Assembly: GCA_023382755.1 (NCBI GenBank) | Contig: JAHDWR010000001.1 | Span: 1-61,799 of the forward strand | Direction: 5' to 3' | From: Dehalococcoidia bacterium | GTDB lineage: Bacteria > Chloroflexota > Dehalococcoidia > Tepidiformales > Tepidiformaceae | DNA: 61,799 nucleotides | Part shown: positions 1-61,799 of the stretch, piece by piece | How the letters are laid out: every line of letters starts with the position of its first letter | Position numbering within the stretch: position 1 is the stretch's first letter | Made by a program: the position numbers and the translations under genes | Notes under the pieces: model-generated | What the model saw: only the letters and a program-made list of their open reading frames with translations | Database searches by the model: none | Told to the model about the DNA's origin: nothing

Positions 1-991
1 TCTTCGCCAGCATGATCGTCGCGGCAGTGTGCCGGAGGTCGTGGAAGCGGAGCCGGGGCAGGTCGCCGCCACGGATGAGCTTTCCGAACGCGTGCGATAT
101 CTGGACGGGCTCGAACGGCCCTCCGTGCGCTTGGGCGAACACAAGTTCCTGGTCGAAATACGATGCACCCTGCGCGAGCCGGAAGTCGTCCTGTCTATCG
201 CGGTGTGCCTGAAGGATCTCACAGGTGGCGTGGGAGAACGGGATCGTTCGTCGCGACTTTGCCGTCTTCGTCGAACGGAAAGCAATGCCTTCCTTGGGGA
301 TGCGCTGGACGGTGCGGACGATCCGTAGCGTTCGACCCTCGAAGTCGATGTCTGACCAGCGCAACCCAAGCAGTTCGCCCACGCGCGCGCCCGAGTCGAC
401 CGCGAGGAAGATTATGGGATGAAGGAACGAACCCTCTGCCATCTCCAGGAGACGCAGCACTCCCGAACCATCCAGGACGGACATCTCCTTGCGCTCATAG
501 CGAGGAGGCGAGATGGCGTCCGCCGGGTTCGCGGGTATCAGCTGCCAGAGGACGGCGTGCTTCAGGGCTTCGCGAACGATGCGATGGTGCTGCACGACCG
601 TCCTCGGGGACAGCTTCTCGCCGAGGCACGTACTGTGGAGCCTCTGGATGTCCATCGGTCGCAGCTCCGTAAGGAGCCGACTGCCGAGGTGTGCCGAGAT
701 GTGTTTGTCGATCGCGATTCGGTAGCGAGCGAGCGTGGAAGGCGCCACGCTGACCGCGGCGTAGTCCGTGAGCCAGCGTGCCAGGTACTCTGCGAGCGTC
801 ACCTTGGTTGGTTGAATGTCGATCCCGCGGTCTCGCGTACTCAAGAGTTCTGTTAGACGCTGCTGGGCGGCTTTCTTCGTGCCGTTGAAGCTCTCGAAGC
901 GGCGTTGGCGCCGCCCGGTCACGGGGTCGCGGCCGAGGTCAACGGTGAGCTCCCAGGTGTTCGCTCCTCGACGGCGGATGCTTCCGGCCAT
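1..991 (-). CDS. int: Tyrosine recombinase / phage-type integrase; the C-terminal end runs off the left edge of the window
   Basis: Absent from the supplied ORF track because there is no stop in the window. My own minus-strand translation from ATG at 991-989 gives MAGSIRRRGANTWELTVDLGRDPVTGRRQRRFESFNGTKKAAQQRL..., then ...DSGARVGELLGLRWSDIDFEGRTLRI... and ...LRFHDLRHTAATIMLAK. These are the conserved Arg box and H-x-x-R box of tyrosine recombinases. Confidence 0.85.
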   Translation of the reverse strand, partial: MAGSIRRRGANTWELTVDLGRDPVTGRRQRRFESFNGTKKAAQQRLTELLSTRDRGIDIQPTKVTLAEYLARWLTDYAAVSVAPSTLARYRIAIDKHISAHLGSRLLTELRPMDIQRLHSTCLGEKLSPRTVVQHHRIVREALKHAVLWQLIPANPADAISPPRYERKEMSVLDGSGVLRLLEMAEGSFLHPIIFLAVDSGARVGELLGLRWSDIDFEGRTLRIVRTVQRIPKEGIAFRSTKTAKSRRTIPFSHATCEILQAHRDRQDDFRLAQGASYFDQELVFAQAHGGPFEPVQISHAFGKLIRGGDLPRLRFHDLRHTAATIMLAK

Positions 992-1002
992 GGTCGATAC
1001 TC

Positions 1003-1260
1003 CTACATTAGGCGTTGCTGGCGCGACCCAGATTCCGAACCAAGGGCGGCGTCGGTGACTCCCGATGCCGCTTGACTGGCGATCCAGGCGTCGAGCGACG
1101 TCCGCGGGACACGGATTACTCTACCCAGTCGGACGCAAGGAAGCTCCCGTCGCGCCACCAGCTCATAGGCGAGGTTGCGCGAAATGCGGAGCAGCTTCGC
1201 GGCCTCCGGCACTGTCAGCAGGTCGGACTCGTGGCCGTTGTAGCTTGCATGATCGTTCAT
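1003..1260 (-). CDS. xis: Excisionase-family helix-turn-helix DNA-binding protein
   Basis: ...DLLTVPEAAKLLRISRNLAYELVARRELPCVRLGRVIRVPRTSLDAWI matches the excisionase/MerR-like HTH pattern. I chose the start at MNDHASYNGH (ATG at 1260), which overlaps the stop of the upstream gene; the track ORF extends to 1338. Confidence 0.75.
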   Translation of the reverse strand: MNDHASYNGHESDLLTVPEAAKLLRISRNLAYELVARRELPCVRLGRVIRVPRTSLDAWIASQAASGVTDAALGSESGSRQQRLM

Positions 1261-3026
1261 CGTCGAACCTCCAGTGAGTACTCGTGCTCGGCCGACCCGG
1301 GCCATCGCGTTCGGTGCTGCTGAGAGTGGGTGCGCCACACCTCCCCAAATGGTCCGAGCCGATCGAGAAGCGATGCGGTGGTGGTCATGAGATGGTCGTT
1401 GGACTGTTCAGTGGTCGCCAGCTCAACGCGCCACACGAGCTCTTCGCGTTGGGGCGTCGTGGTGACAAAGAGCAGGGTCGGCGGGTCGTTCCCACGGACC
1501 CGCTGCGCCCGGAAGTACTCGGTGTAGCGAACGAGCTTGAAGGCTATGACCTGGAGCCGCTCGGTGCCGCGGTCCCATTCGAGGAAGAATTGTTGCGCGC
1601 AGCTATTGGCAATGACCGTGCCGCCGCCGTCGGGCCGCAGCCACCGGCGAGATCCCGGGGCATCGAGCCTGACTGCAGATTCAGCCGCGTTGAGCCAGGT
1701 CACGAGCCGGGGTCCACCGCCGCGCACATGGCGCAACCAGCTCACGAAGAAGCTGTTTGTGCCCACCGTGTGCTCGAACTGGTGGAGCAGGGTCGGCACG
1801 CGTCCGCCGTGCGCGCCAGGTAGGGCTGTGACCGACGAGTGACGGGCGTACCGTCGCACGGGCACCTCGTCTCGGGCCGCCAGCAACCCCAATGCGGTGG
1901 GTGTGAGGCAGTAGTGAGGCGGTGCGGTCGTGCCAAACGTTGCGATCAGCCCGTTCGTCAGCGCTCGCTCGAGGGCGAGGGTCGCGACGCGCGGCTGAAC
2001 CTGGAGCACGGTCGCCAGCTCGGTCTCGGTGAGGAGCGGATGCCGGCCCAGGCAATCGAGTAGCCGCTTCTCGACTTCCGAGGTCATCAGCGACAGCGCC
2101 GCAAATAGCTCCAGGCGGGAAGCGCTGCGGCGGTCCCTTGCGGTCTCCTGTGCCCAACGGTGGAGGGGTGTCGCCCGGTCGGTCGCCTCACTCGGACAGC
2201 TGGCGAGCCGCAGCGGGTGTGGTGGAGAGTACTTGGTCGGGGCCGGCTTGACGCCGAGTCGCTCTATCAGGGTCGCCCGACTGGAGCCATCGGCCGGCCG
2301 CCAGTGCGGACCATCCGGGCGGTCTCCAAGGCTAGCCCGGTTTGCCATGAGGACGGGCAGCGGCGGAAGCCGGCGCCGGTCGGCGGAGGCAAGCACGTGC
2401 TGGGACCAGGCGTCTTCCCGGGCGGGACCGGGGCAGAGAATCAGCACTGGCGGAACGTCGCCGGTCCCCCATCGCTGGGGTCCCTCCCGAAACCGGTACC
2501 AGCCCGCGACGAGGGTCGCGCGGTGGGCGGACGGCGCGCCCGCCCGATCGACGAAGACGAAGAACGGCGCATGGGCTGTGCCGATCCGAAAGGACCCGAA
2601 GGCGTGGACGCCTGGCGGCCACCACGCATCGGCGGACCTGCTCCTGGGGAGCGTCCAGAGGTCGGCGAGTCCGGCGTCGGCGGTGCGGCGCGACGCAGTG
2701 ACCAGGCCGGCAGCAAAGACGTTGAGCGCGACGGTCGCTTCAAGGCTTGCCAGTCGTCGAAAAATGTCACGCGCATTGAGGGGGAGCGAGACCTGCTTCC
2801 GAGTCGCGGTCTGGCGCCGAGCCCACTCGGTCAGGACATAGAGACGGGTTGAGGCCATCTCAGGCGACGACGGCGTGATTGAGTCGACTTGCCCCGCCCG
2901 CGCCAGCTCGCGTAGGGCTGTTTCGACGTCTGGCGCAGGTGAGCCGGTCAGGAGGGCAAGATCATCCACTGTGAGGAACGGAAGCCGCGCGAGCCAGTTG
3001 AGCAGATTGACAGTTGGCACGGTCAT
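1257..3026 (-). CDS. Replication-relaxation (Replic_Relax) family protein, double length, with two winged-helix-like segments
   Basis: wHTH-like LTVDDLALLTGSPAPDVETALRELARAGQV and LLTETELATVLQVQPRVATLALERALTNGLI. The C-terminal block LHQFEHTVGTNSFF...LRPDGGG...FFLEWDRGTERLQVIAFKLVRYTEYF resembles the family signature. Recognised by memory only, no HMM run. Confidence 0.55.
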   Translation of the reverse strand: MTVPTVNLLNWLARLPFLTVDDLALLTGSPAPDVETALRELARAGQVDSITPSSPEMASTRLYVLTEWARRQTATRKQVSLPLNARDIFRRLASLEATVALNVFAAGLVTASRRTADAGLADLWTLPRSRSADAWWPPGVHAFGSFRIGTAHAPFFVFVDRAGAPSAHRATLVAGWYRFREGPQRWGTGDVPPVLILCPGPAREDAWSQHVLASADRRRLPPLPVLMANRASLGDRPDGPHWRPADGSSRATLIERLGVKPAPTKYSPPHPLRLASCPSEATDRATPLHRWAQETARDRRSASRLELFAALSLMTSEVEKRLLDCLGRHPLLTETELATVLQVQPRVATLALERALTNGLIATFGTTAPPHYCLTPTALGLLAARDEVPVRRYARHSSVTALPGAHGGRVPTLLHQFEHTVGTNSFFVSWLRHVRGGGPRLVTWLNAAESAVRLDAPGSRRWLRPDGGGTVIANSCAQQFFLEWDRGTERLQVIAFKLVRYTEYFRAQRVRGNDPPTLLFVTTTPQREELVWRVELATTEQSNDHLMTTTASLLDRLGPFGEVWRTHSQQHRTRWPGSAEHEYSLEVRR

Positions 3027-5560
3027 GTGTTCGCCCCCTTCCGGCCGCGATGCTCGTTGCGCCGCTCGCTTGGCGGATCCTGTATGGCGGTCAGCTGAAG
3101 TTGGTGGGCGCCGGTGCTGGGCCGTAACGTCGTGAGCATCTCTGCGACCTGAGGCGGCACCTGTTTGCCGGTGCCGAGCGCTCGCGCGGCCAGGATCTGG
3201 TCAACCTGCCGGGCAACTTCCTCGCGCGGGCGCCCGAATCGCGCGGCCGACTCCAGGGCGATCGCCGCGATCCGCGATGGGTCGAGCGGAGCAGGCGGGT
3301 CGAGGCGCAGCGAGAAGGCCGGATGGCGGTGACCGCCGGAGGACCAGCGTGCGTAGCACTCGTAGTCGTCGAGGGAGACGAGGTCATCGACCTCGAGGTC
3401 GTGTCCGAGCTCCGGGGCCAGGTAGCGGGCATCCTCGGCACTTACCTGGAACACGGTCAGGCTGTCGAGGTTGGCGAAGATGGTCGGGCGCAGCTCGCGG
3501 TCGATCGCGTCGAGCCTGGCGAGGGACTGGGTCACGAGGACGAACGAAGCCCCGTACTTGCCGAGCTCACTCATCATGCGCGGGTAGTCGGCCCCTCCAA
3601 GCGTGCTCGATTCGTCGATCAGGGCCACCATCCGGCTGCGCTCTCCCGCCGGCAGATCGATCTGGTCTTCGACGATCAGCCCGAGGAGATTGAGGAGCGT
3701 TGCCCCGATGAGCGCCGAGCCGCCCTCGCCGAGGAGGCCGACGGCCGTGTTGACGACGAGGACGCCACCGTCGCGGAGGAGTGTGCGCGGGTTGATGGTC
3801 GACTGTGGCTGGCCGAGCGTGAGTCTGGCGGCTTCGGTGACCTCGAAGCGCCCCACCTTCGTCGTGACAGGGGTGGCGACCTGGATCTGGAAGGCGCGTC
3901 CGAGGTTGTCGTAGTTACTTCGCCACCACGACCAGAGCGTCTGGTCGGGGACCTGTGACATCACCCGTTCGCGGAAGTCCGGGCTCGTCAGCAGGGGCAC
4001 CACGTCGAGGAGCGTGTACTGCTCCTCGCGCCGTCGGACCTGGTTCGCCTGGTGAAGGCAGAGCAGCGCGGCGCGCAGGGCGCCCTCCATCCGCGGTCCC
4101 CAGTTGTCGGGCCAGAGGCGGTGGAGCATCGCTACGATGTTCTCCGCCGTCCTGTCGCGGTTGGGGAAGAGGGCGACGTCCAGGAGGTTGAGCCCAACGG
4201 GCTGCCGCCGGTCAGTGAGGTCGAGGTAGGCCGTCCGATCCTCAAGACCGGGTGGGACGACCGAGAGGACGCTCTCTGCCAGGTCCTGGTGGGGGTCGAT
4301 GACCACGAGGAGGAGGCGTTCCCGGCGTGAAGCGATCTCCTGCATGAGGTGCCCGGCGATGTGCTGGAGGAGGGTGGATTTGCCCCGCCGTGTCTTGGCG
4401 ACGAGGAGGTGGTTCCGGTAGAGCGCTCCGTGCGGCAGGTGAATGGGAACGTTCTGACCGTGGTGGCGTGACGTGCCAACTCGGCTGCCTCGGCTCGTTG
4501 CATCGCCGGCTGGGAGGAAGCGGCGTCCCCCGGGCTTCGTTGCGGCGGGCAGCCCCGATGTGAGGTCGGGAAGGTGCCAGAGCGCTGCGAGCTCGGCGGC
4601 GTTGAGCACCGGTGCGCCACGGAATGCGCCGCCTGAGGTGTCGGGTCGTAAGCCATGTTTCCTGGCCCGTCCTGGGCGGAGCCGGTTGCCGGCGGAGTGA
4701 TCGAATGCCTCGTAGGCCGCGCTTACGCGATCGCGACTGTCCTCGACGGTCTCGGCGCGGTCGCGTGGGCCGATCGCTGTCAGCTGCAGGCGCGTCGTGA
4801 ACGCGGGAAAGGCGAGCTTCTGTTCGGCAAGCGTTGCGCTCAGTGGCTCGCGGCCGCGGAGCACGCGCGACCAGACAAGAGCGCCGATCGGAAGTCCGAC
4901 GACCGCGACGGAGCCGGCAGCGAGCAGCGGAAGGTAGTCGCCGGCCTGGTACCAGTCGTAGCCCTGCATACCCGCGGCGGCCGCACCGGAGAGCGCAACG
5001 AAGGGAAGCAGGCTGGCCGCGCCGGACTCTGGACGCTCCACTGGCAGGCGCTGGCTCGACCGGCTGGCCCGCGCCTGGACGTTGGTGGCCCAACCTGGGC
5101 GGGGCGGATGTCCGACCATGACCTGCCCGACGACGCGGACATCGCCACGGGTTGCAGCCACTGCCGCCGCCAGCACGCCAGTAAGCGGGTCCCCGTGCCT
5201 GACATCCGTATCGAGGGGGAGAGCGGCCTCCCGGTCGAGATCGAGCTGGACGATCGCCGCCAGCTCATGCCCGGCGACATGAAGCGGGTCGAGATGAGGC
5301 CGGTCCTCTATCGGAACCTCGTCGAAGTCTGCTTGCGGGTAGGCCGCCCGGATCTGGCCGAGGACCGCTAATGCCGCCGCATCATCCACCGCCCGGACGT
5401 AGAACCGGAGTCCCGACTCCGTAGCCGTCCATTCCAGTGCGACATCCTGGACACCCGCCAGCCCTGCGAAGACCGTGCGTGCGCGGGAGACGGGGTCGTC
5501 GTCCCAACGCGACGGAAAGAGCTCGTAGAGGACCGTGGCTCGGTCAGGATGCCGGCGCAT
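3023..5560 (-). CDS. Type IV coupling-protein-like P-loop ATPase (TraD/TraG/VirD4-HerA superfamily) with an N-terminal membrane segment
   Basis: Walker A LLVAKTRRGKSTLLQHI. Walker B-like LLLVVIDPHQD and MVALIDESSTLGGADYPRMMSELGKYGASFVLVTQSL. Hydrophobic LLPFVALSGAAAAG...LAAGSVAVVGLPIGALVW. Start set at MRRHPDR (ATG at 5560), overlapping the primase stop; the longer track ORF to 5821 would overlap the primase by 278 nt. Confidence 0.65.
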   Translation of the reverse strand: MRRHPDRATVLYELFPSRWDDDPVSRARTVFAGLAGVQDVALEWTATESGLRFYVRAVDDAAALAVLGQIRAAYPQADFDEVPIEDRPHLDPLHVAGHELAAIVQLDLDREAALPLDTDVRHGDPLTGVLAAAVAATRGDVRVVGQVMVGHPPRPGWATNVQARASRSSQRLPVERPESGAASLLPFVALSGAAAAGMQGYDWYQAGDYLPLLAAGSVAVVGLPIGALVWSRVLRGREPLSATLAEQKLAFPAFTTRLQLTAIGPRDRAETVEDSRDRVSAAYEAFDHSAGNRLRPGRARKHGLRPDTSGGAFRGAPVLNAAELAALWHLPDLTSGLPAATKPGGRRFLPAGDATSRGSRVGTSRHHGQNVPIHLPHGALYRNHLLVAKTRRGKSTLLQHIAGHLMQEIASRRERLLLVVIDPHQDLAESVLSVVPPGLEDRTAYLDLTDRRQPVGLNLLDVALFPNRDRTAENIVAMLHRLWPDNWGPRMEGALRAALLCLHQANQVRRREEQYTLLDVVPLLTSPDFRERVMSQVPDQTLWSWWRSNYDNLGRAFQIQVATPVTTKVGRFEVTEAARLTLGQPQSTINPRTLLRDGGVLVVNTAVGLLGEGGSALIGATLLNLLGLIVEDQIDLPAGERSRMVALIDESSTLGGADYPRMMSELGKYGASFVLVTQSLARLDAIDRELRPTIFANLDSLTVFQVSAEDARYLAPELGHDLEVDDLVSLDDYECYARWSSGGHRHPAFSLRLDPPAPLDPSRIAAIALESAARFGRPREEVARQVDQILAARALGTGKQVPPQVAEMLTTLRPSTGAHQLQLTAIQDPPSERRNEHRGRKGANT

Positions 5561-6599
5561 GCTGGACCTCCTTCCCAGCGGGCCCCAGTTCGGCGACCAG
5601 CCTGAAGAACGTCTCGCGGCCGTCGGCGCTTGCGCCAAGCTCGCCGAGGTCTTTGACGCCGTCGGGGAGACGTAGAAGGCGGGCGCGGGCGCCGAGGGAG
5701 TCAGCCAGCTCGCGAGCGGCATGCTGCCCTTCGTCGTCGTTGTCGAAGACGAGCACGACTTCTGGCACGCGGTCCAGGAAGCGCAGCCGCTCGGCCCGGG
5801 CATGCGTCCCGAGCAGGGCACAGATGGGCAGGTTCCAGCTCACGCCGGTGAGATAGTCGAATGCGCCCTCGGTCACGAAGACGCGGCTCTGTCCGCGGAC
5901 GCGCTCATAGCCGAGGATGGGCTTCGGCAATGAGAGGCCGAGGTACTTCAGCCGGCGCTCGTTGAGCGCACGGCCGACCATCCAGGCGCACTCGCCCCCG
6001 CGCAGCTCAGGAATGACCACGCGCCCGGCGAGTGCCTCGTTGCCATCCTTCCGAAGCAGTCCCATCTCTGCGGCTCGCCGAAGGCTGAAACGGTGGCGGC
6101 GCAGGAAGGGCTTGAGCGCCTGCCCGTCGCTGTAGCCGAGACGGCACTCCCTGACGACCGGCATCCCGATGCCCCGGCTATCGAGGTAGCGCAGTGCCCG
6201 CTCGTTGCGACGGAGCGCCTCGTGGTAGAGGTCACAGGCCGCCGCCAGGATGAGACGGTCATCGACCGTCAGGGGAGATTCGGACGGGGCCGGCCCACGC
6301 TTGTCATCGCTCGTGGCGACGCCTTGCGGGGCCGCTTCACCCAGCAGCTCCAGGGCGCGCCGGAAGCCGACGTTCTCCTTGCGTCTCACAAAGTCGATAA
6401 CATCCCCCGAGGCCTTGCAGCCGAAGCAGAAGAAGCTCCGGGTGTTCGGGTAGACAACCAGGCTCGGGTGTTGCTCGTCGTGGAACGGGCAGCAGCCGAC
6501 GAATCGCTCGCCGCGTTGCTGGAGCTTCACGCCGTGGGAGGCGATGACCTGCTCGATGGGGTTGTGCTGCTTGACCAGCTCGACATCAACGGACGGCAT
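5544..6599 (-). CDS. DNA primase, CHC2 zinc finger plus Toprim domain (DnaG-like)
   Basis: GCCPFHDEQHPSLVVYPNTRSFFCFGCKASGDVIDFV is a CHC2 zinc finger. VFVTEGAFDYL and VVLVFDNDDEGQHAA are the Toprim E and DxD motifs. Start MPSVDVEL at 6599. Confidence 0.85.
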   Translation of the reverse strand: MPSVDVELVKQHNPIEQVIASHGVKLQQRGERFVGCCPFHDEQHPSLVVYPNTRSFFCFGCKASGDVIDFVRRKENVGFRRALELLGEAAPQGVATSDDKRGPAPSESPLTVDDRLILAAACDLYHEALRRNERALRYLDSRGIGMPVVRECRLGYSDGQALKPFLRRHRFSLRRAAEMGLLRKDGNEALAGRVVIPELRGGECAWMVGRALNERRLKYLGLSLPKPILGYERVRGQSRVFVTEGAFDYLTGVSWNLPICALLGTHARAERLRFLDRVPEVVLVFDNDDEGQHAARELADSLGARARLLRLPDGVKDLGELGASADGRETFFRLVAELGPAGKEVQHAPAS

Positions 6600-8406
6600 C
6601 ACTCGCCTCCTCGCTGTCCCGGGCAACCAATTCCGCCGGGTCTGTCGTCGCTAGCTCGTGCTCGAACGGGCTCGCCTCGATGCGCAGCGCGAGATGGTTC
6701 CCCGAGGCGAAGAACAGCCCCTCCCCCTTGCGGCAGGACAGCAGGAACTCCCGCTCCCCGGCGCTGAGCCGGAACGTGCTGGTGACGGCGTCGATCGTTG
6801 AGCTGTCCTGCCGCATCAGGAGCTGGACGGACGAGTTGGCGAGGACCGTGTGACCCTCGGCGGTCGCGAGGAAATCCTCCACGTCCTGCGTCACCGTCGT
6901 TAGCCCGAGGTAGTGCTTGCGCGCCTGCCGGGCCATCGATGCCAGGAAACGGGCGCCCTCCTCGTGCTGGATCAACGACCACGCTTCGTCGATTAGCAGC
7001 ATCCGCGGTTTGCGGCTACGGCGGACCTCGCGCCAGATGTGGTCGGCGATCAGGTAGACACCGAGGGGACGCAGGTCCGGCTCGAGGTCGCGGATGTTGA
7101 AGACGACGAAGGGCCGTTCGAGGTCGACTGAGGTCGGCGAGGAGAAGACGTTGCCGAGGCTTCCCTCGACGAAACGTTCGAGCCGGTCGGCCAGGCCGAG
7201 CGGGTCGTCGCCCTCGCGCAGGACGTCGTAGAGGTCTCTCAGCACGGGCGGCGGCTTGCCGTGCGTGGAGGGGTCGCGGGTGATCCCCGCGCGGCCGTAG
7301 GTCTCGAGGAGTGCCCGGTCGAGTGCGCCGCGCTCACGCTGGCCGAGGCTGCCCCCCCGGTCGGCGAGCATCAGGCCAAGGAGGCCCTGGAGGGCGAGGA
7401 GCCGTTCGGTCAGCGCATCGCGTGTTTCCCCGTCGCGCTCGGCACCGTGGGCAAGGTCGAAGGGGTTGATGTGGTGCGCCGAGCTTCCGGAGAGGCGGAT
7501 GTACTGCCCGCCAACGGCGTCGCAGATCCGACGGTACTCGTCTTCGGGGTCGATGATGTAGTACTCGACGCCGCGCATCAGCGCCCGGAGCGCTTCGACC
7601 TTGCAGGCGTACGACTTGCCCGCACCGCTCTTGGCGAAGACCACCTTGTTTGCGTTCTCCAGCTCCCGGCTGAATGGGTCGAAGATGACGAGTGAGTTGT
7701 TGTGGACGCTGATGCCATAGAGGATCCCGGCCTGCATCGAAAGGTGGCTCGACGTGAACGGGATCATCGTCGCCGCGCTGGTCGTGTCGAGGTTGCGGTA
7801 GCGCCCGAGGTAATCGCGGCCTGCCGGCAGGCAGGAGAGGAAGCCGGGCAGCATCTCGAACAGTGCGGCCCGCGAGGAAGCCATCATGCCGCCGAGCGCG
7901 CTCTCCACGCGGCGATGCAGGTCGTCCACGCCGGAGGTCGAGCCCGAGCGAAGACACACGTAAAGGCTAACGGAGAAGACGCGCTCCTCGCCCCGCTGGA
8001 GCGCATCCCGCAGACGTTCCACGTCCTCGTAGGCGACCTCGCGCTCGGCGCTAGCGATCTTGCCGCTGCGCGCATCGAGCAGGCGCGACGACTGAAGCTC
8101 CACCAGCTTGTGGGTGAGCCTGCGCACGGTCGTGGCGGAGTCGAGCGGGTCGACATGGATGCTCAGGTCCAGCGGCTCGTCGAAGTCGATCAGACGGGCC
8201 AGCCAGTTGGGATGGACGTAGCGCGGATAGTCGCTGAGCCCGAGCACGCGCACATAGCGGCCGTCGATGACGAGGTGCGAGCGGGAGGCCTCAATGGCAG
8301 CCGGGGCCAGGTGGTCGATGGCGGAGCGGGTGCCGAGCTCGAAACGGAGGTCGTCTGCCGACGGCTGGTGTCGGCGCGTACGGTGACGCAGTGGAAGGCT
8401 AGCCAT
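6586..8406 (-). CDS. VirB4/TrbE-type conjugation ATPase, ATPase portion only
   Basis: Walker A VVFAKSGAGKSYACK. Walker B MLLIDEAWSLIQHEEGARFLASMARQARKHYLGLTTVTQDVEDF. The upstream part GRYVRVLGLSDYPRYVHPNWLARLIDFDEPLDLSIHVDPL is typical of Gram-positive VirB4. Start MASLPLRH (ATG at 8406). Confidence 0.8.
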   Translation of the reverse strand: MASLPLRHRTRRHQPSADDLRFELGTRSAIDHLAPAAIEASRSHLVIDGRYVRVLGLSDYPRYVHPNWLARLIDFDEPLDLSIHVDPLDSATTVRRLTHKLVELQSSRLLDARSGKIASAEREVAYEDVERLRDALQRGEERVFSVSLYVCLRSGSTSGVDDLHRRVESALGGMMASSRAALFEMLPGFLSCLPAGRDYLGRYRNLDTTSAATMIPFTSSHLSMQAGILYGISVHNNSLVIFDPFSRELENANKVVFAKSGAGKSYACKVEALRALMRGVEYYIIDPEDEYRRICDAVGGQYIRLSGSSAHHINPFDLAHGAERDGETRDALTERLLALQGLLGLMLADRGGSLGQRERGALDRALLETYGRAGITRDPSTHGKPPPVLRDLYDVLREGDDPLGLADRLERFVEGSLGNVFSSPTSVDLERPFVVFNIRDLEPDLRPLGVYLIADHIWREVRRSRKPRMLLIDEAWSLIQHEEGARFLASMARQARKHYLGLTTVTQDVEDFLATAEGHTVLANSSVQLLMRQDSSTIDAVTSTFRLSAGEREFLLSCRKGEGLFFASGNHLALRIEASPFEHELATTDPAELVARDSEEASDAVR

Positions 8407-9085
8407 GCTGCTCAACCTCCTTCCAGAATCGGGTGACCACCGGCCTCGCTCCAGCACTGAGCGACGGCGCCACCTGGGAGACCTGCGAGCAGAGGCAGGC
8501 CGCCCACAGCTCCGCGAGCGCTTCGCTCCGCAGCCGCTGCGAGCTGACACCGAATGAGGTCAGTCCCTGCGCTATCTCGTGGCAACGCGCATCGAGCTGG
8601 GCGGCCGCGACGGCGAGCTGCTGCTCGTCCCGCCCGCGCGTGGCGCGCTGCCACGGCCAGCGGATCGCGACATGGCCTTCACCCTCGGTGTGCCCCGACG
8701 GCACGACGAGGTAGAAGCGCCGCTCGAGCAAGGTCCGTTCCCGGGCCAATCTCCGTACAAACATCTCGTGCTCGAGGGCGAGGCGGCGGATGGCCTCGCT
8801 GTTGGCGTGGGAGGTGACGTTGGTGCGGAATCCCGCGAGGTAGGGCTCGACGTTGGTCGGAAGGATGCGGACGAGCATCTGGACCGGATGGCTGAGGGAG
8901 TTGAGGAAGGAACGGTAGGCGGCCATCACCGCCTCCTGCTCCTCCTCGGACTTGAGCGCGAAGTTGACGCTCTGGGCCTGGATGACCGCCCGGTAGTCGC
9001 CGCCCCGGAGACAGAGCACACCCTCGACGATCTCTTCCAGCGGCAGCATCTCCTGGACGCTTCCGTGCTTGCCGTTGGTCGTCAT
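8399..9085 (-). CDS. VirB4 N-terminal-domain-like protein encoded as a separate ORF
   Basis: LPLEEIVEGVLCLRGGDYRAVIQAQSVNFALKSEEEQEAVMAAYRSFLNSLSHPVQMLV resembles the N-terminus of Tn916 Orf16/TcpF/PrgJ-class VirB4 proteins. It overlaps the ATPase ORF by 8 nt. Confidence 0.6.
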   Translation of the reverse strand: MTTNGKHGSVQEMLPLEEIVEGVLCLRGGDYRAVIQAQSVNFALKSEEEQEAVMAAYRSFLNSLSHPVQMLVRILPTNVEPYLAGFRTNVTSHANSEAIRRLALEHEMFVRRLARERTLLERRFYLVVPSGHTEGEGHVAIRWPWQRATRGRDEQQLAVAAAQLDARCHEIAQGLTSFGVSSQRLRSEALAELWAACLCSQVSQVAPSLSAGARPVVTRFWKEVEQHG

Positions 9086-9471
9086 CGCAACGTGCTCCCG
9101 CCCCGGGGGTCGAGTTCGTCCCGATCAGGCAGCAGGACCTCGAAACGCGCCTCCTCATCGACGGCCACCTCACGTGACGTGCGGACGCGCCAGACGACGA
9201 CGCGCGGGATGCTGACGTAGCGCAGGAGGACGAACGCCCAGTCCTCCAGCGAGCGGCCGGCCGGCTGCCAGAGCGAGATCGCGGCGGTCATCAACAGGAC
9301 CGTCGCCCCGGCCGCGAGACGGATGGCGAGCGGCAGAGGCGCCTCGCTCATGGCGGAGTACGCCAGGGCCAGGCCGATGATGGCTACCATCAGCTGGCGC
9401 ATCGTCAGCCCGGCAAAGGCCTTGTCCTCGATGTTGAGGTGTGTGGGGACTTCGTGGCGTTGCACGGGCAT
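9082..9471 (-). CDS. PrgI-family (VirB3-like) small membrane protein
   Basis: MPVQRHEVPTHLNIEDKAFAGLTMRQLMVAIIGLALAYSAM... followed by a second hydrophobic helix. Start ATG at 9471 preceded by GAGGAG; the track ORF to 9717 has an Arg-rich, implausible extension. Confidence 0.7.
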   Translation of the reverse strand: MPVQRHEVPTHLNIEDKAFAGLTMRQLMVAIIGLALAYSAMSEAPLPLAIRLAAGATVLLMTAAISLWQPAGRSLEDWAFVLLRYVSIPRVVVWRVRTSREVAVDEEARFEVLLPDRDELDPRGGSTLR

Positions 9472-9508
9472 CTCCTCATCGGTGTTTGAGGAAAGCGTGC
9501 TGGTCGCC

Positions 9509-9579
9509 GTTCCATGGGCGTTCCAGGATCGGGGCCGAGGCGTTCCAACTTCGGCCCTTCTGTTCGAAATCCGCTCCAA
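9509..9579 (-). promoter_or_regulatory. Array A: five phased heptamers (GTTCCAA family on the + strand, TTGGAAC in the sense of the downstream minus-strand operon)
   Basis: GTTCCAT 9509, GTTCCAG 9520, GTTCCAA 9542, GTTCGAA 9562, GCTCCAA 9573. Offsets are 11/22/20/11. The proximal copy is 38 nt from the prgI-like ATG. Spacer sequences are unrelated. Confidence 0.7.
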
Positions 9580-10131
9580 TTGCTGCCAGGTCAGGGCGTT
9601 TCCGCATCTGTGTCGCGGAGGAATACCGCCCTCCACCAGGACCCGCCCGGTCCGTGGCTTATGGCGATCGAGGGAGACGACGGCACGGTTGCGATAGACG
9701 AGCCGGCCTGGCGGCATGCGGGTCGGGCCGCCGAGGAGCGCGGTGCAAAAGGGACGAACTCCTGTGAGCCGTAGACTCTGCTTATGAACCCCATCGCAGG
9801 ATCAATTGCTAGCGCAACCGCCTCCTTCGCCGGCAAGAAGGTGTCTGACTACCCGAGTTGCGGCCCGCCCTCGCGGCGGCCGATTTCCGAGCCACCTATG
9901 ATGGGTGGTCTTCGCGGCGCCTCGTGCCCCGCGCACTCTCGCGAGCGAGTCGACCGGAGCTTCACATTCGGAAGCACCGCCCGCGCTGCGTCGCCTTTTA
10001 ATGGACAGGAGACGGGTGAGGGGTGACTAACGCACGAGCGCCTGGGGCCAGGCCAACGTGGCAAGCTGAGCAGCGACGGTAATTCATCGGCGGTCTATGC
10101 TCCGCTCCCGAAGAGCACGGCCAACGTTCGT

Positions 10132-11928
10132 ATGTATCTATCACGAATTGAGATTCAGGGCTTCCGAGCCAGTGGCGAGGGGCCGATCACTTGCGAGTTC
10201 CCCGGCCGCTTCGCGGTGCTTGTCGGCGCGAACAACGCCGGGAAGACGACGGTGTGCGACGCGATTTACCTCGCCCATGTGCAGGGATTTCCCCGGTTGC
10301 CACGCCAAAGTGCCGACCTTCTCTCGGATCCCCCGAGGCTCATACAACTACAGTTCGAATTTGGTGGAGGTGGCACCGAAGGACCCCTCGGACAAGCGCT
10401 GCAGGCTGAGGCCCAAGCGGCTCCAAGGTGGTCGCGCAGGTTGGAGCGTTCCCTTGGCGGGGTCCGGGCAGCTGCCATTGAGAACGCCCTTCACGAGGCA
10501 GACACCCGTGTGTTGTACCTGCCTGCTCAGCGAGATCCCGTTGACGAGCTTGCACGGCGGGAGGCGGTTCTGCTCGTTGAACTGTTGCGCGCGGAGCAGG
10601 AGCGACAGCGTGGCCACCGCAACCTTGCCGATTTGCGGGGCCTGACGGAGCGGCTGCTCGCAGGGATGATCGATCACCACCTGATCCAGTCGGTGGAGCG
10701 CCGAGTGACCGACTACCTCAAGGCGCTCACCGGCGGCGTCAGTGCGCACCACGCCTTTATTGGGACGCAACACGTCAATGACGCGTTTCTTGCGCGGGTG
10801 CTCGAATTCCTCCTGGCTGCGCTCGATGAGAGGGCTCTAGCGCAGCGGCTCGAATTGTCCGGGCTCGGGTACGCGAACCTCCTTCACCTCGCCATCACGC
10901 TCTCGGCGATCCCCGGAGGGCGGGCCGTGCCCGCACCGCTGCCGGGTCCCGCCCCCGTGCCTCAAGACGACCAGGCTCGCGACCCAGGCGTGGTGGCGGA
11001 CGACCTAATGCAAGAGGCGCAGCAAGAGGCCGCCGCAGTGGAAGATGCATTCTTCCCGGAGAGGTTTCACGCGACGGTCGTGATTGAGGAACCTGAGGCC
11101 CATCTGCATCCGCAGCTGCAACACGGCTTAATGCGCTACTTGCGACGAATCGCAGCCGACCGGCCGGAGTTGCAGCTAATCATCAGCACGCATTCGGGCG
11201 AGATGATCGCGGCCTGTGCACCCAGCGAACTTGTCGTTCTCCGTCGGGCTCCTGACGGGCGCGTGGCCCGAGCGCTCGGTGCAATTCCCATCGAACCAGC
11301 CAGACGCGCGGGAGTCCTGCGAATGGCCGCGCTACATCTGGACGCCTCGCGCAACTCGTCGCTGTTTGCTTCAAGGCTCGTGCTCGTGGAGGGGGTCAGC
11401 GACTTGCTGGTGTTGCGCTTGTTAGGGCGTGCATGGGCCGAAGCCGACGAGCACAAGCGGCAGTTCGTCGATGCTCTGACAATCATCCCGTTGGGCAGCC
11501 GTGTCGGCCGCTGGGCGGTAGATCTGGTTGCCACGCCGGGCTACGAGCTAGTCGACCGGATTGCCGTGTTGAGAGACACCGACCAGAGGGACGGCGAGGC
11601 TCCTGCCGTTCCCGCTTGGCTCGATCAATTCGACGAAGCCACTGTCAGGTGTTTCCTCAATCACCCGACGCTGGAACCGGCAATCACGGCGGGCAACGAG
11701 GACGTGGTTAGAACGGCGCTGGACGCTGTGGGACTGCCGCTGGACGGCGCCGTGACGCCCGCAACGATCGATGCCCTCTTCACCGGGGCTGCGCGACGCC
11801 GAAAGGGTGAGTTTGCTTACGCTTTGGCAATGGGCCTGGAGGATGCGATTCAGGAGCAGCGATGGCCTTTAGTACCCCAGCACATGAGTGAGCTGTTCGC
11901 TTTCCTGTTCGACGAAGAAGGCCGTTAG
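10132..11928 (+). CDS. gajA: Gabija GajA-like OLD-family ATPase with Toprim nuclease
   Basis: [12 protein letters not shown]..., Walker [27 protein letters not shown], Toprim [16 protein letters not shown] and [11 protein letters not shown]. Size 598 aa, directly followed by a UvrD-like gene. Confidence 0.8.
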
Positions 11929-11940
11929 GCTGGAACGAGC

Positions 11941-13428
11941 ATGTCATCGTTCACGCTCACGCAGGAACAGATAAGCGCAGCGACAAACGAGGCGCGGTAT
12001 GGATTCATCGAGGCTTCGCCCGGCTCCGGCAAGACGACCGTCGCGGCACACCGGTTCGGCGTCATGCGATTCTCCGGACGTGCGACTGAACGCTCAGCCA
12101 CCGCGATTAGCTTCACTCGGTCGGCCACCGCGGAGCTAGCGCTGAAGGTCACTAACCGGTGGGGGCGGGGGGCGACAGCTTGGCCCAGCCGCGTAACCAC
12201 GATCGACGGGCTGATCTTGGAGCTGATCCAGCACTTGCTCCGCAAGCGCGTGATCAGGTGGCCGTCAGACCATGTCGAGCTGCGGGTCCTGGATGAGTGG
12301 CGAGGGCACGCCGGTTATCGTTGGCTTGCCGCCGGGAGCTTCCATCGAGTCGCCACGATCAACGCCGATGGGGAAGTGACGTCTATCGGCCGTCGGGTTG
12401 GGCAGCCTGGGCTCGGCATCGGTAACGCGGCCCAATTCGAGGCCCTGCTCGAGAAGGGCCTATGTACGCACGGGGATCTGCGAGACGTGCTCGCAGCAGC
12501 GTTGCGCCGGCCGGAGATAGTCGAGGCTGCGAGCGGATTTCTCGCAGCCGCTCGGCACCTCGTGGTCGATGAGGTGTTCGATGCCAATGAGCTCGATCTT
12601 CAGTTGGTCGAGATCGCAGCCGCGATCGGAGCAGGCGTGACGCTCATTGGCGATCCTTGGCAGGCGCTCTACGGCTTCCGCGGTGCCAGGCCTGATCTAG
12701 TGGGTGAGGTTCTTGACCGCCTCGGCTTCAGAACGCTCCCTTTGACTCAGTCGTTTCGGTTCAAGACGGAGAAAATGCGGGCCCTCTCTTCGGCGCTTCG
12801 CACTGGGGCGGGCGTGGGGCTGGATTCGATCGACAGCTACGATGTTGTCTTGGCGCACAGGTGGCAGGAACTCTGGAACGGCCCGGCCGGGACGCTGCCA
12901 CTTTCGTTCGGAGCGATCCGCAATCAAACAGACGCGGCCACGATCATCCTGCTCGATCAGCTGACCTGGGCAACCTTCGGGCGGCGCGCGATATTCCTGA
13001 ACGAGGCGCTCATTCTACTCGGTCTTGACCTACCACTCTACACTCGAGAGGGAGGGCGAGCATTGGCCGCCGTGATGGAGGCTCTTCCGCGCGGGGATGA
13101 GGATGCCGCTCGACGAACCTTGAACCAACTTCGAGACGCGATACGGAGTCTCGGAGTGCGGCGACCTCGGGCGCTGGCCGCGGACGCGGAGGAAGAGCAG
13201 GCGGATCGACTCCGCATGCTCGCCGCTCGTTCAAGATGGGACGGTCGCCTTGTTCCGGGTCTGACGATTCACCAGGCCAAGGGGCGCGAATGGGACAACG
13301 TTGGGCTCCTCTTACCTGCAACGGACCTTGTTCGTTTGGGCGAGGGTCTAAATGAAGCAGAGGAAGCCGCTAGGACGCTGTACGTGGCGCTGACACGTGC
13401 ACGATTCGACGTCGGGCTTGTGGCGTGA
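11941..13428 (+). CDS. gajB: Gabija GajB-like UvrD-family helicase
   Basis: IEASPGSGKTTVAAHRF (Walker A), LVVDEVFDAN, LIGDPWQALYGFRGA, TIHQAKGREWDNV, LYVALTRAR. Size 495 aa. Confidence 0.8.
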   Translation: MSSFTLTQEQISAATNEARYGFIEASPGSGKTTVAAHRFGVMRFSGRATERSATAISFTRSATAELALKVTNRWGRGATAWPSRVTTIDGLILELIQHLLRKRVIRWPSDHVELRVLDEWRGHAGYRWLAAGSFHRVATINADGEVTSIGRRVGQPGLGIGNAAQFEALLEKGLCTHGDLRDVLAAALRRPEIVEAASGFLAAARHLVVDEVFDANELDLQLVEIAAAIGAGVTLIGDPWQALYGFRGARPDLVGEVLDRLGFRTLPLTQSFRFKTEKMRALSSALRTGAGVGLDSIDSYDVVLAHRWQELWNGPAGTLPLSFGAIRNQTDAATIILLDQLTWATFGRRAIFLNEALILLGLDLPLYTREGGRALAAVMEALPRGDEDAARRTLNQLRDAIRSLGVRRPRALAADAEEEQADRLRMLAARSRWDGRLVPGLTIHQAKGREWDNVGLLLPATDLVRLGEGLNEAEEAARTLYVALTRARFDVGLVA

Positions 13429-13529
13429 GCCCAGAGGCCGGGCTGCCGGGCACGCCTTGCGCCGCATGATCGGCGTTGAACAAACGTCAGCATGTCGTTG
13501 GGGCTCCCGAAGTCCGTGGCGACGGGTCG

Positions 13530-13612
13530 TTGGAACGAAACGAGAGCGAAATTGGAACAGACACCCCCCAGATTGGAATAGCCCCCTCCGAATCCTGGAA
13601 CGCTGAAGGAAC
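13530..13612 (+). promoter_or_regulatory. Array C: five phased heptamers (TTGGAAC family, sense orientation) upstream of the T4SS mating-channel operon
   Basis: TTGGAAC 13530, TTGGAAC 13552, TTGGAAT 13573, CTGGAAC 13595, AAGGAAC 13606. Offsets are 22/21/22/11. The array ends 51 nt before the ATG at 13663. Confidence 0.7.
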
Positions 13613-13662
13613 GCCAATTCGCAGTCTGACTCATCACGGCCTCCTGGCCGCTGGAGTCAGAT

Positions 13663-14895
13663 ATGCGCATCTTCGCCCTCACCGTACTTGCACTGGGATT
13701 GGCCGGCGCACTGGTGGTTGGAGCAGCCTCCGCCAGCGCGCAGGAGGCCGACGACACGCTGGACGAGCTGTCGTCGGCCGGCATCCCTCTCCTCAACAGC
13801 CCGCCTGCGCCAACCCCGCAACAGGTCCCGCCCGGCCAGCCTGGCCCGGAAGGTCAGCCGCCGCCGGATACGCTGGTCGACCTCCCGATCCCCGACCCGA
13901 CGGACTTGATCCCCAACCCCCTGGACTGGCTGCCCGGCAGCCTCAACCCCGTGAACTGGGCGAAGGACATCGTCAACGCGGTGTTCACGCTCATCGGCCA
14001 GGCGATGCTGGAGGCGATCCGCGGGTTCGTCGACTGGGCGCTGGGCATGGGAGGCTCATCGCTCAACTTCGTCACGCGCACCCCTGCCGAAGGCACCTAC
14101 GATAGCCCGACCGTCCGCAGCCTCTACGACTTCTCCCGCGCCATCGTGAACGCCGCGCTTGCGGTCGTCGTCATGTGGGGCGGCTTCAACGTCATCATTA
14201 AGGAGCACACCAGGTCGCCCTACCACGAGGCGATGGAGCTGCTTCCGCGCGTCATCCTCGCAGCGCTCGCCGCCAACCTGACGCTCGAGTTCGCGCGGAT
14301 GCTGATCGACATCAACAACGCCCTCGCCGCCGGCGTTGGCGACGTCGGCCTCCCCGGGTACGACCAGGCCACACCCTCGCAGGAGGGCCTGGCACTCATC
14401 TTCACCGCCGTCGCCTACGGCATCGTGGCGATCCTCCTGGTCTTCCAGATGCTGATGCGCCTCGCCCTGCTGGCGATGCTCATCGTCCTTGGGCCAATTG
14501 CCGCGCTGCTCTGGGTGCTGCCACAGACCCAGCAGTGGACGCGCTGGTGGACCGACCTCTTCGTGATCACCGTCTTCCAGCAGACAGTCCAGGTCATGGT
14601 CCTGGCGCTCGGCACTGCGCTGATGGTCGAGCTGACCCCCGGCAGTGTCTCCAACGCCCTTCTGACGATGCTGCTCGGTCTGGCGGTTTGCTGGCTGACC
14701 CTCAAGGTCCCCTCGCTCCTGCGCTCGGCCCGCAGCCAGGCCGGCATCACCAACGTCCTCACCTTCGCGATGGCCACCCACGCGCTTGGCGCGATGGCGG
14801 GAGCGGGTCGCGCTAGCGCTGCGGCGGGCGGCGCCGGGGCCGCTGGTGCCGGTGGTGGCGGGGCTGCTCCGCGGCCAGCAGCGGGAAGGGCCTAG
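13663..14895 (+). CDS. VirB6/TrbL-like polytopic membrane protein with a signal peptide, a Pro-rich segment and a Gly/Ala-rich tail
   Basis: Signal peptide MRIFALTVLALGLAGALVVGAASASA, then at least 6 hydrophobic helices (for example ALIFTAVAYGIVAILLVFQMLMRLALLAMLIVLGPIAALLWVL). Position next to the hydrolase and pilin genes. Confidence 0.6.
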   Translation: MRIFALTVLALGLAGALVVGAASASAQEADDTLDELSSAGIPLLNSPPAPTPQQVPPGQPGPEGQPPPDTLVDLPIPDPTDLIPNPLDWLPGSLNPVNWAKDIVNAVFTLIGQAMLEAIRGFVDWALGMGGSSLNFVTRTPAEGTYDSPTVRSLYDFSRAIVNAALAVVVMWGGFNVIIKEHTRSPYHEAMELLPRVILAALAANLTLEFARMLIDINNALAAGVGDVGLPGYDQATPSQEGLALIFTAVAYGIVAILLVFQMLMRLALLAMLIVLGPIAALLWVLPQTQQWTRWWTDLFVITVFQQTVQVMVLALGTALMVELTPGSVSNALLTMLLGLAVCWLTLKVPSLLRSARSQAGITNVLTFAMATHALGAMAGAGRASAAAGGAGAAGAGGGGAAPRPAAGRA

Positions 14896-14904
14896 GAGGA
14901 CGCC

Positions 14905-15840
14905 GTGAACACGAACCCACCCACCGGCGACATCTTCGGCAGCGTCGGTAGCGAGGGACTCAAAGTCGCGGGCGTTATCGGCGTCGTCATGCTCGCACCG
15001 ATGCTCTTCGTCATGTCCGCGCTTGGCGGCACTCCGGGCATCGCCCAGTCTCCAGCTTCCGCCGCGGCCCTCGCCGAGATTCCCGCCGACCACCTGGCCG
15101 TGATGCAACAGGTGGCTGCTGCGACGGGCATCCCCTGGCAGGTGCTCGCCGCCATCGCCAAGGTCGAATCGGGCTTCGGCGCGAACATGGGCCCGAGCTC
15201 GGCCGGCGCCCTTGGCTACTGCCAGTTCATGCCCGCGACCTGGGCCTACTACGGAGTCGACGGCGACCGCGACGGCGTGGCCGACCCCTTCAACTACCAC
15301 GACTGCCTACCCGCCGCTGCGCAGCTCCTGCTCGGCAGCGGAGCGCCCGGTGACCTCCGGCGTGCGCTCTACGCGTACAACCACTCCTGGTCCTACGTGG
15401 ACCACATCCTCAGCATCGCCACCAGTTACGGCTACCTCGACCGGGCGGGCATCCCAGCGCAGGCGGTCGCCCTGGCGCGATCCCGGCTCGGGTTGCCCTA
15501 CGTGTGGGGCGCGGCGGGGCCGGAGAGCTTCGACTGTAGCGGGCTCACCCAGTGGATCTACGCCCAGCTCGGCATCCCCCTGCCGCGCACGTCGCAAGCA
15601 CAGTTCAACGTGACGATGCCCGTCGCGCTGGAGTTCCTCCAGCCGGGCGACCTCCTCTTCTACGAGAACACCTACCCCTCCCACGAACGCATCACCCACG
15701 TCGGCATCTACGCCGGAAACGGCGTCGTGATCATGGCCACACAGCCCGGCGAGTTCGTGAAAGAGGTGTCGCTGGACAACGACTACTGGAGTCGCCACTT
15801 CGCCGGCGCCGCCCGCCCCGTGAAAGGACCGCAGGCATGA
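14905..15840 (+). CDS. Bifunctional cell-wall hydrolase: lytic transglycosylase (SLT) plus NlpC/P60 endopeptidase (VirB1/TcpG/PrgK analogue)
   Basis: SLT block LAAIAKVESGFGANMGPSSAGALGYCQFMPATW. NlpC/P60 block GLPYVWGAAGPESFDCSGLTQWIY...ITHVGIYAGNGVVI. GTG start at 14905 preceded by AGGAGGA. Confidence 0.85.
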   Translation: MNTNPPTGDIFGSVGSEGLKVAGVIGVVMLAPMLFVMSALGGTPGIAQSPASAAALAEIPADHLAVMQQVAAATGIPWQVLAAIAKVESGFGANMGPSSAGALGYCQFMPATWAYYGVDGDRDGVADPFNYHDCLPAAAQLLLGSGAPGDLRRALYAYNHSWSYVDHILSIATSYGYLDRAGIPAQAVALARSRLGLPYVWGAAGPESFDCSGLTQWIYAQLGIPLPRTSQAQFNVTMPVALEFLQPGDLLFYENTYPSHERITHVGIYAGNGVVIMATQPGEFVKEVSLDNDYWSRHFAGAARPVKGPQA

Positions 15841-16355
15841 GCGGCGGACGTGGCGTGATGGTCATCCTCGGCGGGCTCGCCGCCACCCTGCTGGTGATCG
15901 CCATCGTGAGTGGCTGGCAGGGCGCGAACCGTCTGCGTGGCCAGGGCGAGGATATGGGCGAGGTGGAAGAAGCGGCCCGGCTCTTCGTCGAGGCCTACGG
16001 GACCTTCGACTTTCGCGAGCCGGCTGCTTACCGCGAGCGTCTGCTGAGCCTCACCACCGGCGACGTACACGACGCGGTCGCCGCCTCACAGGTCGATCCC
16101 AACGCTCTCGGCCAGCAGCAGACCATGGTGACCGGAACGGTCACGATCCAGGTCACGGCCTACTCGGACACCGAGGCGACCGTGTCAGCGACCACCGAAC
16201 AGACCCGCCGCGCCGTCGACGCCACAACCGGTCAGCTGCGTGAGCAGCGGCTCCGCCAGCACGTGACCTGCCGGCTGCTTCGCATCGACGGCCGCTGGCT
16301 CGTGGCCGAGTTCCGGCTGCGGTCGGAAGAACCCCTTGAGAACACCGGCAGATAG
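15837..16355 (+). CDS. Membrane-anchored protein with a single N-terminal TM and a putative NTF2-like domain; possible VirB8 analogue
   Basis: MSGGRGVMVILGGLAATLLVIAIVSGW, then a soluble domain ending ...LLRIDGRWLVAEFRL. The ATG at 15837 overlaps the hydrolase stop (ATGA). The fold assignment is inference only. Confidence 0.45.
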   Translation: MSGGRGVMVILGGLAATLLVIAIVSGWQGANRLRGQGEDMGEVEEAARLFVEAYGTFDFREPAAYRERLLSLTTGDVHDAVAASQVDPNALGQQQTMVTGTVTIQVTAYSDTEATVSATTEQTRRAVDATTGQLREQRLRQHVTCRLLRIDGRWLVAEFRLRSEEPLENTGR

Positions 16356-16364
16356 GAGGCCGAC

Positions 16365-16601
16365 GTGATGGAACAGATCAACACCCTCTTTGAGAACCTG
16401 CTCAACATTGGCATGGGCGTCGGCGCCGCCGTGGCCGCGTTCTTCGTGATGTGGGGCGCATTCCTGTACATGAGCGCTGCCGGCAGCCCTCACCAGATGG
16501 AGCGCGGTAAGTCGGCGATCGTCAACGCCCTGGTCGGATTCTCCATCGTCCTGATGGCGAGGGTGATTGCGGGGATGATCCAGGATTCGATCGGGGCGTA
16601 G
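16365..16601 (+). CDS. TrbC/VirB2-like T4SS pilin
   Basis: 78 aa with two hydrophobic helices separated by a short polar loop: GMGVGAAVAAFFVMWGAFLYMSAAGSPHQMERGKSAIVNALVGFSIVLMARVIAGMI. AGGAGG lies upstream. Confidence 0.7.
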   Translation: MMEQINTLFENLLNIGMGVGAAVAAFFVMWGAFLYMSAAGSPHQMERGKSAIVNALVGFSIVLMARVIAGMIQDSIGA

Positions 16602-16980
16602 ATGTCCCGCCGGTGACCGAAACCGCTGGCAGGGTTGAGTGTAGAATGTCGGCTCGGTCATTCGCTGTCTGCGGCTCGAATCGAGCGTTGCCTCCCGACA
16701 TCGGAGTGCGTGCAAGGCTGGGTCATGAGGGGCGAACCGGAGCGAAGCTGAGACCGCCCCAGCTCTCGGGGTTGGCGGTACGCCCGCATCGAACCGTCAC
16801 TGAGACCGTGATTGGCCAAGCGGGCGCTATGAGCAAAGGATCGAGCGGGCTGGAGCACCGGCAGGAGATTCCATGGCCGGCCACTGCCTCGCCTACGAAT
16901 CTTCCCCAGCTCGCGCGCCAAGACTATCCAGTCTGGACCGGCGGGGTCGGAGACTACACACCCGGAGTCAACAATTCGAG

Positions 16981-18354
16981 CTATGAGGCCTCGGTCCAGC
17001 CAGGGTTGAACGGTGCTTCGGCCCCGACTCGCACGGCCTGGCGGTGCTCCAAGGCCCGTAGGGTGGCGTCGATGACTTCATAGCGTTGTTCACCCAGCAC
17101 CATTCGAAGCAATTCGGCGACGACGATCGCAGCGGTGGCCGCGCCGACGAACGGTGCGCCGACCGTGCGGCCCGCAAGCGTTGTCAGCCCACACTCGTCG
17201 AGCCCTTCGACGGCGAGAGCGCGGTACGCCGGGCGCTCCACTAGCGACTCTGCTGAGACGGCGCTCCCGCCGCGGCCCCACAAGGACCGCGCCGAGCGCG
17301 TGGCCGGAAAGGTATGGACCTGGAATGCGAGATACTCCTGCGTGCCTGTGCCGAGCCCCGCCTCGATCACGCGTTCGAAGCCGACGTCCTCGAGCGCGGC
17401 CCGCGCCAGCGCGTTGTCAACGCCGCACAATGCCACGTTCGGCTCCTCGATGGACACCTTGAAGTCGGCCGCGAATCGGCGTTCGACGATGGTCGTGCGG
17501 AAGCCGCGGGCGTCGCACCAGCGGGCCATCGCCCGCGTTTTTTTCTCGGCCGGGAGCGCACGAGTGGTGAGCAGCGAGGTGCTGTCGTTCGCCTCGACCA
17601 GAGTGTCGTAGTCGTGGAGCACCAGCTCGACATCATCTGGCTTTGCGTATGGCAACAGGCCGAGCACCCAGAGGAACGCCTGTCCAAGGTGCCCCAGACC
17701 GATCAGCCAGGCGCGCGTCGGCAACCGCGTCAGCAGCGGGCCGCACTCGGCGCCCTCGAGCCAGTCCACTTCTCGCTCGGGCCGCCACAACGACAGCCCC
17801 ACCGGTCGGCGGCCGGCGGCGGCATTGCCGCCCCGCATGTGCTGAAAGGCCTCGGACACGCCGAGCGCCCCGGCCAGCACGCCGGCCGGCACGCATTCCT
17901 GCCGCTCCGCCAGCCGGCGCCCGTCGTCGAGTGGCACCACGCCCCCTGTCCAGCCCTGGAATGTCGCCCGCATCACGAACGCCCCAGCGCTACCCACGTC
18001 CCCATCGCCGAAGACGATGCGCGGGATCTCCGGGTCGAGCGCCGGCGAGATCTTGCCATACAAGTCGACCACGGCCTCGGCCAGCGTGCGGCAGTTGCGC
18101 CAAGGGACGCGCAGAGGCACGTCGAGCGAGCCGACGACCGACACACCACCCAAGAAGCCGCGACGGCTGGCGTTGAGGGCGGTTAGCACCGCCGCCTGGA
18201 GCGTGGGCGAGGCGGCGGCGTCGGGCCCCACGGCGAGGCCAAGGCGGTAGCCGGCGAACAGCCGCTCTGCATCCTGGATCGTTGCTGCCTCGCCCGTATC
18301 GAGCGCGAGCTTGACCAGCCTGTGCAGCTGGTCAGGTCGGATGATTTCGCCCAT
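16981..18354 (-). CDS. bilD: E1-like (ThiF/MoeB-type) ubiquitin-activating enzyme homologue, BilD-like
   Basis: Rossmann GxGxxG AWLIGLGHLGQAFLWVLGLL, and VALCGVDNALARAALED. Last gene of a Ubl-E2-JAB-E1 operon. Confidence 0.7.
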   Translation of the reverse strand: MGEIIRPDQLHRLVKLALDTGEAATIQDAERLFAGYRLGLAVGPDAAASPTLQAAVLTALNASRRGFLGGVSVVGSLDVPLRVPWRNCRTLAEAVVDLYGKISPALDPEIPRIVFGDGDVGSAGAFVMRATFQGWTGGVVPLDDGRRLAERQECVPAGVLAGALGVSEAFQHMRGGNAAAGRRPVGLSLWRPEREVDWLEGAECGPLLTRLPTRAWLIGLGHLGQAFLWVLGLLPYAKPDDVELVLHDYDTLVEANDSTSLLTTRALPAEKKTRAMARWCDARGFRTTIVERRFAADFKVSIEEPNVALCGVDNALARAALEDVGFERVIEAGLGTGTQEYLAFQVHTFPATRSARSLWGRGGSAVSAESLVERPAYRALAVEGLDECGLTTLAGRTVGAPFVGAATAAIVVAELLRMVLGEQRYEVIDATLRALEHRQAVRVGAEAPFNPGWTEAS

Positions 18355-18367
18355 CGTTGTCCTCGTA

Positions 18368-18895
18368 CTATCCCCACAGCCCCACGTAGAAGAAGCGCCC
18401 GGCGCGAGGGCCGCTGTGGTCGCGCCACTGGTGCTGGCCGAGATACTGGTAGACGCCCAAGCCCGCCGGCGTGATGGCGCGCTGCGCGAGGTCGGGCACG
18501 ATCAGTGCGACATGTCCGGCCTGGGCGACCATCGGGTTTTCTCGGTCGAGGTGGCTCTGTCGCGCCGGGCCGCGCCCCCCGTGGGTGTGCACATCGGCCA
18601 CGACCCGCAGTTCGGCCTCACGGCAGAGCGCCCAGAGCGGGCCGAAGCCCGCGCCGTCGAAGACGATGATGCCGGTGTCCAGGCAGAGCGGGTCCAGCTC
18701 GTCGAAGTAGACGAAACGCACGACGCGCCGGCGCTGGCCATCCTGACGGCCGAGCAGGAAGGCCCCGCTCTCGTGGCGGCCCTCTCCGCGACGGGCCAGC
18801 TCGGCCAGGCCGTCCCGCCAGAGCGCGGTCGGGCAGCTTAGGCGGTGCTCAGGCGCCGCGAGGGCCCGAATAGTCGCTCGAAGTGAGAAGGTCAT
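18368..18895 (-). CDS. bilC: JAB/MPN (JAMM) metallopeptidase, BilC-like
   Basis: ESGAFLLGRQ (Glu motif) and VADVHTHGGRGPARQSHLD (H-x-H...S-x-x-D). ATG at 18895; overlaps the E2 3' end by 47 nt. Confidence 0.75.
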   Translation of the reverse strand: MTFSLRATIRALAAPEHRLSCPTALWRDGLAELARRGEGRHESGAFLLGRQDGQRRRVVRFVYFDELDPLCLDTGIIVFDGAGFGPLWALCREAELRVVADVHTHGGRGPARQSHLDRENPMVAQAGHVALIVPDLAQRAITPAGLGVYQYLGQHQWRDHSGPRAGRFFYVGLWG

Positions 18896-19337
18896 GGACG
18901 ATCCTCAAGTACTGAGTGATGTCGCCGGCGGGAGACCAGAGCATCGAGGGGTGCTGGCTGCGCCAGCCGTCGTGGCCCTCGATGGAGAGCCGGTCGCACG
19001 GCAGGTAGATGCACTGGCCGCCCTTCCAGCCGGGGTTGAAGGCCGGTGGGATGCGTGCCCGCCCGCTGGGCCAGCACGCGGGTGCAAGCGGAGCCTGCCG
19101 CTCGGGGTCCCACGGCTGGGCAGTGGGTGGCGTCTGCGGGTAGTTGGTGAGCTCGAAGCGCAGCGCATACTCCGTGGGTCCGCCCGGCCGCTCGGCCGCC
19201 GAGATCGCGATCACCGCGTGCGGCCAGGCGAGCGAGATCAGGCGCCACCGCCCGCGCTCCACGCCGCTCTGGAATGGACCTGCCTCCAGATGCATGCGGA
19301 AGACCCGCTCGTCGGGGCCCATAGCCGTGCCGGACAT
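18849..19337 (-). CDS. bilB: E2-like ubiquitin-conjugating enzyme homologue, BilB-like
   Basis: 162 aa. GWKGGQCIYLPCDRLSIEGHDGW is a candidate catalytic Cys loop. Operon context between the Ubl and JAB genes. Confidence 0.6.
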   Translation of the reverse strand: MSGTAMGPDERVFRMHLEAGPFQSGVERGRWRLISLAWPHAVIAISAAERPGGPTEYALRFELTNYPQTPPTAQPWDPERQAPLAPACWPSGRARIPPAFNPGWKGGQCIYLPCDRLSIEGHDGWRSQHPSMLWSPAGDITQYLRIVHDLLTSSDYSGPRGA

Positions 19338-19340
19338 TGC

Positions 19341-19859
19341 CTACCCCTCGACGCGCTGCTTGGCGACCAGGTCGAAGCAGAGTCTGCAGTCGGGCGCCGT
19401 GACGAGCGTTCCGATGTGCACGTCCTCATCGGGTCGCGTGCTGGAGTTGCACATCTGGAGCACGTGCTCGGTGGCGTCGACGCTCTGCAGGTTGAACGCC
19501 TTCTTACTGACGGCCCACTTCTTTACCCGCCCCACCGTGGCGGACGGCGGGAAATCCTCACCTGTCGTGTCGCCGTTGAAGTTCACCGACACGGCCACGC
19601 GGCGGCAGCGGTGCACGTGCACCCGCCCGCGGTGGACGATGCCGACGGCGTCGAGGCGCGCGTTGGGCGCCAACGGCTCGTCGGCATCCTCGATAGAGAC
19701 GAGCGCTTCGCCGTCGGGGGTGGTCAGCCCGTGAGCCTTGGCGGCCGTAATGATGTCCTGAGCGGTGCCGTCGCGGGGCACCAGCACCAGCGTAATGTCG
19801 GCGATGCCCTCGCCTTGGAGGAACAGCTCGATCTCGTCGCGCGTGCTCTGATGGGTCAC
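19341..19859 (-). CDS. bilA: Tandem beta-grasp ubiquitin-like protein (multiubiquitin type), BilA-like, ending in Gly
   Basis: 172 aa with two repeats of about 80 aa (IELFLQGEGIADITLVLV... and VAVSVNFNGDTTGEDFPP...). The C-terminus is ...KQRVEG immediately followed by the stop. Confidence 0.6.
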   Translation of the reverse strand: MTHQSTRDEIELFLQGEGIADITLVLVPRDGTAQDIITAAKAHGLTTPDGEALVSIEDADEPLAPNARLDAVGIVHRGRVHVHRCRRVAVSVNFNGDTTGEDFPPSATVGRVKKWAVSKKAFNLQSVDATEHVLQMCNSSTRPDEDVHIGTLVTAPDCRLCFDLVAKQRVEG

Positions 19860-20014
19860 GTCCCTGTCCTTCCACCCGCCACGGCGGGCGATTCGTAGTG
19901 AGGGCGGGACGCGTCGGCTAACACCGGGGCTTACCTCGCCACTCCTACTACGTCAATAACCGCAATCGTGCCGAACCGGATCTCCGACCGTGCGGACCTG
20001 CGCCGACCCGCGGA

Positions 20015-23000
20015 TCAGGCGTCTTCCGCCAGCGGGCAGATGAAGTAGTGTGGGCAGCGCGGGCAGACGCGCTCGCTGGGTTGTGGCGCGTAGTCCCCGA
20101 GCAGGATGCCGACGATGGCGGCATCATAGTGGGCCATACGTGTCTCGATTGTCTTCGGCTTCAACTCGACCGGCTCGACCTGGTCGGTGGAAAGGAAGCG
20201 CACTTGGACTCGCCGCGGGACGCGCGGCGGCGTCTCGCGCGCAGCGACGACGTAGAGCGCGTAGATTTCCTTATCCAGCTCGCTCTTCGTGAGCCGACCG
20301 GTGCGCAGGCGCTCGACGAGCTCGGACCCGTCTTCCAGCGCCTCAACGTGGTCGGGCGTGAATCCGACTCGTCCGTGGCGCAACTGCACCTCCCACTCGG
20401 GCCGCGCCGCAGGGCCGTAGGAGTGAAGCGGGCGCCGTGCGGCGCGCTGTACCATCGCTTCCGCCGAACGGCGGTACAGCATCTCGTAGGGGTGATCGAG
20501 CGGGCCCTGCGCCTCCCACGTCTCAGCCAGCTGCGCCAGTGCCGCCGCCTCGTCAACTGGGCGACCTGCCTCGCGCTCGTCCGACATCCATCGGAGCACC
20601 TGGTAGACGCAAACATGGAACTGCAGGTAAGCCGAATCCTCGCGCTTGGCGCTCAGGCCGAGGACGTACTCGTAGAAGAATTGGCGCGGACAGCGCATGT
20701 ATAGCTCGACTGCCTGGACGGGCCAGGCGACGGGGGACGGCGGTGGGTCGGGCACCGGCACCGGCGTCGGGGCGTTCGACGGCCATATCACCGGACCATC
20801 GGGGTGGGTGGGCAGCAGGTGGCTGATGGCCATGACCAAGCTGGACGGTCCCCTGTTTTGGTTGCCGTACCGCCGGGCGCGGGAGAGGCACAGCACGTCG
20901 CGGGCGCGCGAGAGCGCCACGAAGAACAGGCACTCTTCCTCCTCGTCGTGGTCGTCACCGGACGCCGCTAGCATGCCCGTCGGTGCGGGGCAAGGGCGAG
21001 CCTGGCGCCGTGACGGGAAGATGCCCTGCCCGAGGGCCGGCAGGTAAACGGCGCGAAACTCCAAGCCTTTGCTGGCGTGTACGGTGAGCAGGCGCACCGC
21101 GTCCAACCCGTCGGCCCAGCCGGGCACCTGGCGCAGCTGCTTCTCTTCGCCGAAGATCTCCAGCCGGCGCACGTAGTGGAGCAGACGCCTCTTCGGCTCG
21201 CGCGGCTCGCCCGGCACAGCGGGGCGCTGTTCGTGCACGAACTGAAGGAGCTGGTACAGCGCCAGGAGGCGCTGCCGTCCCACCACCGAGCCGTCGGCCA
21301 GCGCCGCGCGTAGGTAGTCGCCGCGATCGAACAGGTACCGCGACAACAGCGTCCAGGGCCGGCTGCCGTAGCAGAGCCCGTCAACGTGCCGCGCCAGGAG
21401 CGCGATTCCCTCCTTGCCACGCGGCGAGATGCTGTCGGCGTCCTGGGCAAGTTCGAGCGCACGCGGAAACGGGACGCCGCCATCGCCAGCAAGCTTCAGC
21501 AGAACGCGCACGTCGGACAGCGGGATCTGGTACTGGGGAAAGCGGGCGACTCGCACGAGGCCCCGCCCGTCCGGCTCGCAGGTCAAAGCCACAAGCGCAA
21601 GCATGTCGCGGACCTCGGGCCGCTCGAAGAGGTCGCCGAGGTAAAGGACTGGGACCCCGTTGCGCTCGAGTTGCTCCGCGATCTTTCCAAGGTAGGCATG
21701 CGAGCGACAAAGGATAGCCTGCGCGCCGTAGGCGATGCCGGCCGCTCGCTGGTGCTCAATTTCCCGCGCCAGGCCGTCTCCCTCCCCGTAGAGGTCGTCG
21801 GCCACCTGCATCAGCACACGACTGGCCCCGTCAGGGCGTGCGGGTTCCCACGGCGTGAAGGCGGCGCCGCGCGCGGCGCGCATGCCGGGCGCCATCCCCG
21901 CGAAGACGCGGAGGATCGCCGGTTGCGAGCGATAGTTCCGCCCCAGCGCCATGACCTTGGCGCCCGGGAAATCCTCGGCGAAGAGACGCATGTTGACCGG
22001 CGCTGCGCCGCGGAAGCGATAGATGGCCTGCCGCGCGTCGCCTACTACCCACAGGCCCGCCCCAGCGCCGGCGATCTCGCGCAGCAGCAGCCCGCTCGCG
22101 CGGTTGACATCCTGGTACTCGTCGACCAACACGTGGCGATGGGTCCGGCGGACCGCGTCCCGCACGTCGGTGTGCGTCCGCAGCAGTGTGACTGCCTTGA
22201 AAATCAAATCGCCAAAGTCGAGCAGGTGCTCACGGTCGAGCAGCGCTTGGTAGGCCGTGTAAACGCGGGCCACCTCGAGTGCCTTGTCCGCCGCCTCGAC
22301 CTTCGCCGCGTCGGCTGCCTCGTCTCGCATCTGCTGCGCGATCGCGTTGTACTCGGCGGGGCCTACGAGCTCGTCCTTCGCGCGCGAGATGGCGGCCATA
22401 ATGTCGCGCAGGTAAAGGGTCGGCTCATACAGGTTCTGGTAATGGTCGAGTTCCAGCTCGGGCAGGAGGCCCTCGAGCAGGGCCACCGCGTCGGCGGGGT
22501 CTAGCACGTCGGGGCGGGCCGGCAGCCCCAGGTGCGTGCCGTACTTGCGGAGCAGTTCCAGCCCAAAGGCATGAAAGGTGCCCATCCAGATGTGCGGGGC
22601 CGCCGATGGATCGGCGAGGGCGACACGCGTCCGCATTTCCTCGGCGGCACGGTTCGAAAAAGTCAACGCCAGAATCGCAGAGGGCGGCACGACCTGCTGG
22701 AGCAGGAACACGACGCGGCCGACGAGCGTGCGCGTCTTGCCCGTCCCCGGCCCGGCCTCGAGCAGCAGCGGGCCGCGGCGGGCGTGGGCCGCTGCCACCT
22801 GGCTCGGATCCAGCTCGAGCGTCTCCTCCGCAGGCGCGTTGACCGACTCGACGATCTCCGGCGTCAGCAGCGCACGCGCCAGCTGCTGCAGCACCATGCC
22901 CGCTGGCAGCCCGACGCGGGCGGCGATGCCGCTCGCACCCAGCCCTTCCGTTTCGTACCACACGCGCAGCGCGTCGGTCGGCAGCAGGAATTCGCGGGCG

Positions 23001-23410
23001 AAGACGTTCGCCTCGCGCTCGCGCCGTTCCGCAGGGCCGTAGCCCTCGACCCGCTGAACGCCGAGCGGGACGGCCTCCTCGGTCGCCTCGGGGTCGGCAT
23101 CCACCTCGCCGCAGACAGTGTGCTCGCGGTGCCGCCAATAGTGGCCATATTCGTGGGCCTGGTAGAAGCGCGCCAGGCTGGGCTCGGTGTCTCTGTTGAA
23201 CCAGATGGTATCCATGTCGAGGTCGAGTGCCGCCTCGCCGCCATCCAGCAACGCGTCGCCGGCGGGCAGGCCAACGCGCGTCAGCCCGGTCAGCCGGTCG
23301 GCTGCGGCGAGGAGCGCCTCGGCCGAGGGATCGGCCCCAGTCCCACGCAGAACTTCGGCGCGCCGCGCCCGCGCCTCCCACCGCAACTCCTCCCAGTGGC
23401 CCGTCCCCAT
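20015..23410 (-). CDS. Three-domain fusion: ImmA/IrrE-type (M78) Zn-peptidase, UvrD/PcrA-type SF1 helicase and Cas4/AddB-type Fe-S PD-(D/E)xK nuclease
   Basis: Peptidase YQAHEYGHYWRH (HExxHxxxH). Helicase LLLEAGPGTGKTRTL, LTFSNRAAEEM, VLVDEYQDVN, VVGDARQAIYRFRGA, NYRSQ, TVHASKGLEFRAV, FFVALSRAR. Nuclease YMRCPRQFFYEY plus terminal CPRCPHYFICP (4-Cys cluster). Start taken at MGTGHWEEL (23410); the track ORF runs to 23467. Confidence 0.75.
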   Translation of the reverse strand: MGTGHWEELRWEARARRAEVLRGTGADPSAEALLAAADRLTGLTRVGLPAGDALLDGGEAALDLDMDTIWFNRDTEPSLARFYQAHEYGHYWRHREHTVCGEVDADPEATEEAVPLGVQRVEGYGPAERREREANVFAREFLLPTDALRVWYETEGLGASGIAARVGLPAGMVLQQLARALLTPEIVESVNAPAEETLELDPSQVAAAHARRGPLLLEAGPGTGKTRTLVGRVVFLLQQVVPPSAILALTFSNRAAEEMRTRVALADPSAAPHIWMGTFHAFGLELLRKYGTHLGLPARPDVLDPADAVALLEGLLPELELDHYQNLYEPTLYLRDIMAAISRAKDELVGPAEYNAIAQQMRDEAADAAKVEAADKALEVARVYTAYQALLDREHLLDFGDLIFKAVTLLRTHTDVRDAVRRTHRHVLVDEYQDVNRASGLLLREIAGAGAGLWVVGDARQAIYRFRGAAPVNMRLFAEDFPGAKVMALGRNYRSQPAILRVFAGMAPGMRAARGAAFTPWEPARPDGASRVLMQVADDLYGEGDGLAREIEHQRAAGIAYGAQAILCRSHAYLGKIAEQLERNGVPVLYLGDLFERPEVRDMLALVALTCEPDGRGLVRVARFPQYQIPLSDVRVLLKLAGDGGVPFPRALELAQDADSISPRGKEGIALLARHVDGLCYGSRPWTLLSRYLFDRGDYLRAALADGSVVGRQRLLALYQLLQFVHEQRPAVPGEPREPKRRLLHYVRRLEIFGEEKQLRQVPGWADGLDAVRLLTVHASKGLEFRAVYLPALGQGIFPSRRQARPCPAPTGMLAASGDDHDEEEECLFFVALSRARDVLCLSRARRYGNQNRGPSSLVMAISHLLPTHPDGPVIWPSNAPTPVPVPDPPPSPVAWPVQAVELYMRCPRQFFYEYVLGLSAKREDSAYLQFHVCVYQVLRWMSDEREAGRPVDEAAALAQLAETWEAQGPLDHPYEMLYRRSAEAMVQRAARRPLHSYGPAARPEWEVQLRHGRVGFTPDHVEALEDGSELVERLRTGRLTKSELDKEIYALYVVAARETPPRVPRRVQVRFLSTDQVEPVELKPKTIETRMAHYDAAIVGILLGDYAPQPSERVCPRCPHYFICPLAEDA

Positions 23411-23433
23411 TCGCTCTATTATCCGTGCGCCGC

Positions 23434-24081
23434 TTAGCGGCCCTCGCGGTGCGCGAAGGCAAGCCATCGGGCGCGCTGTTCGTCTGTCATCGTCGGGTCG
23501 CTGCGAACTGCTACGAAGAAGTCCTCCGGCTCCGCCAGTTCCGGCGCCCGCTCAGCGTGGTGCTGCGCCGCCGCGGCGAATGTCGGTCCCTGCTGTAGGT
23601 AGCGGGCGACGCTCTCAGTCTGGCGCTGGATCACCGCAGCGAGCACCTCGATCGCCTCGTGCGGAATCGACGCGTAGCGGATTAGCCGGCGATCGAGCTT
23701 ACGGAGTAGGCCGTCGCCGATTCCTGCGGCCCGGGCGAATTCGCGGGGCACGAGGCCGCGGGAGCGCGCTTCGGCCACGAGGCTCTCGAACGGCAGCAAC
23801 GCCGACGTCGAGGTCTGCGTCTGCGGCTGCTTATGCAGCAGGTTCTGGACGACGCTCATACCGCGCAGCACGAGGGTCTCCTCGTCGACCTCATCGGCGT
23901 CGAGTGCAGGCGGGAGTGACCTCATGAGGCTCCAGCTCGCCGCGAATTCGGTCAGCTCGTGCGTGTACTGCGGGTAACGACGAATCCACTCGGCCAGCAA
24001 TGGGCTCTCGGGACCGGCCCCGGACGCAATAAAAGCGTCGAGTACGTCCGCCAGGGTCTGACGCTCCTGTGGGTCGTTCAT
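23434..24081 (-). CDS. HTH-containing protein; putative XRE/ImmR-like partner of the downstream peptidase fusion
   Basis: GLVPREFARAAGIGDGLLRKLDRRLIRYASIP is HTH-like. The MNDPQERQ start (ATG at 24081) forms an ATGA overlap with the sigma-like gene stop. Confidence 0.5.
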   Translation of the reverse strand: MNDPQERQTLADVLDAFIASGAGPESPLLAEWIRRYPQYTHELTEFAASWSLMRSLPPALDADEVDEETLVLRGMSVVQNLLHKQPQTQTSTSALLPFESLVAEARSRGLVPREFARAAGIGDGLLRKLDRRLIRYASIPHEAIEVLAAVIQRQTESVARYLQQGPTFAAAAQHHAERAPELAEPEDFFVAVRSDPTMTDEQRARWLAFAHREGR

Positions 24082-25019
24082 CGTTGTTCTCCTCGCCATG
24101 TCTGTAGGGACTCTTCGGCCTTCTTAAGCCAGTTGCGGATGGTGCGGGGATCCTTGGCGAAATGCCGGCTGATCGTCCGCACCGCCGGGTCCTGGTGCTC
24201 GATCGGCCAATCGAAATAATGACGAAGCAGGAACGCAGAGCGGAAGGGCTCATCGATGCGACTCAGCGCGTCGCGGATCAGCGCGTCGTTGATCACGCCC
24301 ATCTCCCCAGAGGGCGACGTGACCGCGTCGTGGTCTCGCGGCCGTGCCACCCACTCAGGCTCCTCGTCGCCGTCGCGGTCGTAGCCGGGGAGCGAGGACA
24401 ACGACACCGCTGCCCGGTCGCGCTTATGCAGCGTGAGCTGCTGGTTGAACGCGCGGACGGCCAGCCTCTCCAAGGCCGGCCAGAACCGCACCTGGAGGAA
24501 GTCGCCGCGATTGCTGTCGAGGTCCAGGATCGGCGCGAACAGCCTCTCCACAACGTCGTTGTAGCCATCGCGTGCGGCCTCGCCGCCGAGCCGACTCAGG
24601 TGGCCGTCGATGAGCTTGGCGCAGCGGCGCAGCAGCGCCGCTGACAGGTCGCTCACGAGACCCGTTTCGCCCATGCGGTGGTAGTGCCGGATCAGGTAGA
24701 CCAGGCACTCCTCTTGGAGGTACTCGTCGCCTTCCGCGTCTGCTATCGTCACCCGCTCCAGAAGCGGCTCGGGCCGGAGGGCCAATGCTGCGGCGATCTG
24801 CTGCTCGACGGCCGAGTTGCGCTGGTACAGCTCATCGTCGGCATTGCGGTGGGTGAGGGGCTCGACAGGCCCGGGGCCATGCGACTGGCTGTCCTTCAAC
24901 GGCGCGGGTCCTCTCTGCGGCCCGTCCGGACGGGCCCTCATGCCTTCTAATACATCGCGCGCGCCGGGATCGGAAGGCATCAGCCGACGATTGCAGCGCC
25001 ATTCGGCGTGGCGTGGCAC
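24078..25019 (-). CDS. Sigma-70-family (ECF-like) RNA polymerase sigma factor homologue with a long linker between regions 2 and 4
   Basis: Region-2-like LQEECLVYLIRHYHRMGE. Region-4 LSRIDEPFRSAFLLRHYFDWPI...RTISRHFAKDPRTIRNWLKKAEESL. True start uncertain; several in-frame Met lie downstream of 25019. Confidence 0.55.
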   Translation of the reverse strand: MPRHAEWRCNRRLMPSDPGARDVLEGMRARPDGPQRGPAPLKDSQSHGPGPVEPLTHRNADDELYQRNSAVEQQIAAALALRPEPLLERVTIADAEGDEYLQEECLVYLIRHYHRMGETGLVSDLSAALLRRCAKLIDGHLSRLGGEAARDGYNDVVERLFAPILDLDSNRGDFLQVRFWPALERLAVRAFNQQLTLHKRDRAAVSLSSLPGYDRDGDEEPEWVARPRDHDAVTSPSGEMGVINDALIRDALSRIDEPFRSAFLLRHYFDWPIEHQDPAVRTISRHFAKDPRTIRNWLKKAEESLQTWRGEQR

Positions 25020-25487
25020 GGCGACGGTTAGATGCGCGGCGAGCGGTGTTGAAGTCCTCCTCGCGACGCAGCATGGGTCGATGCTCGGTGCAGTCCGAGC
25101 ATCGCATATTTGGTTAGTAGCATCTCTTCAGACTCGATATCGTCCACGACGTAAACCGGATGGGACTGCGGTGGCCCGTGCACAATCGCGCCGGCGACCT
25201 TGGCGGCGATCGTCCTCGAGCTGGCGCTGTGCTCAGTCGGCACGCTCAAGAAGACCAACGGCATGCTGGTGCGACACTCCAACCGCTTCGCCGCAGGGAA
25301 GGCCCGACACGGACGCATCACCCAAGCTCTCGGCATCGGCGAACGAGGCCTCAGTCCAGCGAAGGCCCGAGGCCTCTCAGGTCGGAACATCGCCCAACGC
25401 ACGGAACCGTTTGTAAGGTCCGGGCCGCGCTCGTTGACGTGGAGACAAAGTCGAAGGAAGCCGACGTCTCGGTGGACGATGGGCCGC

Positions 25488-27728
25488 TCAGGTAGGCTCT
25501 GGTACCTGGCTAGAGCAAGCACAGGCTGTCGTAGTGCCAATCGCTTGTCTGTGCGGCCGACTACCGCGTCCCGCCTGGATCGCATCGGGGACAGCCGGCT
25601 CGTTGGATTCCGCGCAGGCGGTACTACGGACCTCGATCGACCGGATGCTCGCAGACGCCGGAAGGTGCCCTGGTGCGAGACCACCGGCGAACTCCTTCGA
25701 TCGCGAGTGCCAGAGGTTAAGGTTGAACTGAAGCGGCTGGTTGGGGATCGGCGTGGGATCCCACGTCATCCGTTCGTAGACGACCTCGCCTTCGACAAGC
25801 CAGCGGATCGTGTTCGGTAGCCAATCAATCTCGTACGTATGGAAGTCGGCGGCGGCGTCGAATCCGAGATCGACCAGGGTTGGCGTGCCGCGGTAGCCGT
25901 ATTCAAGCCTCGTGCCCACGGGCCCAGGGTTGTAGAACACGTTGACGAGCATCTTGCTGGTGTCTTTGCCGAGGAACTCGATGTCGATCTCTTGGCGGGG
26001 ACCGTTTCGGTGAAGGAACATACCGGTGATGAGTCCCGGTGCGCCGGACGGACGGAGTTCAGCCCTGAAATTGCCATAGCGATAGGAGACGCTGCTCGCG
26101 ATCGCTCCCGACGTGAGCTCGCGGACAGACGTCTGCTCCTGACGAAGAGTCAGCAGCGCGTGGCCTTCGTGCTGGCTGACGTTCGCTGGCGTGAACAGCG
26201 CCATGTTGCTCGGGAACGTGTCGTCGCGGAGTTTCCACGCTGAATCGTCGAGCTTGTCGCCGGAGGCCCAATCAACGCGCACAAATGACGTGCGCGAAGC
26301 GGGAGCCGTCTCGACGGCGACGCCGCGCCACTCGCTGTCTGGCCTCAAGATCCACGGCCCAATATCGGACTTCAGATTGGTTGAGTTCCGAGCGCTGTGC
26401 AATGGCATCCGCTGGCGAACGGCGCGGAAGCCACGTTCGCGGTCGGTCGGATACGGGAAGGCCGGATAGTCGGTGTTGAGGAACTCGCTGAGCGCCGCCC
26501 ACTTGTCCTGCACCTCAGGCGTGAACCGAAGGGCACGGTCGTGAACAGCAGGAGGCAGCACCTGATCCGCCGCCGTGCTGATGAACCAGGCGCTAGGAGA
26601 CGCCTTGGCGATCTGCTCGAGTACTTCGATCGAGAGCGAGCCAACGTTGACGTAGGCGTTGAACAACCGTCCTCGCTCTCCCCGGAGCAGACGCTGTCCT
26701 TCGGGTACTGGCAATCGGTCTAAGTCGCTACAGCAGGTGTAGCCGAGCATGGACAGTGCGACGGCAAGCGCGGTCAGTCCGGAGCCCTGTTCGCCAAAGG
26801 CAAGCACTGGCCCGGGCAGTCGCTTGGTCGTCGGCAAGAGCGGCTTCTCACGCGTAATAGCTCCCACTTGGGCGAGTACGGGCAGGACGGAGTATGAATT
26901 GGTGGACGGCTCATCGATACGCTGCTCGATGAGCGGACGTGCCGCGATGTACGCACGCAACCGTCTGAACTGCATGTTCAACCAGAGGTCGATCGGGCCG
27001 TAGACGGGCAGCGCATCGAGCAGTTTCCGCGCGCCTTCGCGACTCAGAACGTAGGCGGAGGCCTCCCATATGCCTGGTTGCTGCAGCCTGCGCGCGCCGT
27101 CCCCTTTGCGGACAGGAGAAGCGTTGCCGACCTCTTTGAAAGCCAGGTAGAGGAGGTCAAAGTCTGGCTCATCGGTCCCCGGGTGCGTAAGCGACGACCA
27201 TGTTGCCTCAAGATCGCGGGCGAAGCCGTAGGTCATGAATACGTCGTCTTCGAGCACCAGTGCACTGGGGACGTCGCCGTTGGCAATCAGCCTCCACACC
27301 TCGATGTGGGAGAGTGCCACGGCGACTTCTTGCTTGGTCATCTCGATCACACGAGCGCGCGAGTCGTCATCGATTCGTAGCAGCGGGTTCGGGTCAACGG
27401 TGAGCTGGTCAGCCAGTGTGAATCGCGGGATCAATACGGCTGGGCCAGGCGTCGCCTCCATATACCGTGAGTCAACGGCAGAGAACCGTCGGGCAATCGC
27501 CGATAGGCGTACATCGTTCCGGTCGCGAAAGCGGTCTAGTTCTCGCCTGACGCGCTGCCACCGGTCAGGTCGCCGGTCGAGGTTGATCACGTAGATGCGA
27601 CGCAACACACCGGGTTCGTTGCTGCGCGAGAACACGGCTGCGCGTCGGCGCCAGTCGAACACTCGGAGGCGAAGCCGCCCGTGATGAAGAAGACTCTGCC
27701 GGAAGTCCGCGGACGAGAGTTTGTTCAT
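25488..27728 (-). CDS. Multidomain glyco-enzyme: family-25 glycosyltransferase, a sulfotransferase-like middle region and a GH16 (concanavalin-like glucanase) domain; no signal peptide
   Basis: GT25 RRIYVINLDRRPDRWQRVRREL. Middle AFGEQGSGLTALAVAL. GH16 catalytic signature PRQEIDIEFLGKDTSK (ExDxE). Start MNKLSSADF (ATG at 27728) forms an ATGA overlap with the upstream gene. Confidence 0.65.
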   Translation of the reverse strand: MNKLSSADFRQSLLHHGRLRLRVFDWRRRAAVFSRSNEPGVLRRIYVINLDRRPDRWQRVRRELDRFRDRNDVRLSAIARRFSAVDSRYMEATPGPAVLIPRFTLADQLTVDPNPLLRIDDDSRARVIEMTKQEVAVALSHIEVWRLIANGDVPSALVLEDDVFMTYGFARDLEATWSSLTHPGTDEPDFDLLYLAFKEVGNASPVRKGDGARRLQQPGIWEASAYVLSREGARKLLDALPVYGPIDLWLNMQFRRLRAYIAARPLIEQRIDEPSTNSYSVLPVLAQVGAITREKPLLPTTKRLPGPVLAFGEQGSGLTALAVALSMLGYTCCSDLDRLPVPEGQRLLRGERGRLFNAYVNVGSLSIEVLEQIAKASPSAWFISTAADQVLPPAVHDRALRFTPEVQDKWAALSEFLNTDYPAFPYPTDRERGFRAVRQRMPLHSARNSTNLKSDIGPWILRPDSEWRGVAVETAPASRTSFVRVDWASGDKLDDSAWKLRDDTFPSNMALFTPANVSQHEGHALLTLRQEQTSVRELTSGAIASSVSYRYGNFRAELRPSGAPGLITGMFLHRNGPRQEIDIEFLGKDTSKMLVNVFYNPGPVGTRLEYGYRGTPTLVDLGFDAAADFHTYEIDWLPNTIRWLVEGEVVYERMTWDPTPIPNQPLQFNLNLWHSRSKEFAGGLAPGHLPASASIRSIEVRSTACAESNEPAVPDAIQAGRGSRPHRQAIGTTTACACSSQVPEPT

Positions 27729-28579
27729 GAGCCGTCCGCCTCTCCGTCGCCGCGCACCCAGTTCCTCCAGTTGCGCCCGTCGGCTCGGTATGCGAGCGGC
27801 CACTTGCTGACCGCCACAGCGTCCCAGCTCGTGAGCATCTCGAAGTCCCGCGCTTTGCCGTCCGCATGTTGTTGAGCGGCGTGACTCACCAGGCTTGCCG
27901 TGAGGTTGCCCGGCCCGGTCAGCGACTGCAGGTCACGGTTCGCTCTGTTTGCCGCGAGCAGGAGGGCCGTTGCGCGCTCCAGAGCTCTCGCTATCACCGG
28001 ATGCGCTGGCCCGGCGATGAGCGGGTTGTTGTTGACGTAGAAGATCCGCGCCGTGCCCGCGCTGTCCACTAGCGCACGCGCCACGTCGACCATCGAGTCC
28101 GACGCGATGTCGTAGCACAGTGGCTGGAGCCACAGTTGTCCGCTGCCAATCAGCGGCTCGACATCCGCTCCGCGATACTCGTCGTCGGCATCGACGTACA
28201 GTCCGCCGACTCGGAGCATAAAGCACAGCCGGAAGTAGTCAGCACGCATGGCGGGGTGGCTGCAGCGGGCGAAGGCCCGGACGTTCCGTTCGCTGAAGTG
28301 ATCCTCAATGAAGTGCCGCGCTGACGTGTCGTCGAACAGCGTCCGCTCGAATCCCGCAGCCTCAAGTTGTGCCCAGCTGTCCAGGCACTCCTGCACATCG
28401 TCGGGGATGGCTGAAGCGTCCCAGAACTGTACGAGTACCCGAGGCGTCGTGGGACGGCTGGCAACTTGGGATTCACCGCTCGACGCGGTGATGAGTTGTC
28501 GCATGAACTGCGACCTCAAGCTATCGTCTTCGGCGATTTCCGTGGGGGTGAGAGTTGGCGATGCTCGACGTGGGCTCAT
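27725..28579 (-). CDS. DXD-motif glycosyltransferase (OCH1/capsule-synthesis-like sugar-binding region)
   Basis: PRVLVQFWDASAIPDDVQECLDSWAQL and FRLCFMLRVGGLYVDADDEY. Confidence 0.65.
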   Translation of the reverse strand: MSPRRASPTLTPTEIAEDDSLRSQFMRQLITASSGESQVASRPTTPRVLVQFWDASAIPDDVQECLDSWAQLEAAGFERTLFDDTSARHFIEDHFSERNVRAFARCSHPAMRADYFRLCFMLRVGGLYVDADDEYRGADVEPLIGSGQLWLQPLCYDIASDSMVDVARALVDSAGTARIFYVNNNPLIAGPAHPVIARALERATALLLAANRANRDLQSLTGPGNLTASLVSHAAQQHADGKARDFEMLTSWDAVAVSKWPLAYRADGRNWRNWVRGDGEADGS

Positions 28580-28706
28580 TGTTTGGTGCGTGAGTATGCG
28601 GGCTCGGCCTGCGAGAAGCTCGCGCGCTCACAGATGAAGGAGGCAGTGCCAGAAAGTCGCTCGCAAGTTCGGCATCGCTCGCAACCGTGCGAGTAGCCGC
28701 TTGGCT

Positions 28707-31700
28707 TCACTCCCGCTCGAACCCCTGGCTCGTGAACTTCAGCGACCTGCTGTTCTCCGTCACCGTCCTCACGACGTTGTCAGGCGCGCCGTCCGGGATG
28801 TCGGCCTCTATCTCCAGTGTCACGCGGACGTCCGCGCCTACCAGCCCCACGAGGTGAGCGATGACTTCGTCGGCGATGCGGCTCGCGTCGCGACCGGCTC
28901 TGCTCGGGTCGAGTGATGCCGTGCCGTGGAAGCGCCTGGGCTTCGTCTCCGCCGGCGTCGCCGGACCACCGGTAGAAGTGGAGGTGCCAGGCGTACCCGG
29001 CCCGGAAGCGTGTCCGGCAGCGGCCGTCGCAGCGGCTCCCCCCTGTCCAGTCGCGCCGGCAGCCTTGGCGGCGTCCTCTTCGAGCTGGAGTTGCGCCCAT
29101 TCCGCGCGCACAAGCAGACCCGCGTCATTCTGGCGCGACACGTCGACCGCCTCCCCGCAGCGAAGGCCACGGTACCGGTTGCTCGCCTCATCGAAGCTCT
29201 CTGCATAGGCGAACGAGTCCTGCGTCCAGAGGAGCGTGCGAAGGCCGGAACGGATGGCTTCCAGCAAGACCTCGGGATCGCGCAGCCGTGGGAGATAGGT
29301 GTACTGCGCGAAGTCTTCGATGAGCTGGCGGATCGCAACGTGGTCGCCCCGCCAGAGCGGGATGTCGTCCAGGTACTTCTTCAGGACAGTGTGGCCGAGG
29401 CCGGTGATGAGCAACTCGTCGCTGCGCAGCTTTTTGCTGGCGCGTGCTGCCAGCCGGTCCTGTCCGGAGAGGCGGATGCTCTGCCACGTTACCGGCGCTG
29501 GGGGAATTGGTTGCACGGGCACCAGCAACCATTGATACGTCTCCGGGATGCGCGCATTCACGGCGCTGTCGCTGGCCGCCTTCTGGGTCTCTGCCTGCTT
29601 CACGCGGCTCGGATCCAATTCCAGTTGCACCCGCTCCGCGAGGATCGAGTCCCACGCGAGGAACCGCCGGGTTGCCTCGTCGAGGTCCTGGAGGCGAACT
29701 GCATCGGCGGCGAGGAACACAAGCGTATTGCGGTAGCCTCGTGGTGCGCTTCCGCGGCTTTCGAGGATAGCCTTGGCTGCATGCTCCGAGAGGTTGTTCT
29801 CCCGGCTGTAGCGGTGGTCGAGACCAAGAACCACCAGACGCGCGTCTGTATCGTCGGGCACGTCATAGCCGGACTGCGGAAACGGGTGGACGCGAGAGAA
29901 ATCGCCCTTGGAGCCGTTCTTCCGGTCATCCACATCCATCCGGATGCGTCGCTCGATCTCCTGCGAGACCTTGTCCGGCTCGCGCTTCAGCTGCTCTGCC
30001 CGATCCTCGGCCATCTTTGTGACCGTTGGCTGCGTGGAGTACCAATAGCGGTTGCCGTCCGCGTAGAGGTATGTCGCGGCAGCGCTCAGCCGCCGGAGCG
30101 CATCGCCGAAGATGGCCGGGGACTCGCCCGGCATCACGCACCCGAGTTTGATTCGCCGGTCTTCGATACCCCGATGTGCGGCCTCCGCCGTCGGCGCCGA
30201 GCCGAGGTAGATGGTCCGCGCGACACGGCGCGTTGCATGCGAGCGGCCCAGGTTCGGCACTTCGCCATCGATCCGCAATGGCAGCGCGTTGGACCCGTCC
30301 ACATCCCGCTCGATTACCGGCACCCAACCCTCCGGCAGGTAGCGTGTCAGCTCGAACTGCACCCGCGGGTCGTCGATGGGAATGTTGCAGGGCAGGATGA
30401 GCGGGTTGCGGTCGCCCTTCTCCCAGAGGCTATGGATGACCGCCGCCATCAGTCGCAGGACGCCTCGTGTGCGCTGGAACCTCACCAGCGTCGACCAATC
30501 GCCGTAGAGCCGATCGAACACCTCCGGGTGGATCGGGTAGGCATCCTTGGTTCGCCGCTCGTAGTCTGATTCGCGGCACTCGGGCGGGAATTCCTGATGC
30601 TGTGTGCGGTAGAGATCGGCGAAGGCGCGGGCCACCGTATCCCGGTCGGTAAACTTCTCCGGCCCTTCGAGAGACTGGAACAGGCGCCGGCGCACGATCT
30701 CGAAGCCCTCTTCGGCGCTGGCCGGACGCCATGACGATTCGACCCGGCCGATGACATTTTGGAGCCGCTGTAACGCCTCGCGGCCACGCTGACCGCCGAC
30801 TTCGATATCGTCCGCCTGCGCATGTGGGGAGGTGCCCGTGTCCGAAGCGGGCAGGCTGATGACGAGCAAGCAGTTCTCGGCCAGCTTCGCCGACTCGGTC
30901 AGTGCCTGCGCAAAGGTGAAGTGTGTATCGAAGTCGCCAGCCGGCAGATCCTTGGCGTCGTGGAGCTGGCGCGCGTAGGCAACCCACTCGTCGATGAGGA
31001 TGAGTGCCGGTCCGTACTCTTCGAGAAGCTCTCGCAGCCGGTCACCCGGGTTTGTGGCGTTCTCATCGTCGGCACGAATGCGGTCGAAGGCGGGACGTCC
31101 GCCCAGTTGCCAGGCGAGCTCGCCCCAGAGCGTCCGCACGACCGTCCCGTCCGGCTTCGTCGTGGGGTTACCCGGCGAGATCTTGTTGCCGACCAGCACG
31201 ACCGGCTTCGCTACTCGTGGCAGCTCGGTCACGCCGGCATCCGCCATGACCGCATCGATCCCCGCGAGCTCGCTCGGCTTCGCGCCGGAGAAGAGGTGGA
31301 AGAGCGCGAGCATCGAGTGAGTCTTGCCTCCGCCGAAGTTTGTTTGGAGCTGGACGACAGGGTCGCTACCGTTGCCCGAGAGGCGCAGGATCGCGCCCGT
31401 GAGCATCTGCTTGAGGCTCACCGTCAGATACGTGCGGCGGAAGAACTCGACCGGGTTCCTGTAGTCGTCGGAGCCTTCGCCGAGGTGGACCTGCCAGAGG
31501 TCGGCGGCGAACTCGGCCTGTTGGTAGCGCCCCGAGGCCACGTCCGGGTGTGGTGTCACCACGTCCCGCCACGGCTTGAGGTTGCTGATTGCCTGTGTTT
31601 CGACGACCGTTCCGGCCGAGCGCCGCTGCTGGCTGCGGACCTGCTCATCGAAGCGGACGCGCTGCAGCTCCATCGACATTTTCTCGACTTCTTCGGCCTG

Positions 31701-32075
31701 CGAGGCTGAAACAGCGGTAAGGAGCCGAGAAGCGGAGTCGAGCGCCCGGTAGGTGTCATTGCCCGAGAAAGCGTTCTGATGCGCCCATTTGTTCCGGATG
31801 TCGATGAGCTCGTTGACGAGGCTGCGTTCCGCCCTTCCCAGCGTGAGCCGGAAAACCTCGCCCCAGAGGCGGTCCATCACGACCAGCAGCACCGCGATGT
31901 CATTGAGTGGGTCGGCCCGGTCGCCGCCAAGGCGCGTGTCACTGAGGATGTCGCGGATCTGGTCGGCGGCGCTGCCGCTGTAGCGGGACTTCACCTCGCG
32001 CTCCACAAAGGGCCGCAGGCCATCCCGCAACAGGTCCAGCGCTTTGCCGACGCGCTCAGTGTTCGTGATGGCCAT
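28707..32075 (-). CDS. Swt1-type HEPN domain fused to a DUF499 (BrxC/PglY-like) P-loop ATPase
   Basis: HEPN LVNELIDIRNKWAHQNAF (R-x4-H). P-loop QLQTNFGGGKTHSMLALFHLF. Walker B-like PALILIDEWVAYARQL. Size 1122 aa. Confidence 0.8.
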   Translation of the reverse strand: MAITNTERVGKALDLLRDGLRPFVEREVKSRYSGSAADQIRDILSDTRLGGDRADPLNDIAVLLVVMDRLWGEVFRLTLGRAERSLVNELIDIRNKWAHQNAFSGNDTYRALDSASRLLTAVSASQAEEVEKMSMELQRVRFDEQVRSQQRRSAGTVVETQAISNLKPWRDVVTPHPDVASGRYQQAEFAADLWQVHLGEGSDDYRNPVEFFRRTYLTVSLKQMLTGAILRLSGNGSDPVVQLQTNFGGGKTHSMLALFHLFSGAKPSELAGIDAVMADAGVTELPRVAKPVVLVGNKISPGNPTTKPDGTVVRTLWGELAWQLGGRPAFDRIRADDENATNPGDRLRELLEEYGPALILIDEWVAYARQLHDAKDLPAGDFDTHFTFAQALTESAKLAENCLLVISLPASDTGTSPHAQADDIEVGGQRGREALQRLQNVIGRVESSWRPASAEEGFEIVRRRLFQSLEGPEKFTDRDTVARAFADLYRTQHQEFPPECRESDYERRTKDAYPIHPEVFDRLYGDWSTLVRFQRTRGVLRLMAAVIHSLWEKGDRNPLILPCNIPIDDPRVQFELTRYLPEGWVPVIERDVDGSNALPLRIDGEVPNLGRSHATRRVARTIYLGSAPTAEAAHRGIEDRRIKLGCVMPGESPAIFGDALRRLSAAATYLYADGNRYWYSTQPTVTKMAEDRAEQLKREPDKVSQEIERRIRMDVDDRKNGSKGDFSRVHPFPQSGYDVPDDTDARLVVLGLDHRYSRENNLSEHAAKAILESRGSAPRGYRNTLVFLAADAVRLQDLDEATRRFLAWDSILAERVQLELDPSRVKQAETQKAASDSAVNARIPETYQWLLVPVQPIPPAPVTWQSIRLSGQDRLAARASKKLRSDELLITGLGHTVLKKYLDDIPLWRGDHVAIRQLIEDFAQYTYLPRLRDPEVLLEAIRSGLRTLLWTQDSFAYAESFDEASNRYRGLRCGEAVDVSRQNDAGLLVRAEWAQLQLEEDAAKAAGATGQGGAAATAAAGHASGPGTPGTSTSTGGPATPAETKPRRFHGTASLDPSRAGRDASRIADEVIAHLVGLVGADVRVTLEIEADIPDGAPDNVVRTVTENSRSLKFTSQGFERE

Positions 32076-32079
32076 GGTG

Positions 32080-35000
32080 CTACTCCTCGCCGATCAATCG
32101 CGGCTGTTGGGCCTTGGTAAGAAGCGCCTCCCGTGCGAAATGCGCGATCTCCGGCCAGCCGAGGACTAGGGCGTTGTACGCTTGGGCTTCGGCCGAACGC
32201 TTCTTCTTTTCGCAGATGTCGAACAGCCGGTATGCAAGCTCCCGCGCGATCTCGGCATGACTTCCCATCTGAGCGAGGAGGCGCCCTGCTTCCTCGTCAC
32301 CTGACTTCTCATGGTAGTAGACCCGCACCAGCTGATGTGTCATCTCCCAGATGGTAAGCCGCTTGTCGGTCGTGGGGTCCCAGGTCGAAGACAGCTCGTC
32401 CGGCCGCAAGAGCCGGACCTTTCCTCCCTTCGACTGGATTACGCCAGCCTGCTGTAGCCCCGAGACTGACGTCACCTTCGCCTTGCTCAGCAGTTCCGCC
32501 TCACCGAAATCGCCCTCGGCAAATCCCTTCTGCTCGAACCACGAGATTGCCCAGCGCGTGTCTCCATCAAAGTCGTCTTCCTGCTCCGACAACACTTCAG
32601 TGAGAGTCTGGTTGATGAGGGAGAGGGCCGCTCGGACGCTCATGGGCTTGCCGCTACTCTCGAGCACCCGCGAATACTGCGAATAGACCGCCATCCCCGG
32701 CCCGATGGCCGCTTGCGCAAAGTCGACGGGGGCAATGTTGCCCTGCTGGAGGTGGCGAAGGGCTCCGGGGAGCTCGTGCTTTAGTTCCGCGACGAAGGAT
32801 CGCCGATCTGCCTGAGGTGCTGAGTCGCTGCGCGGCCGGCAGGCAAGCACGATGTAAGACGCGAGAGCGTTGGCCCCCATAGAGACCATGCGCCACTTCT
32901 GAGATGCCCTGATCGGCCATGTCGCGGTGATCTGGAATTCGGCCGACAGGAGCGCTTCGAGCAACGTCTCCCACCCAGTGATAGAGTCCACAGATTCAAC
33001 CGGGTCCTGCTCATCGATGGTCCCAGAATCCTCGTCCTCCTGTTTGAACGCGTAATAGACTGTCAGCGGGAAGCGTGTGTCTATGCGCTCCCGAAGCGCC
33101 GTGAAAGCAGCACGAAATCCACGCTCGAAGTGCTGCTTCGCCTTCTCGCGGCTTCCTTCGAACCTGTCTGGTGACGCTATAAGCTCGGCCACCTTGGGCG
33201 TGAACAGAGTATTGAAAAGGTCGGCATGTATGTCCCACAGTGTGCGCCTCATCCAGACATAGAAGAAGTCGGATAGCGTCGCATAGCTGATATTGTTGTA
33301 GTATGGCGGATCCGTGCTCACCATAAGCCCAGGAGCCTCACTGATATCGGTTGAGGCATCAAGCTGAGTGGCTACGCCACGTACGGATCCAACACCGAGC
33401 GTCGTGATGCAGTCTGCAACGTATTCTGAGCATGTCGTCCAACCGCCAACGGAGTCTCCCAGCAAGTTCGCCTCGCCATAGTCGAAAACCATTGGAAGAG
33501 CTTGACGGCCAAATAGATTCATGATCTTTTCATTGCTCGAATTCCATCGACACAGGCTGTTGTTGAAATCGGTGCAACGGTCGAGCGCGAACGCCAAGTA
33601 GGTTGAAATGGTCGCAGCATAGCTTGCGGCCAAGTCGGAGGAGTGTCCGCTTGCTAGCGCGTCGGAGCGCACTTGAGGACTAACCTCTCTGATGAGGTCA
33701 CTTATCGCCAGAAGCGTGGTTAGTTGTCTATCGGAGAAGAGGTGGCCCCACGTTCTCAGGCCGTATGCCGTGCAAACCCCGCCGGTGATTTCGGCACGCG
33801 TTGGAAGTGACCCAGCCAGAAACGTGTCCCGCGCTTCCTGAATCGTATCGCTCTCGCAGGCGGCGGCTAGTTCATGGTTAGAAGGCGCGTCAGCGTAGAG
33901 CTTCCCTCGGGTTCCTTCCGCGACGACGGCCACCAGCCGTCGTCGCAGCCTGCCGGCTTTCCCCTCGGATTGGATGTACGAACGGGGGATGGGCGTGTTG
34001 GTCAGAAGACATCGGAAGTCTTGGCCCTTGCCCGCCTTGGTACCCAATCGAGCCGGGCCGAGTCGCTCGGGTGGCAACGTCCCGGCCTTCACGCACATCC
34101 GCCATCCGTCTGGCGCAGACGCGTCGAGCTGGGGTTCAAGCCATGACATGTTTCGCGGCTTCGTCGACAGCATGAAGCTTGAGAGGAGCGGGACGTGCTT
34201 GCCCCGAGCGGCCGGGTTCGGACTGGCGACAGTCCTAGCCCAAATCCATGCAATGACCTTGGTCGTGCCACGCGCTTGCCCGTCGGGGAGCTCAAGACGG
34301 GGATACAGATGCCCAACCAGACTCGTGGCCCGCTCCCGTATAAGGCGGCTGTAATACCGAACGTCTGCCGCGAGACCATGAGTGCCGCGCCAGCTCACGC
34401 CTGCTAGTGTCTTCCCATCACTTGGGTTGACCGGCGCACAATTTAACCACCGGGGTGCAAGCTCCAGGTTCGATCTATTCAGCACCACGGCTACGGGATT
34501 CAAGTCTCCGGCAATGGCTTCCAGGCCAAGACGGTTCGCCTCGAGTGGGATCGATCCACCCCCAGCGAATGGGTCAAAAACCCGTGGAAGTGCACCACTA
34601 GCGTGCTGGAGGACTTCCTTGCGTGCTTCCGCATAGACCTCCGGATGCTCGTGCAGCTTTTTCCCCATCATCTCGCGTAATACCGCGAAGAGGCGTTCGC
34701 GTTCCTGGTCCTGCAAGTCCTCCGTAGGCCACTTTTCGGGGTGACCACTTGGATCATCGACGAGGGATGCGAATAGCACGGCGCGGGCTGCGGGCAAAGG
34801 TAGCCTTGCCCACCAGTGATGCACGCCCTTGGGGTGTGGCCCAATTCCGGGCATCTTGTCGTAGGCCGAGGCGTCGTTGATCTCGGGAAGCGGGAGCGCC
34901 ACCTCGATCAGCTTCTTGCGGGTGATGGTCATGTCGGGCGTATCTCCAGCGATCGGCGTGGCTCCCACGCGAGGTGTCGGGCTTGGACTCTTGCGAGCGA

Positions 35001-35664
35001 CGACCGCGGCAGGCGCTGCGGCTAGCGGCTGTTGGACCGGTCGTAGCCTGGCGGCCGGCGCCACGACCATCGGGCCGCGCTCCGCGTGTACCTGCATCGG
35101 CTCGATCAGCCGTCCGCAGAGCGCGAAGTTTTGCAGGCCGGGTGGCACCACGATGCTACCGGCGGAGAGCTTTCCAGACTCCAAGTCATCTCGGAGTTCA
35201 CGTAGCAGTCGCCCGAGGACGTTCGCGCCAACAAGTGTCCCATCAGGCTGCGGCTTGGCTCCCCAGAACTCGTCCCGCCGAGACTCCTCGACGATGGCGC
35301 CATCTCCTGTCGCCAAGAGCAGTCGGCCGAAGCTCTCCGGGTGCTGCGCGAGCTTCACTCGCAGCGCCCACCGCATGATGGTGATGCGGACTTCGTCCCA
35401 GTCGGGTCGCGTGTCCTTGCGATGCGGCTTGGTCCGCATCTTCGCCGTCATCGGGCTCGCTTCGGCGAGGACGATCCGCTGGAGCTCTGGCCTGTGCGGG
35501 AAACGGCACGCCTGGTACAGAGCCTCGGAGGTCCGGATGCGAATCCCGTTGAGCTCCAGCGGGAATCCGGCCGCCATGTTGGAAAGGCCTCCGAACCGCT
35601 CGGTGGTCTTGCGGAAGACTGCGCACTCTTCGCGCCGGTAGGTCCTGGTGCCGGGATCTTTCAC
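32080..35664 (-). CDS. NADAR (YbiA-like N-glycosidase) domain fused through a Pro/Ala linker to a DUF1156-type DNA methyltransferase
   Basis: NADAR FGGLSNMAAGFPLELNGIRIRTSEALYQACRF...RPDWDEVRITIMRWALRVKLAQHP...EESRRDEFWGAK. DUF1156 N-terminus MTITRKKLIEVALPLPEINDASAYDKMPGIGPHPKGVHHWWARLP. AdoMet motif RVFDPFAGGGSIPLEA. Catalytic motif MVSTDPPYYNNISY. Start proposed at GTG 35664, overlapping the upstream TGA (GTGA); the track ORF begins at 35760. Confidence 0.8.
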   Translation of the reverse strand: MKDPGTRTYRREECAVFRKTTERFGGLSNMAAGFPLELNGIRIRTSEALYQACRFPHRPELQRIVLAEASPMTAKMRTKPHRKDTRPDWDEVRITIMRWALRVKLAQHPESFGRLLLATGDGAIVEESRRDEFWGAKPQPDGTLVGANVLGRLLRELRDDLESGKLSAGSIVVPPGLQNFALCGRLIEPMQVHAERGPMVVAPAARLRPVQQPLAAAPAAVVARKSPSPTPRVGATPIAGDTPDMTITRKKLIEVALPLPEINDASAYDKMPGIGPHPKGVHHWWARLPLPAARAVLFASLVDDPSGHPEKWPTEDLQDQERERLFAVLREMMGKKLHEHPEVYAEARKEVLQHASGALPRVFDPFAGGGSIPLEANRLGLEAIAGDLNPVAVVLNRSNLELAPRWLNCAPVNPSDGKTLAGVSWRGTHGLAADVRYYSRLIRERATSLVGHLYPRLELPDGQARGTTKVIAWIWARTVASPNPAARGKHVPLLSSFMLSTKPRNMSWLEPQLDASAPDGWRMCVKAGTLPPERLGPARLGTKAGKGQDFRCLLTNTPIPRSYIQSEGKAGRLRRRLVAVVAEGTRGKLYADAPSNHELAAACESDTIQEARDTFLAGSLPTRAEITGGVCTAYGLRTWGHLFSDRQLTTLLAISDLIREVSPQVRSDALASGHSSDLAASYAATISTYLAFALDRCTDFNNSLCRWNSSNEKIMNLFGRQALPMVFDYGEANLLGDSVGGWTTCSEYVADCITTLGVGSVRGVATQLDASTDISEAPGLMVSTDPPYYNNISYATLSDFFYVWMRRTLWDIHADLFNTLFTPKVAELIASPDRFEGSREKAKQHFERGFRAAFTALRERIDTRFPLTVYYAFKQEDEDSGTIDEQDPVESVDSITGWETLLEALLSAEFQITATWPIRASQKWRMVSMGANALASYIVLACRPRSDSAPQADRRSFVAELKHELPGALRHLQQGNIAPVDFAQAAIGPGMAVYSQYSRVLESSGKPMSVRAALSLINQTLTEVLSEQEDDFDGDTRWAISWFEQKGFAEGDFGEAELLSKAKVTSVSGLQQAGVIQSKGGKVRLLRPDELSSTWDPTTDKRLTIWEMTHQLVRVYYHEKSGDEEAGRLLAQMGSHAEIARELAYRLFDICEKKKRSAEAQAYNALVLGWPEIAHFAREALLTKAQQPRLIGEE

Positions 35665-36695
35665 AGGTCGTCCAGAAAGGCGCTCAGGTCGAATCCCTCG
35701 TCGACCGGGCGGACATTCGTCCGACGGGGAAACAAGGGGTACCAGGGGTCGCCTGCCCATAGTGCCAAAGGCGCGTTGTTCGGGCAGTTGCGGTAGGTGA
35801 CCAGAAGCGAGCCGAAACCAAGGCTCTGGAGAACCATGTTCCCCAGCGGCCGCTGATACTCGTTCAGGTGCGGGGATTGCTCCCTGATCCGAAGGCCCGC
35901 AGTCAAGAACTCGCGCTCTAGGAGCGCGCGCCCCTCCTCATCTGTAAAGAAGCCGGCGGGCCCCACGCCGGCCGCCGTCCTGTACACCGGCTGGTAAGTC
36001 AGTGCTGCGACGTACCCCCGAGCGAGAGGGTCGTCTAGAAGCTCCCGCGGGCGAAGCACGTCGCAGGCGTTGATGTACGCCTTCCGGTCCTCGATGGCGA
36101 GGCAGCGCCACCAGTCCACCGCCAAATCGACGCCCCTCGCCGCTGCCGCCTTCTTGATTTCCGTTTCGGCGTAGTAGCGGCCGCCTTCATGCCACGCGAT
36201 GACGATGACAACCAGTTTGGCCGGTCCTGGCGGCAGTCCGGCGAGCCACCCAGTTACGTCATTCTTGAGGCGGTTGCCTGTGAAGATGCCGTCGTCAAGG
36301 TACACGTACGCACTCGGTGTCTCGCCGCACGATTCCACCGCCAATCCGCACTCGTCCCTGAGACGCTGGTCGAACAAGGTAAGCAGGTCGTGCTGACTGC
36401 TGCCGCCCTGTTGAATGTCGAGGACCCGGATCCCGCGCCAGAAATCGGCCGCCTGGCCGCCGGTGAGTCGCTCGTGAACCACGAGCTTTGCCAGGAATTC
36501 GCTGACGTTGTCGCGCGTGATGTACGTCTTGTCGAGCACATGGTTGAGCTCTCTGAGGATGGGGACCCGGACCGCCCGATCGAACTGACTCACCCAGCGG
36601 TCGACGTGCTCTGGGGTGGGTCGATCGATCTCGCCGTCGCGGTAGTCCGCGATGGTTGTTGCGATGGATTGGAGCAGGTCGTCTCGTTCGGCCAC
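35661..36695 (-). CDS. Phosphoribosyltransferase (PRTase)-like protein of unknown function
   Basis: PRPP-loop-like SAYVYLDDGIFTGNRL (hydrophobic-DD-xxx-TG). Helical N-domain and conserved-looking C-terminus GFGSLLVTYRNCPNNAPLALW. GTG start at 36695 with GAGGGGA upstream. Confidence 0.5.
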   Translation of the reverse strand: MAERDDLLQSIATTIADYRDGEIDRPTPEHVDRWVSQFDRAVRVPILRELNHVLDKTYITRDNVSEFLAKLVVHERLTGGQAADFWRGIRVLDIQQGGSSQHDLLTLFDQRLRDECGLAVESCGETPSAYVYLDDGIFTGNRLKNDVTGWLAGLPPGPAKLVVIVIAWHEGGRYYAETEIKKAAAARGVDLAVDWWRCLAIEDRKAYINACDVLRPRELLDDPLARGYVAALTYQPVYRTAAGVGPAGFFTDEEGRALLEREFLTAGLRIREQSPHLNEYQRPLGNMVLQSLGFGSLLVTYRNCPNNAPLALWAGDPWYPLFPRRTNVRPVDEGFDLSAFLDDL

Positions 36696-36804
36696 GATTT
36701 CGTCCCCTCAGGTTGGCTACGTCGGCTCCCCTGCCAGCGTGAGCAGCTGTCGGAAGTGGTCCTTCATGAAGGAGCGCTCGTGGTCAGGCTTGGTGGGCTC
36801 CGAA

Positions 36805-39800
36805 TCACTCATGGGCGATCACAATCCGATAGCTTGCGGCGTGAACTTGAAGCAGGCCAGACGTCTGGAGTTTGCGGAGCTGATCGCCGGTGACGACTTC
36901 TGGTTCCCCATCTGGCCCTTCGAGAACGAGCGCGCGGCCGTCTGGATCCTGAATGCAGCCGTTCCATACCTCGGCTTCGAGCTCAACCGGCTCTTCTTTC
37001 CAACGCACCTCCTTCGACCAGTAGCACTTCTCCAGTGTCCCGTCGGGTGACGTTTCCTCCCAGGGGAACACGGCCTGTGGCACATGTCGCAACAGCATCC
37101 CGTTCGGGTGCCGGAACTGGCCGGCACTATCCGGCTGGTAGCCAAGGCTGCGAGCGAGTCGCTCCATGAGACTTGGGTGCGGTGGTTGTGTGAGCCTTGT
37201 GCGTTGTGTCCGAGTCTCAACACGCGTGGCGTCGTCGGTGCTATCTGTTTCCGGCTCTGCGGAGGGACCATCATCTGCCGGTACCACCAGTGGCGCGGGC
37301 TGCTCGTCGTGGCTGCCGGCATCATCGACAAGCGTTGACTCCGCGGCATGATTCGACGGCATCACGCTCGCACTAGGTCGGAGGATGGACTCGGCCTGGT
37401 CGGCGATCAGCCCCTCTGCACCGGACTCAGCGCTCCCCTGCTCGCCTTCAGGCGCCGGATCGAACTCGAAGTTGGCGTCAAGGTAGTCACGGACAAATCC
37501 TGGGTCGCGCTGATAGCAGAGCCGGATCGTGTCTTCTAGCCCGTAGGGCTCGAAACGGCGCGCTATCTCATCGGTCAGCGGTTTCATGAGCTGGGCCGGA
37601 GCAAGGTTCAGCACGTAGATGCAATCGTCGGCCCAGATAGCCGACGTCGACCTCGGAGTACCGGCGGGCATTCCGTCCAAGTAGCGCTGGGTCTTCAGGC
37701 TATCCACACACAGCACCCGGCTCTCGACCGTGACTTCGGCGAGTTCCCGTACTGCCGCCTGGTGAACCTCGTCGGGGAGCCGGACCCGCGTCAGCGTCTC
37801 GGCGAGGGCGCTCAGCCATGGCTGCGGCAAGTCCCGTCCGGCGCTCGTTTGCTCGCTCAATCGCTCCTCGATGCTCGACGTGAGGGTAGGTAGGTGACTG
37901 AAGGGCTCACCGGCGAGCACGGACGTGCCCAACATCTGAAAGTTAGCGGTCGCGTCCTGGACCCAGCTGAGGAGATCCGCGTAGGTGCCCAGGCTCTGCA
38001 TGCTCGAGGCGAACTTCAGGTCAGACGTGTGGGCGAGTTTCGAACTGAGCGTTAGCCATCGGTCGCATTCAATCCAGACACGCTGTGGATAACGTTGCTG
38101 GAGTGCCCTCACGCGCCTGATTTCTTCTGGCGGAAGGCGCGTCCCAGTCGGAAGGTTGGACAGCCAGCCGAGTGCCATTTCTGCCGTTGGCCGCTCGGCG
38201 ACACCTAGCCGGGACCAGAGGGGGAGGTCCCTGAGTTCGGCCAGCACGAGCGGCGCCTCCGGTGCGTCAGCCTCATCCCCATATCGGAAGGCATTTGCGC
38301 TGGAGACCCAGCCAGCCTCAGTGGTGAAGATGAGGCTCTCGGATGCGAGCGCTTGCTGGAGTTGCGTCAGTTCGACTGCTGGCATCGCAGCAGCTACGGC
38401 GTCCAGCGCCTGATAGAGCTTGCCGAGTTCGATCACAGGGGGTTGCTCTGCGGTGGAAAGTGCCCGGAGCTTGCGGAGAATGATCTCGGCGTTGTTCGGT
38501 CTCGTCCCCACCCCGAGTGCGACAAGCAGCTCACGATTCTGAGGCGTGTCCAGCTCAATATGGACAAACGGCTCGACGCCCTGAAGCGCTTCTGTCTCCT
38601 GCGTTCGACACAGTAGTTCAGAAGGCGTGTGAAGGAAGCCTTTCGTGTCGCGAAGGCAGGGCAGTTCGCGGAGTTTGGCGAGCCAACCCGCCGGAACTCC
38701 CTTTACGGCGAGGCTTCGCCGATAACCGTTCCGCGCGATCTCGGTGACGCGGCATTCGCGCGTCTCGGGCCGGGTCGGGCCCCCGGCGAGGATTCGCTTG
38801 AGAACCCGTTCCCAGACCTGTGGGTCAGACTCCGCGATGGAGTGCCAGTGGGCCCAGAACTGAGCCTCGAAGTCATGGTCTTCCAACCTGAAGTCTGGGT
38901 AGCTGTACGACGGAGACACCGGTTCTCCATGGCCACGCTTGCGAAGCTCCAGCTCGAGGTCGGCCTTGTTCCAATAACTGCGCGGGCGCGGGGCGATCGG
39001 AGGCATACGTTGCAGATGGGCAGAGATCCACTTGTCCCAGTCCGCAGGGGTACACGAGACTCGTTCCCCCGAGTACAACTCGTGCAACACGTGGGAATCA
39101 ACCCATGCCCCTGGGTGGTCACCGGTGATACCACCGTCGGTGTTGTAGACGAGTTCGGTTGGCAGCCGTAGCTGCCTGTCCCGCGTGACAAGGAACGACG
39201 AGGAGGGCGGTGATGCGCCAAGGGCGGCGCCGATCTCGGCGATACGCACCCAGGTTGTGATTCGGGTGTCCTCGCCCCGGGCCGTGAACAGGCCGACGAA
39301 GCGCTCAAACACTTTCGTTGGCGTGCTCGCGGAGTCGAACCCCAACTTAGTTTGGAGGTCGAGCGCGCGCTCGATCTGCGGGATGGCGGATTCGTCTCCG
39401 CTGCTCTCAGCCTTCCTCAGGTAACGGGGCCAGTTCGGGTCCAGCACGTCAACGTATTCGCTGAGGAACTGCCAGTCCTCCTCGCGGTTGAGCAGGCGCT
39501 TGTCTCCGAGGCGCACGAGTTCGGCCGCGGGATGTAGCACAGGCGATCCAGGCACTGGGGACAGGCGAACGCGCCCTCTTGCGTCGCGCCACGCCGGCCC
39601 CCCCAACTCGGGACCAAGGAATGCCCATAGTGCCAGGAGCCTCCGCCACGTCTTCGGCTTAGGGGGTGCGCTCGCCGACAGGCGAGAAGCGACCTTGGAG
39701 CGGTCCCACCAATCAAGATTGAAATAGTCGCGGAGCTTCTTCCTGCCTGCATCGCTCAGCGCATGCGAGACCGGGGATCTATCTTCAACCCCAAGGATCT

Positions 39801-41001
39801 TGGTCACTTCGGCTGTCGACCAGATGTCGAACAACTCCACCGGCAGGACGACGGCCGCGTCCGGCGAGACCAGACCAGCGTTGTCGGCGAGGATACAAGG
39901 CTTGTTGCCCAGCGCATCGAGGAAGGCCTCATGGACGATCGCCCGGCATGCTTCTTCGATGGAGTCGTCACCGCCGGGTGGTTCAACAAGAAGGTCGTAG
40001 GCGCGGGTACGTTCCGCATCTGACAGGTCGCTCCGGTTGAGCCAATCCAACATTGCCTGCGCGGCCAGTCGTCCGGCCCGATCCAGTAGCCAGCGGTTGG
40101 TCGATGAGATGGAGGGGTCTTTGATCTCAACCCGTGCCGGGTCCTGAACAAAGGGGGCGTTAATTGCGAATGGAAGGTCGGGCCGGACCCCGGTGGGCAA
40201 TACAACGAACAATCGTCCTGCGGCTCCAAGGACGAGCGTCACCTCGCAGGGAGGCAGGTCGAAGTCTGAACTCGCTCCCCGTTCGTCACGGACTTCGCTA
40301 ACGGCGTCCTCCGGAAACTCCCCTGGTTCGGAGCGGATGACCAGATACTCAGGTGACCCTCCACCAAGCCCGAGCCATTCAGAGCGCGGGACAGGCCCGG
40401 CACGGTCTCGGTCCCAACTAACTACCGCTCCCTCCACTTCCAACGTGCGGAGCGACTTGAAGAACAGGAAGGAGTAGGCACTCTCTACCCACTCCCGGAG
40501 GTTCTTCTCGACCTCCTTGCGACGACCTTCGTCTTTGAGGTCGACACTGATGATCGTCCGCCCATCCCCAGACGTCGAGCCGTTCCAATGTGGCTCCGTG
40601 AAGCGGTCGCGGTGAAACTCCACTCCTAGGGATGGCGTACTGAGGCGTACGATGTCGCCCAGGCTGAATACGCTCTTGAAGCCGATGCCTCGGAAGCCGA
40701 TCGTGTGTAGGTGCCTCTTGTTCGAGTAGGCGAAGCGACAGAGCGATCGGAAGTGGTCCTCCTCGAAATCCTGGCCATCATGTCCAAACAGGAATCCTTC
40801 CTCGTCGACAGTCACGCTCGCTCTGGTCGCCCCAGCGTCGTCGGCATTCTGGAGGAGTTCGGAGAGCACATGACGGGGACTCTGCACCTGCCGGAAGAGT
40901 TGGTGCCACGGACCGGCAAGATCTGGGTCGGCCTCGAGCTTGTCCCACCGCTCGGCAGCTGCTTTCTTCACGGCTTCGTAGTAGAGCGGCGGCGGCGTCA
41001 T
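36805..41001 (-). CDS. Giant sacsin/NO VEIN-type GHKL (HATPase) protein, 1398 aa
   Basis: N-box HVLSELLQNADDAGATRASV. G-boxes FGHDGQDF and IGFRGIGFKSVFSLG. The remainder has no motif I recognise. An ATGA overlap (40998-41001) links it to the helicase gene. Confidence 0.65.
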   Translation of the reverse strand: MTPPPLYYEAVKKAAAERWDKLEADPDLAGPWHQLFRQVQSPRHVLSELLQNADDAGATRASVTVDEEGFLFGHDGQDFEEDHFRSLCRFAYSNKRHLHTIGFRGIGFKSVFSLGDIVRLSTPSLGVEFHRDRFTEPHWNGSTSGDGRTIISVDLKDEGRRKEVEKNLREWVESAYSFLFFKSLRTLEVEGAVVSWDRDRAGPVPRSEWLGLGGGSPEYLVIRSEPGEFPEDAVSEVRDERGASSDFDLPPCEVTLVLGAAGRLFVVLPTGVRPDLPFAINAPFVQDPARVEIKDPSISSTNRWLLDRAGRLAAQAMLDWLNRSDLSDAERTRAYDLLVEPPGGDDSIEEACRAIVHEAFLDALGNKPCILADNAGLVSPDAAVVLPVELFDIWSTAEVTKILGVEDRSPVSHALSDAGRKKLRDYFNLDWWDRSKVASRLSASAPPKPKTWRRLLALWAFLGPELGGPAWRDARGRVRLSPVPGSPVLHPAAELVRLGDKRLLNREEDWQFLSEYVDVLDPNWPRYLRKAESSGDESAIPQIERALDLQTKLGFDSASTPTKVFERFVGLFTARGEDTRITTWVRIAEIGAALGASPPSSSFLVTRDRQLRLPTELVYNTDGGITGDHPGAWVDSHVLHELYSGERVSCTPADWDKWISAHLQRMPPIAPRPRSYWNKADLELELRKRGHGEPVSPSYSYPDFRLEDHDFEAQFWAHWHSIAESDPQVWERVLKRILAGGPTRPETRECRVTEIARNGYRRSLAVKGVPAGWLAKLRELPCLRDTKGFLHTPSELLCRTQETEALQGVEPFVHIELDTPQNRELLVALGVGTRPNNAEIILRKLRALSTAEQPPVIELGKLYQALDAVAAAMPAVELTQLQQALASESLIFTTEAGWVSSANAFRYGDEADAPEAPLVLAELRDLPLWSRLGVAERPTAEMALGWLSNLPTGTRLPPEEIRRVRALQQRYPQRVWIECDRWLTLSSKLAHTSDLKFASSMQSLGTYADLLSWVQDATANFQMLGTSVLAGEPFSHLPTLTSSIEERLSEQTSAGRDLPQPWLSALAETLTRVRLPDEVHQAAVRELAEVTVESRVLCVDSLKTQRYLDGMPAGTPRSTSAIWADDCIYVLNLAPAQLMKPLTDEIARRFEPYGLEDTIRLCYQRDPGFVRDYLDANFEFDPAPEGEQGSAESGAEGLIADQAESILRPSASVMPSNHAAESTLVDDAGSHDEQPAPLVVPADDGPSAEPETDSTDDATRVETRTQRTRLTQPPHPSLMERLARSLGYQPDSAGQFRHPNGMLLRHVPQAVFPWEETSPDGTLEKCYWSKEVRWKEEPVELEAEVWNGCIQDPDGRALVLEGPDGEPEVVTGDQLRKLQTSGLLQVHAASYRIVIAHE

Positions 41002-44000
41002 CCAGGCTCCCCCGCTCGCGCCAGCAACTCGGCAAAGTCGTAATTCACGCTGGTCACCCCAAAATCCGGCTCCCGGCGAAAAGGCCTGTGCAGATAGTGG
41101 ACGGTGTGACCGCCATCGGGCGCGAACTGCACCATCGCGAGGATGAAGGTCTCGGGCTGATTCAGGGAATAGAGGATCTCGTTGCGGGTCACCGTGACGG
41201 TATCGGCGCCTGCGACGCGTCCTTTGACCTCGATGAAGCGAACGCGCCCGTCATGTCCGAGGCTCTCGATGTCGTAGCCCAGCTTTTCGTGCTCGCGATC
41301 TACTGGCTTGAAGCCAAGCTGCCGCTCAACTTCCATGATGATCGCCCTCGCACGGGCGCCAACGAGCTGCGTATCCACGGCGGCCTGCGCCTCAGAAAGC
41401 TGTCGTCCGGTAAGCCGGGCAACGAGCCCAGCTGGAATCACCAGCACGCCCCCGAGCACCACCGGCGGCAATGGCGAGAGCTGCGCTTCGCGCTTGAGTT
41501 CGGCGAGGCGCTTTTCCAGGCGTGCTTGAAGCCCATCGGCCCGCTTTCGCGCCTCGCTGGAGTTCAGACGTGCATTCGTCTTGCCTGCCTGCTCCTGGAG
41601 CTTGAGGTCGTCTGCCCGGTGATCCCAATGGTTGATTTCCTTCGTCAGGCGTTCCTTCACCGCCGCCTCGGTCTTCCGGATCAGCTCCAACCTCCGGTCA
41701 CGCACCTCCGTGATATGACCGGGTACCACGTTTGCCACCGCGTAGCCGGCAGCCATCTGCTCGAGATCACGCTTGATCCACGCGCACTCGGGCAGGTCGA
41801 GGATCTGCTCGACACCGGGTTCGTCCTCGCGCAGCGGACGGTAGTCGAGGTAGGGGGCGTACTGGAGGCCACGGGCGTCGCCGTTCGGCCCGATTTCGAC
41901 GTAAAGCATCTGCTTCGAGATGACTCGCCGTTCGCCTGCCCTCGTAAGGCTCCCGTCCTGGATAGCGTGCTCAAGGTAGAAGAGCACGCGCGGCTGCTCA
42001 CCGAGGTCACGATCGTCCACGAGTATCGCCCCACGCCGCAGCAGGTCGCGGTGGCGCTCGATCGTCAGGTCAAGTGTTGCATCCAGGAGTGGATGGCCCG
42101 GGCAGACGAACGCCGCCAGGGGTTGGCCTTGGGGTGCGAGGAGCGATTTCTCGAATGCCACCCGTTCGTATCGCGACAGCACCGGCTCGCCGATCCCGAT
42201 GGTGCGATCCCGGTTTCGGATCGGTGCCGGGACGTGCGTGATCTCGAACCGTCGTGATTCACGCTCTCGGATGGTCCCGCCGAGGCGCCGAAACGCTTCA
42301 AGGAAGAACGATTCGATGTAGTTGGGCTGCAACCTCCGCGCCTCCGCCCGCTCCATGTCCTCGCGGATCTTGTGCACGCGTGCCGCATCCATGCTGTCCT
42401 GCGCGAGCGCGTTGTCTTCGAGCAGTTCTTGAAGGTGGGTGGGGTCGAAGGCGCTTTCGACTGCCTGCGTGAGGCGTGCCCGCACCTCTGGCCGCTCGCC
42501 GTAGCGGATCGCCTCGACCAGCAGATCGCGAAGCGATGCTCCCGCGAAATGCACCTTGCCGAGAACGTCGAACACTTGCCCGTGCAACGTTCCCCGGGCC
42601 TCTTCGAGCTTTGCGAGAAGCGTACGATACACCTCGCCTTCCCGCGTCTCATCGGCCACGAGATTCCAGAGGTGGCAGACCTCCGTCTGCCCGATCCGGT
42701 GGATCCGCCCGAATCGCTGCTCGATACGGTTCGGATTCCACGGCAGGTCGTAGTTCACCATCAGGTGGGCGCGCTGCAGGTTGATGCCCTCGCCAGCAGC
42801 GTCGGTGGCGAGGAGCACCTGCACGTGTGGATCGTGCCGGAAAGCCTCCTGGGCTTTCAGCCGTTCCTCCCGCCCCATGCTGCCGTGAATTTGGACGATG
42901 GCTTCGCTGCGACCGAGGAGCGTCGAAATTCGTTCGTAAAGATAGGCGAGCGTGTCCCGGTGTTCCGTGAAGATGACCAGCTTCTGGGCAGGCGACGACT
43001 TCGGAGGCTCAATGGCTTGCCCGTCGTAGGGTGCTCGCTCCTCCGCAAAGTGATTCGCGATGGCGGCAGGCGTGAAGATCTCGCCAAGGAGGCTCGATAG
43101 CTCCTTCCATTTCGTGTCTTCACCGCTTCGCCGAACGCTCAGCGCGAGCGACTCGATGCGCTTGAGCGTGTCGATTTCGTGCTGGAGCTCAACAATCGTC
43201 CGGGCGGCGGTCGCCTGGTCGAGGACCTGTTCTTCAGCCGCCTCTACCTCGTCATCCGGAGCGTCATCCAGGTCATCGAGATCGTCTGCGTCCAGGAGTG
43301 GCCCGGCCACGGTCAGCGGTGACATGGCCGCGGCCCCGCGCTGTAGCAGTTCAAGTTCGCGCAGGCGCGCTTCCAACCGTTCGCGTCGCCTCCGTAGCGA
43401 TTCGTGGATGGCAGCGGGAGAGGATGCAAGACGCCGTTGGAGGATCGTGAGCGCGAATCCAACCGTTCCGGTCCGCTTGTCGTTCTGGAGCGCCTCGGCT
43501 CGGTTGAACTCCTCGCGAACGTAGTCGGTGACTTCCTTGTAGAGCCGTGCCTCCTGCTCGGACAGCTTGTACGGCACGGTATGTGCGATCCGCTCCGGGA
43601 AGAGCGGCGTCGCGTCGAACTTGACCAGCTTCTCCTTCACCATCCGGCGCATCAGGTCCGAAGCATCCGATGCGTGCACACCGTCGCGGAAACGCCCTTC
43701 AAAGCGGTCGCTATCGAGCAACGCCATGAACAGCTGAAAATCCGCCTCTTTGCCGTTGTGTGGCGTGGCAGTCATGAGCAGGAGATTCCGAGTCAACGTT
43801 CCAAGGAGCTCACCGAGGTGGTACCGCTTCGTGTACTTCACCTCGCCGTTGAAGTAAGTCGCGGACAGCTTGTGGGCCTCGTCGCAGACGACGAGGTCCC
43901 ACCCGCAGTCGGGTGCCTGGAGTTTCTGCTGAACGTTCTCGTCCCTCGACAGCTTGTCGAGACGCGCGATCACCAGGTCGTTCTCGACGAACCAGTTCCC

Positions 44001-44576
44001 TGTTCGGGCCGCCTCGAGTTTGTCGTTCGTCAGAATCTCGAAGGGAAGGTTGAAGCGGCGGTAGAGCTCGTCCTGCCATTGTTCGACCAGACTGCCGGGA
44101 CAGACGATGAGGCAACGCTTGAGGTCGCCACGGACGATCAGCTCCTTGATGAGCAGGCCAGCCATGATGGTCTTGCCCGCGCCGGGGTCGTCGGCCAGGA
44201 GGAACCGAAGGGGCTGGCGGCGCAGCATCTCCTCGTACACGGCCGTGATCTGGTGCGGGAGCGGGTCCACGAGGGATGTGTGGACGGCGAGGAGCGGGTC
44301 GAAGAGGTGGGCCAGACGGATGCGGTGAGCCTCGGACACCAGCCGCAGCAGGTGTCCATCGCCATCGAAGGCCCACGGGCGTCCAATGTCGGCGATCGCG
44401 ATCCGTGCCTCGTCGTGCCTGTACAACAGCTCGTTGGAGACCTTGCCGGCCGGATCCTTGTAGGTGAGTTCGAGAGCGTCCGACCCAAACCATTGGACGC
44501 CGACCACCGTTACGAGACGATCGGGTAATAGGCCGCTCACCGCGGCGTTCGGTAGGAGTTCCTCAAGCTTGGCCAT
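40998..44576 (-). CDS. SNF2-family helicase with a C-terminal DUF3883-type (restriction-endonuclease-fold) domain
   Basis: LLADDPGAGKTIMAG, VVCDEAHKL, LLMTATPHNG, VLLATDAAGEGINLQ, NPNRIEQRFGRIHRIGQ. C-terminus KLGYDIESLGHDGRVRFIEVKGRVAGADTVTVTRNE. Confidence 0.85.
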   Translation of the reverse strand: MAKLEELLPNAAVSGLLPDRLVTVVGVQWFGSDALELTYKDPAGKVSNELLYRHDEARIAIADIGRPWAFDGDGHLLRLVSEAHRIRLAHLFDPLLAVHTSLVDPLPHQITAVYEEMLRRQPLRFLLADDPGAGKTIMAGLLIKELIVRGDLKRCLIVCPGSLVEQWQDELYRRFNLPFEILTNDKLEAARTGNWFVENDLVIARLDKLSRDENVQQKLQAPDCGWDLVVCDEAHKLSATYFNGEVKYTKRYHLGELLGTLTRNLLLMTATPHNGKEADFQLFMALLDSDRFEGRFRDGVHASDASDLMRRMVKEKLVKFDATPLFPERIAHTVPYKLSEQEARLYKEVTDYVREEFNRAEALQNDKRTGTVGFALTILQRRLASSPAAIHESLRRRRERLEARLRELELLQRGAAAMSPLTVAGPLLDADDLDDLDDAPDDEVEAAEEQVLDQATAARTIVELQHEIDTLKRIESLALSVRRSGEDTKWKELSSLLGEIFTPAAIANHFAEERAPYDGQAIEPPKSSPAQKLVIFTEHRDTLAYLYERISTLLGRSEAIVQIHGSMGREERLKAQEAFRHDPHVQVLLATDAAGEGINLQRAHLMVNYDLPWNPNRIEQRFGRIHRIGQTEVCHLWNLVADETREGEVYRTLLAKLEEARGTLHGQVFDVLGKVHFAGASLRDLLVEAIRYGERPEVRARLTQAVESAFDPTHLQELLEDNALAQDSMDAARVHKIREDMERAEARRLQPNYIESFFLEAFRRLGGTIRERESRRFEITHVPAPIRNRDRTIGIGEPVLSRYERVAFEKSLLAPQGQPLAAFVCPGHPLLDATLDLTIERHRDLLRRGAILVDDRDLGEQPRVLFYLEHAIQDGSLTRAGERRVISKQMLYVEIGPNGDARGLQYAPYLDYRPLREDEPGVEQILDLPECAWIKRDLEQMAAGYAVANVVPGHITEVRDRRLELIRKTEAAVKERLTKEINHWDHRADDLKLQEQAGKTNARLNSSEARKRADGLQARLEKRLAELKREAQLSPLPPVVLGGVLVIPAGLVARLTGRQLSEAQAAVDTQLVGARARAIIMEVERQLGFKPVDREHEKLGYDIESLGHDGRVRFIEVKGRVAGADTVTVTRNEILYSLNQPETFILAMVQFAPDGGHTVHYLHRPFRREPDFGVTSVNYDFAELLARAGEPG

Positions 44577-44810
44577 GCAGTCCCCGCGGTTACATCATAC
44601 GTGGCGGTTCAGCTTCGCTCGCTTTCCGGACAGCAGGTGACGCGGTTCCTACGCCACGTTCGTGTGGTCGGGTGCGTCGGTCGCGCCTGCGGGCCGCCTT
44701 CGGAGGCAAGCTGCCGAGGTGGCCCAGCGGCGCTGGCGCATCCACTCTGATACGCCAGCTTCGATCAGCCCGCAGCGGGCGCTACTCTACAGGCACGGAG
44801 AGTCACCAGC

Positions 44811-45614
44811 GTGAGCGCAGTCCCACCCTTTCCTGATGCCCAGTGTGAGGCGCTTGCCAGGCATCTCGGTGAGTGCGGGAGCGGGACGGACATCACGCGT
44901 GCCTTTCAGACTTGTGGACTGCGTGACACGTCGGGCGAATCCACAAAGTGGAAGCGCTTGTTCGCGGTCTTCATCGCCATTCAGGCCAAAGACCGCTCCG
45001 CTAACCGAATTCTCGCCTTCATCCAGACCTATATGGCTCCTGCCCGATTCGTCGGGCGCAGTGCCGACTTTGAGCAATACCGGCTGGCTCTTAATGTTTG
45101 TCTCGCGTTCGTGGGGCTCGAGTACGGTGCCGACGGACAGTTTCGAGAGCGTGAAGTTGCTCGGACGCTCAACGAGGCAGAGGCTCGCGTTCGAACCATC
45201 CAGTCCAAGTTTCGCGATCGCCGAATGCATCCCGAGGTGCTTAAGTACTGCCGGGCCGAGCTCATGCAGGACAACTACTTCCACGCGGTGTTCGAAGCGA
45301 CCAAAGGGCTGGCGCAGCGAATTCGAGAGACGTCAGGTGTCGAGCTTGATGGGGCCGCCCTGGTAGACAAAGTGTTCTCAATCGATCGCCCGCTTCTCGC
45401 CTTCAATGCCCTGCGGACGGAGACGGAGAAATCCGAGCACAAGGGGTTCGCGACGCTCTTGAAGGGTTGCTTTGCGGCGGTTCGAAACCCGCTCGCACAC
45501 GAACCGAGAATCCTCTGGGATGGAGAGGACGACGCTGCGGACTACCTTTCACTTGTTTCGTTGCTCCACAGAAAGCTTGATGACTGCGTCCCCACCCTTG
45601 GATCCGAGCCGTAG
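44811..45614 (+). CDS. TIGR02391-like HEPN-domain protein (Abi-like)
   Basis: C-terminal LLKGCFAAVRNPLAHEP (R-x4-H HEPN motif) and FHAVFEATKGLAQRIRE. GTG start at 44811. Confidence 0.6.
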   Translation: MSAVPPFPDAQCEALARHLGECGSGTDITRAFQTCGLRDTSGESTKWKRLFAVFIAIQAKDRSANRILAFIQTYMAPARFVGRSADFEQYRLALNVCLAFVGLEYGADGQFREREVARTLNEAEARVRTIQSKFRDRRMHPEVLKYCRAELMQDNYFHAVFEATKGLAQRIRETSGVELDGAALVDKVFSIDRPLLAFNALRTETEKSEHKGFATLLKGCFAAVRNPLAHEPRILWDGEDDAADYLSLVSLLHRKLDDCVPTLGSEP

Positions 45615-45617
45615 TCT

Positions 45618-48600
45618 CTAACGCGCGGCAGCTCTCGGCCCGGCCACTTGCTCCAGCACCTTCGTCGTCTCCGGCATCGGCTCCGCTCGCTCGTCATCGA
45701 GCGCCGCACGCAGATCCTCGATGAGCGTCTTGTACAGGCGTTTCGCGGAGTTCCGGTCGCCCGTCGCGGCGTGACACCGCATCGCTTCGCGCACGGCCTC
45801 CTCGTCGATGGGGTCCCTTTGCAGGACGGCGTCGTAGAAGCTAAGGGCGAGCTTCGGGTCACGCAGGTCACGCGCCAGCTTCGCGGCCCGGTGGGCTGCC
45901 GTGATGAACCGCTTCTGGTAGTCGCGCCGGTAGGCGTCGGCCCATTCGTAGTCTTCGTCGGCGAGGAAATCGGACGTGCAGAGTTCCAGCGCCCGCTGGT
46001 ACTCGACCAAGGCGTCAAAGCCCTGGAGGCGCTCGGCCCGCGCGAGATGTGCGTCGAAGGCGTCCACGTCTGTGCGGAAGATGCCTGTCCGAAGCGTGTA
46101 GCGCTGGCGCGCAGCGACGAGGATCTCGCCCTCGAGATCCGGGACTGCCCGGCTCAGGGTGCGACGGACGTAGTAGGCGGCGTTGGGCAGCGGGTGCCCT
46201 CCCTGGTTCTCTCCGCTTAGCCCGAGTGCCTCTGCTGCCGTATCTCGCAGGACCGGCGAGCCGCCGTGGGCGAGAAGGTAGGCGAGCAGCTCCCGCGCCT
46301 TCTGGATCGACCAGCCATCGACCTCTCCGGCGTCTGTCTCGACACGGAACGTCCCAAAGAGACGCGCCCGGAACACGGGACCATCCTCGCTGTCCGACTC
46401 CCCGTCGGTGCCATCGAGCGGGAGCGATGCCTGTCTGTCCGCGGACTTGGGAGGCATGGCGTCCGGCTCCTCGAGAACCCTCACCGCCTCTTCCGGATGG
46501 GTCTCGTTCCACGATAGAGGGGCTGCCAGATCGGTGGCATCAGTGGACGCGTAGCCGTCCGCGAACCGTTCTTCGTCGATCTCCGGCCAGGTTTCCGATG
46601 GGGCGTGGCCGTTGTGAGGTGCTGACGATGTCGGGGACTCGGGCGTCGCAGGCACGGGCGTTGCCGTATTCGCGCGAGGGCGGTGCGCAACCTGCCGCCG
46701 GACCACGACAGGCTCCAGGTGGAGCGGAGGCAGCTGAGGCGGGGTCAGCGTGATCATGCCGGGCTCCCCGGACTGCTCGCCTTCGCCGAAGACCACACTG
46801 GCTCCGAAAGAATGCCGCGTGTCGGCGGCCTCGACCAACTCGGCGAAGGCGATCACGAAGATACCTCGCCCTGGACCCTGCCGAAGGATGCCTTCCATCT
46901 CAGCAACGGTGCTGGCTGGCTCGGGGTTCGGCCCTACCAGCGTCAGGAGCGCAGGCGCTTCCTGGTCCCCCTCGCGCGCGAACAGCATGCTCTCGAGCCA
47001 TCGGGCGAAGGCCGCAGGCGAGTCCGCGGGCGGACCGGCGTCGGCTGGACCTGGCAACAGCCCCAGGCAGTCGCTGAGGGAAGCCCCCGCAGCCTCGTCC
47101 GCGACTGCGGTGATCGTGCCTTCTGGATGGAGCGAATCGAGGGTGGCGAACCAGCTCGTGAGGAGGTCGCGTCCCTCCAGCCGTCCACCAACGACGAGGA
47201 CGCTGCCGACGGCTGCGAGGTTGAGGTAGTGGATGCCGGAATCCGAAGCACCGACCGGCACGAGGAGTGGCTGATGGCTGTCGCCTGTATCACCGAGGAG
47301 CGCCGCCGCCAGCTGATTCATGCGCGAGAGCTTCAGCCGGACGGCCGTCGCCCCCAGGAGCTCGCCATCGACGGCGCATCCGAGCTGGCGGCCGAGTGCG
47401 TAGCGAGATTCGACCAGCGCCTCGGCATCGCCAGGCGGGCAGTCGAGCGTGAACTCCAGGTAACGGTCGGATTCGCGGGCGAGGACGATGGCCGTGGCGG
47501 CGAAATCAAGCTCCGCCAGTGCCGACAGGAGCGCGGTACTCGTCGCCAGCACGCGGGCCGCATCGCCGGACCCTGCTGGCCGGCGTTCGGGGCGTCCGTT
47601 GGAGTGCCAGGCCCGGCGCCGCGCTCGTCGAAACACCAGCAGCATCGCCGCCCCACCGACCGTTATCACGGCTGCCGCGGCCACGACTCCACCGCCGGGT
47701 GTCGGCACCGATGGCAGGGAGGGCCGAAGCTCCGGCCCGGCGCCGTCGTCATCCGCTGGAGCGATGGGGCCACCCGGGATCACCGTGGGTGTTGGCGTGG
47801 GGACGACCGCTGTGGGTTCCGGGGTCGGTGGAACAGGGGAGGGTTCGGGCGTCGGTTCCGGCTCCGGCGTCCCACCGGGGCCGTCGGCCTCGGTGACGGA
47901 TTCTGGCTCAGCGTTGCTGACGTCCTGCGGAAGTTCCAGCTGCCAGCCGGCATAGATGAGATTCGGGTCCACGAAGGTCCGTCCATCCGTCATCGTGCGC
48001 TGCTGGTTGAGCTTCCAGATCTCGACCCAGCGAAATCCGTCGCCGAGGAAGCGTTCCGCGATGCCCCAGAGGTGGTCGCCTCGCGCCACGGTGTAAGTAT
48101 CAGGGACGGTTTCCACCGCCACCGCTGGCGCGGCCGTTGACGGGACGGTGGCCGGTTCGGCGAACACAGCCACGTGTCTCTCAACCGGCGCCTCGACGCT
48201 TCTGCTGATCGGGGCCGCGGCTGCGATCGCAGCCGACGGCATGTGGAACGTGGCACTGACCAGGATCGTCCCGGCGAGGGCGCCATCGACCACACGGCGT
48301 ACAAGCGGGAGCGTCAGCGGGGCGGTGACGCGAAGCCCGCCCCTTGCCCATGCTGCCTGATCCGTGAGGACGGCGGCCAGGCCGAACGCGAGCCGTACCA
48401 CGATGGACAGCAGCAGGTACGCCACCACGAGCCAGGCGATGCCGGTCGTCACCGTGATGACGTCCTGGTCGCTCAGCCGGGAGCCAGTCAATACGGTCTG
48501 GATATGACTCCAGTCCGGCGTCGAGGCCAGCATGCTGGGTGGCCCGGTCATCGCCCAGAGGCCAATCGCGACCGCGATGCACGCGGCCACCAGCGCGACC

Positions 48601-48662
48601 AGGCCGAGCCATCCTCCGTCCGCCTCTTGTCCTCGACTGGTCGCGAGCTCGCGTGTACTCAT
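45618..48662 (-). CDS. Membrane-anchored LysM protein with a C-terminal SARP module (OmpR-type winged helix plus BTAD)
   Basis: N-terminal TM helices (GWLGLVALVAACIAVAIGLW, IAWLVVAYLLLSIVVRLAFGLAAVL). LysM YTVARGDHLWGIAERFLGDGFRWVEIWKLN...IYAGWQLELP. Pro-rich tract, then TM VVAAAAVITVGGAAMLLVF followed by RRARRR. SARP RARLFGTFRVETDAGEVDGWSIQKARELLAYLLAHGG...YVRRTLS...DVDAFDAHL...YEWADAYRRDY...LQRDPIDEEAVREAMRCHAATGDRNSAKRLYKTLIEDL. Confidence 0.75.
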   Translation of the reverse strand: MSTRELATSRGQEADGGWLGLVALVAACIAVAIGLWAMTGPPSMLASTPDWSHIQTVLTGSRLSDQDVITVTTGIAWLVVAYLLLSIVVRLAFGLAAVLTDQAAWARGGLRVTAPLTLPLVRRVVDGALAGTILVSATFHMPSAAIAAAAPISRSVEAPVERHVAVFAEPATVPSTAAPAVAVETVPDTYTVARGDHLWGIAERFLGDGFRWVEIWKLNQQRTMTDGRTFVDPNLIYAGWQLELPQDVSNAEPESVTEADGPGGTPEPEPTPEPSPVPPTPEPTAVVPTPTPTVIPGGPIAPADDDGAGPELRPSLPSVPTPGGGVVAAAAVITVGGAAMLLVFRRARRRAWHSNGRPERRPAGSGDAARVLATSTALLSALAELDFAATAIVLARESDRYLEFTLDCPPGDAEALVESRYALGRQLGCAVDGELLGATAVRLKLSRMNQLAAALLGDTGDSHQPLLVPVGASDSGIHYLNLAAVGSVLVVGGRLEGRDLLTSWFATLDSLHPEGTITAVADEAAGASLSDCLGLLPGPADAGPPADSPAAFARWLESMLFAREGDQEAPALLTLVGPNPEPASTVAEMEGILRQGPGRGIFVIAFAELVEAADTRHSFGASVVFGEGEQSGEPGMITLTPPQLPPLHLEPVVVRRQVAHRPRANTATPVPATPESPTSSAPHNGHAPSETWPEIDEERFADGYASTDATDLAAPLSWNETHPEEAVRVLEEPDAMPPKSADRQASLPLDGTDGESDSEDGPVFRARLFGTFRVETDAGEVDGWSIQKARELLAYLLAHGGSPVLRDTAAEALGLSGENQGGHPLPNAAYYVRRTLSRAVPDLEGEILVAARQRYTLRTGIFRTDVDAFDAHLARAERLQGFDALVEYQRALELCTSDFLADEDYEWADAYRRDYQKRFITAAHRAAKLARDLRDPKLALSFYDAVLQRDPIDEEAVREAMRCHAATGDRNSAKRLYKTLIEDLRAALDDERAEPMPETTKVLEQVAGPRAAAR

Positions 48663-49600
48663 TGCCGCTGCCCCGTCAGCACGGACTGGAGCTGCTGGAC
48701 CGGGTAGTCATCACTGAACAACCGGGTGATCGGGTCGAGCGGTTCCCACGCGCCGCCGTTGACGCGGTACCGGGCCGCGAATGTGACCTCCACCGTGATG
48801 CTGTAGGCGCCGCCGGCCGCCAGCGACGACTGTTCATAGACGTGGCGGATGTCGCTCTCAGCGGGATAACGCTGCCCGAGTGATGTCGTCTCAGCGGTCG
48901 TCCCATCGCCGAAGGACCAGCGGTAGACCAGCGGCTCGATCTCCACGTCAACCGTGACACCGGGAAGCGCGTCCGATGAGCTGATGGCCGAGCCGTCGTA
49001 GCCATCGATCCAGAACCAGGACGACAGTGCGACGAGACCGGTCGCCGGGTTGGCTTCGATGGCGATATCCGGGATTGGGAGATGGTTAAGGAGTTCGAGG
49101 GCGACGGCCACCGGGTCCACGCCGTCTTCGTCAACGAAAACCACCTGGACGTTCCCGCCAGCTGGCGTGCCCACCGGAATCCAAATGAAAGCGAAGAAGC
49201 CGTCATCGCAGCTCACGCTGCCGAAGACGTGGTCGGGATGAGCTGCCTGCTCAGCCTGGTACCAGGAAGAGTTCGAGAGCACGATTCCGATGTTCTGAGC
49301 GCTGATGCGGCAGGAGCGCGAGTTGCCGGTGCTGACCGACGTATTAGAAGTTGAACCCGGTGCACTTCCCGGCGACGCTTGCGTCACGCGGATGAACACC
49401 GTTACGCCATTCGGTCCAGACTGCACCGTGGCGGCTGCCGTTTTGGAATTGCTGCGAGGCGTTCCGGCACCACCCGGAGTCGGGTCGTCCGCCAGCACGG
49501 CCAGGGGAACGACGAGAGCCAAAGCCGCGGCCGCCAGGCACACCAACCACCTGCGAGTGCCCCGGGCTAGTTCTGCCTGATGCTCCGGATGACTATCCAT
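48659..49600 (-). CDS. Secreted protein with a C-terminal PKD-like domain
   Basis: Signal-like RRWLVCLAAAALALVVPLAVLA. PKD-type motif YRWSFGDGTTAETTSLGQRYPAESDIRHVY. Confidence 0.55.
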   Translation of the reverse strand: MDSHPEHQAELARGTRRWLVCLAAAALALVVPLAVLADDPTPGGAGTPRSNSKTAAATVQSGPNGVTVFIRVTQASPGSAPGSTSNTSVSTGNSRSCRISAQNIGIVLSNSSWYQAEQAAHPDHVFGSVSCDDGFFAFIWIPVGTPAGGNVQVVFVDEDGVDPVAVALELLNHLPIPDIAIEANPATGLVALSSWFWIDGYDGSAISSSDALPGVTVDVEIEPLVYRWSFGDGTTAETTSLGQRYPAESDIRHVYEQSSLAAGGAYSITVEVTFAARYRVNGGAWEPLDPITRLFSDDYPVQQLQSVLTGQRQ

Positions 49601-50109
49601 TGTCCATCAACCTTTTCGAGGAAGAACGTGTCGACCAGGGTCTCACCGCTGCCTTCGCCTTCCGGAGGCTCATGAGTCTCGGGATCCACGTAGAAGCTGT
49701 TGTTCGTCATCTCGTCGAACACGGTAGCCGTCGTGTCCGTCAGCTCGATGACGGTTGGTCGATGCTCAATCACGACACGGAGCGCAACGCCCTGTGCACG
49801 AAACGTCTCTATCTCCTCCTTCACCTGCTGCAGTTCCTCCTCTGACGCCGCCCCCATGAGGACACTGTGGTCGAGATTCAGAACGGCTTCGGCGTAGAGA
49901 TCCCAGTAACGGAGATAGGCCGCGATCACCTCTGCCTCGGTGCCCGGAGTGGCGGTCGGCTGCGAAGCGGTCGGGTTGGCCGTTGGCGAGGTGATGGTGG
50001 CGGTCGTGGTTGGCGGAGATTCGTCATCGCTACCACCGCAGGCTGCCGCGAGCATCAGCGCGCTCCAGCCGAGCGCCAAAGCAATGCCAACCGTCCCGTT
50101 CATGCACAT
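49567..50109 (-). CDS. Lipoprotein (lipobox LAAC), possibly with an NTF2-like fold
   Basis: MCMNGTVGIALALGWSALMLAAACGGSDDE; C-terminus ...FFLEKVDGQWIVIRS. Confidence 0.55.
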   Translation of the reverse strand: MCMNGTVGIALALGWSALMLAAACGGSDDESPPTTTATITSPTANPTASQPTATPGTEAEVIAAYLRYWDLYAEAVLNLDHSVLMGAASEEELQQVKEEIETFRAQGVALRVVIEHRPTVIELTDTTATVFDEMTNNSFYVDPETHEPPEGEGSGETLVDTFFLEKVDGQWIVIRSIRQN

Positions 50110-50114
50110 GCCTC

Positions 50115-50546
50115 CTACGGTCCCGCCGTCTCGACGCCGTAGCGTGGTTCTGCGGACGCGCTGGCGCTCACTTCGACGCCATCGATGCCGATGACACGGA
50201 GGAACCCGGTCGTTGCTTGCCTCGACACCGAGACCTCCACCCGGTCCGGCAGGACGTTGACGACGTAGTCAAGACCACCTTCGGCGTCCAGGTAGAGCAC
50301 GGCCGCATCGCGGGCCAGCTGTTCGTCGATGACCACTTCACCGGTCGAGCGGTAGGCGGCCTCGTCTATTTGCATCGCTCCGGCGGCCGCGGCAGCGTCG
50401 GCGACGTTCTGGAGGTCGCGCCGCTGCGCGAACACCAGCCCGCCATCGGAGACGAGCCCGACGACGCTCACGACGCCAACCATCATCAGCGCGACCATCA
50501 CGAGCACCTGGCCCTCTTCACCGTGCAGCCGGCGGACGACGTTCAT
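50115..50546 (-). CDS. TadG-like/Tad_N pseudopilin-type protein
   Basis: GEEGQVLVMVALMMVGVVSVVGLVSDGGLVFAQRRDLQNVADAAAAAGA. Confidence 0.65.
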   Translation of the reverse strand: MNVVRRLHGEEGQVLVMVALMMVGVVSVVGLVSDGGLVFAQRRDLQNVADAAAAAGAMQIDEAAYRSTGEVVIDEQLARDAAVLYLDAEGGLDYVVNVLPDRVEVSVSRQATTGFLRVIGIDGVEVSASASAEPRYGVETAGP

Positions 50547-50992
50547 CGCGCAGCTACCTCCCGGCTCCGGTAGATGTCGATCCGCTCCGAGTGGCTGGCG
50601 CCCACGTCTACATCGAAGAAACTCAACAGCGGCAGGTCGGAGAGCGACACGTTGTAGCGGACTTCGGACATCACGGTTCCGCCACGGGCGAAACCACCGG
50701 AATCGACCTCGACAGTGAGCCGGTCGCTGTCGAGTCCGTAGCCATCGGCGACGTTCTCCCCGACCGTCAGCGCATCCGCGATGCCCTGCTCTTCTGAGGG
50801 CGCGACCGCCAGCGCCCTGCTGGACTCTCGGGCAGCTGCCTGCACCGCAATCTTCGCCTCGACCACGCGGCCGGCCGCGACCACCCCGAAGACGAGCACG
50901 AGTAGGACCGGAATCGCGAGCGCCGCCTCGACGAGCGCCTGCCCGGACTCACCAGCTGCCTCCTGCGTGTCCATGCGGAGTCTACGGACCAC
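50543..50992 (-). CDS. TadE-like pseudopilin
   Basis: ESGQALVEAALAIPVLLVLVFGVVAAGRVVEAKIAVQAAARESSR. Confidence 0.7.
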   Translation of the reverse strand: MVRRLRMDTQEAAGESGQALVEAALAIPVLLVLVFGVVAAGRVVEAKIAVQAAARESSRALAVAPSEEQGIADALTVGENVADGYGLDSDRLTVEVDSGGFARGGTVMSEVRYNVSLSDLPLLSFFDVDVGASHSERIDIYRSREVAAR

Positions 50993-51404
50993 TGCGGAAG
51001 CCCTCCTTCCGCATTTCCGCCGCGGCGTCGATCGAGATAGTCTGGTTGGCCAGCCACGGGATGATGAGCGGGTAGCCGCCGGTGGTGGTCACGGTGATCC
51101 ACTCATCCGAGTCCTCGGCCGTCACGGCGAACCCATCGCCGACGCCTCCAAGCCCTGACCGCAGGACATCCAGCGTCCGCGCCTCGGCGGCCACGGCGTC
51201 GCCATCTTCGGCCGCACCGAGCCGGGCGCCTTCCTGGGCCGCCGTCGTCGCGACATTCTGCGCGTGGTGGACCAGCGCGAACTGGACGACCCCGATCAGC
51301 ACGAGGAGAAGCAGCGGGAGCACGAGCGCGAACTCGACCATGCTCTCGCCCGCCTCACCGGTCGCGGGCGACCGGTGCCCGCGCCTAGATGCCAGCCAGT
51401 TCAT
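50982..51404 (-). CDS. TadE-like pseudopilin; start uncertain and overlaps the flp 3' end
   Basis: GEAGESMVEFALVLPLLLLVLIGVVQFALVHHAQNVATTAAQEGAR. Confidence 0.65.
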   Translation of the reverse strand: MNWLASRRGHRSPATGEAGESMVEFALVLPLLLLVLIGVVQFALVHHAQNVATTAAQEGARLGAAEDGDAVAAEARTLDVLRSGLGGVGDGFAVTAEDSDEWITVTTTGGYPLIIPWLANQTISIDAAAEMRKEGFRSGP

Positions 51405-51561
51405 CAGTGATGCTCTCGAAGACGTCGACAACACCGCCGCCGAGAGTCTCGACCGCGGTGAGGGCTACCACTGCGATGAGCGCAGTGATAAGGGCGTACT
51501 CCACCATCGACTGGCCACGTTCGTCGGTGCGTAAGGCGAGGATGCGTCGGAGCAGCTTCAT
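51385..51561 (-). CDS. flp: Flp-family type IVb pilin; 58 aa, below the ORF-track cutoff
   Basis: My own translation gives MKLLRRILALRTDERGQSMVEYALITALIAVVALTAVETLGGGVVDVFESITDELAGI. It has the Flp motif G/xxMVEYAL. ATG at 51561, stop at 51385-51387. Confidence 0.8.
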   Translation of the reverse strand: MKLLRRILALRTDERGQSMVEYALITALIAVVALTAVETLGGGVVDVFESITDELAGI

Positions 51562-51589
51562 GAGGTTCTCCTTTCTGCGTGGCCTCGTC

Positions 51590-52534
51590 TCAGTCGCTCA
51601 GCCCGAGCAGCTGCACGCCTGCCGGGTAGAGCAGGACGACGAGGAAGACGGGGAAGATGAAGAGGGCGACCGGGAAGAGCATGCGGACGCTGCTCTTCTC
51701 CCCCTCGGCGATAAGGGTGGTGCGCTTCCGCTCTCGCACGGTGTCGGCGAGCGTCAGCATCACCTGACCCAGCGGCAGCCCCTGTTCGAGCGCCGACTGC
51801 CAGGCGTCGGCCATCGAGACGATCTCCTGGACGCCCTCGCGTGCAGCCAGCGCCCGCAGCCCCTCCGGGTGGGTCATGGTGCCGAGCCCCGCCTCGCGGG
51901 CGACGTTGCGAAGGCCCTCGCCGAGGACGCCCTTCATTTGCCGGCTCACGTCCAGGAGCGCCTGCTCCGGAGACAGTCCGGCACTGGCCGCCATCGCGAG
52001 CAGGTCGAGGACGGTCGGCAATTCCATCAGGACTTGTTGGCGTCGGCGCGCGACGCGCCGCTCCAAGAGCACATCAGGCTGGATGAAGCCGAGGAACCCA
52101 CCGGCCAGCCAGGTCCAGATCGGCCAGGGCCCGAAGGGATGCAGGCCCACGAGATTGAGGGCCGGGAAGCAGGCGAAGAAGAGGAGGCCAACGGCCAGCT
52201 TCTGCCCGAAGAACTGGCTGGGCGTCATCCCCGGCCAGCCGACCGCTAGGCGCTGTTCGAGGTCGGCCATCCGCACGCCCAGGCGCGCCAGCAGCCGGCC
52301 AACCAGCCTGCCTGCGTCGTCCAGGACGGGGCGCAGCGTCCGCTCCAACGCCGGCGAAACGAACATCGATGGCCCCGCCTGCAGGCGCTCAGCTTCCATC
52401 TCGATCCGCCCCTGGGCCGACAGGCGCCGCAGCTCGAATGCCAGGTCCGGCCTGCGCCGGGCCCACGGCAGGCTCGTGACCACGAGCCAGAGCCCAAGAC
52501 CGAAGAGCCCGGCGACCGCCAGCCCCGCCGTCAT
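51590..52534 (-). CDS. tadC: TadC (type II secretion F-family inner-membrane platform protein)
   Basis: LPTVLDLLAMAASAGLSPEQALLDVSRQM...LPLGQVMLTLADTVRERKR; C-terminal TM LFPVALFIFPVFLVVLLYPAG. Confidence 0.75.
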   Translation of the reverse strand: MTAGLAVAGLFGLGLWLVVTSLPWARRRPDLAFELRRLSAQGRIEMEAERLQAGPSMFVSPALERTLRPVLDDAGRLVGRLLARLGVRMADLEQRLAVGWPGMTPSQFFGQKLAVGLLFFACFPALNLVGLHPFGPWPIWTWLAGGFLGFIQPDVLLERRVARRRQQVLMELPTVLDLLAMAASAGLSPEQALLDVSRQMKGVLGEGLRNVAREAGLGTMTHPEGLRALAAREGVQEIVSMADAWQSALEQGLPLGQVMLTLADTVRERKRTTLIAEGEKSSVRMLFPVALFIFPVFLVVLLYPAGVQLLGLSD

Positions 52535-53388
52535 TGCAGCACCCGCTCTTCACCCGGCAGACGGGTCGCCCGGAGCATCCCCGCGTAGCCGACGGCGACG
52601 CTCAGGAGGCAGAGCGCGAGGACCCCCTGCCCCTCCGCCGACGAGAACACGTCCAGGTAGTCGGGGTTGAGGCCGCGGATGACGAGGATGAGGGCCAGGG
52701 GCAGCGCGGCGATGATCCGCGCCGAGAGGACGTTCTTGGCCTGGTGAGCGCGGAGCTCCTGCTCGACCTGGATGGTCTGCCGCACGGAGCGGCTGAGCGC
52801 CTCGAGAACGGTGCTGAGGTTGCGGCCGCCGACCCGGTGCGACATCAGTAGTGCAGCGGCGACCATGTCGAAGACGGGATCGGCAATCCGCTCGCGCGAG
52901 CGTCGGATCGCTTCTTCGAAGCCGCTGACCCGGAGGTCGCGGGCAAGGTCAGTCAGAGGTGGACGGAGCACCTCCGGCCCGTTCCTGGCCAGCGACGCCA
53001 GCGCCTCCTCGACACTCATCCCGGCGCGCACGGCCGAGCGCAGCGAATCGACGGCCTCCGCGACGGCCGACTGCATCGTTGTCCGCTCGCGCTGATGGCG
53101 GTTGGTCAGATACCAGGCGGGCAGCGTGACACCGAGGAGGAAGGCGGCGGCGCTGACCATCGGCCAGCCAAGAGCCAGCTGGCCGGCAAGGGCAAGGGCC
53201 ATCCCCGTTGCTGCACTCAGGAGGATGAAGTCGCGCACGCCGACCTGCCCCGCGTTATTCCGGTCGAGGAAGGCCCGGAGCGTCGAGCGCCGCGGCTGCT
53301 CCTGGCGCGCCGGCGCCCAGCGCGTGGTCGCCGAGAGGAAGACCAGGAGCAGTCCCACGGCGAGGGTGAGCGACAGGATCAGGGGCAT
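52531..53388 (-). CDS. tadB: TadB (type II secretion F-family platform protein)
   Basis: MPLILSLTLAVGLLLVFLS...AVDSLRSAVRAGMSVEEALASLARNGPEVLRPPLTDLARDL...VGGRNLSTVLEALS. Start ATG at 53388 preceded by GGGAGG; the track extension to 53652 covers the repeat array and is implausible. Confidence 0.75.
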   Translation of the reverse strand: MPLILSLTLAVGLLLVFLSATTRWAPARQEQPRRSTLRAFLDRNNAGQVGVRDFILLSAATGMALALAGQLALGWPMVSAAAFLLGVTLPAWYLTNRHQRERTTMQSAVAEAVDSLRSAVRAGMSVEEALASLARNGPEVLRPPLTDLARDLRVSGFEEAIRRSRERIADPVFDMVAAALLMSHRVGGRNLSTVLEALSRSVRQTIQVEQELRAHQAKNVLSARIIAALPLALILVIRGLNPDYLDVFSSAEGQGVLALCLLSVAVGYAGMLRATRLPGEERVLQ

Positions 53389-53424
53389 CGGACACCTCCC
53401 GAGCACCCCATCCTGCCTGCCGTA

Positions 53425-53557
53425 GTTCCAATTCCGTTCCAACATCCGCGCCCATTCGTTCCAATCCGGGCCCGTTCGTTCCAACTTCGTTCCAATCGCT
53501 GGCGCGGCGACGCGATCCGTTCCGATCTCGCTCCAAAGGCGATGCTCATCGCTCCAA
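53425..53557 (-). promoter_or_regulatory. Array B: eight phased GTTCCAA-family heptamers in the cpaF-tadB intergenic region
   Basis: GTTCCAA at 53425, 53436, 53458, 53478 and 53489. GTTCCGA 53519. GCTCCAA 53530 and 53551. Offsets are 11/22/20/11/30/11/21. The proximal copy is 37 nt from the tadB ATG. The first four offsets are identical to array A. Confidence 0.75.
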
Positions 53558-54856
53558 CCCCCGCCGATTGCCGTCCAGACTGGCGCCGACTGGGGTGGGA
53601 GCGCGATCCAGCCGGTCCCATGGGAACGCCCCGCCATGCAGCCGGGCAGCAAAGCGCGGGCGAATGCCGGTCCAGCGCAGCGCGCCTTCGCTGAGGCCGA
53701 AGAGGTCGCTGCCGGCTACGGTGTCGCCTTCGAGGCCCGTCACTTCGTAGACGTTCGTGACGACCCGGCGGGCGCCGGCCGGGTCCAGGCGGAGGTGGAC
53801 CACGAGGTCGATCGCTTCCGCGATCATCTCGGTCACTGCCTCGGCGGGCAGCGCCTCCTCGGCCATCATCGCGTACATCCGCAGCTTCGAGAGCGCCTGG
53901 CGCGGGCCGTTGGCGTGGATGGTGCACATCGAGCCTTCGTGCCCGCTGTTCATCGCGGCGAGCATGTCGAGCGCCTCCGCGCCCCGGACCTCACCGACGA
54001 TGATCCGGGTCGGGCGCATGCGCAGAGCGTTCTTCACCAGGCTGCGGATTGGGAAGGCGCCGGCCCCCTCGACGTTTGGCAGCCGGGCCTGCAACGCCAC
54101 GCAGTCGGGGAGGGTCCCCTCAAGGTGGAGTTCGCCCGTCTCCTCGATGGTGACGACCCGCTCCTCCGTCCCTGCGATGGAAGCGCCCAGGGCGTTGAGG
54201 CAGGTTGTCTTGCCGCTGCCGGTCCCGCCCGAGATGAGGATGTTGAGACCCGCCTCGACTGCTGCTTCGAGGAAGGCAGCCGCTTCCTCCGGGAGCGTGT
54301 CGAGCGCGACGAGGTCGGCCAGGCTGCGCGCCCGGAGCAGGAACTTCCTCACGGTCACGTGCGTGTAGCGCGTGGTCAGCGGCGGGATGATAGCGTTCAG
54401 GCGTGAGCCGTCTGGCAGACGCGCGTCCACCAGCGGGCTGGTCTCGTCGAGCCGGCGTCCCAGCCGGCCGACCGCCCGGCGGACGACCCGGAGCAGGTCG
54501 GCGTCGTCTTCGAAGACCACGTCGGTCAGGCGCTTCTGGCCGCGCTCGATGACGAACGTCCTGTGCGGGCCGTTGACGATGATCTCTTCAATTCCGGCGT
54601 CGTCGAGCAGCGGCTGGAGCGGGCCCAGCCCGAGGATCTCGTCGACCAGCCGGTTTGCAAGGCCTTCCGGGTCGGGCAGCGGCGATTCTCCGACCGAGGC
54701 CGCGCGGTGGTTGGCGGCATCGACCAGCCTGCGCACCACCTGCCGGACCTCATCGTGCTCGTCGGCAAGCGCGTCGAACTCGACGACGCGCCGCAGCTCC
54801 TCCCGGACCTCGTCGCGGAGCGTCTGCTCGAGCCGGGATGCGGCCGGGTTGGCCAT
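53546..54856 (-). CDS. tadA: CpaF/TadA secretion ATPase
   Basis: Walker A ILISGGTGSGKTTCLNAL, VVTIEETGEL, RIIVGEVRGAEALDML, GHEGSMCTIHAN. Start MANPAASRLE (54856). Confidence 0.85.
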   Translation of the reverse strand: MANPAASRLEQTLRDEVREELRRVVEFDALADEHDEVRQVVRRLVDAANHRAASVGESPLPDPEGLANRLVDEILGLGPLQPLLDDAGIEEIIVNGPHRTFVIERGQKRLTDVVFEDDADLLRVVRRAVGRLGRRLDETSPLVDARLPDGSRLNAIIPPLTTRYTHVTVRKFLLRARSLADLVALDTLPEEAAAFLEAAVEAGLNILISGGTGSGKTTCLNALGASIAGTEERVVTIEETGELHLEGTLPDCVALQARLPNVEGAGAFPIRSLVKNALRMRPTRIIVGEVRGAEALDMLAAMNSGHEGSMCTIHANGPRQALSKLRMYAMMAEEALPAEAVTEMIAEAIDLVVHLRLDPAGARRVVTNVYEVTGLEGDTVAGSDLFGLSEGALRWTGIRPRFAARLHGGAFPWDRLDRAPTPVGASLDGNRRGLER

Positions 54857-54857
54857 G

Positions 54858-56096
54858 TCACCGCCTCCCCTCGGCCGGCTGGCGGCGCCAGCGGCGCAGC
54901 GCGGACACTTCTTCGGCGGTGGATTGCGCTTCGACGTCACCGGCGCCGGCCAGTCGCGAGGCCAGCTCGGCGATGGTGCGGGCAGCCTTCCCTCCGGCTG
55001 TGATGATTGGGGTCTGGTCCGCCCGCGCGCGCCGCGCTGCCCGCACGTCCTCGGGGATTGCGGCGACCACGCGGATCCCGAGGGCCCGCTCCACCTCCGG
55101 CGCGCCGTAGTGATCGCGTCCGGTGCGACGGTTGACGATCGCGGAGACGGCCTCCGCTGGGACGCCCAGCGACTCGGTCACGAACCGCAACGAAGCACGG
55201 GCATTCCAGAGCCCGAGCAGGTCGGCCGTCGTCACCAGCAGGACGCGCTCGGCCGAGCTGAGGAAGGCTGTTCCGACCGCCGACGTGACGCCGCTGAGGG
55301 TCTCGCCGGCGTCGATGAGGATGACGTCGAAACGCTCCTGCAGCGCGGAGACTGCCCCGGCGATGCGCTCCGGCGCCAGGCGCTCCTGAGCTTCAGGACG
55401 CTCGACACCGGTGAGGATGGAGAAGCCCAGTCCATCCTGGAGCTCGTCGAGAACACGCTCCGGTCGATCGATCGGCCCGGCGCTGAGCCCTGACAAACCA
55501 CGGCGTGGATCGAGGTCGAGGTAGGGGCCAATGGATCCGCCGCGGAGGTCGCCGTCGACCAGCACGATGCTCCTCTTGCTCGCGCCCAGGGTGGCGGCGA
55601 GACCGATGGCAACGGTCGTGGTCCCGGGTGCCCCTTTCCCGCTGACCAGAGCGATGACTTCACCGTCTCCCAGGTAGCCGTGTTCGCCCCGTTCGGGCGT
55701 CGAGAGCCCGTCCGTTGCGACTTGGCTAACCACCGCGCCACGGCGGATGGCCTCATGCAGTGCGGCTATGACGACCGGTCCGTCGCTGGCTGCTGGGAGC
55801 ACGTACGAAAGCCCGGCGTAGGCCTCCGCCTCCGTGGGCCCTGCGAGGAGGACCATCGGTACGCCTGCCTCCCGCACGGCAATGAACGACTCGCCTGTCA
55901 GTCGGTGCAGGCCTGCCGAAGCGAGCACCGCATCGACATTCCCGGCGATCGCCTGTTGAACGAGCGAGGGGCCGTCGAGGCAGCGTCCGGCAATGGTGCA
56001 CCCGCCGTCGCGCAGCGCGGTCAGGAGTTGCCGCTCGCGCTCGGGGTCGCCGATGGCGAGGAGGACACGTGGCGGCCGGTCGCTGGCGTCGCTCAT
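54858..56096 (-). CDS. tadZ: TadZ/CpaE-like protein (receiver-like N-domain plus ParA/MinD-type ATPase)
   Basis: RVLLAIGDPERERQLLTALRDGG...; deviant Walker A VIALVSGKGAPGTTTVAIGLA; VLVDGDLRGG. Confidence 0.75.
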   Translation of the reverse strand: MSDASDRPPRVLLAIGDPERERQLLTALRDGGCTIAGRCLDGPSLVQQAIAGNVDAVLASAGLHRLTGESFIAVREAGVPMVLLAGPTEAEAYAGLSYVLPAASDGPVVIAALHEAIRRGAVVSQVATDGLSTPERGEHGYLGDGEVIALVSGKGAPGTTTVAIGLAATLGASKRSIVLVDGDLRGGSIGPYLDLDPRRGLSGLSAGPIDRPERVLDELQDGLGFSILTGVERPEAQERLAPERIAGAVSALQERFDVILIDAGETLSGVTSAVGTAFLSSAERVLLVTTADLLGLWNARASLRFVTESLGVPAEAVSAIVNRRTGRDHYGAPEVERALGIRVVAAIPEDVRAARRARADQTPIITAGGKAARTIAELASRLAGAGDVEAQSTAEEVSALRRWRRQPAEGRR

Positions 56097-56116
56097 AGCG
56101 TTGCCTCTGAGTTGGG

Positions 56117-56803
56117 TTATGGCTGCAAGCTGGTCTCCTGGGGCGCGAGGAGGACGACGGTGATGGTCGCGTTCGCGACGGCATGGGCGATGGCTTCCGC
56201 TTCGGAACGCGGGACGGCGAGGGTGATGTTGGCGACGGTGGCGCCGTCGTTGGGGTCGTCGGATGCGGTGGTTCGGATCACCCGCCGCTCCAGCCCGATG
56301 GCGAAGACGGTCGCGCGGTCGAGCAGCGTGACGGTCGTGCTCTCTGGTTTGCCGGCGCTGCGGGTTGCCAGCAGGGCAACTTCGTCGGTCGGCCGGAGGC
56401 CGGGATAGATAGTGTCGGCTACGACGGGGATGGTGACGGCAACGTCGTCGGCGCCGAGCACCGGTCCAGCCGCGAGGTCGGGGTGTACCACCATCTCACC
56501 GGCGTGGATCGTTGTGCTCGTTGTGCGGCCCACCGCTGCGTCCAGATCCGCTTCTGACAGCGCCATCGACGCGAGGCTGCCGTCGAGACGCGCTTCACCA
56601 ACGGTCAGGTCGTCGCGCTGGATGACGTGGCCGGGAGGGATGTCCCTCGCTGCGATCAGGATCGGCGTCGTATCCGTAGCGCTCCGCCAGAGGAGCAGCC
56701 CGCCAGCCAGCGATACCACAACGAGCAGGATGCCTGCCAGCATCCTGCGGTCTACACGAACGGGAAACGCGACGTCGGCCCGGCGTCTTAGGCCGGGCAG
56801 CAC
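56117..56803 (-). CDS. cpaB: CpaB/RcpC-like Flp pilus assembly protein (SAF domain)
   Basis: RRMLAGILLVVVSLAGGLLLW (TM), then ILIAARDIPPGHVIQRDDLT. Start uncertain: GTG at 56803 or 56809, or ATG at 56743. Confidence 0.65.
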   Translation of the reverse strand: MLPGLRRRADVAFPVRVDRRMLAGILLVVVSLAGGLLLWRSATDTTPILIAARDIPPGHVIQRDDLTVGEARLDGSLASMALSEADLDAAVGRTTSTTIHAGEMVVHPDLAAGPVLGADDVAVTIPVVADTIYPGLRPTDEVALLATRSAGKPESTTVTLLDRATVFAIGLERRVIRTTASDDPNDGATVANITLAVPRSEAEAIAHAVANATITVVLLAPQETSLQP

Positions 56804-57106
56804 CGCCACGGATCGGTCTCCGTCTGCACCTGAGCGACCCCTGCACTGTGACTCCAGGGAGCGCCCTGGTGCCCGCCAGAGTGCCATAACGGGCGACCCC
56901 GCGAGGCCAATCTTTTCCCGGCGTTAAAGAGATCGCAACGTCCCGGGCGAGAATTTACAACCGTTTCACAATCCTGCCGCAGCCGTTTTTCAAGGGTTAA
57001 GGAGGCACGCTTGCGACGGGGTTTAGGGGCTCCCGAAGATCTCGCCTGGAGCGGTCTCACCGCGCCCCGGCAGGGCGGAACCGGTCTCACAAGCCGTGCG
57101 AGTCCA

Positions 57107-59101
57107 TCACGCCCGGATAACCCGTAGTCCGTTGGCGACGGCCAGGAGTTCACTCCCCTCGTGAGCTGTGACGGCCACCGCAACGGTTAGCAACCCAAGA
57201 CCTGCGCCCGGGATTAGCAGGGCAAGGAGCGTCAGCGAAAAGGCGATGTTCTGGCGGGATATTCGTCGCGCGCCTCCTCCCAGCCGAAGTGCATACGCCG
57301 CTTGCTCGAGGTCGTCCGCCATCAGCGCAACGTCGGCTGCTTCTATTGCGGCGTCCGAGCCTGCAGTTCCCATCGCGATACCAACGGTCGCCTCGGCGAG
57401 GGCCGGGGCGTCGTTGACACCGTCACCTACCATCGCCACGCCGCCATATTGTTTCTTCAGCTCTTTCAGAGCAGCCACCTTATCCTCGGGCTTCAGGCCC
57501 GCCCGTACATCGTCGATCCCGAGCTCGGCCGCGATTGCGTTCGCCGTCCGGGCGTGGTCACCGGTCAGCATCACGACTCGCTGGATGCCCGCCCGATGGA
57601 AGGCCTCGATCGCCTTCCGGGCGTTGGGGCGCACCTCGTCGCGCAACGCGAGGAGCGCGAGCGCTTCGCTGCGCGTCCCGACGACCACCACAGTCTTGCC
57701 TTGCTCCTGCAACTGCGCCGCCAGCGATGACGCCTCCCCGAGACCGGCGCCGAGCTGATCGAATAGTCCCACGCTCCCGATGTGGATTTCACGGCCCTCG
57801 ACCATGGCACGAGCGCCCGCCCCTGTGAGGGCCAGGAATTCCGAGGATCCGGGCAGGTCGAGTCCACGGGCACGCGCCGCCTCCACAACGGCACGCGCCA
57901 AGGGATGCTCGGAGAAGTGCTCCACGGCAGCAGCCAGGCGCAAAGACTCGTCTTCAGTGGCGTTGGCAAGCGGGATCACGTCGGTAACCGCGGGCTTGCC
58001 ATGCGTCAGCGTTCCCGTCTTGTCGAACGCGATCACCTTGATGCTGCCGAGATTCTCGAGGTGCATGCCTCCCTTGATGAGAACTCCACGGCGGCCGGCG
58101 GTGCCGATGCCCGCGGCCATCGCGACCGGCGTGCTCATAACCAGAGCGCAGGGAGCGCCCGCCACGAGCAGCGTTATGGCCCTTGTCCGCCACTCGGAGC
58201 CGTCCGCACCGAGGAGTTGCGGCACCACCGCGACGGCAACGGCAGCCAGGAGCAGAGCGGGGCTGTACACGCGGCCGAAGCGTTCGATAAACCGTTGCGC
58301 GCGGCCCTTCTGTTCCTGCGCCTCCTCTACAAGGTGGATGATCTTTGAGAGCGTGTTGTCGGCGAAGGCATGGGTCACCTCAATCTGTATTGCGCCCTGG
58401 GCATTCAAAGTTCCCGCGAAGACCTTGTCGCCTTCTGCCTTATCGACCGGTACGCTCTCCCCCGTTACCGCGGCCTCGTTCACGCTGGATCGACCGGCCC
58501 GGATCACCCCGTCGGTGGCGATGCCCTCGCCCGGCCGGACAACGAACACATCACCGGGCTGAAGGTCGCTCGCCGGCATGACTTGTTCGACTCCATCCCG
58601 CAGCACTCGCGCTTCCTTGGGTGCGAGGTCGAGCAACGTACGAATCGCCGACCGGGTGCGAACAAAGGTGAACGACTCGATCGCCTCGGCGCCGCCGTAG
58701 AGGAACACCAGAAAAGCGGCTTCTTCCCATGCCCCCAGCGCGGCGGCCCCGGCCGTCGCGGATGCCATGAGGAACTCGATGCCGATCTCCCTGCAATGGA
58801 TGAGCTCCTCAAACCCTTCCTTGAGCCACCAGTAGCCGGCGAACGGCATCGACAGCAGATAGAGGCCAATGGCGACTGGCTGCTCGACGACGCCGGAGCG
58901 TTCAAGGGCGAATGTCAGTGCCAGGAGCGCGCCCGATAGCGTTGCGCCAAGGATGGGCGGGTAGCGCCACCAGTGCCCGCGGAACGTCTCCCCACGTTCT
59001 TCTCCCCCTTCGTCGATCCGCCGGCGCGCGTCGTTCTCGGCGATGGCAAGCACGGCACGGCCGTCCTTCGGCTCCGTCCGTCCACCCGGTGTTGTACTCA
59101 T
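57107..59101 (-). CDS. Heavy-metal P1B-type ATPase without an obvious N-terminal metal-binding domain; the TM metal motif is APC
   Basis: FDKTGTLTHGKP, MLTGDHARTA, MVGDGVNDAPALA, TM6 LLVAGAPCALVMSTP. Confidence 0.85.
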   Translation of the reverse strand: MSTTPGGRTEPKDGRAVLAIAENDARRRIDEGGEERGETFRGHWWRYPPILGATLSGALLALTFALERSGVVEQPVAIGLYLLSMPFAGYWWLKEGFEELIHCREIGIEFLMASATAGAAALGAWEEAAFLVFLYGGAEAIESFTFVRTRSAIRTLLDLAPKEARVLRDGVEQVMPASDLQPGDVFVVRPGEGIATDGVIRAGRSSVNEAAVTGESVPVDKAEGDKVFAGTLNAQGAIQIEVTHAFADNTLSKIIHLVEEAQEQKGRAQRFIERFGRVYSPALLLAAVAVAVVPQLLGADGSEWRTRAITLLVAGAPCALVMSTPVAMAAGIGTAGRRGVLIKGGMHLENLGSIKVIAFDKTGTLTHGKPAVTDVIPLANATEDESLRLAAAVEHFSEHPLARAVVEAARARGLDLPGSSEFLALTGAGARAMVEGREIHIGSVGLFDQLGAGLGEASSLAAQLQEQGKTVVVVGTRSEALALLALRDEVRPNARKAIEAFHRAGIQRVVMLTGDHARTANAIAAELGIDDVRAGLKPEDKVAALKELKKQYGGVAMVGDGVNDAPALAEATVGIAMGTAGSDAAIEAADVALMADDLEQAAYALRLGGGARRISRQNIAFSLTLLALLIPGAGLGLLTVAVAVTAHEGSELLAVANGLRVIRA

Positions 59102-59151
59102 TGTGCTCTCTCCCGTTGGCGTCGTAGAAGGTTGTCCTCAGCGACTGAACC

Positions 59152-59183
59152 GCTATCATTTCAGTGAGAGCTGAAATGATAGC
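59152..59183. promoter_or_regulatory. Perfect 13-6-13 inverted repeat; putative ArsR/SmtB operator in the divergent promoter
   Basis: GCTATCATTTCAG-TGAGAG-CTGAAATGATAGC between the ATPase start (59101) and the arsR-like start (59203). Confidence 0.6.
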
Positions 59184-59202
59184 CGGGAAGAGGAGCACCG
59201 TC

Positions 59203-59616
59203 ATGCCGCACGTCGATCCGGCCAGTCAAGCCAAGCTCTTTCGCGGGCTCGCCGATCCCGCTCGCCTGACTCTGCTCCTCGCCCTGAGGCACGGGCCGTG
59301 CTCCGCAGGCGAGCTTGCCCGCGACTGTTCGCTCAGCGCCTCGAACGCGTCCAACCATCTCCAATGCCTTCTTGAATGCGGGCTTGTTGCAGTGGAGGCG
59401 CAGGGGCGTCACAACCTCTATTCGCTGGCCGACCCGCTGATTGCCGGGCTTCTCGAGATAAGCGAACGGATCGTGGGTGGGCCTGCCGGGGTACTCATTG
59501 AGGCGTGTCGCAACTATGGCGCGCCGTCGCGACGGAGCCTCCGAGTGACGGGGGCGGAGCCGAGGGTAGTGGCCGGCAAGGTGGTGGCTCCACGCGCCGT
59601 AGCGAGTCGCTCGTGA
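59203..59616 (+). CDS. ArsR/SmtB-family metalloregulator
   Basis: KLFRGLADPARLTLLLALRHGPCSAGELARDCSLSASNASNHLQCLLECGLV. Start MPHVDP is assumed; the track start is 59164. Confidence 0.75.
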   Translation: MPHVDPASQAKLFRGLADPARLTLLLALRHGPCSAGELARDCSLSASNASNHLQCLLECGLVAVEAQGRHNLYSLADPLIAGLLEISERIVGGPAGVLIEACRNYGAPSRRSLRVTGAEPRVVAGKVVAPRAVASRS

Positions 59617-60611
59617 CGGGCCACGTAGGCGCCAGCGCCGTCACGCCTGCGACGGTGGACGGTCAGAATGCGCCTGCGATCCGGACTCGCGGACTGACCA
59701 AGTCCTACGGTGAGCGGCGCGGGGTCTTCGACCTCGACCTCGAAGTCCGCCAGGGCGAGATCTTCGGCTTCCTCGGCCCGAACGGGGCGGGGAAGACCGT
59801 CACCATCCGGCTGCTCCTCGATTTGATCCGCCCGCAGCGCGGCCGCGCCGAGGTCTTCGGACTCGATAGCAGGCGAGATGCGGTGGCCATCCACCGAGGG
59901 GTCGGTTACCTGCCGGGCGAGTTGGCGCTGGAGCCCCGGCTCACAGGGCGGCAGATTCTCACGTACCTCGGCAATCTCCGTGGAGGCGTGGAGTGGTCGT
60001 TCGTCGAGCAGTTGGCTGGAAGGCTGGAGTTGAATCTCGAGCAACGCTTCGGCGAATACTCGCGCGGCAACAAGCAGAAGGTGGGGCTCGTGCAGGCATT
60101 CATGCACCGTCCGCGGTTGCTCGTACTCGACGAACCAACCAGCGGCCTGGACCCGTTGCACCAGGAGACGGTGACAGAACTTGTGCGCGAGGCACGAGAC
60201 GAGGCCGGCAGCACAGTTTTCTTCTCTTCGCACATCCTCAGCGAGGTGCAGTCTCTCTGCGAGCGTGTGGGTTTCATCCGCGAGGGCCGACTCGCGCAGT
60301 TGGGCCCCGTCGACGAGTTACCTGGCATGAACTCATACACGGTCGAGGCCGAGCTTGGCGGGACGCTGCCGCCGGAAACCATCTCCTCGATCGAGGGCGT
60401 TTCCAACGTAAAGGTCGATGGGAGCTCGGTGAGCTGCACGGTGCGCGGCGACATGGCCCCGCTCATCCAGGCGCTCGCGCCCTACGAACCCCACCGGCTC
60501 GTCAGCAGGGAGCCCAGCCTTAGCGAACTGTTCTTGCACCTCTACGGGGTAACGGGTCGAGAGGAAGAAGACGGGGCGACGGGCGAGCCGACGCCAGCCG
60601 TGGGGGAATGA
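59613..60611 (+). CDS. ABC transporter ATP-binding protein (ABC-2/DrrA-like)
   Basis: GFLGPNGAGKTVT (Walker A), YSRGNKQKVGLVQAF (signature), LLVLDEPTSGLD (Walker B). The GTG at 59613 overlaps the arsR stop (GTGA). Confidence 0.8.
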   Translation: MTGHVGASAVTPATVDGQNAPAIRTRGLTKSYGERRGVFDLDLEVRQGEIFGFLGPNGAGKTVTIRLLLDLIRPQRGRAEVFGLDSRRDAVAIHRGVGYLPGELALEPRLTGRQILTYLGNLRGGVEWSFVEQLAGRLELNLEQRFGEYSRGNKQKVGLVQAFMHRPRLLVLDEPTSGLDPLHQETVTELVREARDEAGSTVFFSSHILSEVQSLCERVGFIREGRLAQLGPVDELPGMNSYTVEAELGGTLPPETISSIEGVSNVKVDGSSVSCTVRGDMAPLIQALAPYEPHRLVSREPSLSELFLHLYGVTGREEEDGATGEPTPAVGE

Positions 60612-60614
60612 CGG

Positions 60615-60887
60615 ATGCGGTGCCCAAAGGATCAGACAACCCTCAGGAAGCGAGAGCGAGGGACAAGTGCCGGAGTTGTCTTCGTATTGGACGTGTGTCC
60701 GACATGCGGCGGCATTTGGCTCGACAAAGGAGAACTGGAGCGATTCAGCGTTGCGGAGGGCCGCTACTACCTGAGACGCCACAGAGATCGTGAAGAGGAG
60801 GCCGATCGCAGGAGCTTCGACCAACGCGGGGGCCGTTGGGGCCGACGCGGATTTCTCGGCAGGCTCTTCGGTCGGGACGATCACTGA
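60615..60887 (+). CDS. TFIIB-type zinc-ribbon protein with an Arg/Gly-rich tail
   Basis: MRCPKDQTTL...LDVCPTCGGIWLDKGELERF (CPxx...CPxCxGxWxDxxE). Confidence 0.6.
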   Translation: MRCPKDQTTLRKRERGTSAGVVFVLDVCPTCGGIWLDKGELERFSVAEGRYYLRRHRDREEEADRRSFDQRGGRWGRRGFLGRLFGRDDH

Positions 60888-60934
60888 GCTCTCCCGTCGA
60901 GCAACGCTGTCACGCTTTCGTGAGGGGCCACAGC

Positions 60935-61799
60935 ATGTTCCGATCCATCACTCTCGCCACGTTTCGCAACCAGCGCCGGGCCGCGGTGGCCTGGGGGGTG
61001 GCGCTCGCGCTCTTTACCCTGTTCACGATGTGGACCAACTGGCGCCGCGAGTACCCAACCGAGGAAGCCAGGCAGCGGCTGGCCGAACAGGTGGACGGTG
61101 GTGGCCTCGCGTTCGCACAGGTCATCTGGGGGGAGCCGAAGCGCATCGACGAGTTCGCCGGCCACCTGGAGTGGCGTGTCACCGGGCTCTACCCTCTCCT
61201 GCTCGGACTGTTCATGGTCTTTGCCGCCAGTGCCGTCAGCCGCGGGGCCGAGGAGCGGGGTGAGCTCGACGTGGTACTGAGCGTACCGCGCGGGCGGGTG
61301 CGATTGATTGTGGAGCAATACGCCGGTCTCGCCTTGGCGTTGCTCATGGCCTGCCTGTTTGTCTGGGTTTCGCTGCTCTTGTCGGGGCCGGTTGCGGGTG
61401 AGCCCGTCCCGCCAGCAGGCCGAGCGTCGCTTTCTATCCTGAACCTTGGCCTCGCTGCTGCGCTTTTCGCGTCCCTGACCCTGCTCCTCAGCCAGTTTGT
61501 CCGCTCGCGCCGCGCTGCCGCGACGGCGGCAGGCGCCATCCTCGTGGCTTCCTTCCTGTGGTCCAACCTGGGCCTCGTGGCGACGTCGCTCGAAAGGTGG
61601 CGCTGGCTCTCGCCCCTTTACCTCGCCGGCCGTAGCACCCCTCTCGCGGACGGCCACGTCTCCATTGCCGGGCTTGCGCTGACGGCCGCATTTACGGTCG
61701 CGAGCCTGGCGGTTGCCTGCTGGCTGTTTGCCCGGCGCGACGCAGGGGCCGTCGTGCCGATCCCCTGGCCTGCGTTCGCCAGGCGCGTATTGAGGGGTC
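60935..61799 (+). CDS. ABC-2-type permease; the 3' end runs off the right edge of the window
   Basis: Not in the track (no stop). My own translation from ATG 60935 gives MFRSITLATFRNQRRAAVAWGVALALFTLFTMW... with several further hydrophobic helices (LYPLLLGLFMVFAA, LALALLMACLFVWVSLLL, LGLAAALFASLTLLL). Confidence 0.65.
   Translation, partial: MFRSITLATFRNQRRAAVAWGVALALFTLFTMWTNWRREYPTEEARQRLAEQVDGGGLAFAQVIWGEPKRIDEFAGHLEWRVTGLYPLLLGLFMVFAASAVSRGAEERGELDVVLSVPRGRVRLIVEQYAGLALALLMACLFVWVSLLLSGPVAGEPVPPAGRASLSILNLGLAAALFASLTLLLSQFVRSRRAAATAAGAILVASFLWSNLGLVATSLERWRWLSPLYLAGRSTPLADGHVSIAGLALTAAFTVASLAVACWLFARRDAGAVVPIPWPAFARRVLRG

Follow-up and report, generated by a model that had tools for sequence, protein, structure and literature searches.

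A DS-32 cassette and a giant GHKL ATPase gene nested in an Hma operon of a Dehalococcoidia bacterium

In a 61,799-nt stretch of DNA from a Dehalococcoidia bacterium (contig JAHDWR010000001.1; the whole stretch is referred to as the window), five minus-strand genes combine an R-M-like core with a giant GHKL ATPase, a PRTase-like protein and a NADAR domain fused to a methylase. This raises the question whether the five genes constitute an undescribed composite immune system, as the original prediction had it, or an assembly of systems that are already known. With reasonable, though by no means full, confidence we read the locus as a single operon in which known anti-phage modules are nested, namely Hma, the GHKL ATPase and a DS-32 cassette, with a proposed coupling between them. 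What the parts are is nearly certain; their functional coupling is put forward here as a hypothesis.

Layout of the operon

The five ORFs at 28707-44576 are co-directional and tightly coupled, as seen in the ORF list and by direct reading of the junctions (Table 1). The HmaA and GHKL genes share an ATGA overlap at 40998-41001, indicating translational coupling, the TGA of the PRTase gene overlaps the GTG of the methylase gene (GTGA at 35661-35664), and the methylase and HmaC ATPase genes are separated by 4 nt (32076-32079). The predicted operon structure, including the overlaps and the 4-nt and 109-nt gaps, was thus read back in full. All eight motifs quoted with it were found in the translations, in agreement with the domain calls from Pfam, PADLOC and NCBIfam (HEPN_Swt1 and DUF499; NADAR, DUF1156 and MTase; PRTase-CE; sacsin-type GHKL; SNF2, Helicase_C and NOV_C). 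In the operon interior, a promoter and terminator scan yielded no signal above shuffled expectation, which is compatible with a single transcription unit without proving it.

Table 1. Genes, domains and motifs of the operon; nucleotide positions refer to the window and aa positions to the respective protein.
Feature	Position	Strand	Remarks
HmaA gene	40998..44576	-	1192 aa
HmaA SNF2 translocase	aa 123-366, 527-629	-	Pfam
HmaA C-terminal NOV_C/DUF3883 PD-(D/E)xK nuclease	aa 1076-1155, nt 41112-41351	-	Pfam; FIEVKG at aa 1114
Giant sacsin-type GHKL ATPase gene	36805..41001	-	1398 aa
GHKL Bergerat/TmtA-like region	aa 40-407, nt 39781-40884	-	ELLQNADDAGA at aa 48, GFRGIGFKSVF at aa 102
GHKL body	after aa 407	-	mostly helical, then disordered linker aa ~1185-1273
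GHKL small C-terminal alpha/beta domain	aa ~1278-1398, nt 36808-37170	-	
Spacer between GHKL and PRTase genes	36696..36804		109 nt
PRTase-like gene, DS-32 component 1	35661..36695	-	344 aa
PRTase PRPP-loop-like YVYLDDGIFTGNR	aa 130-142	-	LDDGIFTGNR at aa 133
PRTase C-terminal TxRNCPNNxPL motif	aa 300-310	-	invariant
NADAR::HmaB fusion gene	32080..35664	-	1194 aa from GTG 35664; ORF reaches 35760
NADAR domain, DS-32 component 2	35107..35646	-	residues 7-186 of methylase polypeptide
HmaC gene	28707..32075	-	1122 aa
HmaC N-terminal Swt1-type HEPN RNase	aa 11-123, nt 31707-32045	-	Pfam; Rx4H = RNKWAH at aa 94
HmaC DUF499 AAA+/STAND-like ATPase		-	Pfam; Walker A GGGKTHS at aa 248; fused to HEPN

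An Hma core with a fourth gene

The DUF499, DUF1156 and SNF2 triad is the Hma system of PADLOC, with full-length matches of 1680, 990 and 1139 bits to HmaA, HmaB and HmaC, and corresponds to the Type-1 BREX-related (BR) DUF499 system (PMC12839542), so that its predicted status as a recognised BREX-related, R-M-like module was confirmed. The system is named Hma in PADLOC (Payne et al. 2021) and Type-1 BR by Rakesh & Krishnan (NAR 2026); its earliest mention is as an R-M operon containing HEPN-DUF499 (Anantharaman et al. 2013). The window locus encodes all three defining proteins, with canonical architectures and order, and the HEPN-DUF499 architecture of HmaC has been described before (PMC3710099, PMC12839542). 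In Halomonas, nickase activity of the NOV_C domain of HmaA is essential for anti-T4 defence, and one Halomonas HmaB showed no protective-methylase behaviour against T4 in one test (PMC11232893). The window locus differs from these systems in that a gene for a ~1400-aa sacsin-type GHKL protein is located between hmaA and hmaB, and in that the methylase carries an N-terminal NADAR domain and its gene is preceded by a PRTase-like gene. The suggestion that the triad also underlies MADS (methylation-associated defence system of P. aeruginosa) had to be abandoned: MADS is a multi-gene methylation-associated defence operon as well, but DUF499, DUF1156 and a helicase are absent from the text of the MADS preprint and PADLOC calls no known system in MADS, so it is not the same system as the window locus. 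In line with the original prediction, none of the existing tools names the five genes together as one system.

The GHKL ATPase had been regarded as an expansion of this particular locus. Its homologues form at least 1626 clusters and are mostly full-length among the 120 listed, and in 76 of 80 metagenome loci the ~1400-aa homologue has an HmaA homologue as its neighbour, a partnership that also occurs on RefSeq plasmids. HmaA usually lies directly upstream of GHKL; the order is HmaA-HmaB-HmaC-GHKL in three metagenome loci, and two further ones have HmaB/HmaC directly upstream and no HmaA within the available stretch. The HmaA and GHKL genes overlap by 4 nt in L094 and L095, the two loci with called genes that lack the DS-32 cassette, and by 1 nt in L092, while the GHKL and methylase genes of cassette-free relatives overlap by 17 nt. 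HmaA proteins from GHKL-type loci are 50-76% identical to that of the window, compared with 32-37% in GHKL-less Hma loci. The GHKL gene is thus no local add-on but a fourth gene that an Hma sub-clade has conserved; it is not described in the main texts of the Hma, Type-1 BR, HEPN-DUF499 and Halomonas papers, nor in six supplements of PMC12839542.

With Tiamat (TmtA) and eukaryotic NO VEIN/sacsin-type GHKL proteins, the window protein shares the N-terminal sacsin-type Bergerat ATPase (Pfam SACS, 37.8 bits; NCBIfam P_loop_sacsin, 74 bits) and a functional association with a NOV_C nuclease, and its best PADLOC matches are TmtA models. However, the best of these matches (211 bits) extends over no more than about one quarter of its model, the NOV_C domain resides on the separate chain of the neighbouring HmaA instead of in a single-gene system, and the C-terminal domain of the window GHKL is unrelated to NOV_C (hhalign probability 0.4%). 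Single-chain sacsin-GHKL+NOV_C proteins match TmtA models strongly, and the C-terminus of one TmtA model aligns to NOV_C. The AF2 model of the window GHKL (pLDDT 83) had no fold match in the PDB, and its ~1000-aa body contained no recognisable fold.

The DS-32 cassette and its fusion to HmaB

The PRTase-like gene and the NADAR block do add ribosyl-base chemistry from outside the triad, as had been predicted, but they are not undescribed parts. Together they are the two-gene defence system DS-32, because both pass the equivalog cut-offs of curated NCBIfam models (PRTase: NF053875 DS32_1_antiphage, 383.5 bits, cut-off 250; NADAR: NF053876 DS32_2_antiphage, 252.9 bits, cut-off 240) and align to the validated E. 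coli proteins (27% identity to DS-32A over 335 aa, E 2e-35; 44% identity to DS-32B over 183 aa, E 4e-56). DS-32 is presented in the available texts as a PRTase and NADAR anti-phage pair validated in E. coli (DefensePredictor; DeWeirdt et al., bioRxiv 2025 / Science 2026), and these texts make no mention of embedding in R-M operons. Homology to DS-32 extends from end to end in both proteins, with the same gene order and overlapping stop and start codons, whereas the NADAR is here the N-terminal domain of a 1194-aa methylase instead of a free protein of ~200 aa, and the pair sits within the operon of another system. The PRTase further matches Pfam PRTase-CE (PF24390, 177.6 bits), and its catalytic-type residues D134 and D135, like the RNCPNN motif, do not vary from one context to another. 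Its AF2 model (pLDDT 88) gave weak Foldseek matches to type I PRTases, confined to the PRPP-binding core (best E 0.02). The NADAR domain has a Pfam NADAR score of 84.5 bits.

In the fusion protein, the NADAR half is joined in frame to the N-terminus of HmaB and is followed by a ~70-aa linker, DUF1156 (nt 34684-34899) and an N6-adenine-type methyltransferase, in which FDPFAGGGS is motif I, DPPYY is motif IV and the target-recognition body is divergent; the PADLOC HmaB match starts at aa 279. The same start and length are given in the public annotation of the contig, and the DS32_2 model begins at residue 7. The fused ORF is also present in independent assemblies and is therefore not a sequencing artefact. 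The methylase body (32748-34889) has no nucleotide similarity to that of the closest relative, in contrast to flanks that are 78-90% identical.

In 79 of 80 species-level loci, the PRTase is immediately followed by the NADAR. The pair is located inside type I R-M in 48 of the 80, with NADAR::HsdS in at least 41 of these, inside Hma in eight, with NADAR::HmaB in seven, and stands alone in the other 24; embedding in R-M is the majority state (56/80) in the ~50-57%-identity clade. In type I loci, the cassette separates hsdM from hsdS, two genes that ordinarily stay together as a unit. The fused proteins are of full length, the fusion is retained with its domains intact in at least 48 species-level loci, and a junction search gave NADAR together with DUF1156 in about 22 of its 120 best clusters. 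A few R-M contexts contain an unfused NADAR (L025, L045, L079, L058); where it is fused, the partner is only the specificity-bearing subunit and never the helicase, nuclease or ATPase of the same operon. GHKL was seen together with DS-32 in no more than three lineages, all of them related: the window, L096 and L092/L093. Hma loci of the PRTase/NADAR type otherwise lack GHKL, and none of the 80 GHKL-type metagenome loci had PRTase or NADAR. The 109-nt spacer marks the upstream seam of the cassette. A small ORF annotated publicly within this spacer is kept only in the closest relative, L096.

Proposed coupling and alternative readings

Judged by homology and by what has been published on Hma and BR systems, HmaB (a DUF1156 N6-methylase) would mark host DNA at a sequence that its variable body recognises, HmaC and HmaA (HEPN-DUF499 ATPase and SNF2-NOV_C helicase-nuclease) would locate and cut unmarked DNA, and the HEPN RNase of HmaC may serve as suicide back-up. 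The GHKL protein, judged from its N-terminal domain only, is most likely an ATP-driven clamp or switch over the NOV_C nuclease of HmaA, because Tiamat/NO VEIN-like proteins combine this GHKL type with a NOV_C nuclease in a single chain. The DS-32 cassette occupies the known insertion hotspot upstream of hmaB. Its PRTase-like protein would be a PRPP-dependent effector, for which any substrate would be a guess, and the NADAR N-glycosidase would undo or block the product of this effector, much as an antitoxin counters its toxin. This assignment draws on DS-32, DarT1-NADAR and YarT-YbiA; in the latter two, a NADAR N-glycosidase with an anti-phage role likewise stands beside a ribosyl-transferring enzyme that it presumably counteracts. 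In contrast to these, the partner here is PRTase-like, a presumed user of PRPP and not an ADP-ribosyltransferase, and lacks sequence or structural similarity to DarT.

The fusion of NADAR to the methylase suggests that the modules are wired together. It would tether the neutralising activity to the DNA-recognition subunit, so that the PRTase might be freed as a second-line abortive response when phage anti-restriction factors cause the R-M complex to be lost, titrated or inhibited. PrrC, held latent by EcoprrI, is the precedent for such a release. PrrC-EcoprrI and RloC, an embedding discussed for HEPN proteins (PMC3710099), likewise place a second-line, abortive-infection effector between the genes of a type I R-M operon that keeps it latent, and provide a conceptual model for the proposed coupling, although the proteins are unrelated, the neutralising enzyme is here covalently fused to the specificity subunit, and latency and activation are putative. 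The 24 stand-alone loci and the validated E. coli pair indicate that coupling is not required for function, and the rarity of the cassette in the GHKL-type Hma clade could mean that it is a passenger.

Pure co-location, with DS-32 as an independent passenger in the hma hotspot and NADAR::HmaB as a neutral by-product of the stop/start overlap without any cross-talk, appears unlikely to us, albeit a serious contender. Inserted genes are found in 66.5% of hma loci, and the operon is on record as a hotspot in which defence genes become embedded (PMC11232893); many GHKL-type loci contain 1-7 kb of other cargo at the cassette position, and the stand-alone activity of DS-32 and its absence from the GHKL-type metagenome loci fit this view as well. 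It accounts less readily for a fusion that arose with two unrelated partners, HsdS and the DUF1156 methylase, always at the N-terminus of the subunit that bears specificity and of no other, and that was retained with intact domains, nor for type I cassettes that split hsdM from hsdS. We regard it as rather improbable that the PRTase phosphoribosylates DNA bases, blocking phage replication like DarT, and that the tethered NADAR erases the mark on host recognition-site DNA; if true, ribosylation would be a second layer of self/non-self discrimination, close to the idea of the original prediction. NADARs are antitoxins that reverse base ADP-ribosylation, stripping ADP-ribose from guanine and cytidine in DNA (PMC11543638, PMC11125620), it is precisely the sequence-reading subunit that carries the NADAR, and E. 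coli ybiA (NADAR) shares an operon of the LexA regulon with ybiB, encoding a DNA-binding PRTase-like protein (PMC11125620). On the other hand, no known PRTase modifies polymeric DNA, stand-alone forms have no DNA-targeting domain, and the structural match is limited to the PRPP-binding core.

The headline of the original prediction, a single integrated machine of a new type with five mutually dependent proteins, is very improbable in spite of the tight coupling of all five genes and the recurrence of their order in two further lineages, with GHKL proteins 88% and 53% identical. Each add-on is found without the other in many genomes, DS-32 also alone or in type I R-M, DS-32 and HmaA each defend alone, and the five-gene form is confined to its three lineages. 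Since the parts are separable, the locus is a nested composite of known modules. A housekeeping role is hardly credible: it would make the NADAR a YbiA-type riboflavin-intermediate N-glycosidase, in line with a 62-bit match to TIGR02464 ribofla_fusion, and the PRTase a nucleotide-salvage enzyme that entered the operon by chance, but this match stays under the 73.7-bit cut-off while the anti-phage DS32_2 model passes, the PRTase belongs to PRTase-CE/DS32_1 and to no salvage family, and the two form an obligate pair that resides in R-M or defence contexts. In the favoured reading of nested, possibly coupled modules, what is new is the combination of GHKL with DS-32 and the recurrent in-frame joining of the NADAR half to HmaB and to HsdS, the subunits that bear DNA specificity in two R-M classes unrelated to each other.

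The operon and its Hma core

The five minus-strand open reading frames that the original prediction had combined into one operon were all found where it had placed them, and so were the junctions between them: the helicase gene hmaA and the gene for the GHKL protein share an ATGA at 40998–41001, the TGA of the PRTase gene overlaps the GTG of the methylase gene (GTGA, 35661–35664), 4 nt separate the methylase and ATPase genes, and a gap of 109 nt lies at 36696–36804. All eight of the peptide motifs quoted at that stage were likewise present. In the public annotation, where the window corresponds to contig JASOAD010000034.1 of assembly GCA_048499315.1, the methylase starts at the GTG, giving a protein of 1194 aa, and the fused NADAR::methylase ORF was also found in independent assemblies. 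In a scan against shuffled sequence, the counts of promoters and terminators inside the operon were at or below expectation. The publicly annotated 31-aa ORF in the spacer between the GHKL and PRTase genes was considered as a micro-ORF or element of the 109-nt gap, but is probably not a gene because its conservation is limited to the closest relative, L096.

Three of the five genes are matched essentially over their full length by the PADLOC models for HmaA (1680 bits, 1–1190), HmaB (990 bits, aa 279–1216) and HmaC (1139 bits). HmaA combines the Pfam domains SNF2-rel_dom and Helicase_C with a C-terminal NOV_C (DUF3883) PD-(D/E)xK nuclease that contains the ExK motif FIEVKG; HmaB contains DUF1156 (76.8 bits) and the N6-adenine methyltransferase motifs FDPFAGGGS and DPPYY, and HmaC contains HEPN_Swt1 (112.8 bits) and DUF499 (105.5 bits). 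The three genes are co-directional in one locus, and insertions are permitted by the Hma definition. A neighbourhood of this type had first been noted in a 2013 HEPN survey (PMC3710099). Hma was then defined from 1,638 loci spread over 26 phyla (Payne et al. 2021) and described anew in 2026 under the name "Type-1 DUF499-centred BREX-related (BR)" system (PMC12839542); the architecture given there is exactly that of the window, with both the HEPN and the helicase-REase fusions. The view that this triad is a recognised BREX-related module was thus correct. The proposed link to MADS, the methylation-associated defence system, had to be abandoned, as the description of MADS in its preprint, with which we compared the Pfam and PADLOC content, does not fit the locus. 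Canonical BREX is set apart by its PglZ and BrxL/BrxA/BrxB domains, which are absent from the five proteins and their immediate neighbours. Among Hma proteins, HmaA alone has been tested, and the nickase activity of its NOV_C domain was required for defence against T4 (PMC11232893). In the same Halomonas study, insertions between hmaA and hmaB were common, and 66.5% of hma loci contained insertions.

Several neighbouring genes also resemble defence genes. Divergently oriented beside hmaA lies a gene for a Ymh-family HEPN protein that matches TIGR02391 and, over its full length, PADLOC PD-Lambda-3_B (250 bits); no PD-Lambda-3_A partner was seen, and the gene is not conserved beside Hma in relatives. 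A full-length match to PADLOC BilD (553 bits) in another gene raises the possibility of a defence system of the Bil type (ubiquitin-like conjugation) at approximately 13–19 kb of the window. A further candidate defence gene encodes a protein of 1150 aa in which an IrrE/M78 peptidase-like domain is joined to a UvrD helicase and to a PD-(D/E)xK nuclease, and its best PADLOC matches are GajB-like; the three ORFs after it had no family matches.

Coordinates of the features discussed, with amino acid identity of the operon products to the related locus L093
Feature	Sequence	Position	Strand	Basis	Identity to L093
BilD-like gene	window	16981–18354	-	PADLOC
IrrE/M78-UvrD-nuclease fusion	window	20015–23467	-	PADLOC
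Three ORFs	window	23434–25684
Low-GC stretch	window	~24000–46000		GC content
HmaC	window	28707–32075	-	ORF call	73%
GC minimum	window	32000–35000		GC content
Methylase (NADAR::HmaB)	window	32080–35760, or from GTG at 35664	-	ORF call	NADAR 88%; methylase body 47%
Methylase body dissimilar to L096	window	32748–34889		Nucleotide comparison
PRTase	window	35661–36695	-	ORF call	45%
31-aa spacer ORF	window	36717–36812	-	Public annotation
GHKL	window	36805–41001	-	ORF call	53%
HmaA	window	40998–44576	-	ORF call	88%
Ymh-family HEPN gene	window	44811–45614	+	TIGR02391, PADLOC
NADAR with C-terminal extension	L048	10988–12463
GHKL homologue without Hma genes	L172	10001–13561
GHKL + NOV_C single chain	L180	4926–7358
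GHKL + NOV_C single chain	L181	4869–6923

The PRTase–NADAR cassette

The PRTase (344 aa) belongs to the Pfam family PRTase-CE (PF24390, 177.6 bits) and has homologues in at least 1471 clusters with 53–60% identity. DS-32, a system from DefensePredictor, is a validated E. coli pair of a PRTase (DS-32A) and a NADAR protein (DS-32B) that its authors compare with DarTG. In BLASTP alignments with the sequences from the supplement of the DS-32 paper, the window's PRTase was 27% identical to DS-32A over 335 residues (E 2e-35) and the N-terminus of the methylase 44% identical to DS-32B over 183 residues (E 4e-56). Both DS-32 proteins match the same Pfam families as their counterparts in the window, and the existing NCBIfam equivalog models NF053875 (DS32_1_antiphage; 383.5 bits, cut-off 250) and NF053876 (DS32_2_antiphage; 252.9 bits on methylase residues 7–186, cut-off 240) recognise the two parts. 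Therefore, judged by sequence, the PRTase and NADAR parts that had been taken for additions to the triad are the known system DS-32, with its second gene fused in frame to hmaB. The original idea that these parts add ribosyl-base chemistry to the triad fits their membership in the PRTase-CE and NADAR families.

As in DS-32, the NADAR coding region directly follows the PRTase gene, here with the stop/start overlap GTGA. Whereas NADAR is a free protein of ~200 aa in the autonomous pair, in the window it is built into the methylase (1194 aa) as its N-terminal domain. In DarTG, the ADP-ribosyltransferase DarT stands beside a hydrolase; in the window, the adjoining enzyme is instead a PRTase-CE protein, and the PRTase of DS-32 was reported by its authors to lack similarity to DarT. 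Phage protection by DS-32 was shown for the E. coli system only. The AF2 model of the window's PRTase (pLDDT 88) found its best PDB matches with Foldseek among type I PRTases, namely uracil, xanthine-guanine and orotate PRTases; these matches were weak (E at least 0.02) and covered mainly a core of ~75 residues. A sequence-profile search of the PDB returned spurious matches only. Invariant in the family are a PRPP-loop-like DD (D134/D135) and a C-terminal TxRNCPNNxPL motif. An identity of NADAR as riboflavin N-glycosidase was rejected, the match being under the family cut-off.

The first three neighbourhoods inspected, in Bradyrhizobium, Sinorhizobium and a myxococcal MAG, were all type I R-M operons with the order HsdM – PRTase-CE – NADAR::HsdS – HNH-HsdR. 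When every GTDB species was represented by a single genome, the scan identified 283 genomes with relatives, and the best 80 loci were classified by tblastn with reference proteins. In 79 of these 80, NADAR comes immediately after the PRTase, the exception being a contig end. The context is type I R-M in 48 loci, at least 41 of which encode a full-length NADAR::HsdS fusion of ~700 aa, and Hma (HmaA – PRTase – NADAR::HmaB – HmaC) in eight, with NADAR fused to HmaB in seven. The remaining 24 pairs stand alone, 23 of them with an unfused NADAR of ~200–250 aa. Therefore, the DS-32-like cassette is an obligate pair that in this clade mostly lies inside R-M operons, and NADAR usually forms the N-terminal part of a fusion with the subunit responsible for DNA sequence recognition; both the obligate pairing and the recurrent fusion to specificity subunits are shown by these counts. 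A GHKL homologue was present in none of the 80 loci.

Stand-alone pairs have mixed neighbours, such as a TonB receptor, a prophage tape-measure gene, ribonucleotide reductase, and SIR2 or helicase defence genes, and the pairs from Klebsiella and Bacillus cereus, which are more distantly related, likewise stand alone. The best 120 matches to a query spanning the NADAR/DUF1156 junction contained approximately 22 clusters with both domains, and the nearest DUF1156 relatives (72–82% identical) are without NADAR. In a neighbour-joining tree without bootstrap, PRTases from Hma contexts are intermixed with those from type I and stand-alone loci. In the stand-alone locus L048, the NADAR after the PRTase-CE gene carries a C-terminal region of ~300 aa without Pfam match that is neither HsdS nor HmaB. 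The HsdR of the host system has an N-terminal HNH domain in L007, L009, L010 and most type I loci in L012–L091. The S. meliloti locus (L009), which adjoins conjugation (Trb/VirB) genes, has a further insertion, a GmrSD_N (DUF262) gene that separates hsdM from the PRTase gene.

We found no PRTase or NADAR add-on to Hma in the main text or six supplements of PMC12839542 or in the main text of PMC11232893, and no paper in a full-text literature search for 'PRTase-CE'. The NADAR::methylase fusion and the parallel NADAR::HsdS fusion, of which we found no earlier description, are genuinely new.

The GHKL protein

Only the N-terminal ~400 residues of the GHKL protein are recognisable, with matches to Pfam SACS (37.8 bits, cut-off 32.8) and NCBIfam P_loop_sacsin (74 bits, cut-off 50). 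The best PADLOC match is TmtA of the Tiamat system (211 bits), which covers a quarter of the model (PDLC03968, positions 73–450 of 1486). Homologues form at least 1626 clusters, and the 120 listed are ~40% identical and mostly full-length. The original prediction had regarded the GHKL gene as a local expansion of the triad. L094, L095 and a Burkholderia conjugative plasmid have the order HmaA – GHKL – DUF1156 methylase (without NADAR) – HEPN-DUF499, with overlaps of 4 nt between the HmaA and GHKL genes and 17 nt between the GHKL and methylase genes in L094 and L095. A metagenome scan confirmed 351 relatives, and of the best 80 loci, 76 contain an HmaA homologue, which shows the obligate association of the two proteins; the other four comprise two loci with HmaB/HmaC immediately upstream, a truncated locus, and L172, which is without Hma genes. 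PRTase or NADAR was found in none of these 80 loci. HmaA is 50–76% identical to that of the window in GHKL loci versus 32–37% in PRTase-bearing Hma loci without GHKL. These uniform contexts and the split in HmaA identity mean that GHKL is the conserved fourth gene of a large Hma sub-clade and not a local expansion. RefSeq labels the protein just "ATPase", and no mention of it was found in the Hma/BR literature (Payne et al. 2021; PMC12839542; PMC11232893; available supplements); the recognition of a GHKL-bearing Hma subtype is genuinely new. The homologue in L172 is the only one among the 80 metagenome loci that has ~10 kb on both flanks and no Hma genes.

A Halosimplex plasmid (L180) and a Planococcus plasmid (L181) encode single-chain proteins of 684–810 aa that combine a sacsin-GHKL domain with NOV_C, match TmtA models strongly and are prokaryotic counterparts of the architecture of plant NO VEIN; the C-terminus of one TmtA model aligns to NOV_C. 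The GHKL protein of the window shares the N-terminal sacsin/HATPase_c_3-type GHKL domain with TmtA, but not similarity over the full length, nor the C-terminal NOV_C that this model alignment implies for TmtA; Pfam found no NOV_C in the chain. Given the single-chain proteins, the window therefore holds a split version of the Tiamat/NO VEIN-type pairing, with GHKL and NOV_C divided between two coupled genes, which supports a functional link between GHKL and the HmaA nuclease. A cryptic NOV_C nuclease in the C-terminal domain, with which the protein would amount to a complete TmtA, was rejected (hhalign probability 0.4%; no invariant acidic or lysine residues). The body of the protein (aa 381–1398, ~1000 residues) was modelled by AF2 with pLDDT 83 and had no fold match in the PDB by Foldseek (best E 0.45), and a PDB sequence profile gave weak N-terminal matches to MORC3 and sacsin only.

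Assembly and possible function of the combined locus

The full five-gene arrangement was found in the window and two related lineages, L096 (GHKL 88% identical) and L092/L093 (GHKL 53%). The union of GHKL and DS-32 in one operon is a rare combination and genuinely new. The cassette lies between GHKL and hmaB. Other cargo of 1–7 kb occupies this position in L097, L105, L111, L112, L115–L117, L119, L124, L138, L150, L161 and L167, and may include further embedded defence genes. The mosaic of identities to L093 suggests that the PRTase, GHKL and the specificity region have recombined or evolve fast. Relative to L096, in which the methylase is split into two ORFs of 663 and 451 aa, the methylase body has no nucleotide similarity, although its flanks are 78–90% identical, and the GC minimum of 0.593 coincides with it; this pattern fits specificity swapping. 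The stretch of ~22 kb around the operon has a GC content of 0.59–0.65 versus 0.68–0.70 in its flanks, which suggests an acquired island.

By analogy to published work (PMC12839542, PMC3710099, PMC11232893), Hma would act like an R-M system, in which self DNA carries a mark set by HmaB, DNA without this mark is found and nicked by HmaC and HmaA, and HEPN may serve as a back-up of the response. GHKL would probably be an ATP-driven clamp or switch of the NOV_C nuclease. DS-32 may resemble a toxin-antitoxin pair, in which an enzyme that uses PRPP generates a ribosyl-base product and NADAR takes it off; a precedent is the reversal of ADP-ribosylation at guanine or cytidine in DNA by NADAR antitoxins (PMC11543638, PMC11125620). 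The fusion would then tether the neutraliser to the complex by which the R-M system recognises DNA, and disabling the complex would release the effector, much as PrrC is kept latent by EcoprrI.

A bolder and, on balance, unlikely reading is a hard-wired guard, in which NADAR, as the neutraliser of a PRPP-dependent base-ribosylating effector, sits inside the R-M complex (through HmaB here, through HsdS elsewhere) and phage anti-restriction attack or site-less DNA unleashes phosphoribosylation of nucleic acids. The tethering mechanism set out before it has its own rivals in pure co-location with a functionally neutral fusion and in a layer of DNA writing and erasing by the two enzymes. One integrated machine of five parts is disfavoured because the parts are separable, and a housekeeping role is excluded by the NCBIfam family cut-offs. 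Of the undescribed composite immune system originally envisaged, it stands that no tool names the five genes together, while the parts already have names in existing resources, PADLOC Hma for three genes and NCBIfam DS-32 for two parts. The locus should be annotated as Hma (GHKL subtype) plus DS-32 (fused), and neither as a new system nor as MADS.

DS-32 and Hma are validated or widely predicted defence systems. The presence of GHKL in a large Hma sub-clade alters the three-gene picture of Hma/Type-1 BR and ties it to GHKL-NOV_C proteins of the Tiamat/NO VEIN type. The repeated fusion of NADAR to specificity subunits of two unrelated R-M classes is a concrete lead towards an action of DS-32 on DNA or in its vicinity, and towards a possible coupling of the system to restriction-modification. 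If the guard reading were true, a previously unknown nucleic-acid modification would constitute a second line of immunity coupled to epigenetic self-marking. The main value of the locus is a testable handle on the mechanism of DS-32 and on the cross-talk between R-M and abortive modules.

Follow-up and report, generated by a model that had tools for sequence, protein, structure and literature searches.

A membrane-anchored LysM-SARP protein as candidate regulator of a mobile Tad pilus and conjugation module in Chloroflexota

Comparison with SARPs, membrane-bound regulators and FtsK-like proteins

In actinomycetes, SARPs are familiar as soluble proteins that activate antibiotic clusters. ToxR, TcpP and CadC are membrane-bound one-component regulators with an N-terminal cytoplasmic winged helix, which reads direct repeats near the promoter, one TM helix and a periplasmic sensor at the C-terminus. 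The ATPase domains of EccC and EssC, of type VII secretion, are membrane-anchored as well, and some of them are regulatory and not catalytic. TraB of Streptomyces, an FtsK-like hexamer, binds peptidoglycan and recognizes 8-bp direct repeats in clt through its C-terminus (PMC4447253).

The window, a stretch of 61,799 nucleotides from a Dehalococcoidia bacterium (GCA_023382755.1, JAHDWR010000001.1:1-61799), contains on the (-) strand the gene of a LysM / FtsK-like / SARP membrane protein (45618..48662; an ORF of 1014 aa with GC3 0.79), referred to below as the LysM-SARP protein, which has more than 160 homologues, mostly in Chloroflexota. As in the 'large' SARP AfsR of Streptomyces coelicolor and in EmbR of M. 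tuberculosis, an OmpR-type winged helix is followed by a BTAD. The similarity to AfsR extends to the presence of a SARP domain and a P-loop NTPase-type domain in one protein, but the SARP domain is C-terminal here and N-terminal in AfsR, and its partner is an FtsK/EccC-like pseudo-ATPase instead of a STAND NOD with TPR. Unlike AfsR and EmbR, the protein is membrane-anchored with a LysM domain predicted to be extracytoplasmic, its host belongs to Chloroflexota and not to Actinomycetota, and the associated arrays comprise up to 8 repeats. The putative targets also differ from those of known SARPs, since they serve a pilus and conjugation and lie on a mobile element, not in antibiotic clusters.

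ToxR, TcpP and CadC likewise unite an OmpR-type winged helix with a membrane anchor and an extracytoplasmic domain in one polypeptide. However, the order is reversed, with the winged helix C-terminal after four predicted TM helices, which places the protein outside this class; it adds a BTAD and an FtsK-like domain, and its predicted outside domain is a LysM instead of a periplasmic sensor fold. The LysM-SARP protein would work like the ToxR class and is not a member of it. Similarly, it resembles TraB as a membrane-associated protein of a conjugative element, with an FtsK-like fold and a putative C-terminal reader of short direct repeats, but TraB is an active ATPase motor, whereas Walker A and B are lost here, and the clt repeats mark the transfer locus, whereas the present repeats lie at putative promoters. 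The C-terminus is of the OmpR-type plus BTAD kind and not the FtsK-gamma-like winged helix of TraB, which sets it apart from that group, and the element, unlike that of TraB, carries a classical relaxase, a coupling protein and a VirB4 system. In contrast to EccC and EssC, which have three ATPase domains, there is one such domain, fused to a transcription-factor domain and devoid of the conserved GK[ST]; no T7SS genes were found near the LysM-SARP gene.

Literature searches for the LysM / FtsK-like / SARP architecture found no paper, and we rate it as a new architecture for SARP regulators, themselves known otherwise. In this protein, from another phylum, the module by which SARPs read DNA and recruit polymerase is fused to a membrane anchor, a dead FtsK-like domain and a domain predicted to bind the cell wall.

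Domain organization of the LysM-SARP protein

The N-terminal membrane region (aa 18-142; 48237..48611, (-) strand) was recognized by hydropathy, AlphaFold2 helices and invariant columns. Hydropathy and the AlphaFold2 model place hydrophobic helices at residues 18-39, 65-99, about 124-142 (weak) and 327-352; the N-terminal region also has an amphipathic stretch, and in the homologue columns Y82, R90, W105, T117, P119, R122 and D126 are invariant. The positive-inside rule predicts that the N-terminus lies inside and the LysM domain outside the cytoplasm. The LysM domain (aa 189-245; 47928..48098, (-) strand) was identified by Pfam (21.2 bits over residues 190-245, the cut-off being 20.9) and by the family profile, which matches the LysM of Kbp/YgaU (Kbp E 4e-8) and of TsaP. 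Each of the 41 homologues has it, many of them twice (best E 1.3e-15), the AlphaFold2 secondary structure of the region is compatible with a beta-alpha-alpha-beta domain, and it is a candidate peptidoglycan binder. A disordered Pro-rich stalk follows (aa 248-325; 47688..47921, (-) strand; AlphaFold2 pLDDT below 50), with a Pro content of 27% in the tract 250-335, and then, by hydropathy and AlphaFold2, the last TM helix (aa 327-352; 47607..47684, (-) strand) and an RRARRR predicted to be cytoplasmic. In the predicted arrangement there are four membrane helices, and helices three and four are separated by the LysM domain on its Pro-rich stalk. Hydropathy, Pfam and AlphaFold2 thereby confirmed the several N-terminal TM helices, the LysM and the Pro-rich tract that an earlier note had read in this protein.

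The same note, correct in its TM, LysM and SARP parts, had overlooked a domain that Foldseek revealed at residues 368-651 (46710..47561, (-) strand; pLDDT about 85-90). This FtsK/TcpA/EccC-like P-loop domain of about 290 residues, predicted to be cytoplasmic and one third of the protein, resembles the FtsK motor (6t8b/2ius, E about 1e-10), TcpA (6o1x) and EccC/EssC, the last being its best single-domain structural matches (Foldseek TMt about 0.55). EccC 4nh0 is also the sole sequence-level match of the family profile (E 0.0016); none of the 41 family members matches Pfam FtsK_SpoIIIE at E <= 0.05, and a phmmer search with the domain returned 51 clusters, all of its own family. At the Walker A position the sequence is GGRLEGRD, '.tre' of the family profile stands opposite the GKST of EccC, and the Walker B position reads, by eye, 'LLTLVGP'. 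A conserved Lys, Asp or Glu is absent from the Walker A and B positions in the homologue alignment. Among the features of the FtsK/SpoIIIE/EccC family, the RecA-like fold was found (Foldseek), and the Walker motifs and the Pfam FtsK_SpoIIIE match were not. Since both Walker motifs are degenerate, the domain is no motor but a pseudo-ATPase. Kinship to the element's own coupling protein was considered and rejected (profile comparison probability 6%). The pseudo-ATPase is followed by a disordered acidic linker of about 100 residues (aa 656-759; 46386..46697, (-) strand; pLDDT below 50), poorly conserved among the homologues.

The C-terminus begins with the OmpR-type winged helix (aa 764-864; 46071..46373, (-) strand), recognized by Foldseek matches to AfsR and EmbR and by Trans_reg_C in the homologues (29 of 41, best E 9e-6); in the window protein itself Trans_reg_C falls below every Pfam threshold. 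Its recognition helix comprises residues 823-839, HPLPNAAYYVRRTLSRA, and W784, K788, E791, N827 and R833 are invariant in the homologue columns. The all-helical, TPR-like BTAD (aa 865-1007; 45642..46070, (-) strand) was identified by Pfam PF03704 at residues 864-1005 (36 bits, cut-off 22.1; E 1.1e-8) and in 41 of 41 homologues. A PDB sequence search with the SARP domain found neither AfsR nor EmbR and gave only TPR-design noise, the sequence similarity to these proteins being too low, so that a structure search was needed. In Foldseek, residues 764-1007 as modelled by AlphaFold2 (pLDDT about 90) matched the AfsR SARP in its transcription initiation complex (8k60/8hvr) with a TMt of 0.72-0.74 and EmbR (2fez) with an rmsd of 3.6 A. 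The family profile also has a weak match to the DNA-binding domain of CadC (E 0.15), and in the clade of the window protein the Trp of 'ALWP' is replaced, the by-eye counterpart of AfsR W74, a backbone contact. The winged helix, the BTAD and the promoter-repeat geometry of SARPs were all found here, in sequence or model, the last with putative -10 hexamers. The SARP pattern read earlier in the C-terminal 270 residues or so is borne out by Pfam BTAD, by Trans_reg_C in the homologues and by Foldseek; that such a C-terminus belongs to a membrane-anchored LysM protein is likewise upheld by hydropathy, Pfam and AlphaFold2/Foldseek.

Heptamer arrays upstream of pilus and transfer genes

The LysM-SARP gene is the final gene of a Tad operon and has an ATGA overlap with the stop of the upstream PKD-protein gene. 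The preceding stretch (48659..53388, (-) strand; Pfam and conserved synteny) encodes tadB, tadC, two tadE, a tadG-like protein, a lipoprotein and the PKD-domain protein, with an Flp ORF, the flp pilin, within the tadB-to-regulator stretch (51385-51561, (-) strand). The genes from tadB through the PKD-protein gene probably form one transcription unit that ends in the regulator gene. Pfam identified cpaB/rcpC, tadZ/cpaE and tadA/cpaF further upstream (53546..56887, (-) strand). At the other end of the window Pfam and PADLOC revealed an ICE conjugation module (2..16355, no single strand) with an integrase, incomplete as the window edge cuts its gene, a relaxase, a coupling protein, a primase, VirB4, PrgI, VirB6 and an SLT+NlpC/P60 hydrolase.

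The arrays A, B and C, which the earlier note had described without coordinates, were located here and have the consensus TTGGAAC. There are 11 exact copies of this heptamer against 3.4 +/- 1.9 expected, and 8 of the 11 fall within the three arrays, none of which exceeds 135 bp. Each array has the same orientation as its downstream operon (prgI-virB4, virB6 and tadB, respectively). Array A (9509..9579, (-) strand) has 5 heptamers upstream of the prgI-like gene and corresponds to the array at 19315-19385 of locus L013; a -10-like hexamer, CACGCT (9494..9499, (-) strand), was placed 9 bp past it from the sequence and by comparison with L013, and GTG 9465 is the putative prgI start. Array B (13530..13612, (+) strand), with 4 heptamers and a degenerate fifth (AAGGAAC), precedes the virB6/trbL-like gene, and equivalents exist in L013, L027, L030, L037, L046, L047 and L055; CAGTCT (13622..13627, (+) strand) lies 9 bp past it and the virB6 ATG is at 13663. 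Array C (53425..53557, (-) strand) comprises 8 TTGGAAC-type heptamers between tadA and tadB, spaced 21, 11, 30, 11, 20, 22 and 11 bp, the distal repeat overlapping the tadA 3' end, and a syntenic array is found in most related loci. CAGGAT (53410..53415, (-) strand) is 9 bp past its last heptamer, and the tadB ATG is at 53388. No array was found in the sequence upstream of cpaB.

Over the arrays the repeat spacings are 11, 20, 21, 22 and 30 bp, in helical phase, and within a unit 7-8 positions are conserved and 3 are free. The offset from the last repeat to the sAnnnT hexamer is 9 bp for TTGGAAC, or 8 bp in the register TGGAACG. In about 20 independent arrays, from lineages with differing heptamers, the 9 bp are kept, and every hexamer that follows carries A as its second and T as its sixth base; we regard these sAnnnT hexamers as putative -10 elements. 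Promoter scans found no sigma-70 -35/-10 pair at the arrays, and the Rfam, tRNA, terminator and sigma-70 promoter scans gave no relevant match. The rule published for SARP promoters (PMC10936776) is a repeat spacing of 11 or 22 bp, a distance of 8 bp between the 3' repeat and the -10, and a suboptimal -10, e.g. CACTGT. The putative sites described here are SARP-like in this sense, with direct repeats at 11/22 bp, 8-9 bp between the last of them and a weak putative -10, and no -35. The SARP-type geometry claimed earlier for arrays A-C therefore holds, as to helical phase, distance to the -10-like hexamer and the missing -35.

The core GGAAC, which lies within TTGGAAC, is common in the -35 elements of ECF sigma factors, and a cargo ORF of the window (24078-25019) has a very weak match to sigma-70 region 4 (E 0.0096). 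It is nevertheless highly improbable that the heptamers are ECF-type -35 elements or repeats with no function. The last GGAAC is 9 bp from the -10-like hexamer and not 16-17 bp, 5-8 phased copies are untypical of sigma promoters, other modules carry TTAGAAA, TTCGAGT or TTGGACT, and the sigma-like ORF is not conserved in them; we rejected the ECF reading because the spacing is wrong and the heptamers vary. Chance is excluded because position, phase and orientation of the arrays are conserved across 34-87% protein identity, which also speaks against functionless repeats.

The LysM-SARP protein could alternatively be mainly a structural or assembly part of the Tad/T4SS envelope machinery, combining a cell-wall anchor with a pseudo-ATPase hub, that tethers or loads element DNA at the arrays and does not activate transcription. 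The domain logic of TraB and FtsK (membrane part, FtsK-like fold, C-terminal DNA reader), the translational coupling to the pilus genes and the profile match to the LysM of TsaP, a pilus-associated protein, are in agreement with such a role. We judge it very unlikely, though, considering that the Walker motifs are degenerate and no motor is left, that the DNA-binding domain is of SARP and not of FtsK-gamma type, that the element carries its own relaxase and coupling protein, and that the arrays, two or three per module, are always co-oriented with the genes at a fixed 9-bp offset to a -10-like hexamer. Because of this fixed offset, clt/TraB-like loading sites were kept only as a minor rival.

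Related modules and the proposed regulation

The gene order cpaB-tadZ-tadA-[array]-tadB...PKD-regulator is kept in about 30 Chloroflexota loci and is followed by T4SS genes in at least seven, with arrays in the same places and of the same geometry. The Tad operon and the regulator, often together with the T4SS, thus form one conserved module, of which a genome may have several copies. The link previously drawn between the arrays and the regulator is supported by comparative genomics, as the two co-occur in one conserved module; that Tad operon, regulator and T4SS make up a single mobile module had been overlooked. One heptamer is common to all arrays of a module, examples being TTGGAAC, TAGGAAC, TTGGAGT, TTGGACT, yTGGACC, TTAGAAA, TTCGAGT, GTGGAGy and nGGGAGC. 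Even within one genome the heptamers can differ between modules (L024 vs L030, L046 vs L049 and L047 vs L055). One clade has the gene and no tadB array (L044, L045, L047, L051 and L053). The GGGAGC 'arrays' just after the gene in L053 are an artefact, as they lie in coding sequence with irregular spacing, and those in L044 are probably likewise.

Loci with the same heptamer have the same recognition helix. Among the 17 loci to which a heptamer was assigned, only L030 and L032 have H823 replaced (K, R), and these are the loci whose heptamers are without the GGA core; L032 also has N827 replaced by D. In a Mantel test helix and heptamer divergence were correlated (r 0.46, p 0.001), but the correlation disappeared once BTAD divergence was taken into account (partial r 0.18, p 0.12). 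The heptamers diverge in step with the whole protein just as closely as with the helix (r 0.49 vs 0.46), so that the covariation is not specific evidence, and we dropped it as proof because it is inseparable from phylogeny.

OmpR-family proteins have the same winged helix and bind direct repeats with an 11-bp period. The arrays might thus be bound by a regulator encoded elsewhere, of the OmpR/PhoB family for example, with the LysM-SARP protein acting on other targets or on none, which would agree with the phylogenetic covariation and with the clade that keeps the gene without a tadB array. We consider this quite unlikely, since a response regulator, or any DNA-binding domain besides the SARP, is neither shared by the modules nor found in the window, and since heptamers that differ between modules of one genome would require an unlinked host regulator to be duplicated and re-specified for each module. 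As the module has no conserved DNA-binding domain other than the SARP, the LysM-SARP protein is the best candidate and most likely binder of the arrays. It appears, on sequence grounds, to control the pilus and the conjugation system on the mobile element, and we think it probable that it is a membrane-tethered one-component SARP-type activator of a mobile Tad and type IV secretion (ICE-like) module of Chloroflexota, encoded by this module and specific to it. Points against this view are the missing Trans_reg_C match of the window protein, the replaced Trp in its clade, the PDB sequence search that found neither AfsR nor EmbR, and the clade that has the gene and no tadB array.

According to this proposal, the SARP domains would bind TTGGAAC(G) units on one helix face, as 11-bp pairs and singles. 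The promoter-proximal pair, 8-9 bp upstream of the weak -10 (sAnnnT), would substitute for -35 recognition, like AfsR at afsS, and three units would be activated, namely tadB-flp-regulator, virB6 with the hydrolase gene, and prgI-virB4. The place of the regulator gene downstream of array C had been overlooked in the earlier note; being in the same operon, it implies positive autoregulation. The tethered SARP domain could reach the DNA by its long linker or after proteolysis. More speculatively, the pseudo-ATPase domain may oligomerise or gate the protein, with several SARP domains sharing one array, and the LysM and membrane part may sense cell-wall or assembly state; that the cue is peptidoglycan or cell contact is pure conjecture. 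A further-reaching model, which we hold to be rather unlikely, is a ring-forming membrane platform derived from TraB/FtsK, whose dead ATPase domain would gather several SARP domains and hold the element's own promoters at the envelope machine. The assembly or cell-wall state of that machine would then act directly on transcription of the pilus and transfer genes, with a private heptamer code for each co-resident element. Such a code, if true, would allow several elements in one cell to be switched independently.

To our knowledge, the mobile elements of Chloroflexota are almost unstudied, and the activator, if confirmed, would provide a simple and testable switch for horizontal gene transfer in this phylum. 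The module-specific heptamers additionally provide a natural series of putative pairs of SARP and target site, from which rules of SARP DNA recognition could be derived, and such pairs could be used as orthogonal activator and promoter parts.

Two stand-alone SARP copies, L052 and L054, were considered as soluble paralogues and rejected, being IS-disrupted or frameshifted remnants. We also detected a Gabija cassette (PADLOC) inserted between the divergent arrays A and B of the window, for which L013 represents the arrangement without insertion.

Domain architecture of the regulator

Analysis of the reading frame at 45618-48662 (minus strand) confirmed the gene proposed in the earlier note, which encodes 1014 amino acids with a GC3 of 0.79 and whose ATG overlaps the stop codon of the gene before it. 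The SARP-type C-terminus and the LysM domain that had been read from the sequence were both recovered: Pfam places a BTAD at residues 864-1005 (E 1.1e-8) and a LysM, slightly over the cut-off, at residues 190-245, and Foldseek matches the C-terminal 250 residues to the SARP domain of AfsR. Pfam found LysM and BTAD in 41/41 scanned homologues and the OmpR-type Trans_reg_C model in 29/41; the window regulator itself lies below the reach of that model.

The protein layout was drawn from hydropathy and an AlphaFold2 model based on 64 homologues, which also revealed the expected N-terminal helices and Pro-rich tract. Helices at residues 18-39, 65-99 and 104-138, with the end of the third (about 124-142) as membrane-spanning candidate, are followed by the LysM (189-243 in the model), a disordered segment with 27% Pro (248-325), a helix ending in RRARRR (327-352), a well-predicted globular domain (368-651), a disordered acidic linker (656-759), and the winged helix and helical bundle (764-1007, pLDDT about 90). 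The N-termini of the homologues are strongly basic, and Arg clusters lie at 107-123 and 344-349. The positive-inside rule, applied to hydropathy and AlphaFold2 only, suggests that the N-terminus is inside, the LysM outside, and everything beyond residue 352 inside. Most of the distant family members (homologues such as P0079-P0120, and those of loci L027, L037 and L046) have two tandem LysM domains and 1100-1200 amino acids; one of the two was lost in the window clade.

When searched against the PDB with Foldseek, the model splits into two matching parts, residues about 368-651 and the C-terminal 250. The SARP end matches AfsR in its transcription initiation complex (8k60, 8hvr; TMt 0.72-0.74) and also EmbR (2fez, rmsd 3.6 A). 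For the other part the matches are motor domains of FtsK (E about 1e-10), the coupling protein TcpA and the EccC/EssC ATPase domains (TMt about 0.55), and EccC is also recovered at the sequence level by a profile of the domain (E 0.0016). The earlier domain picture was thus right for the LysM and SARP parts but overlooked the FtsK/EccC-like domain at 368-651. The Walker A of EccC, GGPQTGKST, aligns with aGsele.tre in the family and GGRLEGRD in the window protein. The Walker positions of the family hold no conserved Lys, Ser/Thr or Asp-Glu, and Pfam FtsK_SpoIIIE matched 0/41 members. Together with the fold match, these two absences identify the domain as a predicted FtsK/EccC-like pseudo-ATPase. 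Searched against 1.84 billion representative proteins, the domain returned only 51 clusters, nearly all of 900-1200 amino acids with the domain at the same place, and by sequence it is restricted to the regulator family.

Heptamer arrays and promoter geometry

The coordinates of the arrays, absent from the earlier note, were located in our follow-up analysis. When up to one mismatch is allowed, TTGGAAC copies cluster at three places in the window, 9509-9579, 13530-13601 (with a further degenerate copy to 13612) and 53425-53557; exact copies number 11 in the window, against 3.4 +/- 1.9 expected, and 8/11 lie inside the arrays. Array A (9509-9579) stands before the PrgI-like gene and then VirB4, array B (13530-13612) before the TrbL/VirB6-like gene and then an SLT+NlpC/P60 hydrolase, and array C (53425-53557) before tadB, each with TTGGAAC oriented in the direction of the downstream gene. 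Within the repeat unit, conservation is strong at seven positions and moderate for a G at position 8, and three positions are free; the spacings of 11, 20-22 and 30 bp place all copies on one helix face.

At SARP targets, repeats have a spacing of 11 or 22 bp, with 8 bp between the 3' repeat and the -10, and the -10 elements are weak (e.g. CACTGT), the SARP replacing -35 recognition (PMC10936776). The window arrays fit this published rule, as previously claimed: CAGGAT, CACGCT or CAGTCT follows 9 bp after the last heptamer in all three, no sigma-70 -35/-10 pair was detected, and the offset becomes 8 bp when the repeat is read as TGGAACG, with the caveat that we infer the -10 hexamers and start codons.

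The three repeats of array C farthest from tadB (53519-53557) are more degenerate and run up to the tadA 3' end. The most distant of them (53551-53557) falls within the final codons of tadA (stop codon 53546-53548), so that the sequence there is under both regulatory and coding constraint. No array was found upstream of cpaB (56890-57010); here a single degenerate heptamer, TTGAAAA, precedes a further CAGGAT by 10 bp, and the first three Tad genes may have a weak basal promoter at this site.

Among related regulator loci of the genome collection, most have an array in the spacer between tadA and tadB, and the heptamer varies by lineage: TTGGAAC in the window and L001-L011, TAGGAAC in L013, TTGGAGy or TTGGACy in L012, L018 and L019, TTGGAGT in L020, TTGGACT in L022 and L024, yTGGACC in L027, TTAGAAA in L030, TTCGAGT (containing the classical SARP-like TCGAG) in L032, CAGGAAs in L036, wGGAAC in L037, GTGGAGy in L041 and L049, and GGGAGC in L046. 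In every lineage (about 20 independent cases) the last repeat is followed, after 9 bp, by a hexamer whose second base is A and whose sixth base is T, such as CAGGAT, CATTAT, GAGAAT, GAGGAT, CAGCAT, GAGCAT, CACGCT or CAGGCT. Each module (Tad operon, regulator gene and often T4SS genes) has one heptamer, the tadB and virB6 arrays agreeing in L013, L030, L037 and L046, and modules of the same genome can differ (L024 vs L030; L046 vs L049; L047/L054 vs L055).

Candidate binder of the arrays

Module-specific heptamers mean that the specificity determinant must travel with each module, and they count against an unlinked OmpR-type regulator reading the arrays, which we consider unlikely. The SARP domain is the only conserved DNA-binding domain in the modules, the regulator-to-virB6 interval contains only a prepilin peptidase and variable cargo, and no other winged-helix protein was found among the window ORFs. 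Linkage, module specificity, fold and promoter geometry make the SARP domain of the regulator the probable binder.

In the loci compared, the recognition helix (823-839) is the same where the heptamer is the same and different where it differs. Every locus whose heptamer has a GGA core retains H823 and N827, versus K..N in L030 and R..D in L032, which lack that core. Mantel tests gave r 0.46 (p 0.001) between heptamer and helix distances and r 0.49 between heptamer and BTAD distances; the partial heptamer-helix correlation is weak (0.18, p 0.12). A specific helix-heptamer link is not separable from BTAD divergence in these tests, and the binder assignment therefore does not derive from a decoded recognition rule.

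Streptomyces TraB, an FtsK-like protein, attaches to peptidoglycan and recognises 8-bp direct repeats in clt (PMC4447253). Its domain logic is similar to that of the regulator, which could have a comparable DNA-tethering role. We give this role minor weight, since the regulator has lost the ATPase motifs, its DNA-binding domain is of SARP type and the repeat geometry is locked to promoters. A reading of GGAAC as an ECF-sigma element is rejected on account of the spacing and the heptamer diversity.

No publication describing this architecture, or a SARP that controls Tad or ICE genes, came up in text searches. The SARP, LysM and FtsK fold are each known, as are one-component activators anchored in the membrane (e.g. 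ToxR and CadC); what is new is their combination, the phylum, the targets and the natural series of heptamers specific to each module.

Gene order and copy number

The window Tad operon runs cpaB, tadZ, tadA, array C, tadB, tadC, flp (51385-51561), tadE, tadE, tadG-like, lipoprotein, PKD protein and regulator. As the last gene, the regulator has array C upstream of its own gene, an order that implies putative positive autoregulation. The left 16 kb is a conjugation module (integrase, relaxase, coupling protein, primase, VirB4, PrgI, VirB6, hydrolase), in which a Gabija cassette (10132-13428; GajA 10132-11928, GajB 11941-13428) sits exactly between the divergent arrays A and B; in L013, A-type and B-type arrays are back to back between virB6 and prgI with nothing between. 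A 25-30 kb defence-cargo island (16981-45614) separates the conjugation module from the Tad operon. It encodes a Bil-type system (BilD, 16981-18354; JAB protein and DUF7665, up to 19859), a 1150-aa protein with UvrD, PD-(D/E)XK and M78 peptidase domains (20015-23467), the Hma system (HmaC, 28707-32075; HmaB, 32080-35760; HmaA, 40998-44576), a PRTase-CE protein (35661-36695), a TmtA-like giant protein (36805-41001) and PD-Lambda-3_B (44811-45614).

Regulator homologues form >160 clusters, almost all in Chloroflexota MAGs, and annotation pipelines name them 'LysM peptidoglycan-binding domain-containing protein', 'BTAD domain-containing putative transcriptional regulator' or 'SARP'. The genome collection, in which all compared sequences come from MAGs, contains 72 regulator loci. 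About 30 of them share the gene order running from cpaB to the regulator, and T4SS genes lie within 1-6 kb after the regulator in L013, L027, L030, L037, L046, L047 and L048. Some genomes have several regulator copies (three in H3_CFX4, five or more in OZ253555), and the Tad operon and regulator, in some cases with T4SS genes, occur in 2-6 copies per genome, as in L001/L005/L009 (one MAG), L044, L045, L047, L053, L054 and L055 (OZ253555.1), L046/L049 and L024/L030. These multiple copies, often with differing heptamers, and the synteny suggest that the mobile element includes the Tad pilus, which may serve a monoderm-type T4SS as its mating pilus.

Compact modules carry a TadV/CpaA-like prepilin peptidase gene right after the regulator (L030 13184-13849, L037 13399-13959, L046 13416-13970); none was found among the larger annotated ORFs of the window. 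Two regulator copies are decayed (L052 8547-10450 and L054 9479-10769), one truncated beside a mutator-type transposase and the other frameshifted, and the virB6 array beside the L054 copy is still intact.

Follow-up and report, generated by a model that had tools for sequence, protein, structure and literature searches.

The window analysed here, by which we mean the whole stretch of 61,799 nucleotides from a Dehalococcoidia bacterium, is an integrative conjugative element (ICE) with a monoderm-type type IV secretion system (T4SS), a large defence cargo and a tad module at its right side. It was recognised as such because a tyrosine recombinase and an Xis-like gene accompany transfer operons; the recombinase gene (minus strand) runs off the left end of the window and adjoins the Xis-like gene. 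The ICE transfer module (1-16601) comprises this recombinase, the Xis/HTH_17 gene (1003-1338), a Replic_Relax relaxase with a MarR-like N-terminus, a coupling protein, a primase, VirB4, a TrsD-like protein and PrgI, and, divergently oriented, TrbL, an NlpC/P60-SLT protein and a T4SS pilin. Between the putative divergent T4SS promoters lies a pair consisting of an AAA_15 ATPase and a UvrD-type helicase (10132-13428), Gabija-like by domain content. The defence-type cargo, at 16981-45614 between the T4SS and tad modules, includes a Prok-JAB protein, DUF7665, a 1150-aa M78-UvrD-PD(D/E)XK fusion, HEPN_Swt1-DUF499, NADAR-DUF1156, PRTase-CE, a 1398-aa sacsin-like protein, an SNF2 helicase with NOV_C, and Hypoth_Ymh; at 25488-27803, also in the cargo, an unusual 771-aa protein, in which a family-25 glycosyltransferase is fused to a family-16 glycoside hydrolase, stands beside a DXD glycosyltransferase. 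In two related loci (L009, L144) the tad module adjoins the T4SS pilin gene, the cargo being absent between them. Plasmid searches with the tad DNA and VirB4 returned no close relative (best VirB4 identity, 37%).

In the tad module, the genes of the cpaB-tadZ-cpaF segment, of which tadZ encodes a ParA/MinD-type ATPase, precede those from tadB onward in Table 1. No convincing terminator was found in the tadC-to-PKD-like stretch, and the last gene of the operon overlaps the preceding one by 4 nt. Between cpaF (TGA 53548-53546) and tadB (ATG 53388) there is a gap of 157 bp, which holds most of a repeat array referred to here as array B. A separate, conserved AT-rich promoter-like block without heptamers lies ahead of cpaB-tadZ-cpaF; at 56950-57010 (minus sense) it consists of CCTTAACC, two bases, TGCAAAA/TTGAAAA, about 30 nt and GTAAAAT/GTAAATT. 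This block was seen in nearly all orthologous loci and may be the site of a separate regulator. A GCAGGAT match upstream of cpaB in the window was rejected, as it is not conserved in the orthologues; the conserved feature of that region is the AT-rich block.

Table 1. Features of the tad module and of the two T4SS-side arrays (positions in the window)
Feature	Position	Strand	Remarks
Sister array upstream of PrgI-VirB4-primase-T4CP-relaxase	9494..9579	-	Five copies 9509-9579, offsets 11/22/20/11, 9 nt, CACGCT 9499-9494
Sister array upstream of TrbL-NlpC/P60-T4SS pilin	13530..13627	+	Five copies 13530-13612, offsets 22/21/22/11, 9 nt, CAGTCT 13622-13627
1014-aa predicted membrane protein, LysM (190-245) and C-terminal SARP module; proposed activator	45618..48662	-	Last operon gene
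Predicted SARP domain (OmpR-type winged helix and BTAD), residues 760-1014	45621..46385	-	AlphaFold2 model, Foldseek, homologues
tadC, flp pilin, two tadE, tadG-like, 180-aa protein, PKD-like protein	48659..52534	-	Tightly packed or overlapping, same direction
tadB (T2SSF)	52531..53388	-	First gene behind array B
Shine-Dalgarno GGGAGG (53400-53395) and tadB ATG (53388-53386)	53386..53400	-	
-10-like hexamer CAGGAT	53410..53415	-	9 nt past last heptamer; 8 bp past 8-bp unit
Proximal core, five exact copies	53425..53495	-	Offsets 11/22/20/11; architecture as in PrgI-side array
Array B, eight TTGGAAC-type heptamers (five exact, three one-mismatch)	53425..53557	-	cpaF-tadB gap
cpaF/tadA ATPase (T2SSE)	53546..54940	-	Upstream of array B; longest-ORF start

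Exact GTTCCAA copies begin on the plus strand at 53425, 53436, 53458, 53478 and 53489, and one-mismatch copies at 53519 (GTTCCGA), 53530 and 53551 (GCTCCAA), giving start-to-start offsets of 11/22/20/11/30/11/21. The sequence-only reading had described exactly these eight heptamers, and their coordinates and counts were re-found; its statement that they read TTGGAAC in the tad sense also holds, all eight copies being on the plus strand and the tad genes on the minus strand. Its account of the gap was likewise confirmed by the stop and start coordinates, with the proximal copy ending 36 nt ahead of the tadB ATG and the eighth copy sitting in the last codons of cpaF. In the tad sense most units read TTGGAACG, and this 8-mer is the conserved unit within the 11-bp repeat.

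Array B is non-random and helically phased. Within 133 bp, eight heptamers with at most one mismatch share a strand; when the window was simulated 100 times under a first-order Markov model, the count never exceeded four. Exact heptamers number 11 in the window against 3.6 expected. Helical phasing reaches R = 0.937 at 10.5 bp, which places all eight copies on one face of the helix (P ~6e-5 for random phases, the 10.5-bp period having been chosen out of six tried); the offsets 20, 21 and 30 are 1-3 bp off exact multiples of 11. Searches of the cpaF-tadB gap found no sigma-70 consensus promoter, no terminator and no Rfam family, the sole Rfam match (TLS-PK1, 18.7 bits against a gathering threshold of 80) lying outside the gap on the opposite strand, and the RNA fold of the gap was no better than that of shuffles (z = +1.36). 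A coding reading of the gap, in which the tadB frame is open to 53652, was rejected: the Shine-Dalgarno sequence and the ATG are conserved, and an 11-bp period is not a multiple of three. Plasmid iterons or centromere repeats (parC/parS-type) were rejected as well, because no rep or par genes lie beside any of the three arrays of the window and because each array stands at a fixed register upstream of an operon start.

All the TadB relatives found among genome assemblies come from MAGs of Chloroflexota, which bear the labels Dehalococcoidia, Thermoflexaceae or Anaerolineaceae. They share the gene order from CpaB through the LysM-BTAD gene, and their flanks differ. The actinomycete-like setting implicit in the sequence-only reading is therefore not the one found: the relatives belong to the Chloroflexota, and the element is an ICE that carries arrays at its type IV secretion operons too. 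Thirteen tad loci of the TTGGAAC type were compared (the window, ten genome loci, L181 and L182), and the array is kept in 13/13 with an identical register to the tadB ATG. Absence of the motif from orthologous tad loci had been named beforehand as grounds for abandoning the idea; none of the orthologues examined lacks it, and in all of them the register is the same and the spacers have diverged. Counted from tadB, copies 1-6 are kept in 12-13 of the 13 loci, copy 7 in nine and copy 8 in six, so that copy 8 and, in part, copy 7 are poorly kept. Comparison of the loci thus makes six copies with a proximal core of five (11/22/20/11) the well-supported element. In this core, pairwise identity over the 13 loci is 94.5% in heptamer columns versus 69.0% in spacer columns, and the GCAGGAT past the last heptamer is invariant in 12 sequences (the window and eleven orthologous loci).

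Variant arrays were found in four more distant tad loci. In one of these (L009, TadB 81-82% identical) the architecture is unchanged and TAGGAAC serves as the unit; in the other three (L011-L013, TadB 67% identical) the gap is short and holds TTGGAC units at 11-bp spacing, with CAGCAT in register and two further units within the cpaF coding end. Two genomes of the TTGGAAC group deserve separate mention. A Dehalococcoidia MAG (L182, a 2.7-Mb contig) carries a decaying tad module in which the cpaF, tadC and LysM-SARP genes are frameshifted or truncated; it retains most heptamers, with one unit mutated and the hexamer reading CAGGGT. The MAG Thermoflexaceae H3_CFX4 holds three tad-module copies (L002, L006 and L010), all with TTGGAAC arrays and near-identical SARP recognition regions, and because both arrays and recognition regions are alike, cross-talk between these co-resident copies is possible.

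A position-weight scan of the 61.8 kb returned exactly three arrays, with 18 sites altogether, and one weak two-site pair within a gene, at chance level. The two sister arrays (Table 1) precede, respectively, the operon encoding PrgI, the TrsD-like protein, VirB4, primase, coupling protein and relaxase, and the genes for TrbL/VirB6, the NlpC/P60-SLT hydrolase and the T4SS pilin. In all three arrays the units are in sense orientation, and a CANNNT hexamer stands 9 nt past the last of them; once the offset has been fixed at one array, the chance of a CANNNT match is ~0.0095 at each other array. A motif-blind scan of the window for this geometry picked out the putative tadB and PrgI promoters only, shuffled sequences giving a mean of ~0.45 matches. 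On this sequence evidence array B would be one of three arrays that define an ICE-wide regulon.

The arrays are also retained upstream of TrbL and PrgI in metagenome relatives of TrbL, and in three related elements (L136, L139, L142) the two T4SS arrays are only ~3.4 kb apart. In more distant TrbL relatives the heptamer is replaced by TTGGACC, CTGGAT, TTGGAGA, CCTGAGC or CGGAAC, the units recurring at lags of 11 and 33 (some 22) with CA..CT 9 nt past the last unit. A heptamer that varies between element lineages within a constant architecture argues for a regulator encoded by the element over one encoded by the host, and the conservation pattern, as read from these alignments, is that of a cis-regulatory site with a protein partner that is encoded by the element and evolves with it. 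T4SS loci with arrays have no SARP gene within 10 kb save for two (L144, L145), an outcome that is uninformative rather than supportive. A scan of viral contigs with TTGGAACNNNNTTGGAAC (14 specified bases) gave, among the matches listed, unrelated contigs and no usable match.

The candidate partner is the product of the last operon gene, which is the only OmpR-type DNA-binding protein found among the main ORFs and gaps of the window. Pfam recognised LysM at residues 190-245 and BTAD at 864-1005 (E = 4.9e-10) in this 1014-aa protein and no Trans_reg_C, even at E <= 10, and phmmer against the PDB with the C-terminal 255 aa returned designed TPR proteins only. Homologues at 56-67% identity, however, have both Trans_reg_C (PF00486) and BTAD (PF03704), and the winged helix was assigned through these homologues and the predicted structure. 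The AlphaFold2 model of residues 760-1014 (22 sequences, pLDDT 92.9) shows two strands, three helices and a hairpin in the OmpR-type arrangement, followed by an all-helical BTAD. Its top six PDB matches in Foldseek were AfsR (8k60, 8hvr) and EmbR (2fez, 2ff4), with TM 0.73-0.75 over 251-262 aligned columns, and its only strong matches were AfsR, in transcription initiation complexes, and EmbR, in both cases over the full length. The sequence-only reading had already placed a SARP domain in this protein, and the modelling bears it out in that a full SARP fold is predicted, of which Pfam detects just the BTAD half.

Hydropathy analysis predicted transmembrane segments at about residues 17-38, 70-100 and 325-345, with RRARRR after the last; because of these segments and the RRARRR that follows 325-345, LysM is predicted to be extracellular and the SARP module cytoplasmic. 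The module occupies residues 760-1014 of 1014, past the transmembrane segments and LysM, and not the N-terminus of a soluble protein. The middle domain of ~400 aa (residues 360-759) has only six homologues, and its AlphaFold2 model (pLDDT 40.2) was unusable. At E < 1e-30 the LysM-SARP family comprises 53 clusters at 50% identity; most full-length members span 860-1190 aa and end in the SARP module, and all eight sampled full-length members have both LysM and a C-terminal BTAD. Wherever a locus extends far enough to tell, the LysM-SARP gene and the tad array occur in synteny. The recognition-helix region pairs with the heptamer group as HPLP/TTGGAAC, HLLP/TAGGAAC, HQLS/TTGGACC and HQGA/TGGAY, a correspondence that covers four lineages only, and in L008-type proteins the helix is altered and the heptamer unchanged. 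Further SARP homologues added no new specificity group, giving TTGGAAC again (L181, L182) or coming from an indel-ridden contig (L179).

Other DNA-binding candidates encoded in the window were considered less likely. A 313-aa protein (24078-25019) with a weak sigma-70 region 4 / ECF-like C-terminus, whose gene overlaps that of a 221-aa protein of unknown family (23434-24099), belongs, with this neighbour, to the cargo region and has no counterpart in any of the related loci retrieved, nor does the neighbour. For the Xis-like HTH_17 protein and the MarR-like N-terminus of the relaxase, the expected roles are in excision and at oriT.

SARP target promoters have direct repeats spaced at 11 or 22 bp, the 3' one standing 8 bp away from the -10. 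Their -35 is poor, and afsS has CACTGT as its -10 (PMC10936776). Two AfsR protomers sit side by side, each touching the first 8 bp of an 11-bp repeat, and the characterised SARPs are activators (PMC10936776). Array B reads TTGGAACG-N3-TTGGAACT, 8 nt and CAGGAT, and so fits the SARP rule unit for unit; the sister arrays and the diverged elements show the same distance between their last unit and their own hexamer. Both the position and the conservation of CAGGAT point to it as the putative -10. The internal regulated promoter for tadB and the genes behind it that the sequence-only reading had proposed thus gains support from comparative evidence, namely the conserved array and a hexamer at the SARP position.

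We therefore put at roughly 60% the probability that array B serves as the operator in an internal promoter (PtadB) that depends on an activator, and that it is bound by the predicted SARP domains of the 1014-aa protein; the binding, the activation and the start of transcription are what we infer from the sequences and the model. The SARP domains would line up next to one another along one face of the DNA, each on an 8-bp TTGGAACG unit. The proximal pair of units, spaced at 11 bp and with the last of them 8 bp from CAGGAT, would replace the -35 and recruit RNA polymerase, and the upstream units would contribute cooperative or avidity binding. PtadB would then drive tadB-tadC-flp-tadE-tadE-tadG and the gene of the activator itself, so that a positive feedback (autoregulation) would result, and the same protein would switch on both type IV secretion operons of the ICE through the sister arrays. 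Basal expression of the operon, including the activator gene, would come from read-through from the AT-rich PcpaB. The membrane-tethered SARP module would have to meet DNA at the membrane or be released by cleavage, and LysM may sense a signal. Against this reading stand that tethering, the offsets that are not exact multiples of 11, the failure of direct Pfam and PDB sequence searches to detect the winged helix, the L008-type change of helix at a constant heptamer, and the actinobacterial plasmids that have a LysM-BTAD gene and no such arrays. A broader and more tentative proposal, which we regard as possible and rather doubtful, is that the membrane-tethered LysM-SARP proteins, as a widespread family, would form the master switch of monoderm mobile elements combining Tad with a T4SS. 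Its extracytoplasmic peptidoglycan-binding domain would report cell-wall or cell-contact status, its cytoplasmic SARP would bind phased heptamer arrays and so turn on the Tad pilus and the conjugation channel and, in a positive feedback, the gene that encodes it, and diversification of the heptamer would insulate co-resident ICEs from one another.

Several other explanations of the array have to be set against binding by the SARP domains. The same operator-promoter might be bound by another direct-repeat regulator, such as an OmpR/PhoB-family response regulator of the ICE or of the host. OmpR/PhoB-type proteins do bind phased 11-bp direct repeats that replace the -35, the pairing of SARP and site is one that we infer, and the T4SS loci with arrays mostly lack a SARP gene within 10 kb; yet searches of the 61.8-kb window turned up no receiver-domain protein and, besides the SARP, none of OmpR type, the heptamer varies between close element lineages, as would not be expected of a host regulator, the 8-bp distance to the hexamer is the SARP rule, and the SARP gene is always syntenic with the tad array, all of which makes this explanation unlikely. 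That the arrays are binding platforms without a promoter role, either as a repressor operator or as a membrane tether (centromere-like or for sequestration) with the membrane-anchored protein as the anchor, would suit a protein predicted to be embedded in the membrane, the ParA/MinD-type nature of TadZ and a total number of sites far above the two needed for contact with RNA polymerase. We nevertheless judge it improbable, as the units of all three arrays stand in sense orientation just upstream of operon starts at a fixed 9 nt from CANNNT, as this geometry remains constant across lineages with other heptamers, which a promoter needs and a tether does not, and as the characterised SARPs are activators.

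The repeats could alternatively act in the mRNA, through binding of a CsrA-type protein or through a structure that controls tadB translation or transcript processing: they always lie on the sense strand, contain GGA and would be transcribed by read-through from cpaF, with no terminator intervening. Phasing at 10.5 bp, however, belongs to duplex DNA, the RNA does not surpass its shuffles in folding and matches no Rfam family, the unit becomes CCTGAGC or TTGGACC in diverged elements with the register to the hexamer kept, and two of the arrays lie upstream of the first genes of divergent operons, so that action in the mRNA is very improbable. Least credible of all is a functionless tandem repeat, expanded neutrally by slippage or left by a mobile insertion. 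Tandem Repeats Finder does report an imperfect array of 11-bp period and a 20-bp duplication in array B, but over the 13 loci the heptamers are conserved and the spacers diverged, two unlinked arrays of the window share one architecture, the register to the hexamer is conserved, and a spacer identity of 69% argues against recent copies of one sequence.

For the regulation of conjugation in monoderms outside the Firmicutes, and for that of Tad pili on mobile elements, the proposed circuit would offer a concrete model in which one named candidate activator recognises an 8-bp unit at three promoters. An architecture with LysM outside and SARP inside suggests a coupling of the transfer genes to some signal from the cell envelope, and the SARP mechanism, familiar from actinomycete antibiotic clusters, would extend to Chloroflexota mobile elements. 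For the LysM-BTAD gene with which Tad operons end on actinobacterial plasmids, that of C. acnes among them, the proposal also suggests a plausible role, and the lineage-specific heptamers may serve as natural specificity variants for SARP-DNA recognition. In a full-text literature search, no paper was found that ties SARPs or LysM-BTAD proteins to Tad pili, T4SS or ICEs, nor one on membrane-anchored SARPs.

Among known systems, pho boxes (PhoB/PhoP) are arrays of 11-bp direct repeats that overlap the -35 and can be extended upstream in multiple units, and they depend on a receiver-domain response regulator and its kinase. Array B shares the arrays of 11-bp direct repeat units; unlike in PhoB/PhoP systems, no receiver-domain regulator or kinase is encoded here and the heptamer specificity changes between lineages. 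In regulators of the ToxR type (ToxR, TcpP, CadC), a single transmembrane segment joins a cytoplasmic winged helix at the N-terminus to a periplasmic sensor domain, and BTAD is absent. The LysM-SARP protein would resemble them, by analogy only, as a membrane-held OmpR-type winged helix with an extracytoplasmic domain and direct repeats upstream of its targets, whereas its winged helix and BTAD are C-terminal, after several predicted transmembrane segments, LysM and a domain of ~400 aa. With the domain order inverted and several transmembrane segments present, the resemblance to the ToxR class is functional only.

The tad module also has the gene order of Tad operons on actinobacterial plasmids (SAF/CpaB, TadZ, TadA, TadB, TadC, Flp, TadEs and a LysM-BTAD protein of ~950-1130 aa). 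A LysM-BTAD gene lies at or near the end of the Tad operon in C. acnes pIMPLE (PAGK_2369), Micrococcus luteus (NZ_CP043850) and Nonomuraea (NZ_CP107854); PAGK_2369 is labelled TadB in a table of the C. acnes paper (PMC3666418), and the literature searched reports no function for the plasmid LysM-BTAD protein. Unlike the 157-bp gap seen here, tadA and tadB abut or overlap on these plasmids, and a search for phased heptamer arrays over 24-28 kb of the actinobacterial plasmid tad loci found none.

The closest likeness in cis is to the actinomycete SARP promoters (AfsR/afs box at afsS; ActII-ORF4, DnrI, RedD), with which array B shares some 7-8 conserved bases per 11-bp unit, the 11/22-bp spacing and, if CAGGAT is taken as the putative weak -10, a 3' repeat 8 bp from a CANNNT hexamer with no usable -35, and, as in the actinomycete systems, the candidate regulator, with its predicted SARP fold, is encoded in the same cluster. 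It departs from them in having six to eight units instead of two or three, in serving the Tad pilus and conjugative T4SS operons of an ICE instead of antibiotic clusters, in its Chloroflexota as opposed to actinomycete host, and in a SARP module that is C-terminal on a 1014-aa LysM membrane protein and not N-terminal on a soluble one, as it is in small SARPs and in large SARPs with C-terminal NOD/TPR. The cis element has, at the level of sequence, the features of a SARP operator-promoter, and its candidate regulator is predicted to have the SARP fold, set in an architecture other than the canonical N-terminal, soluble one.
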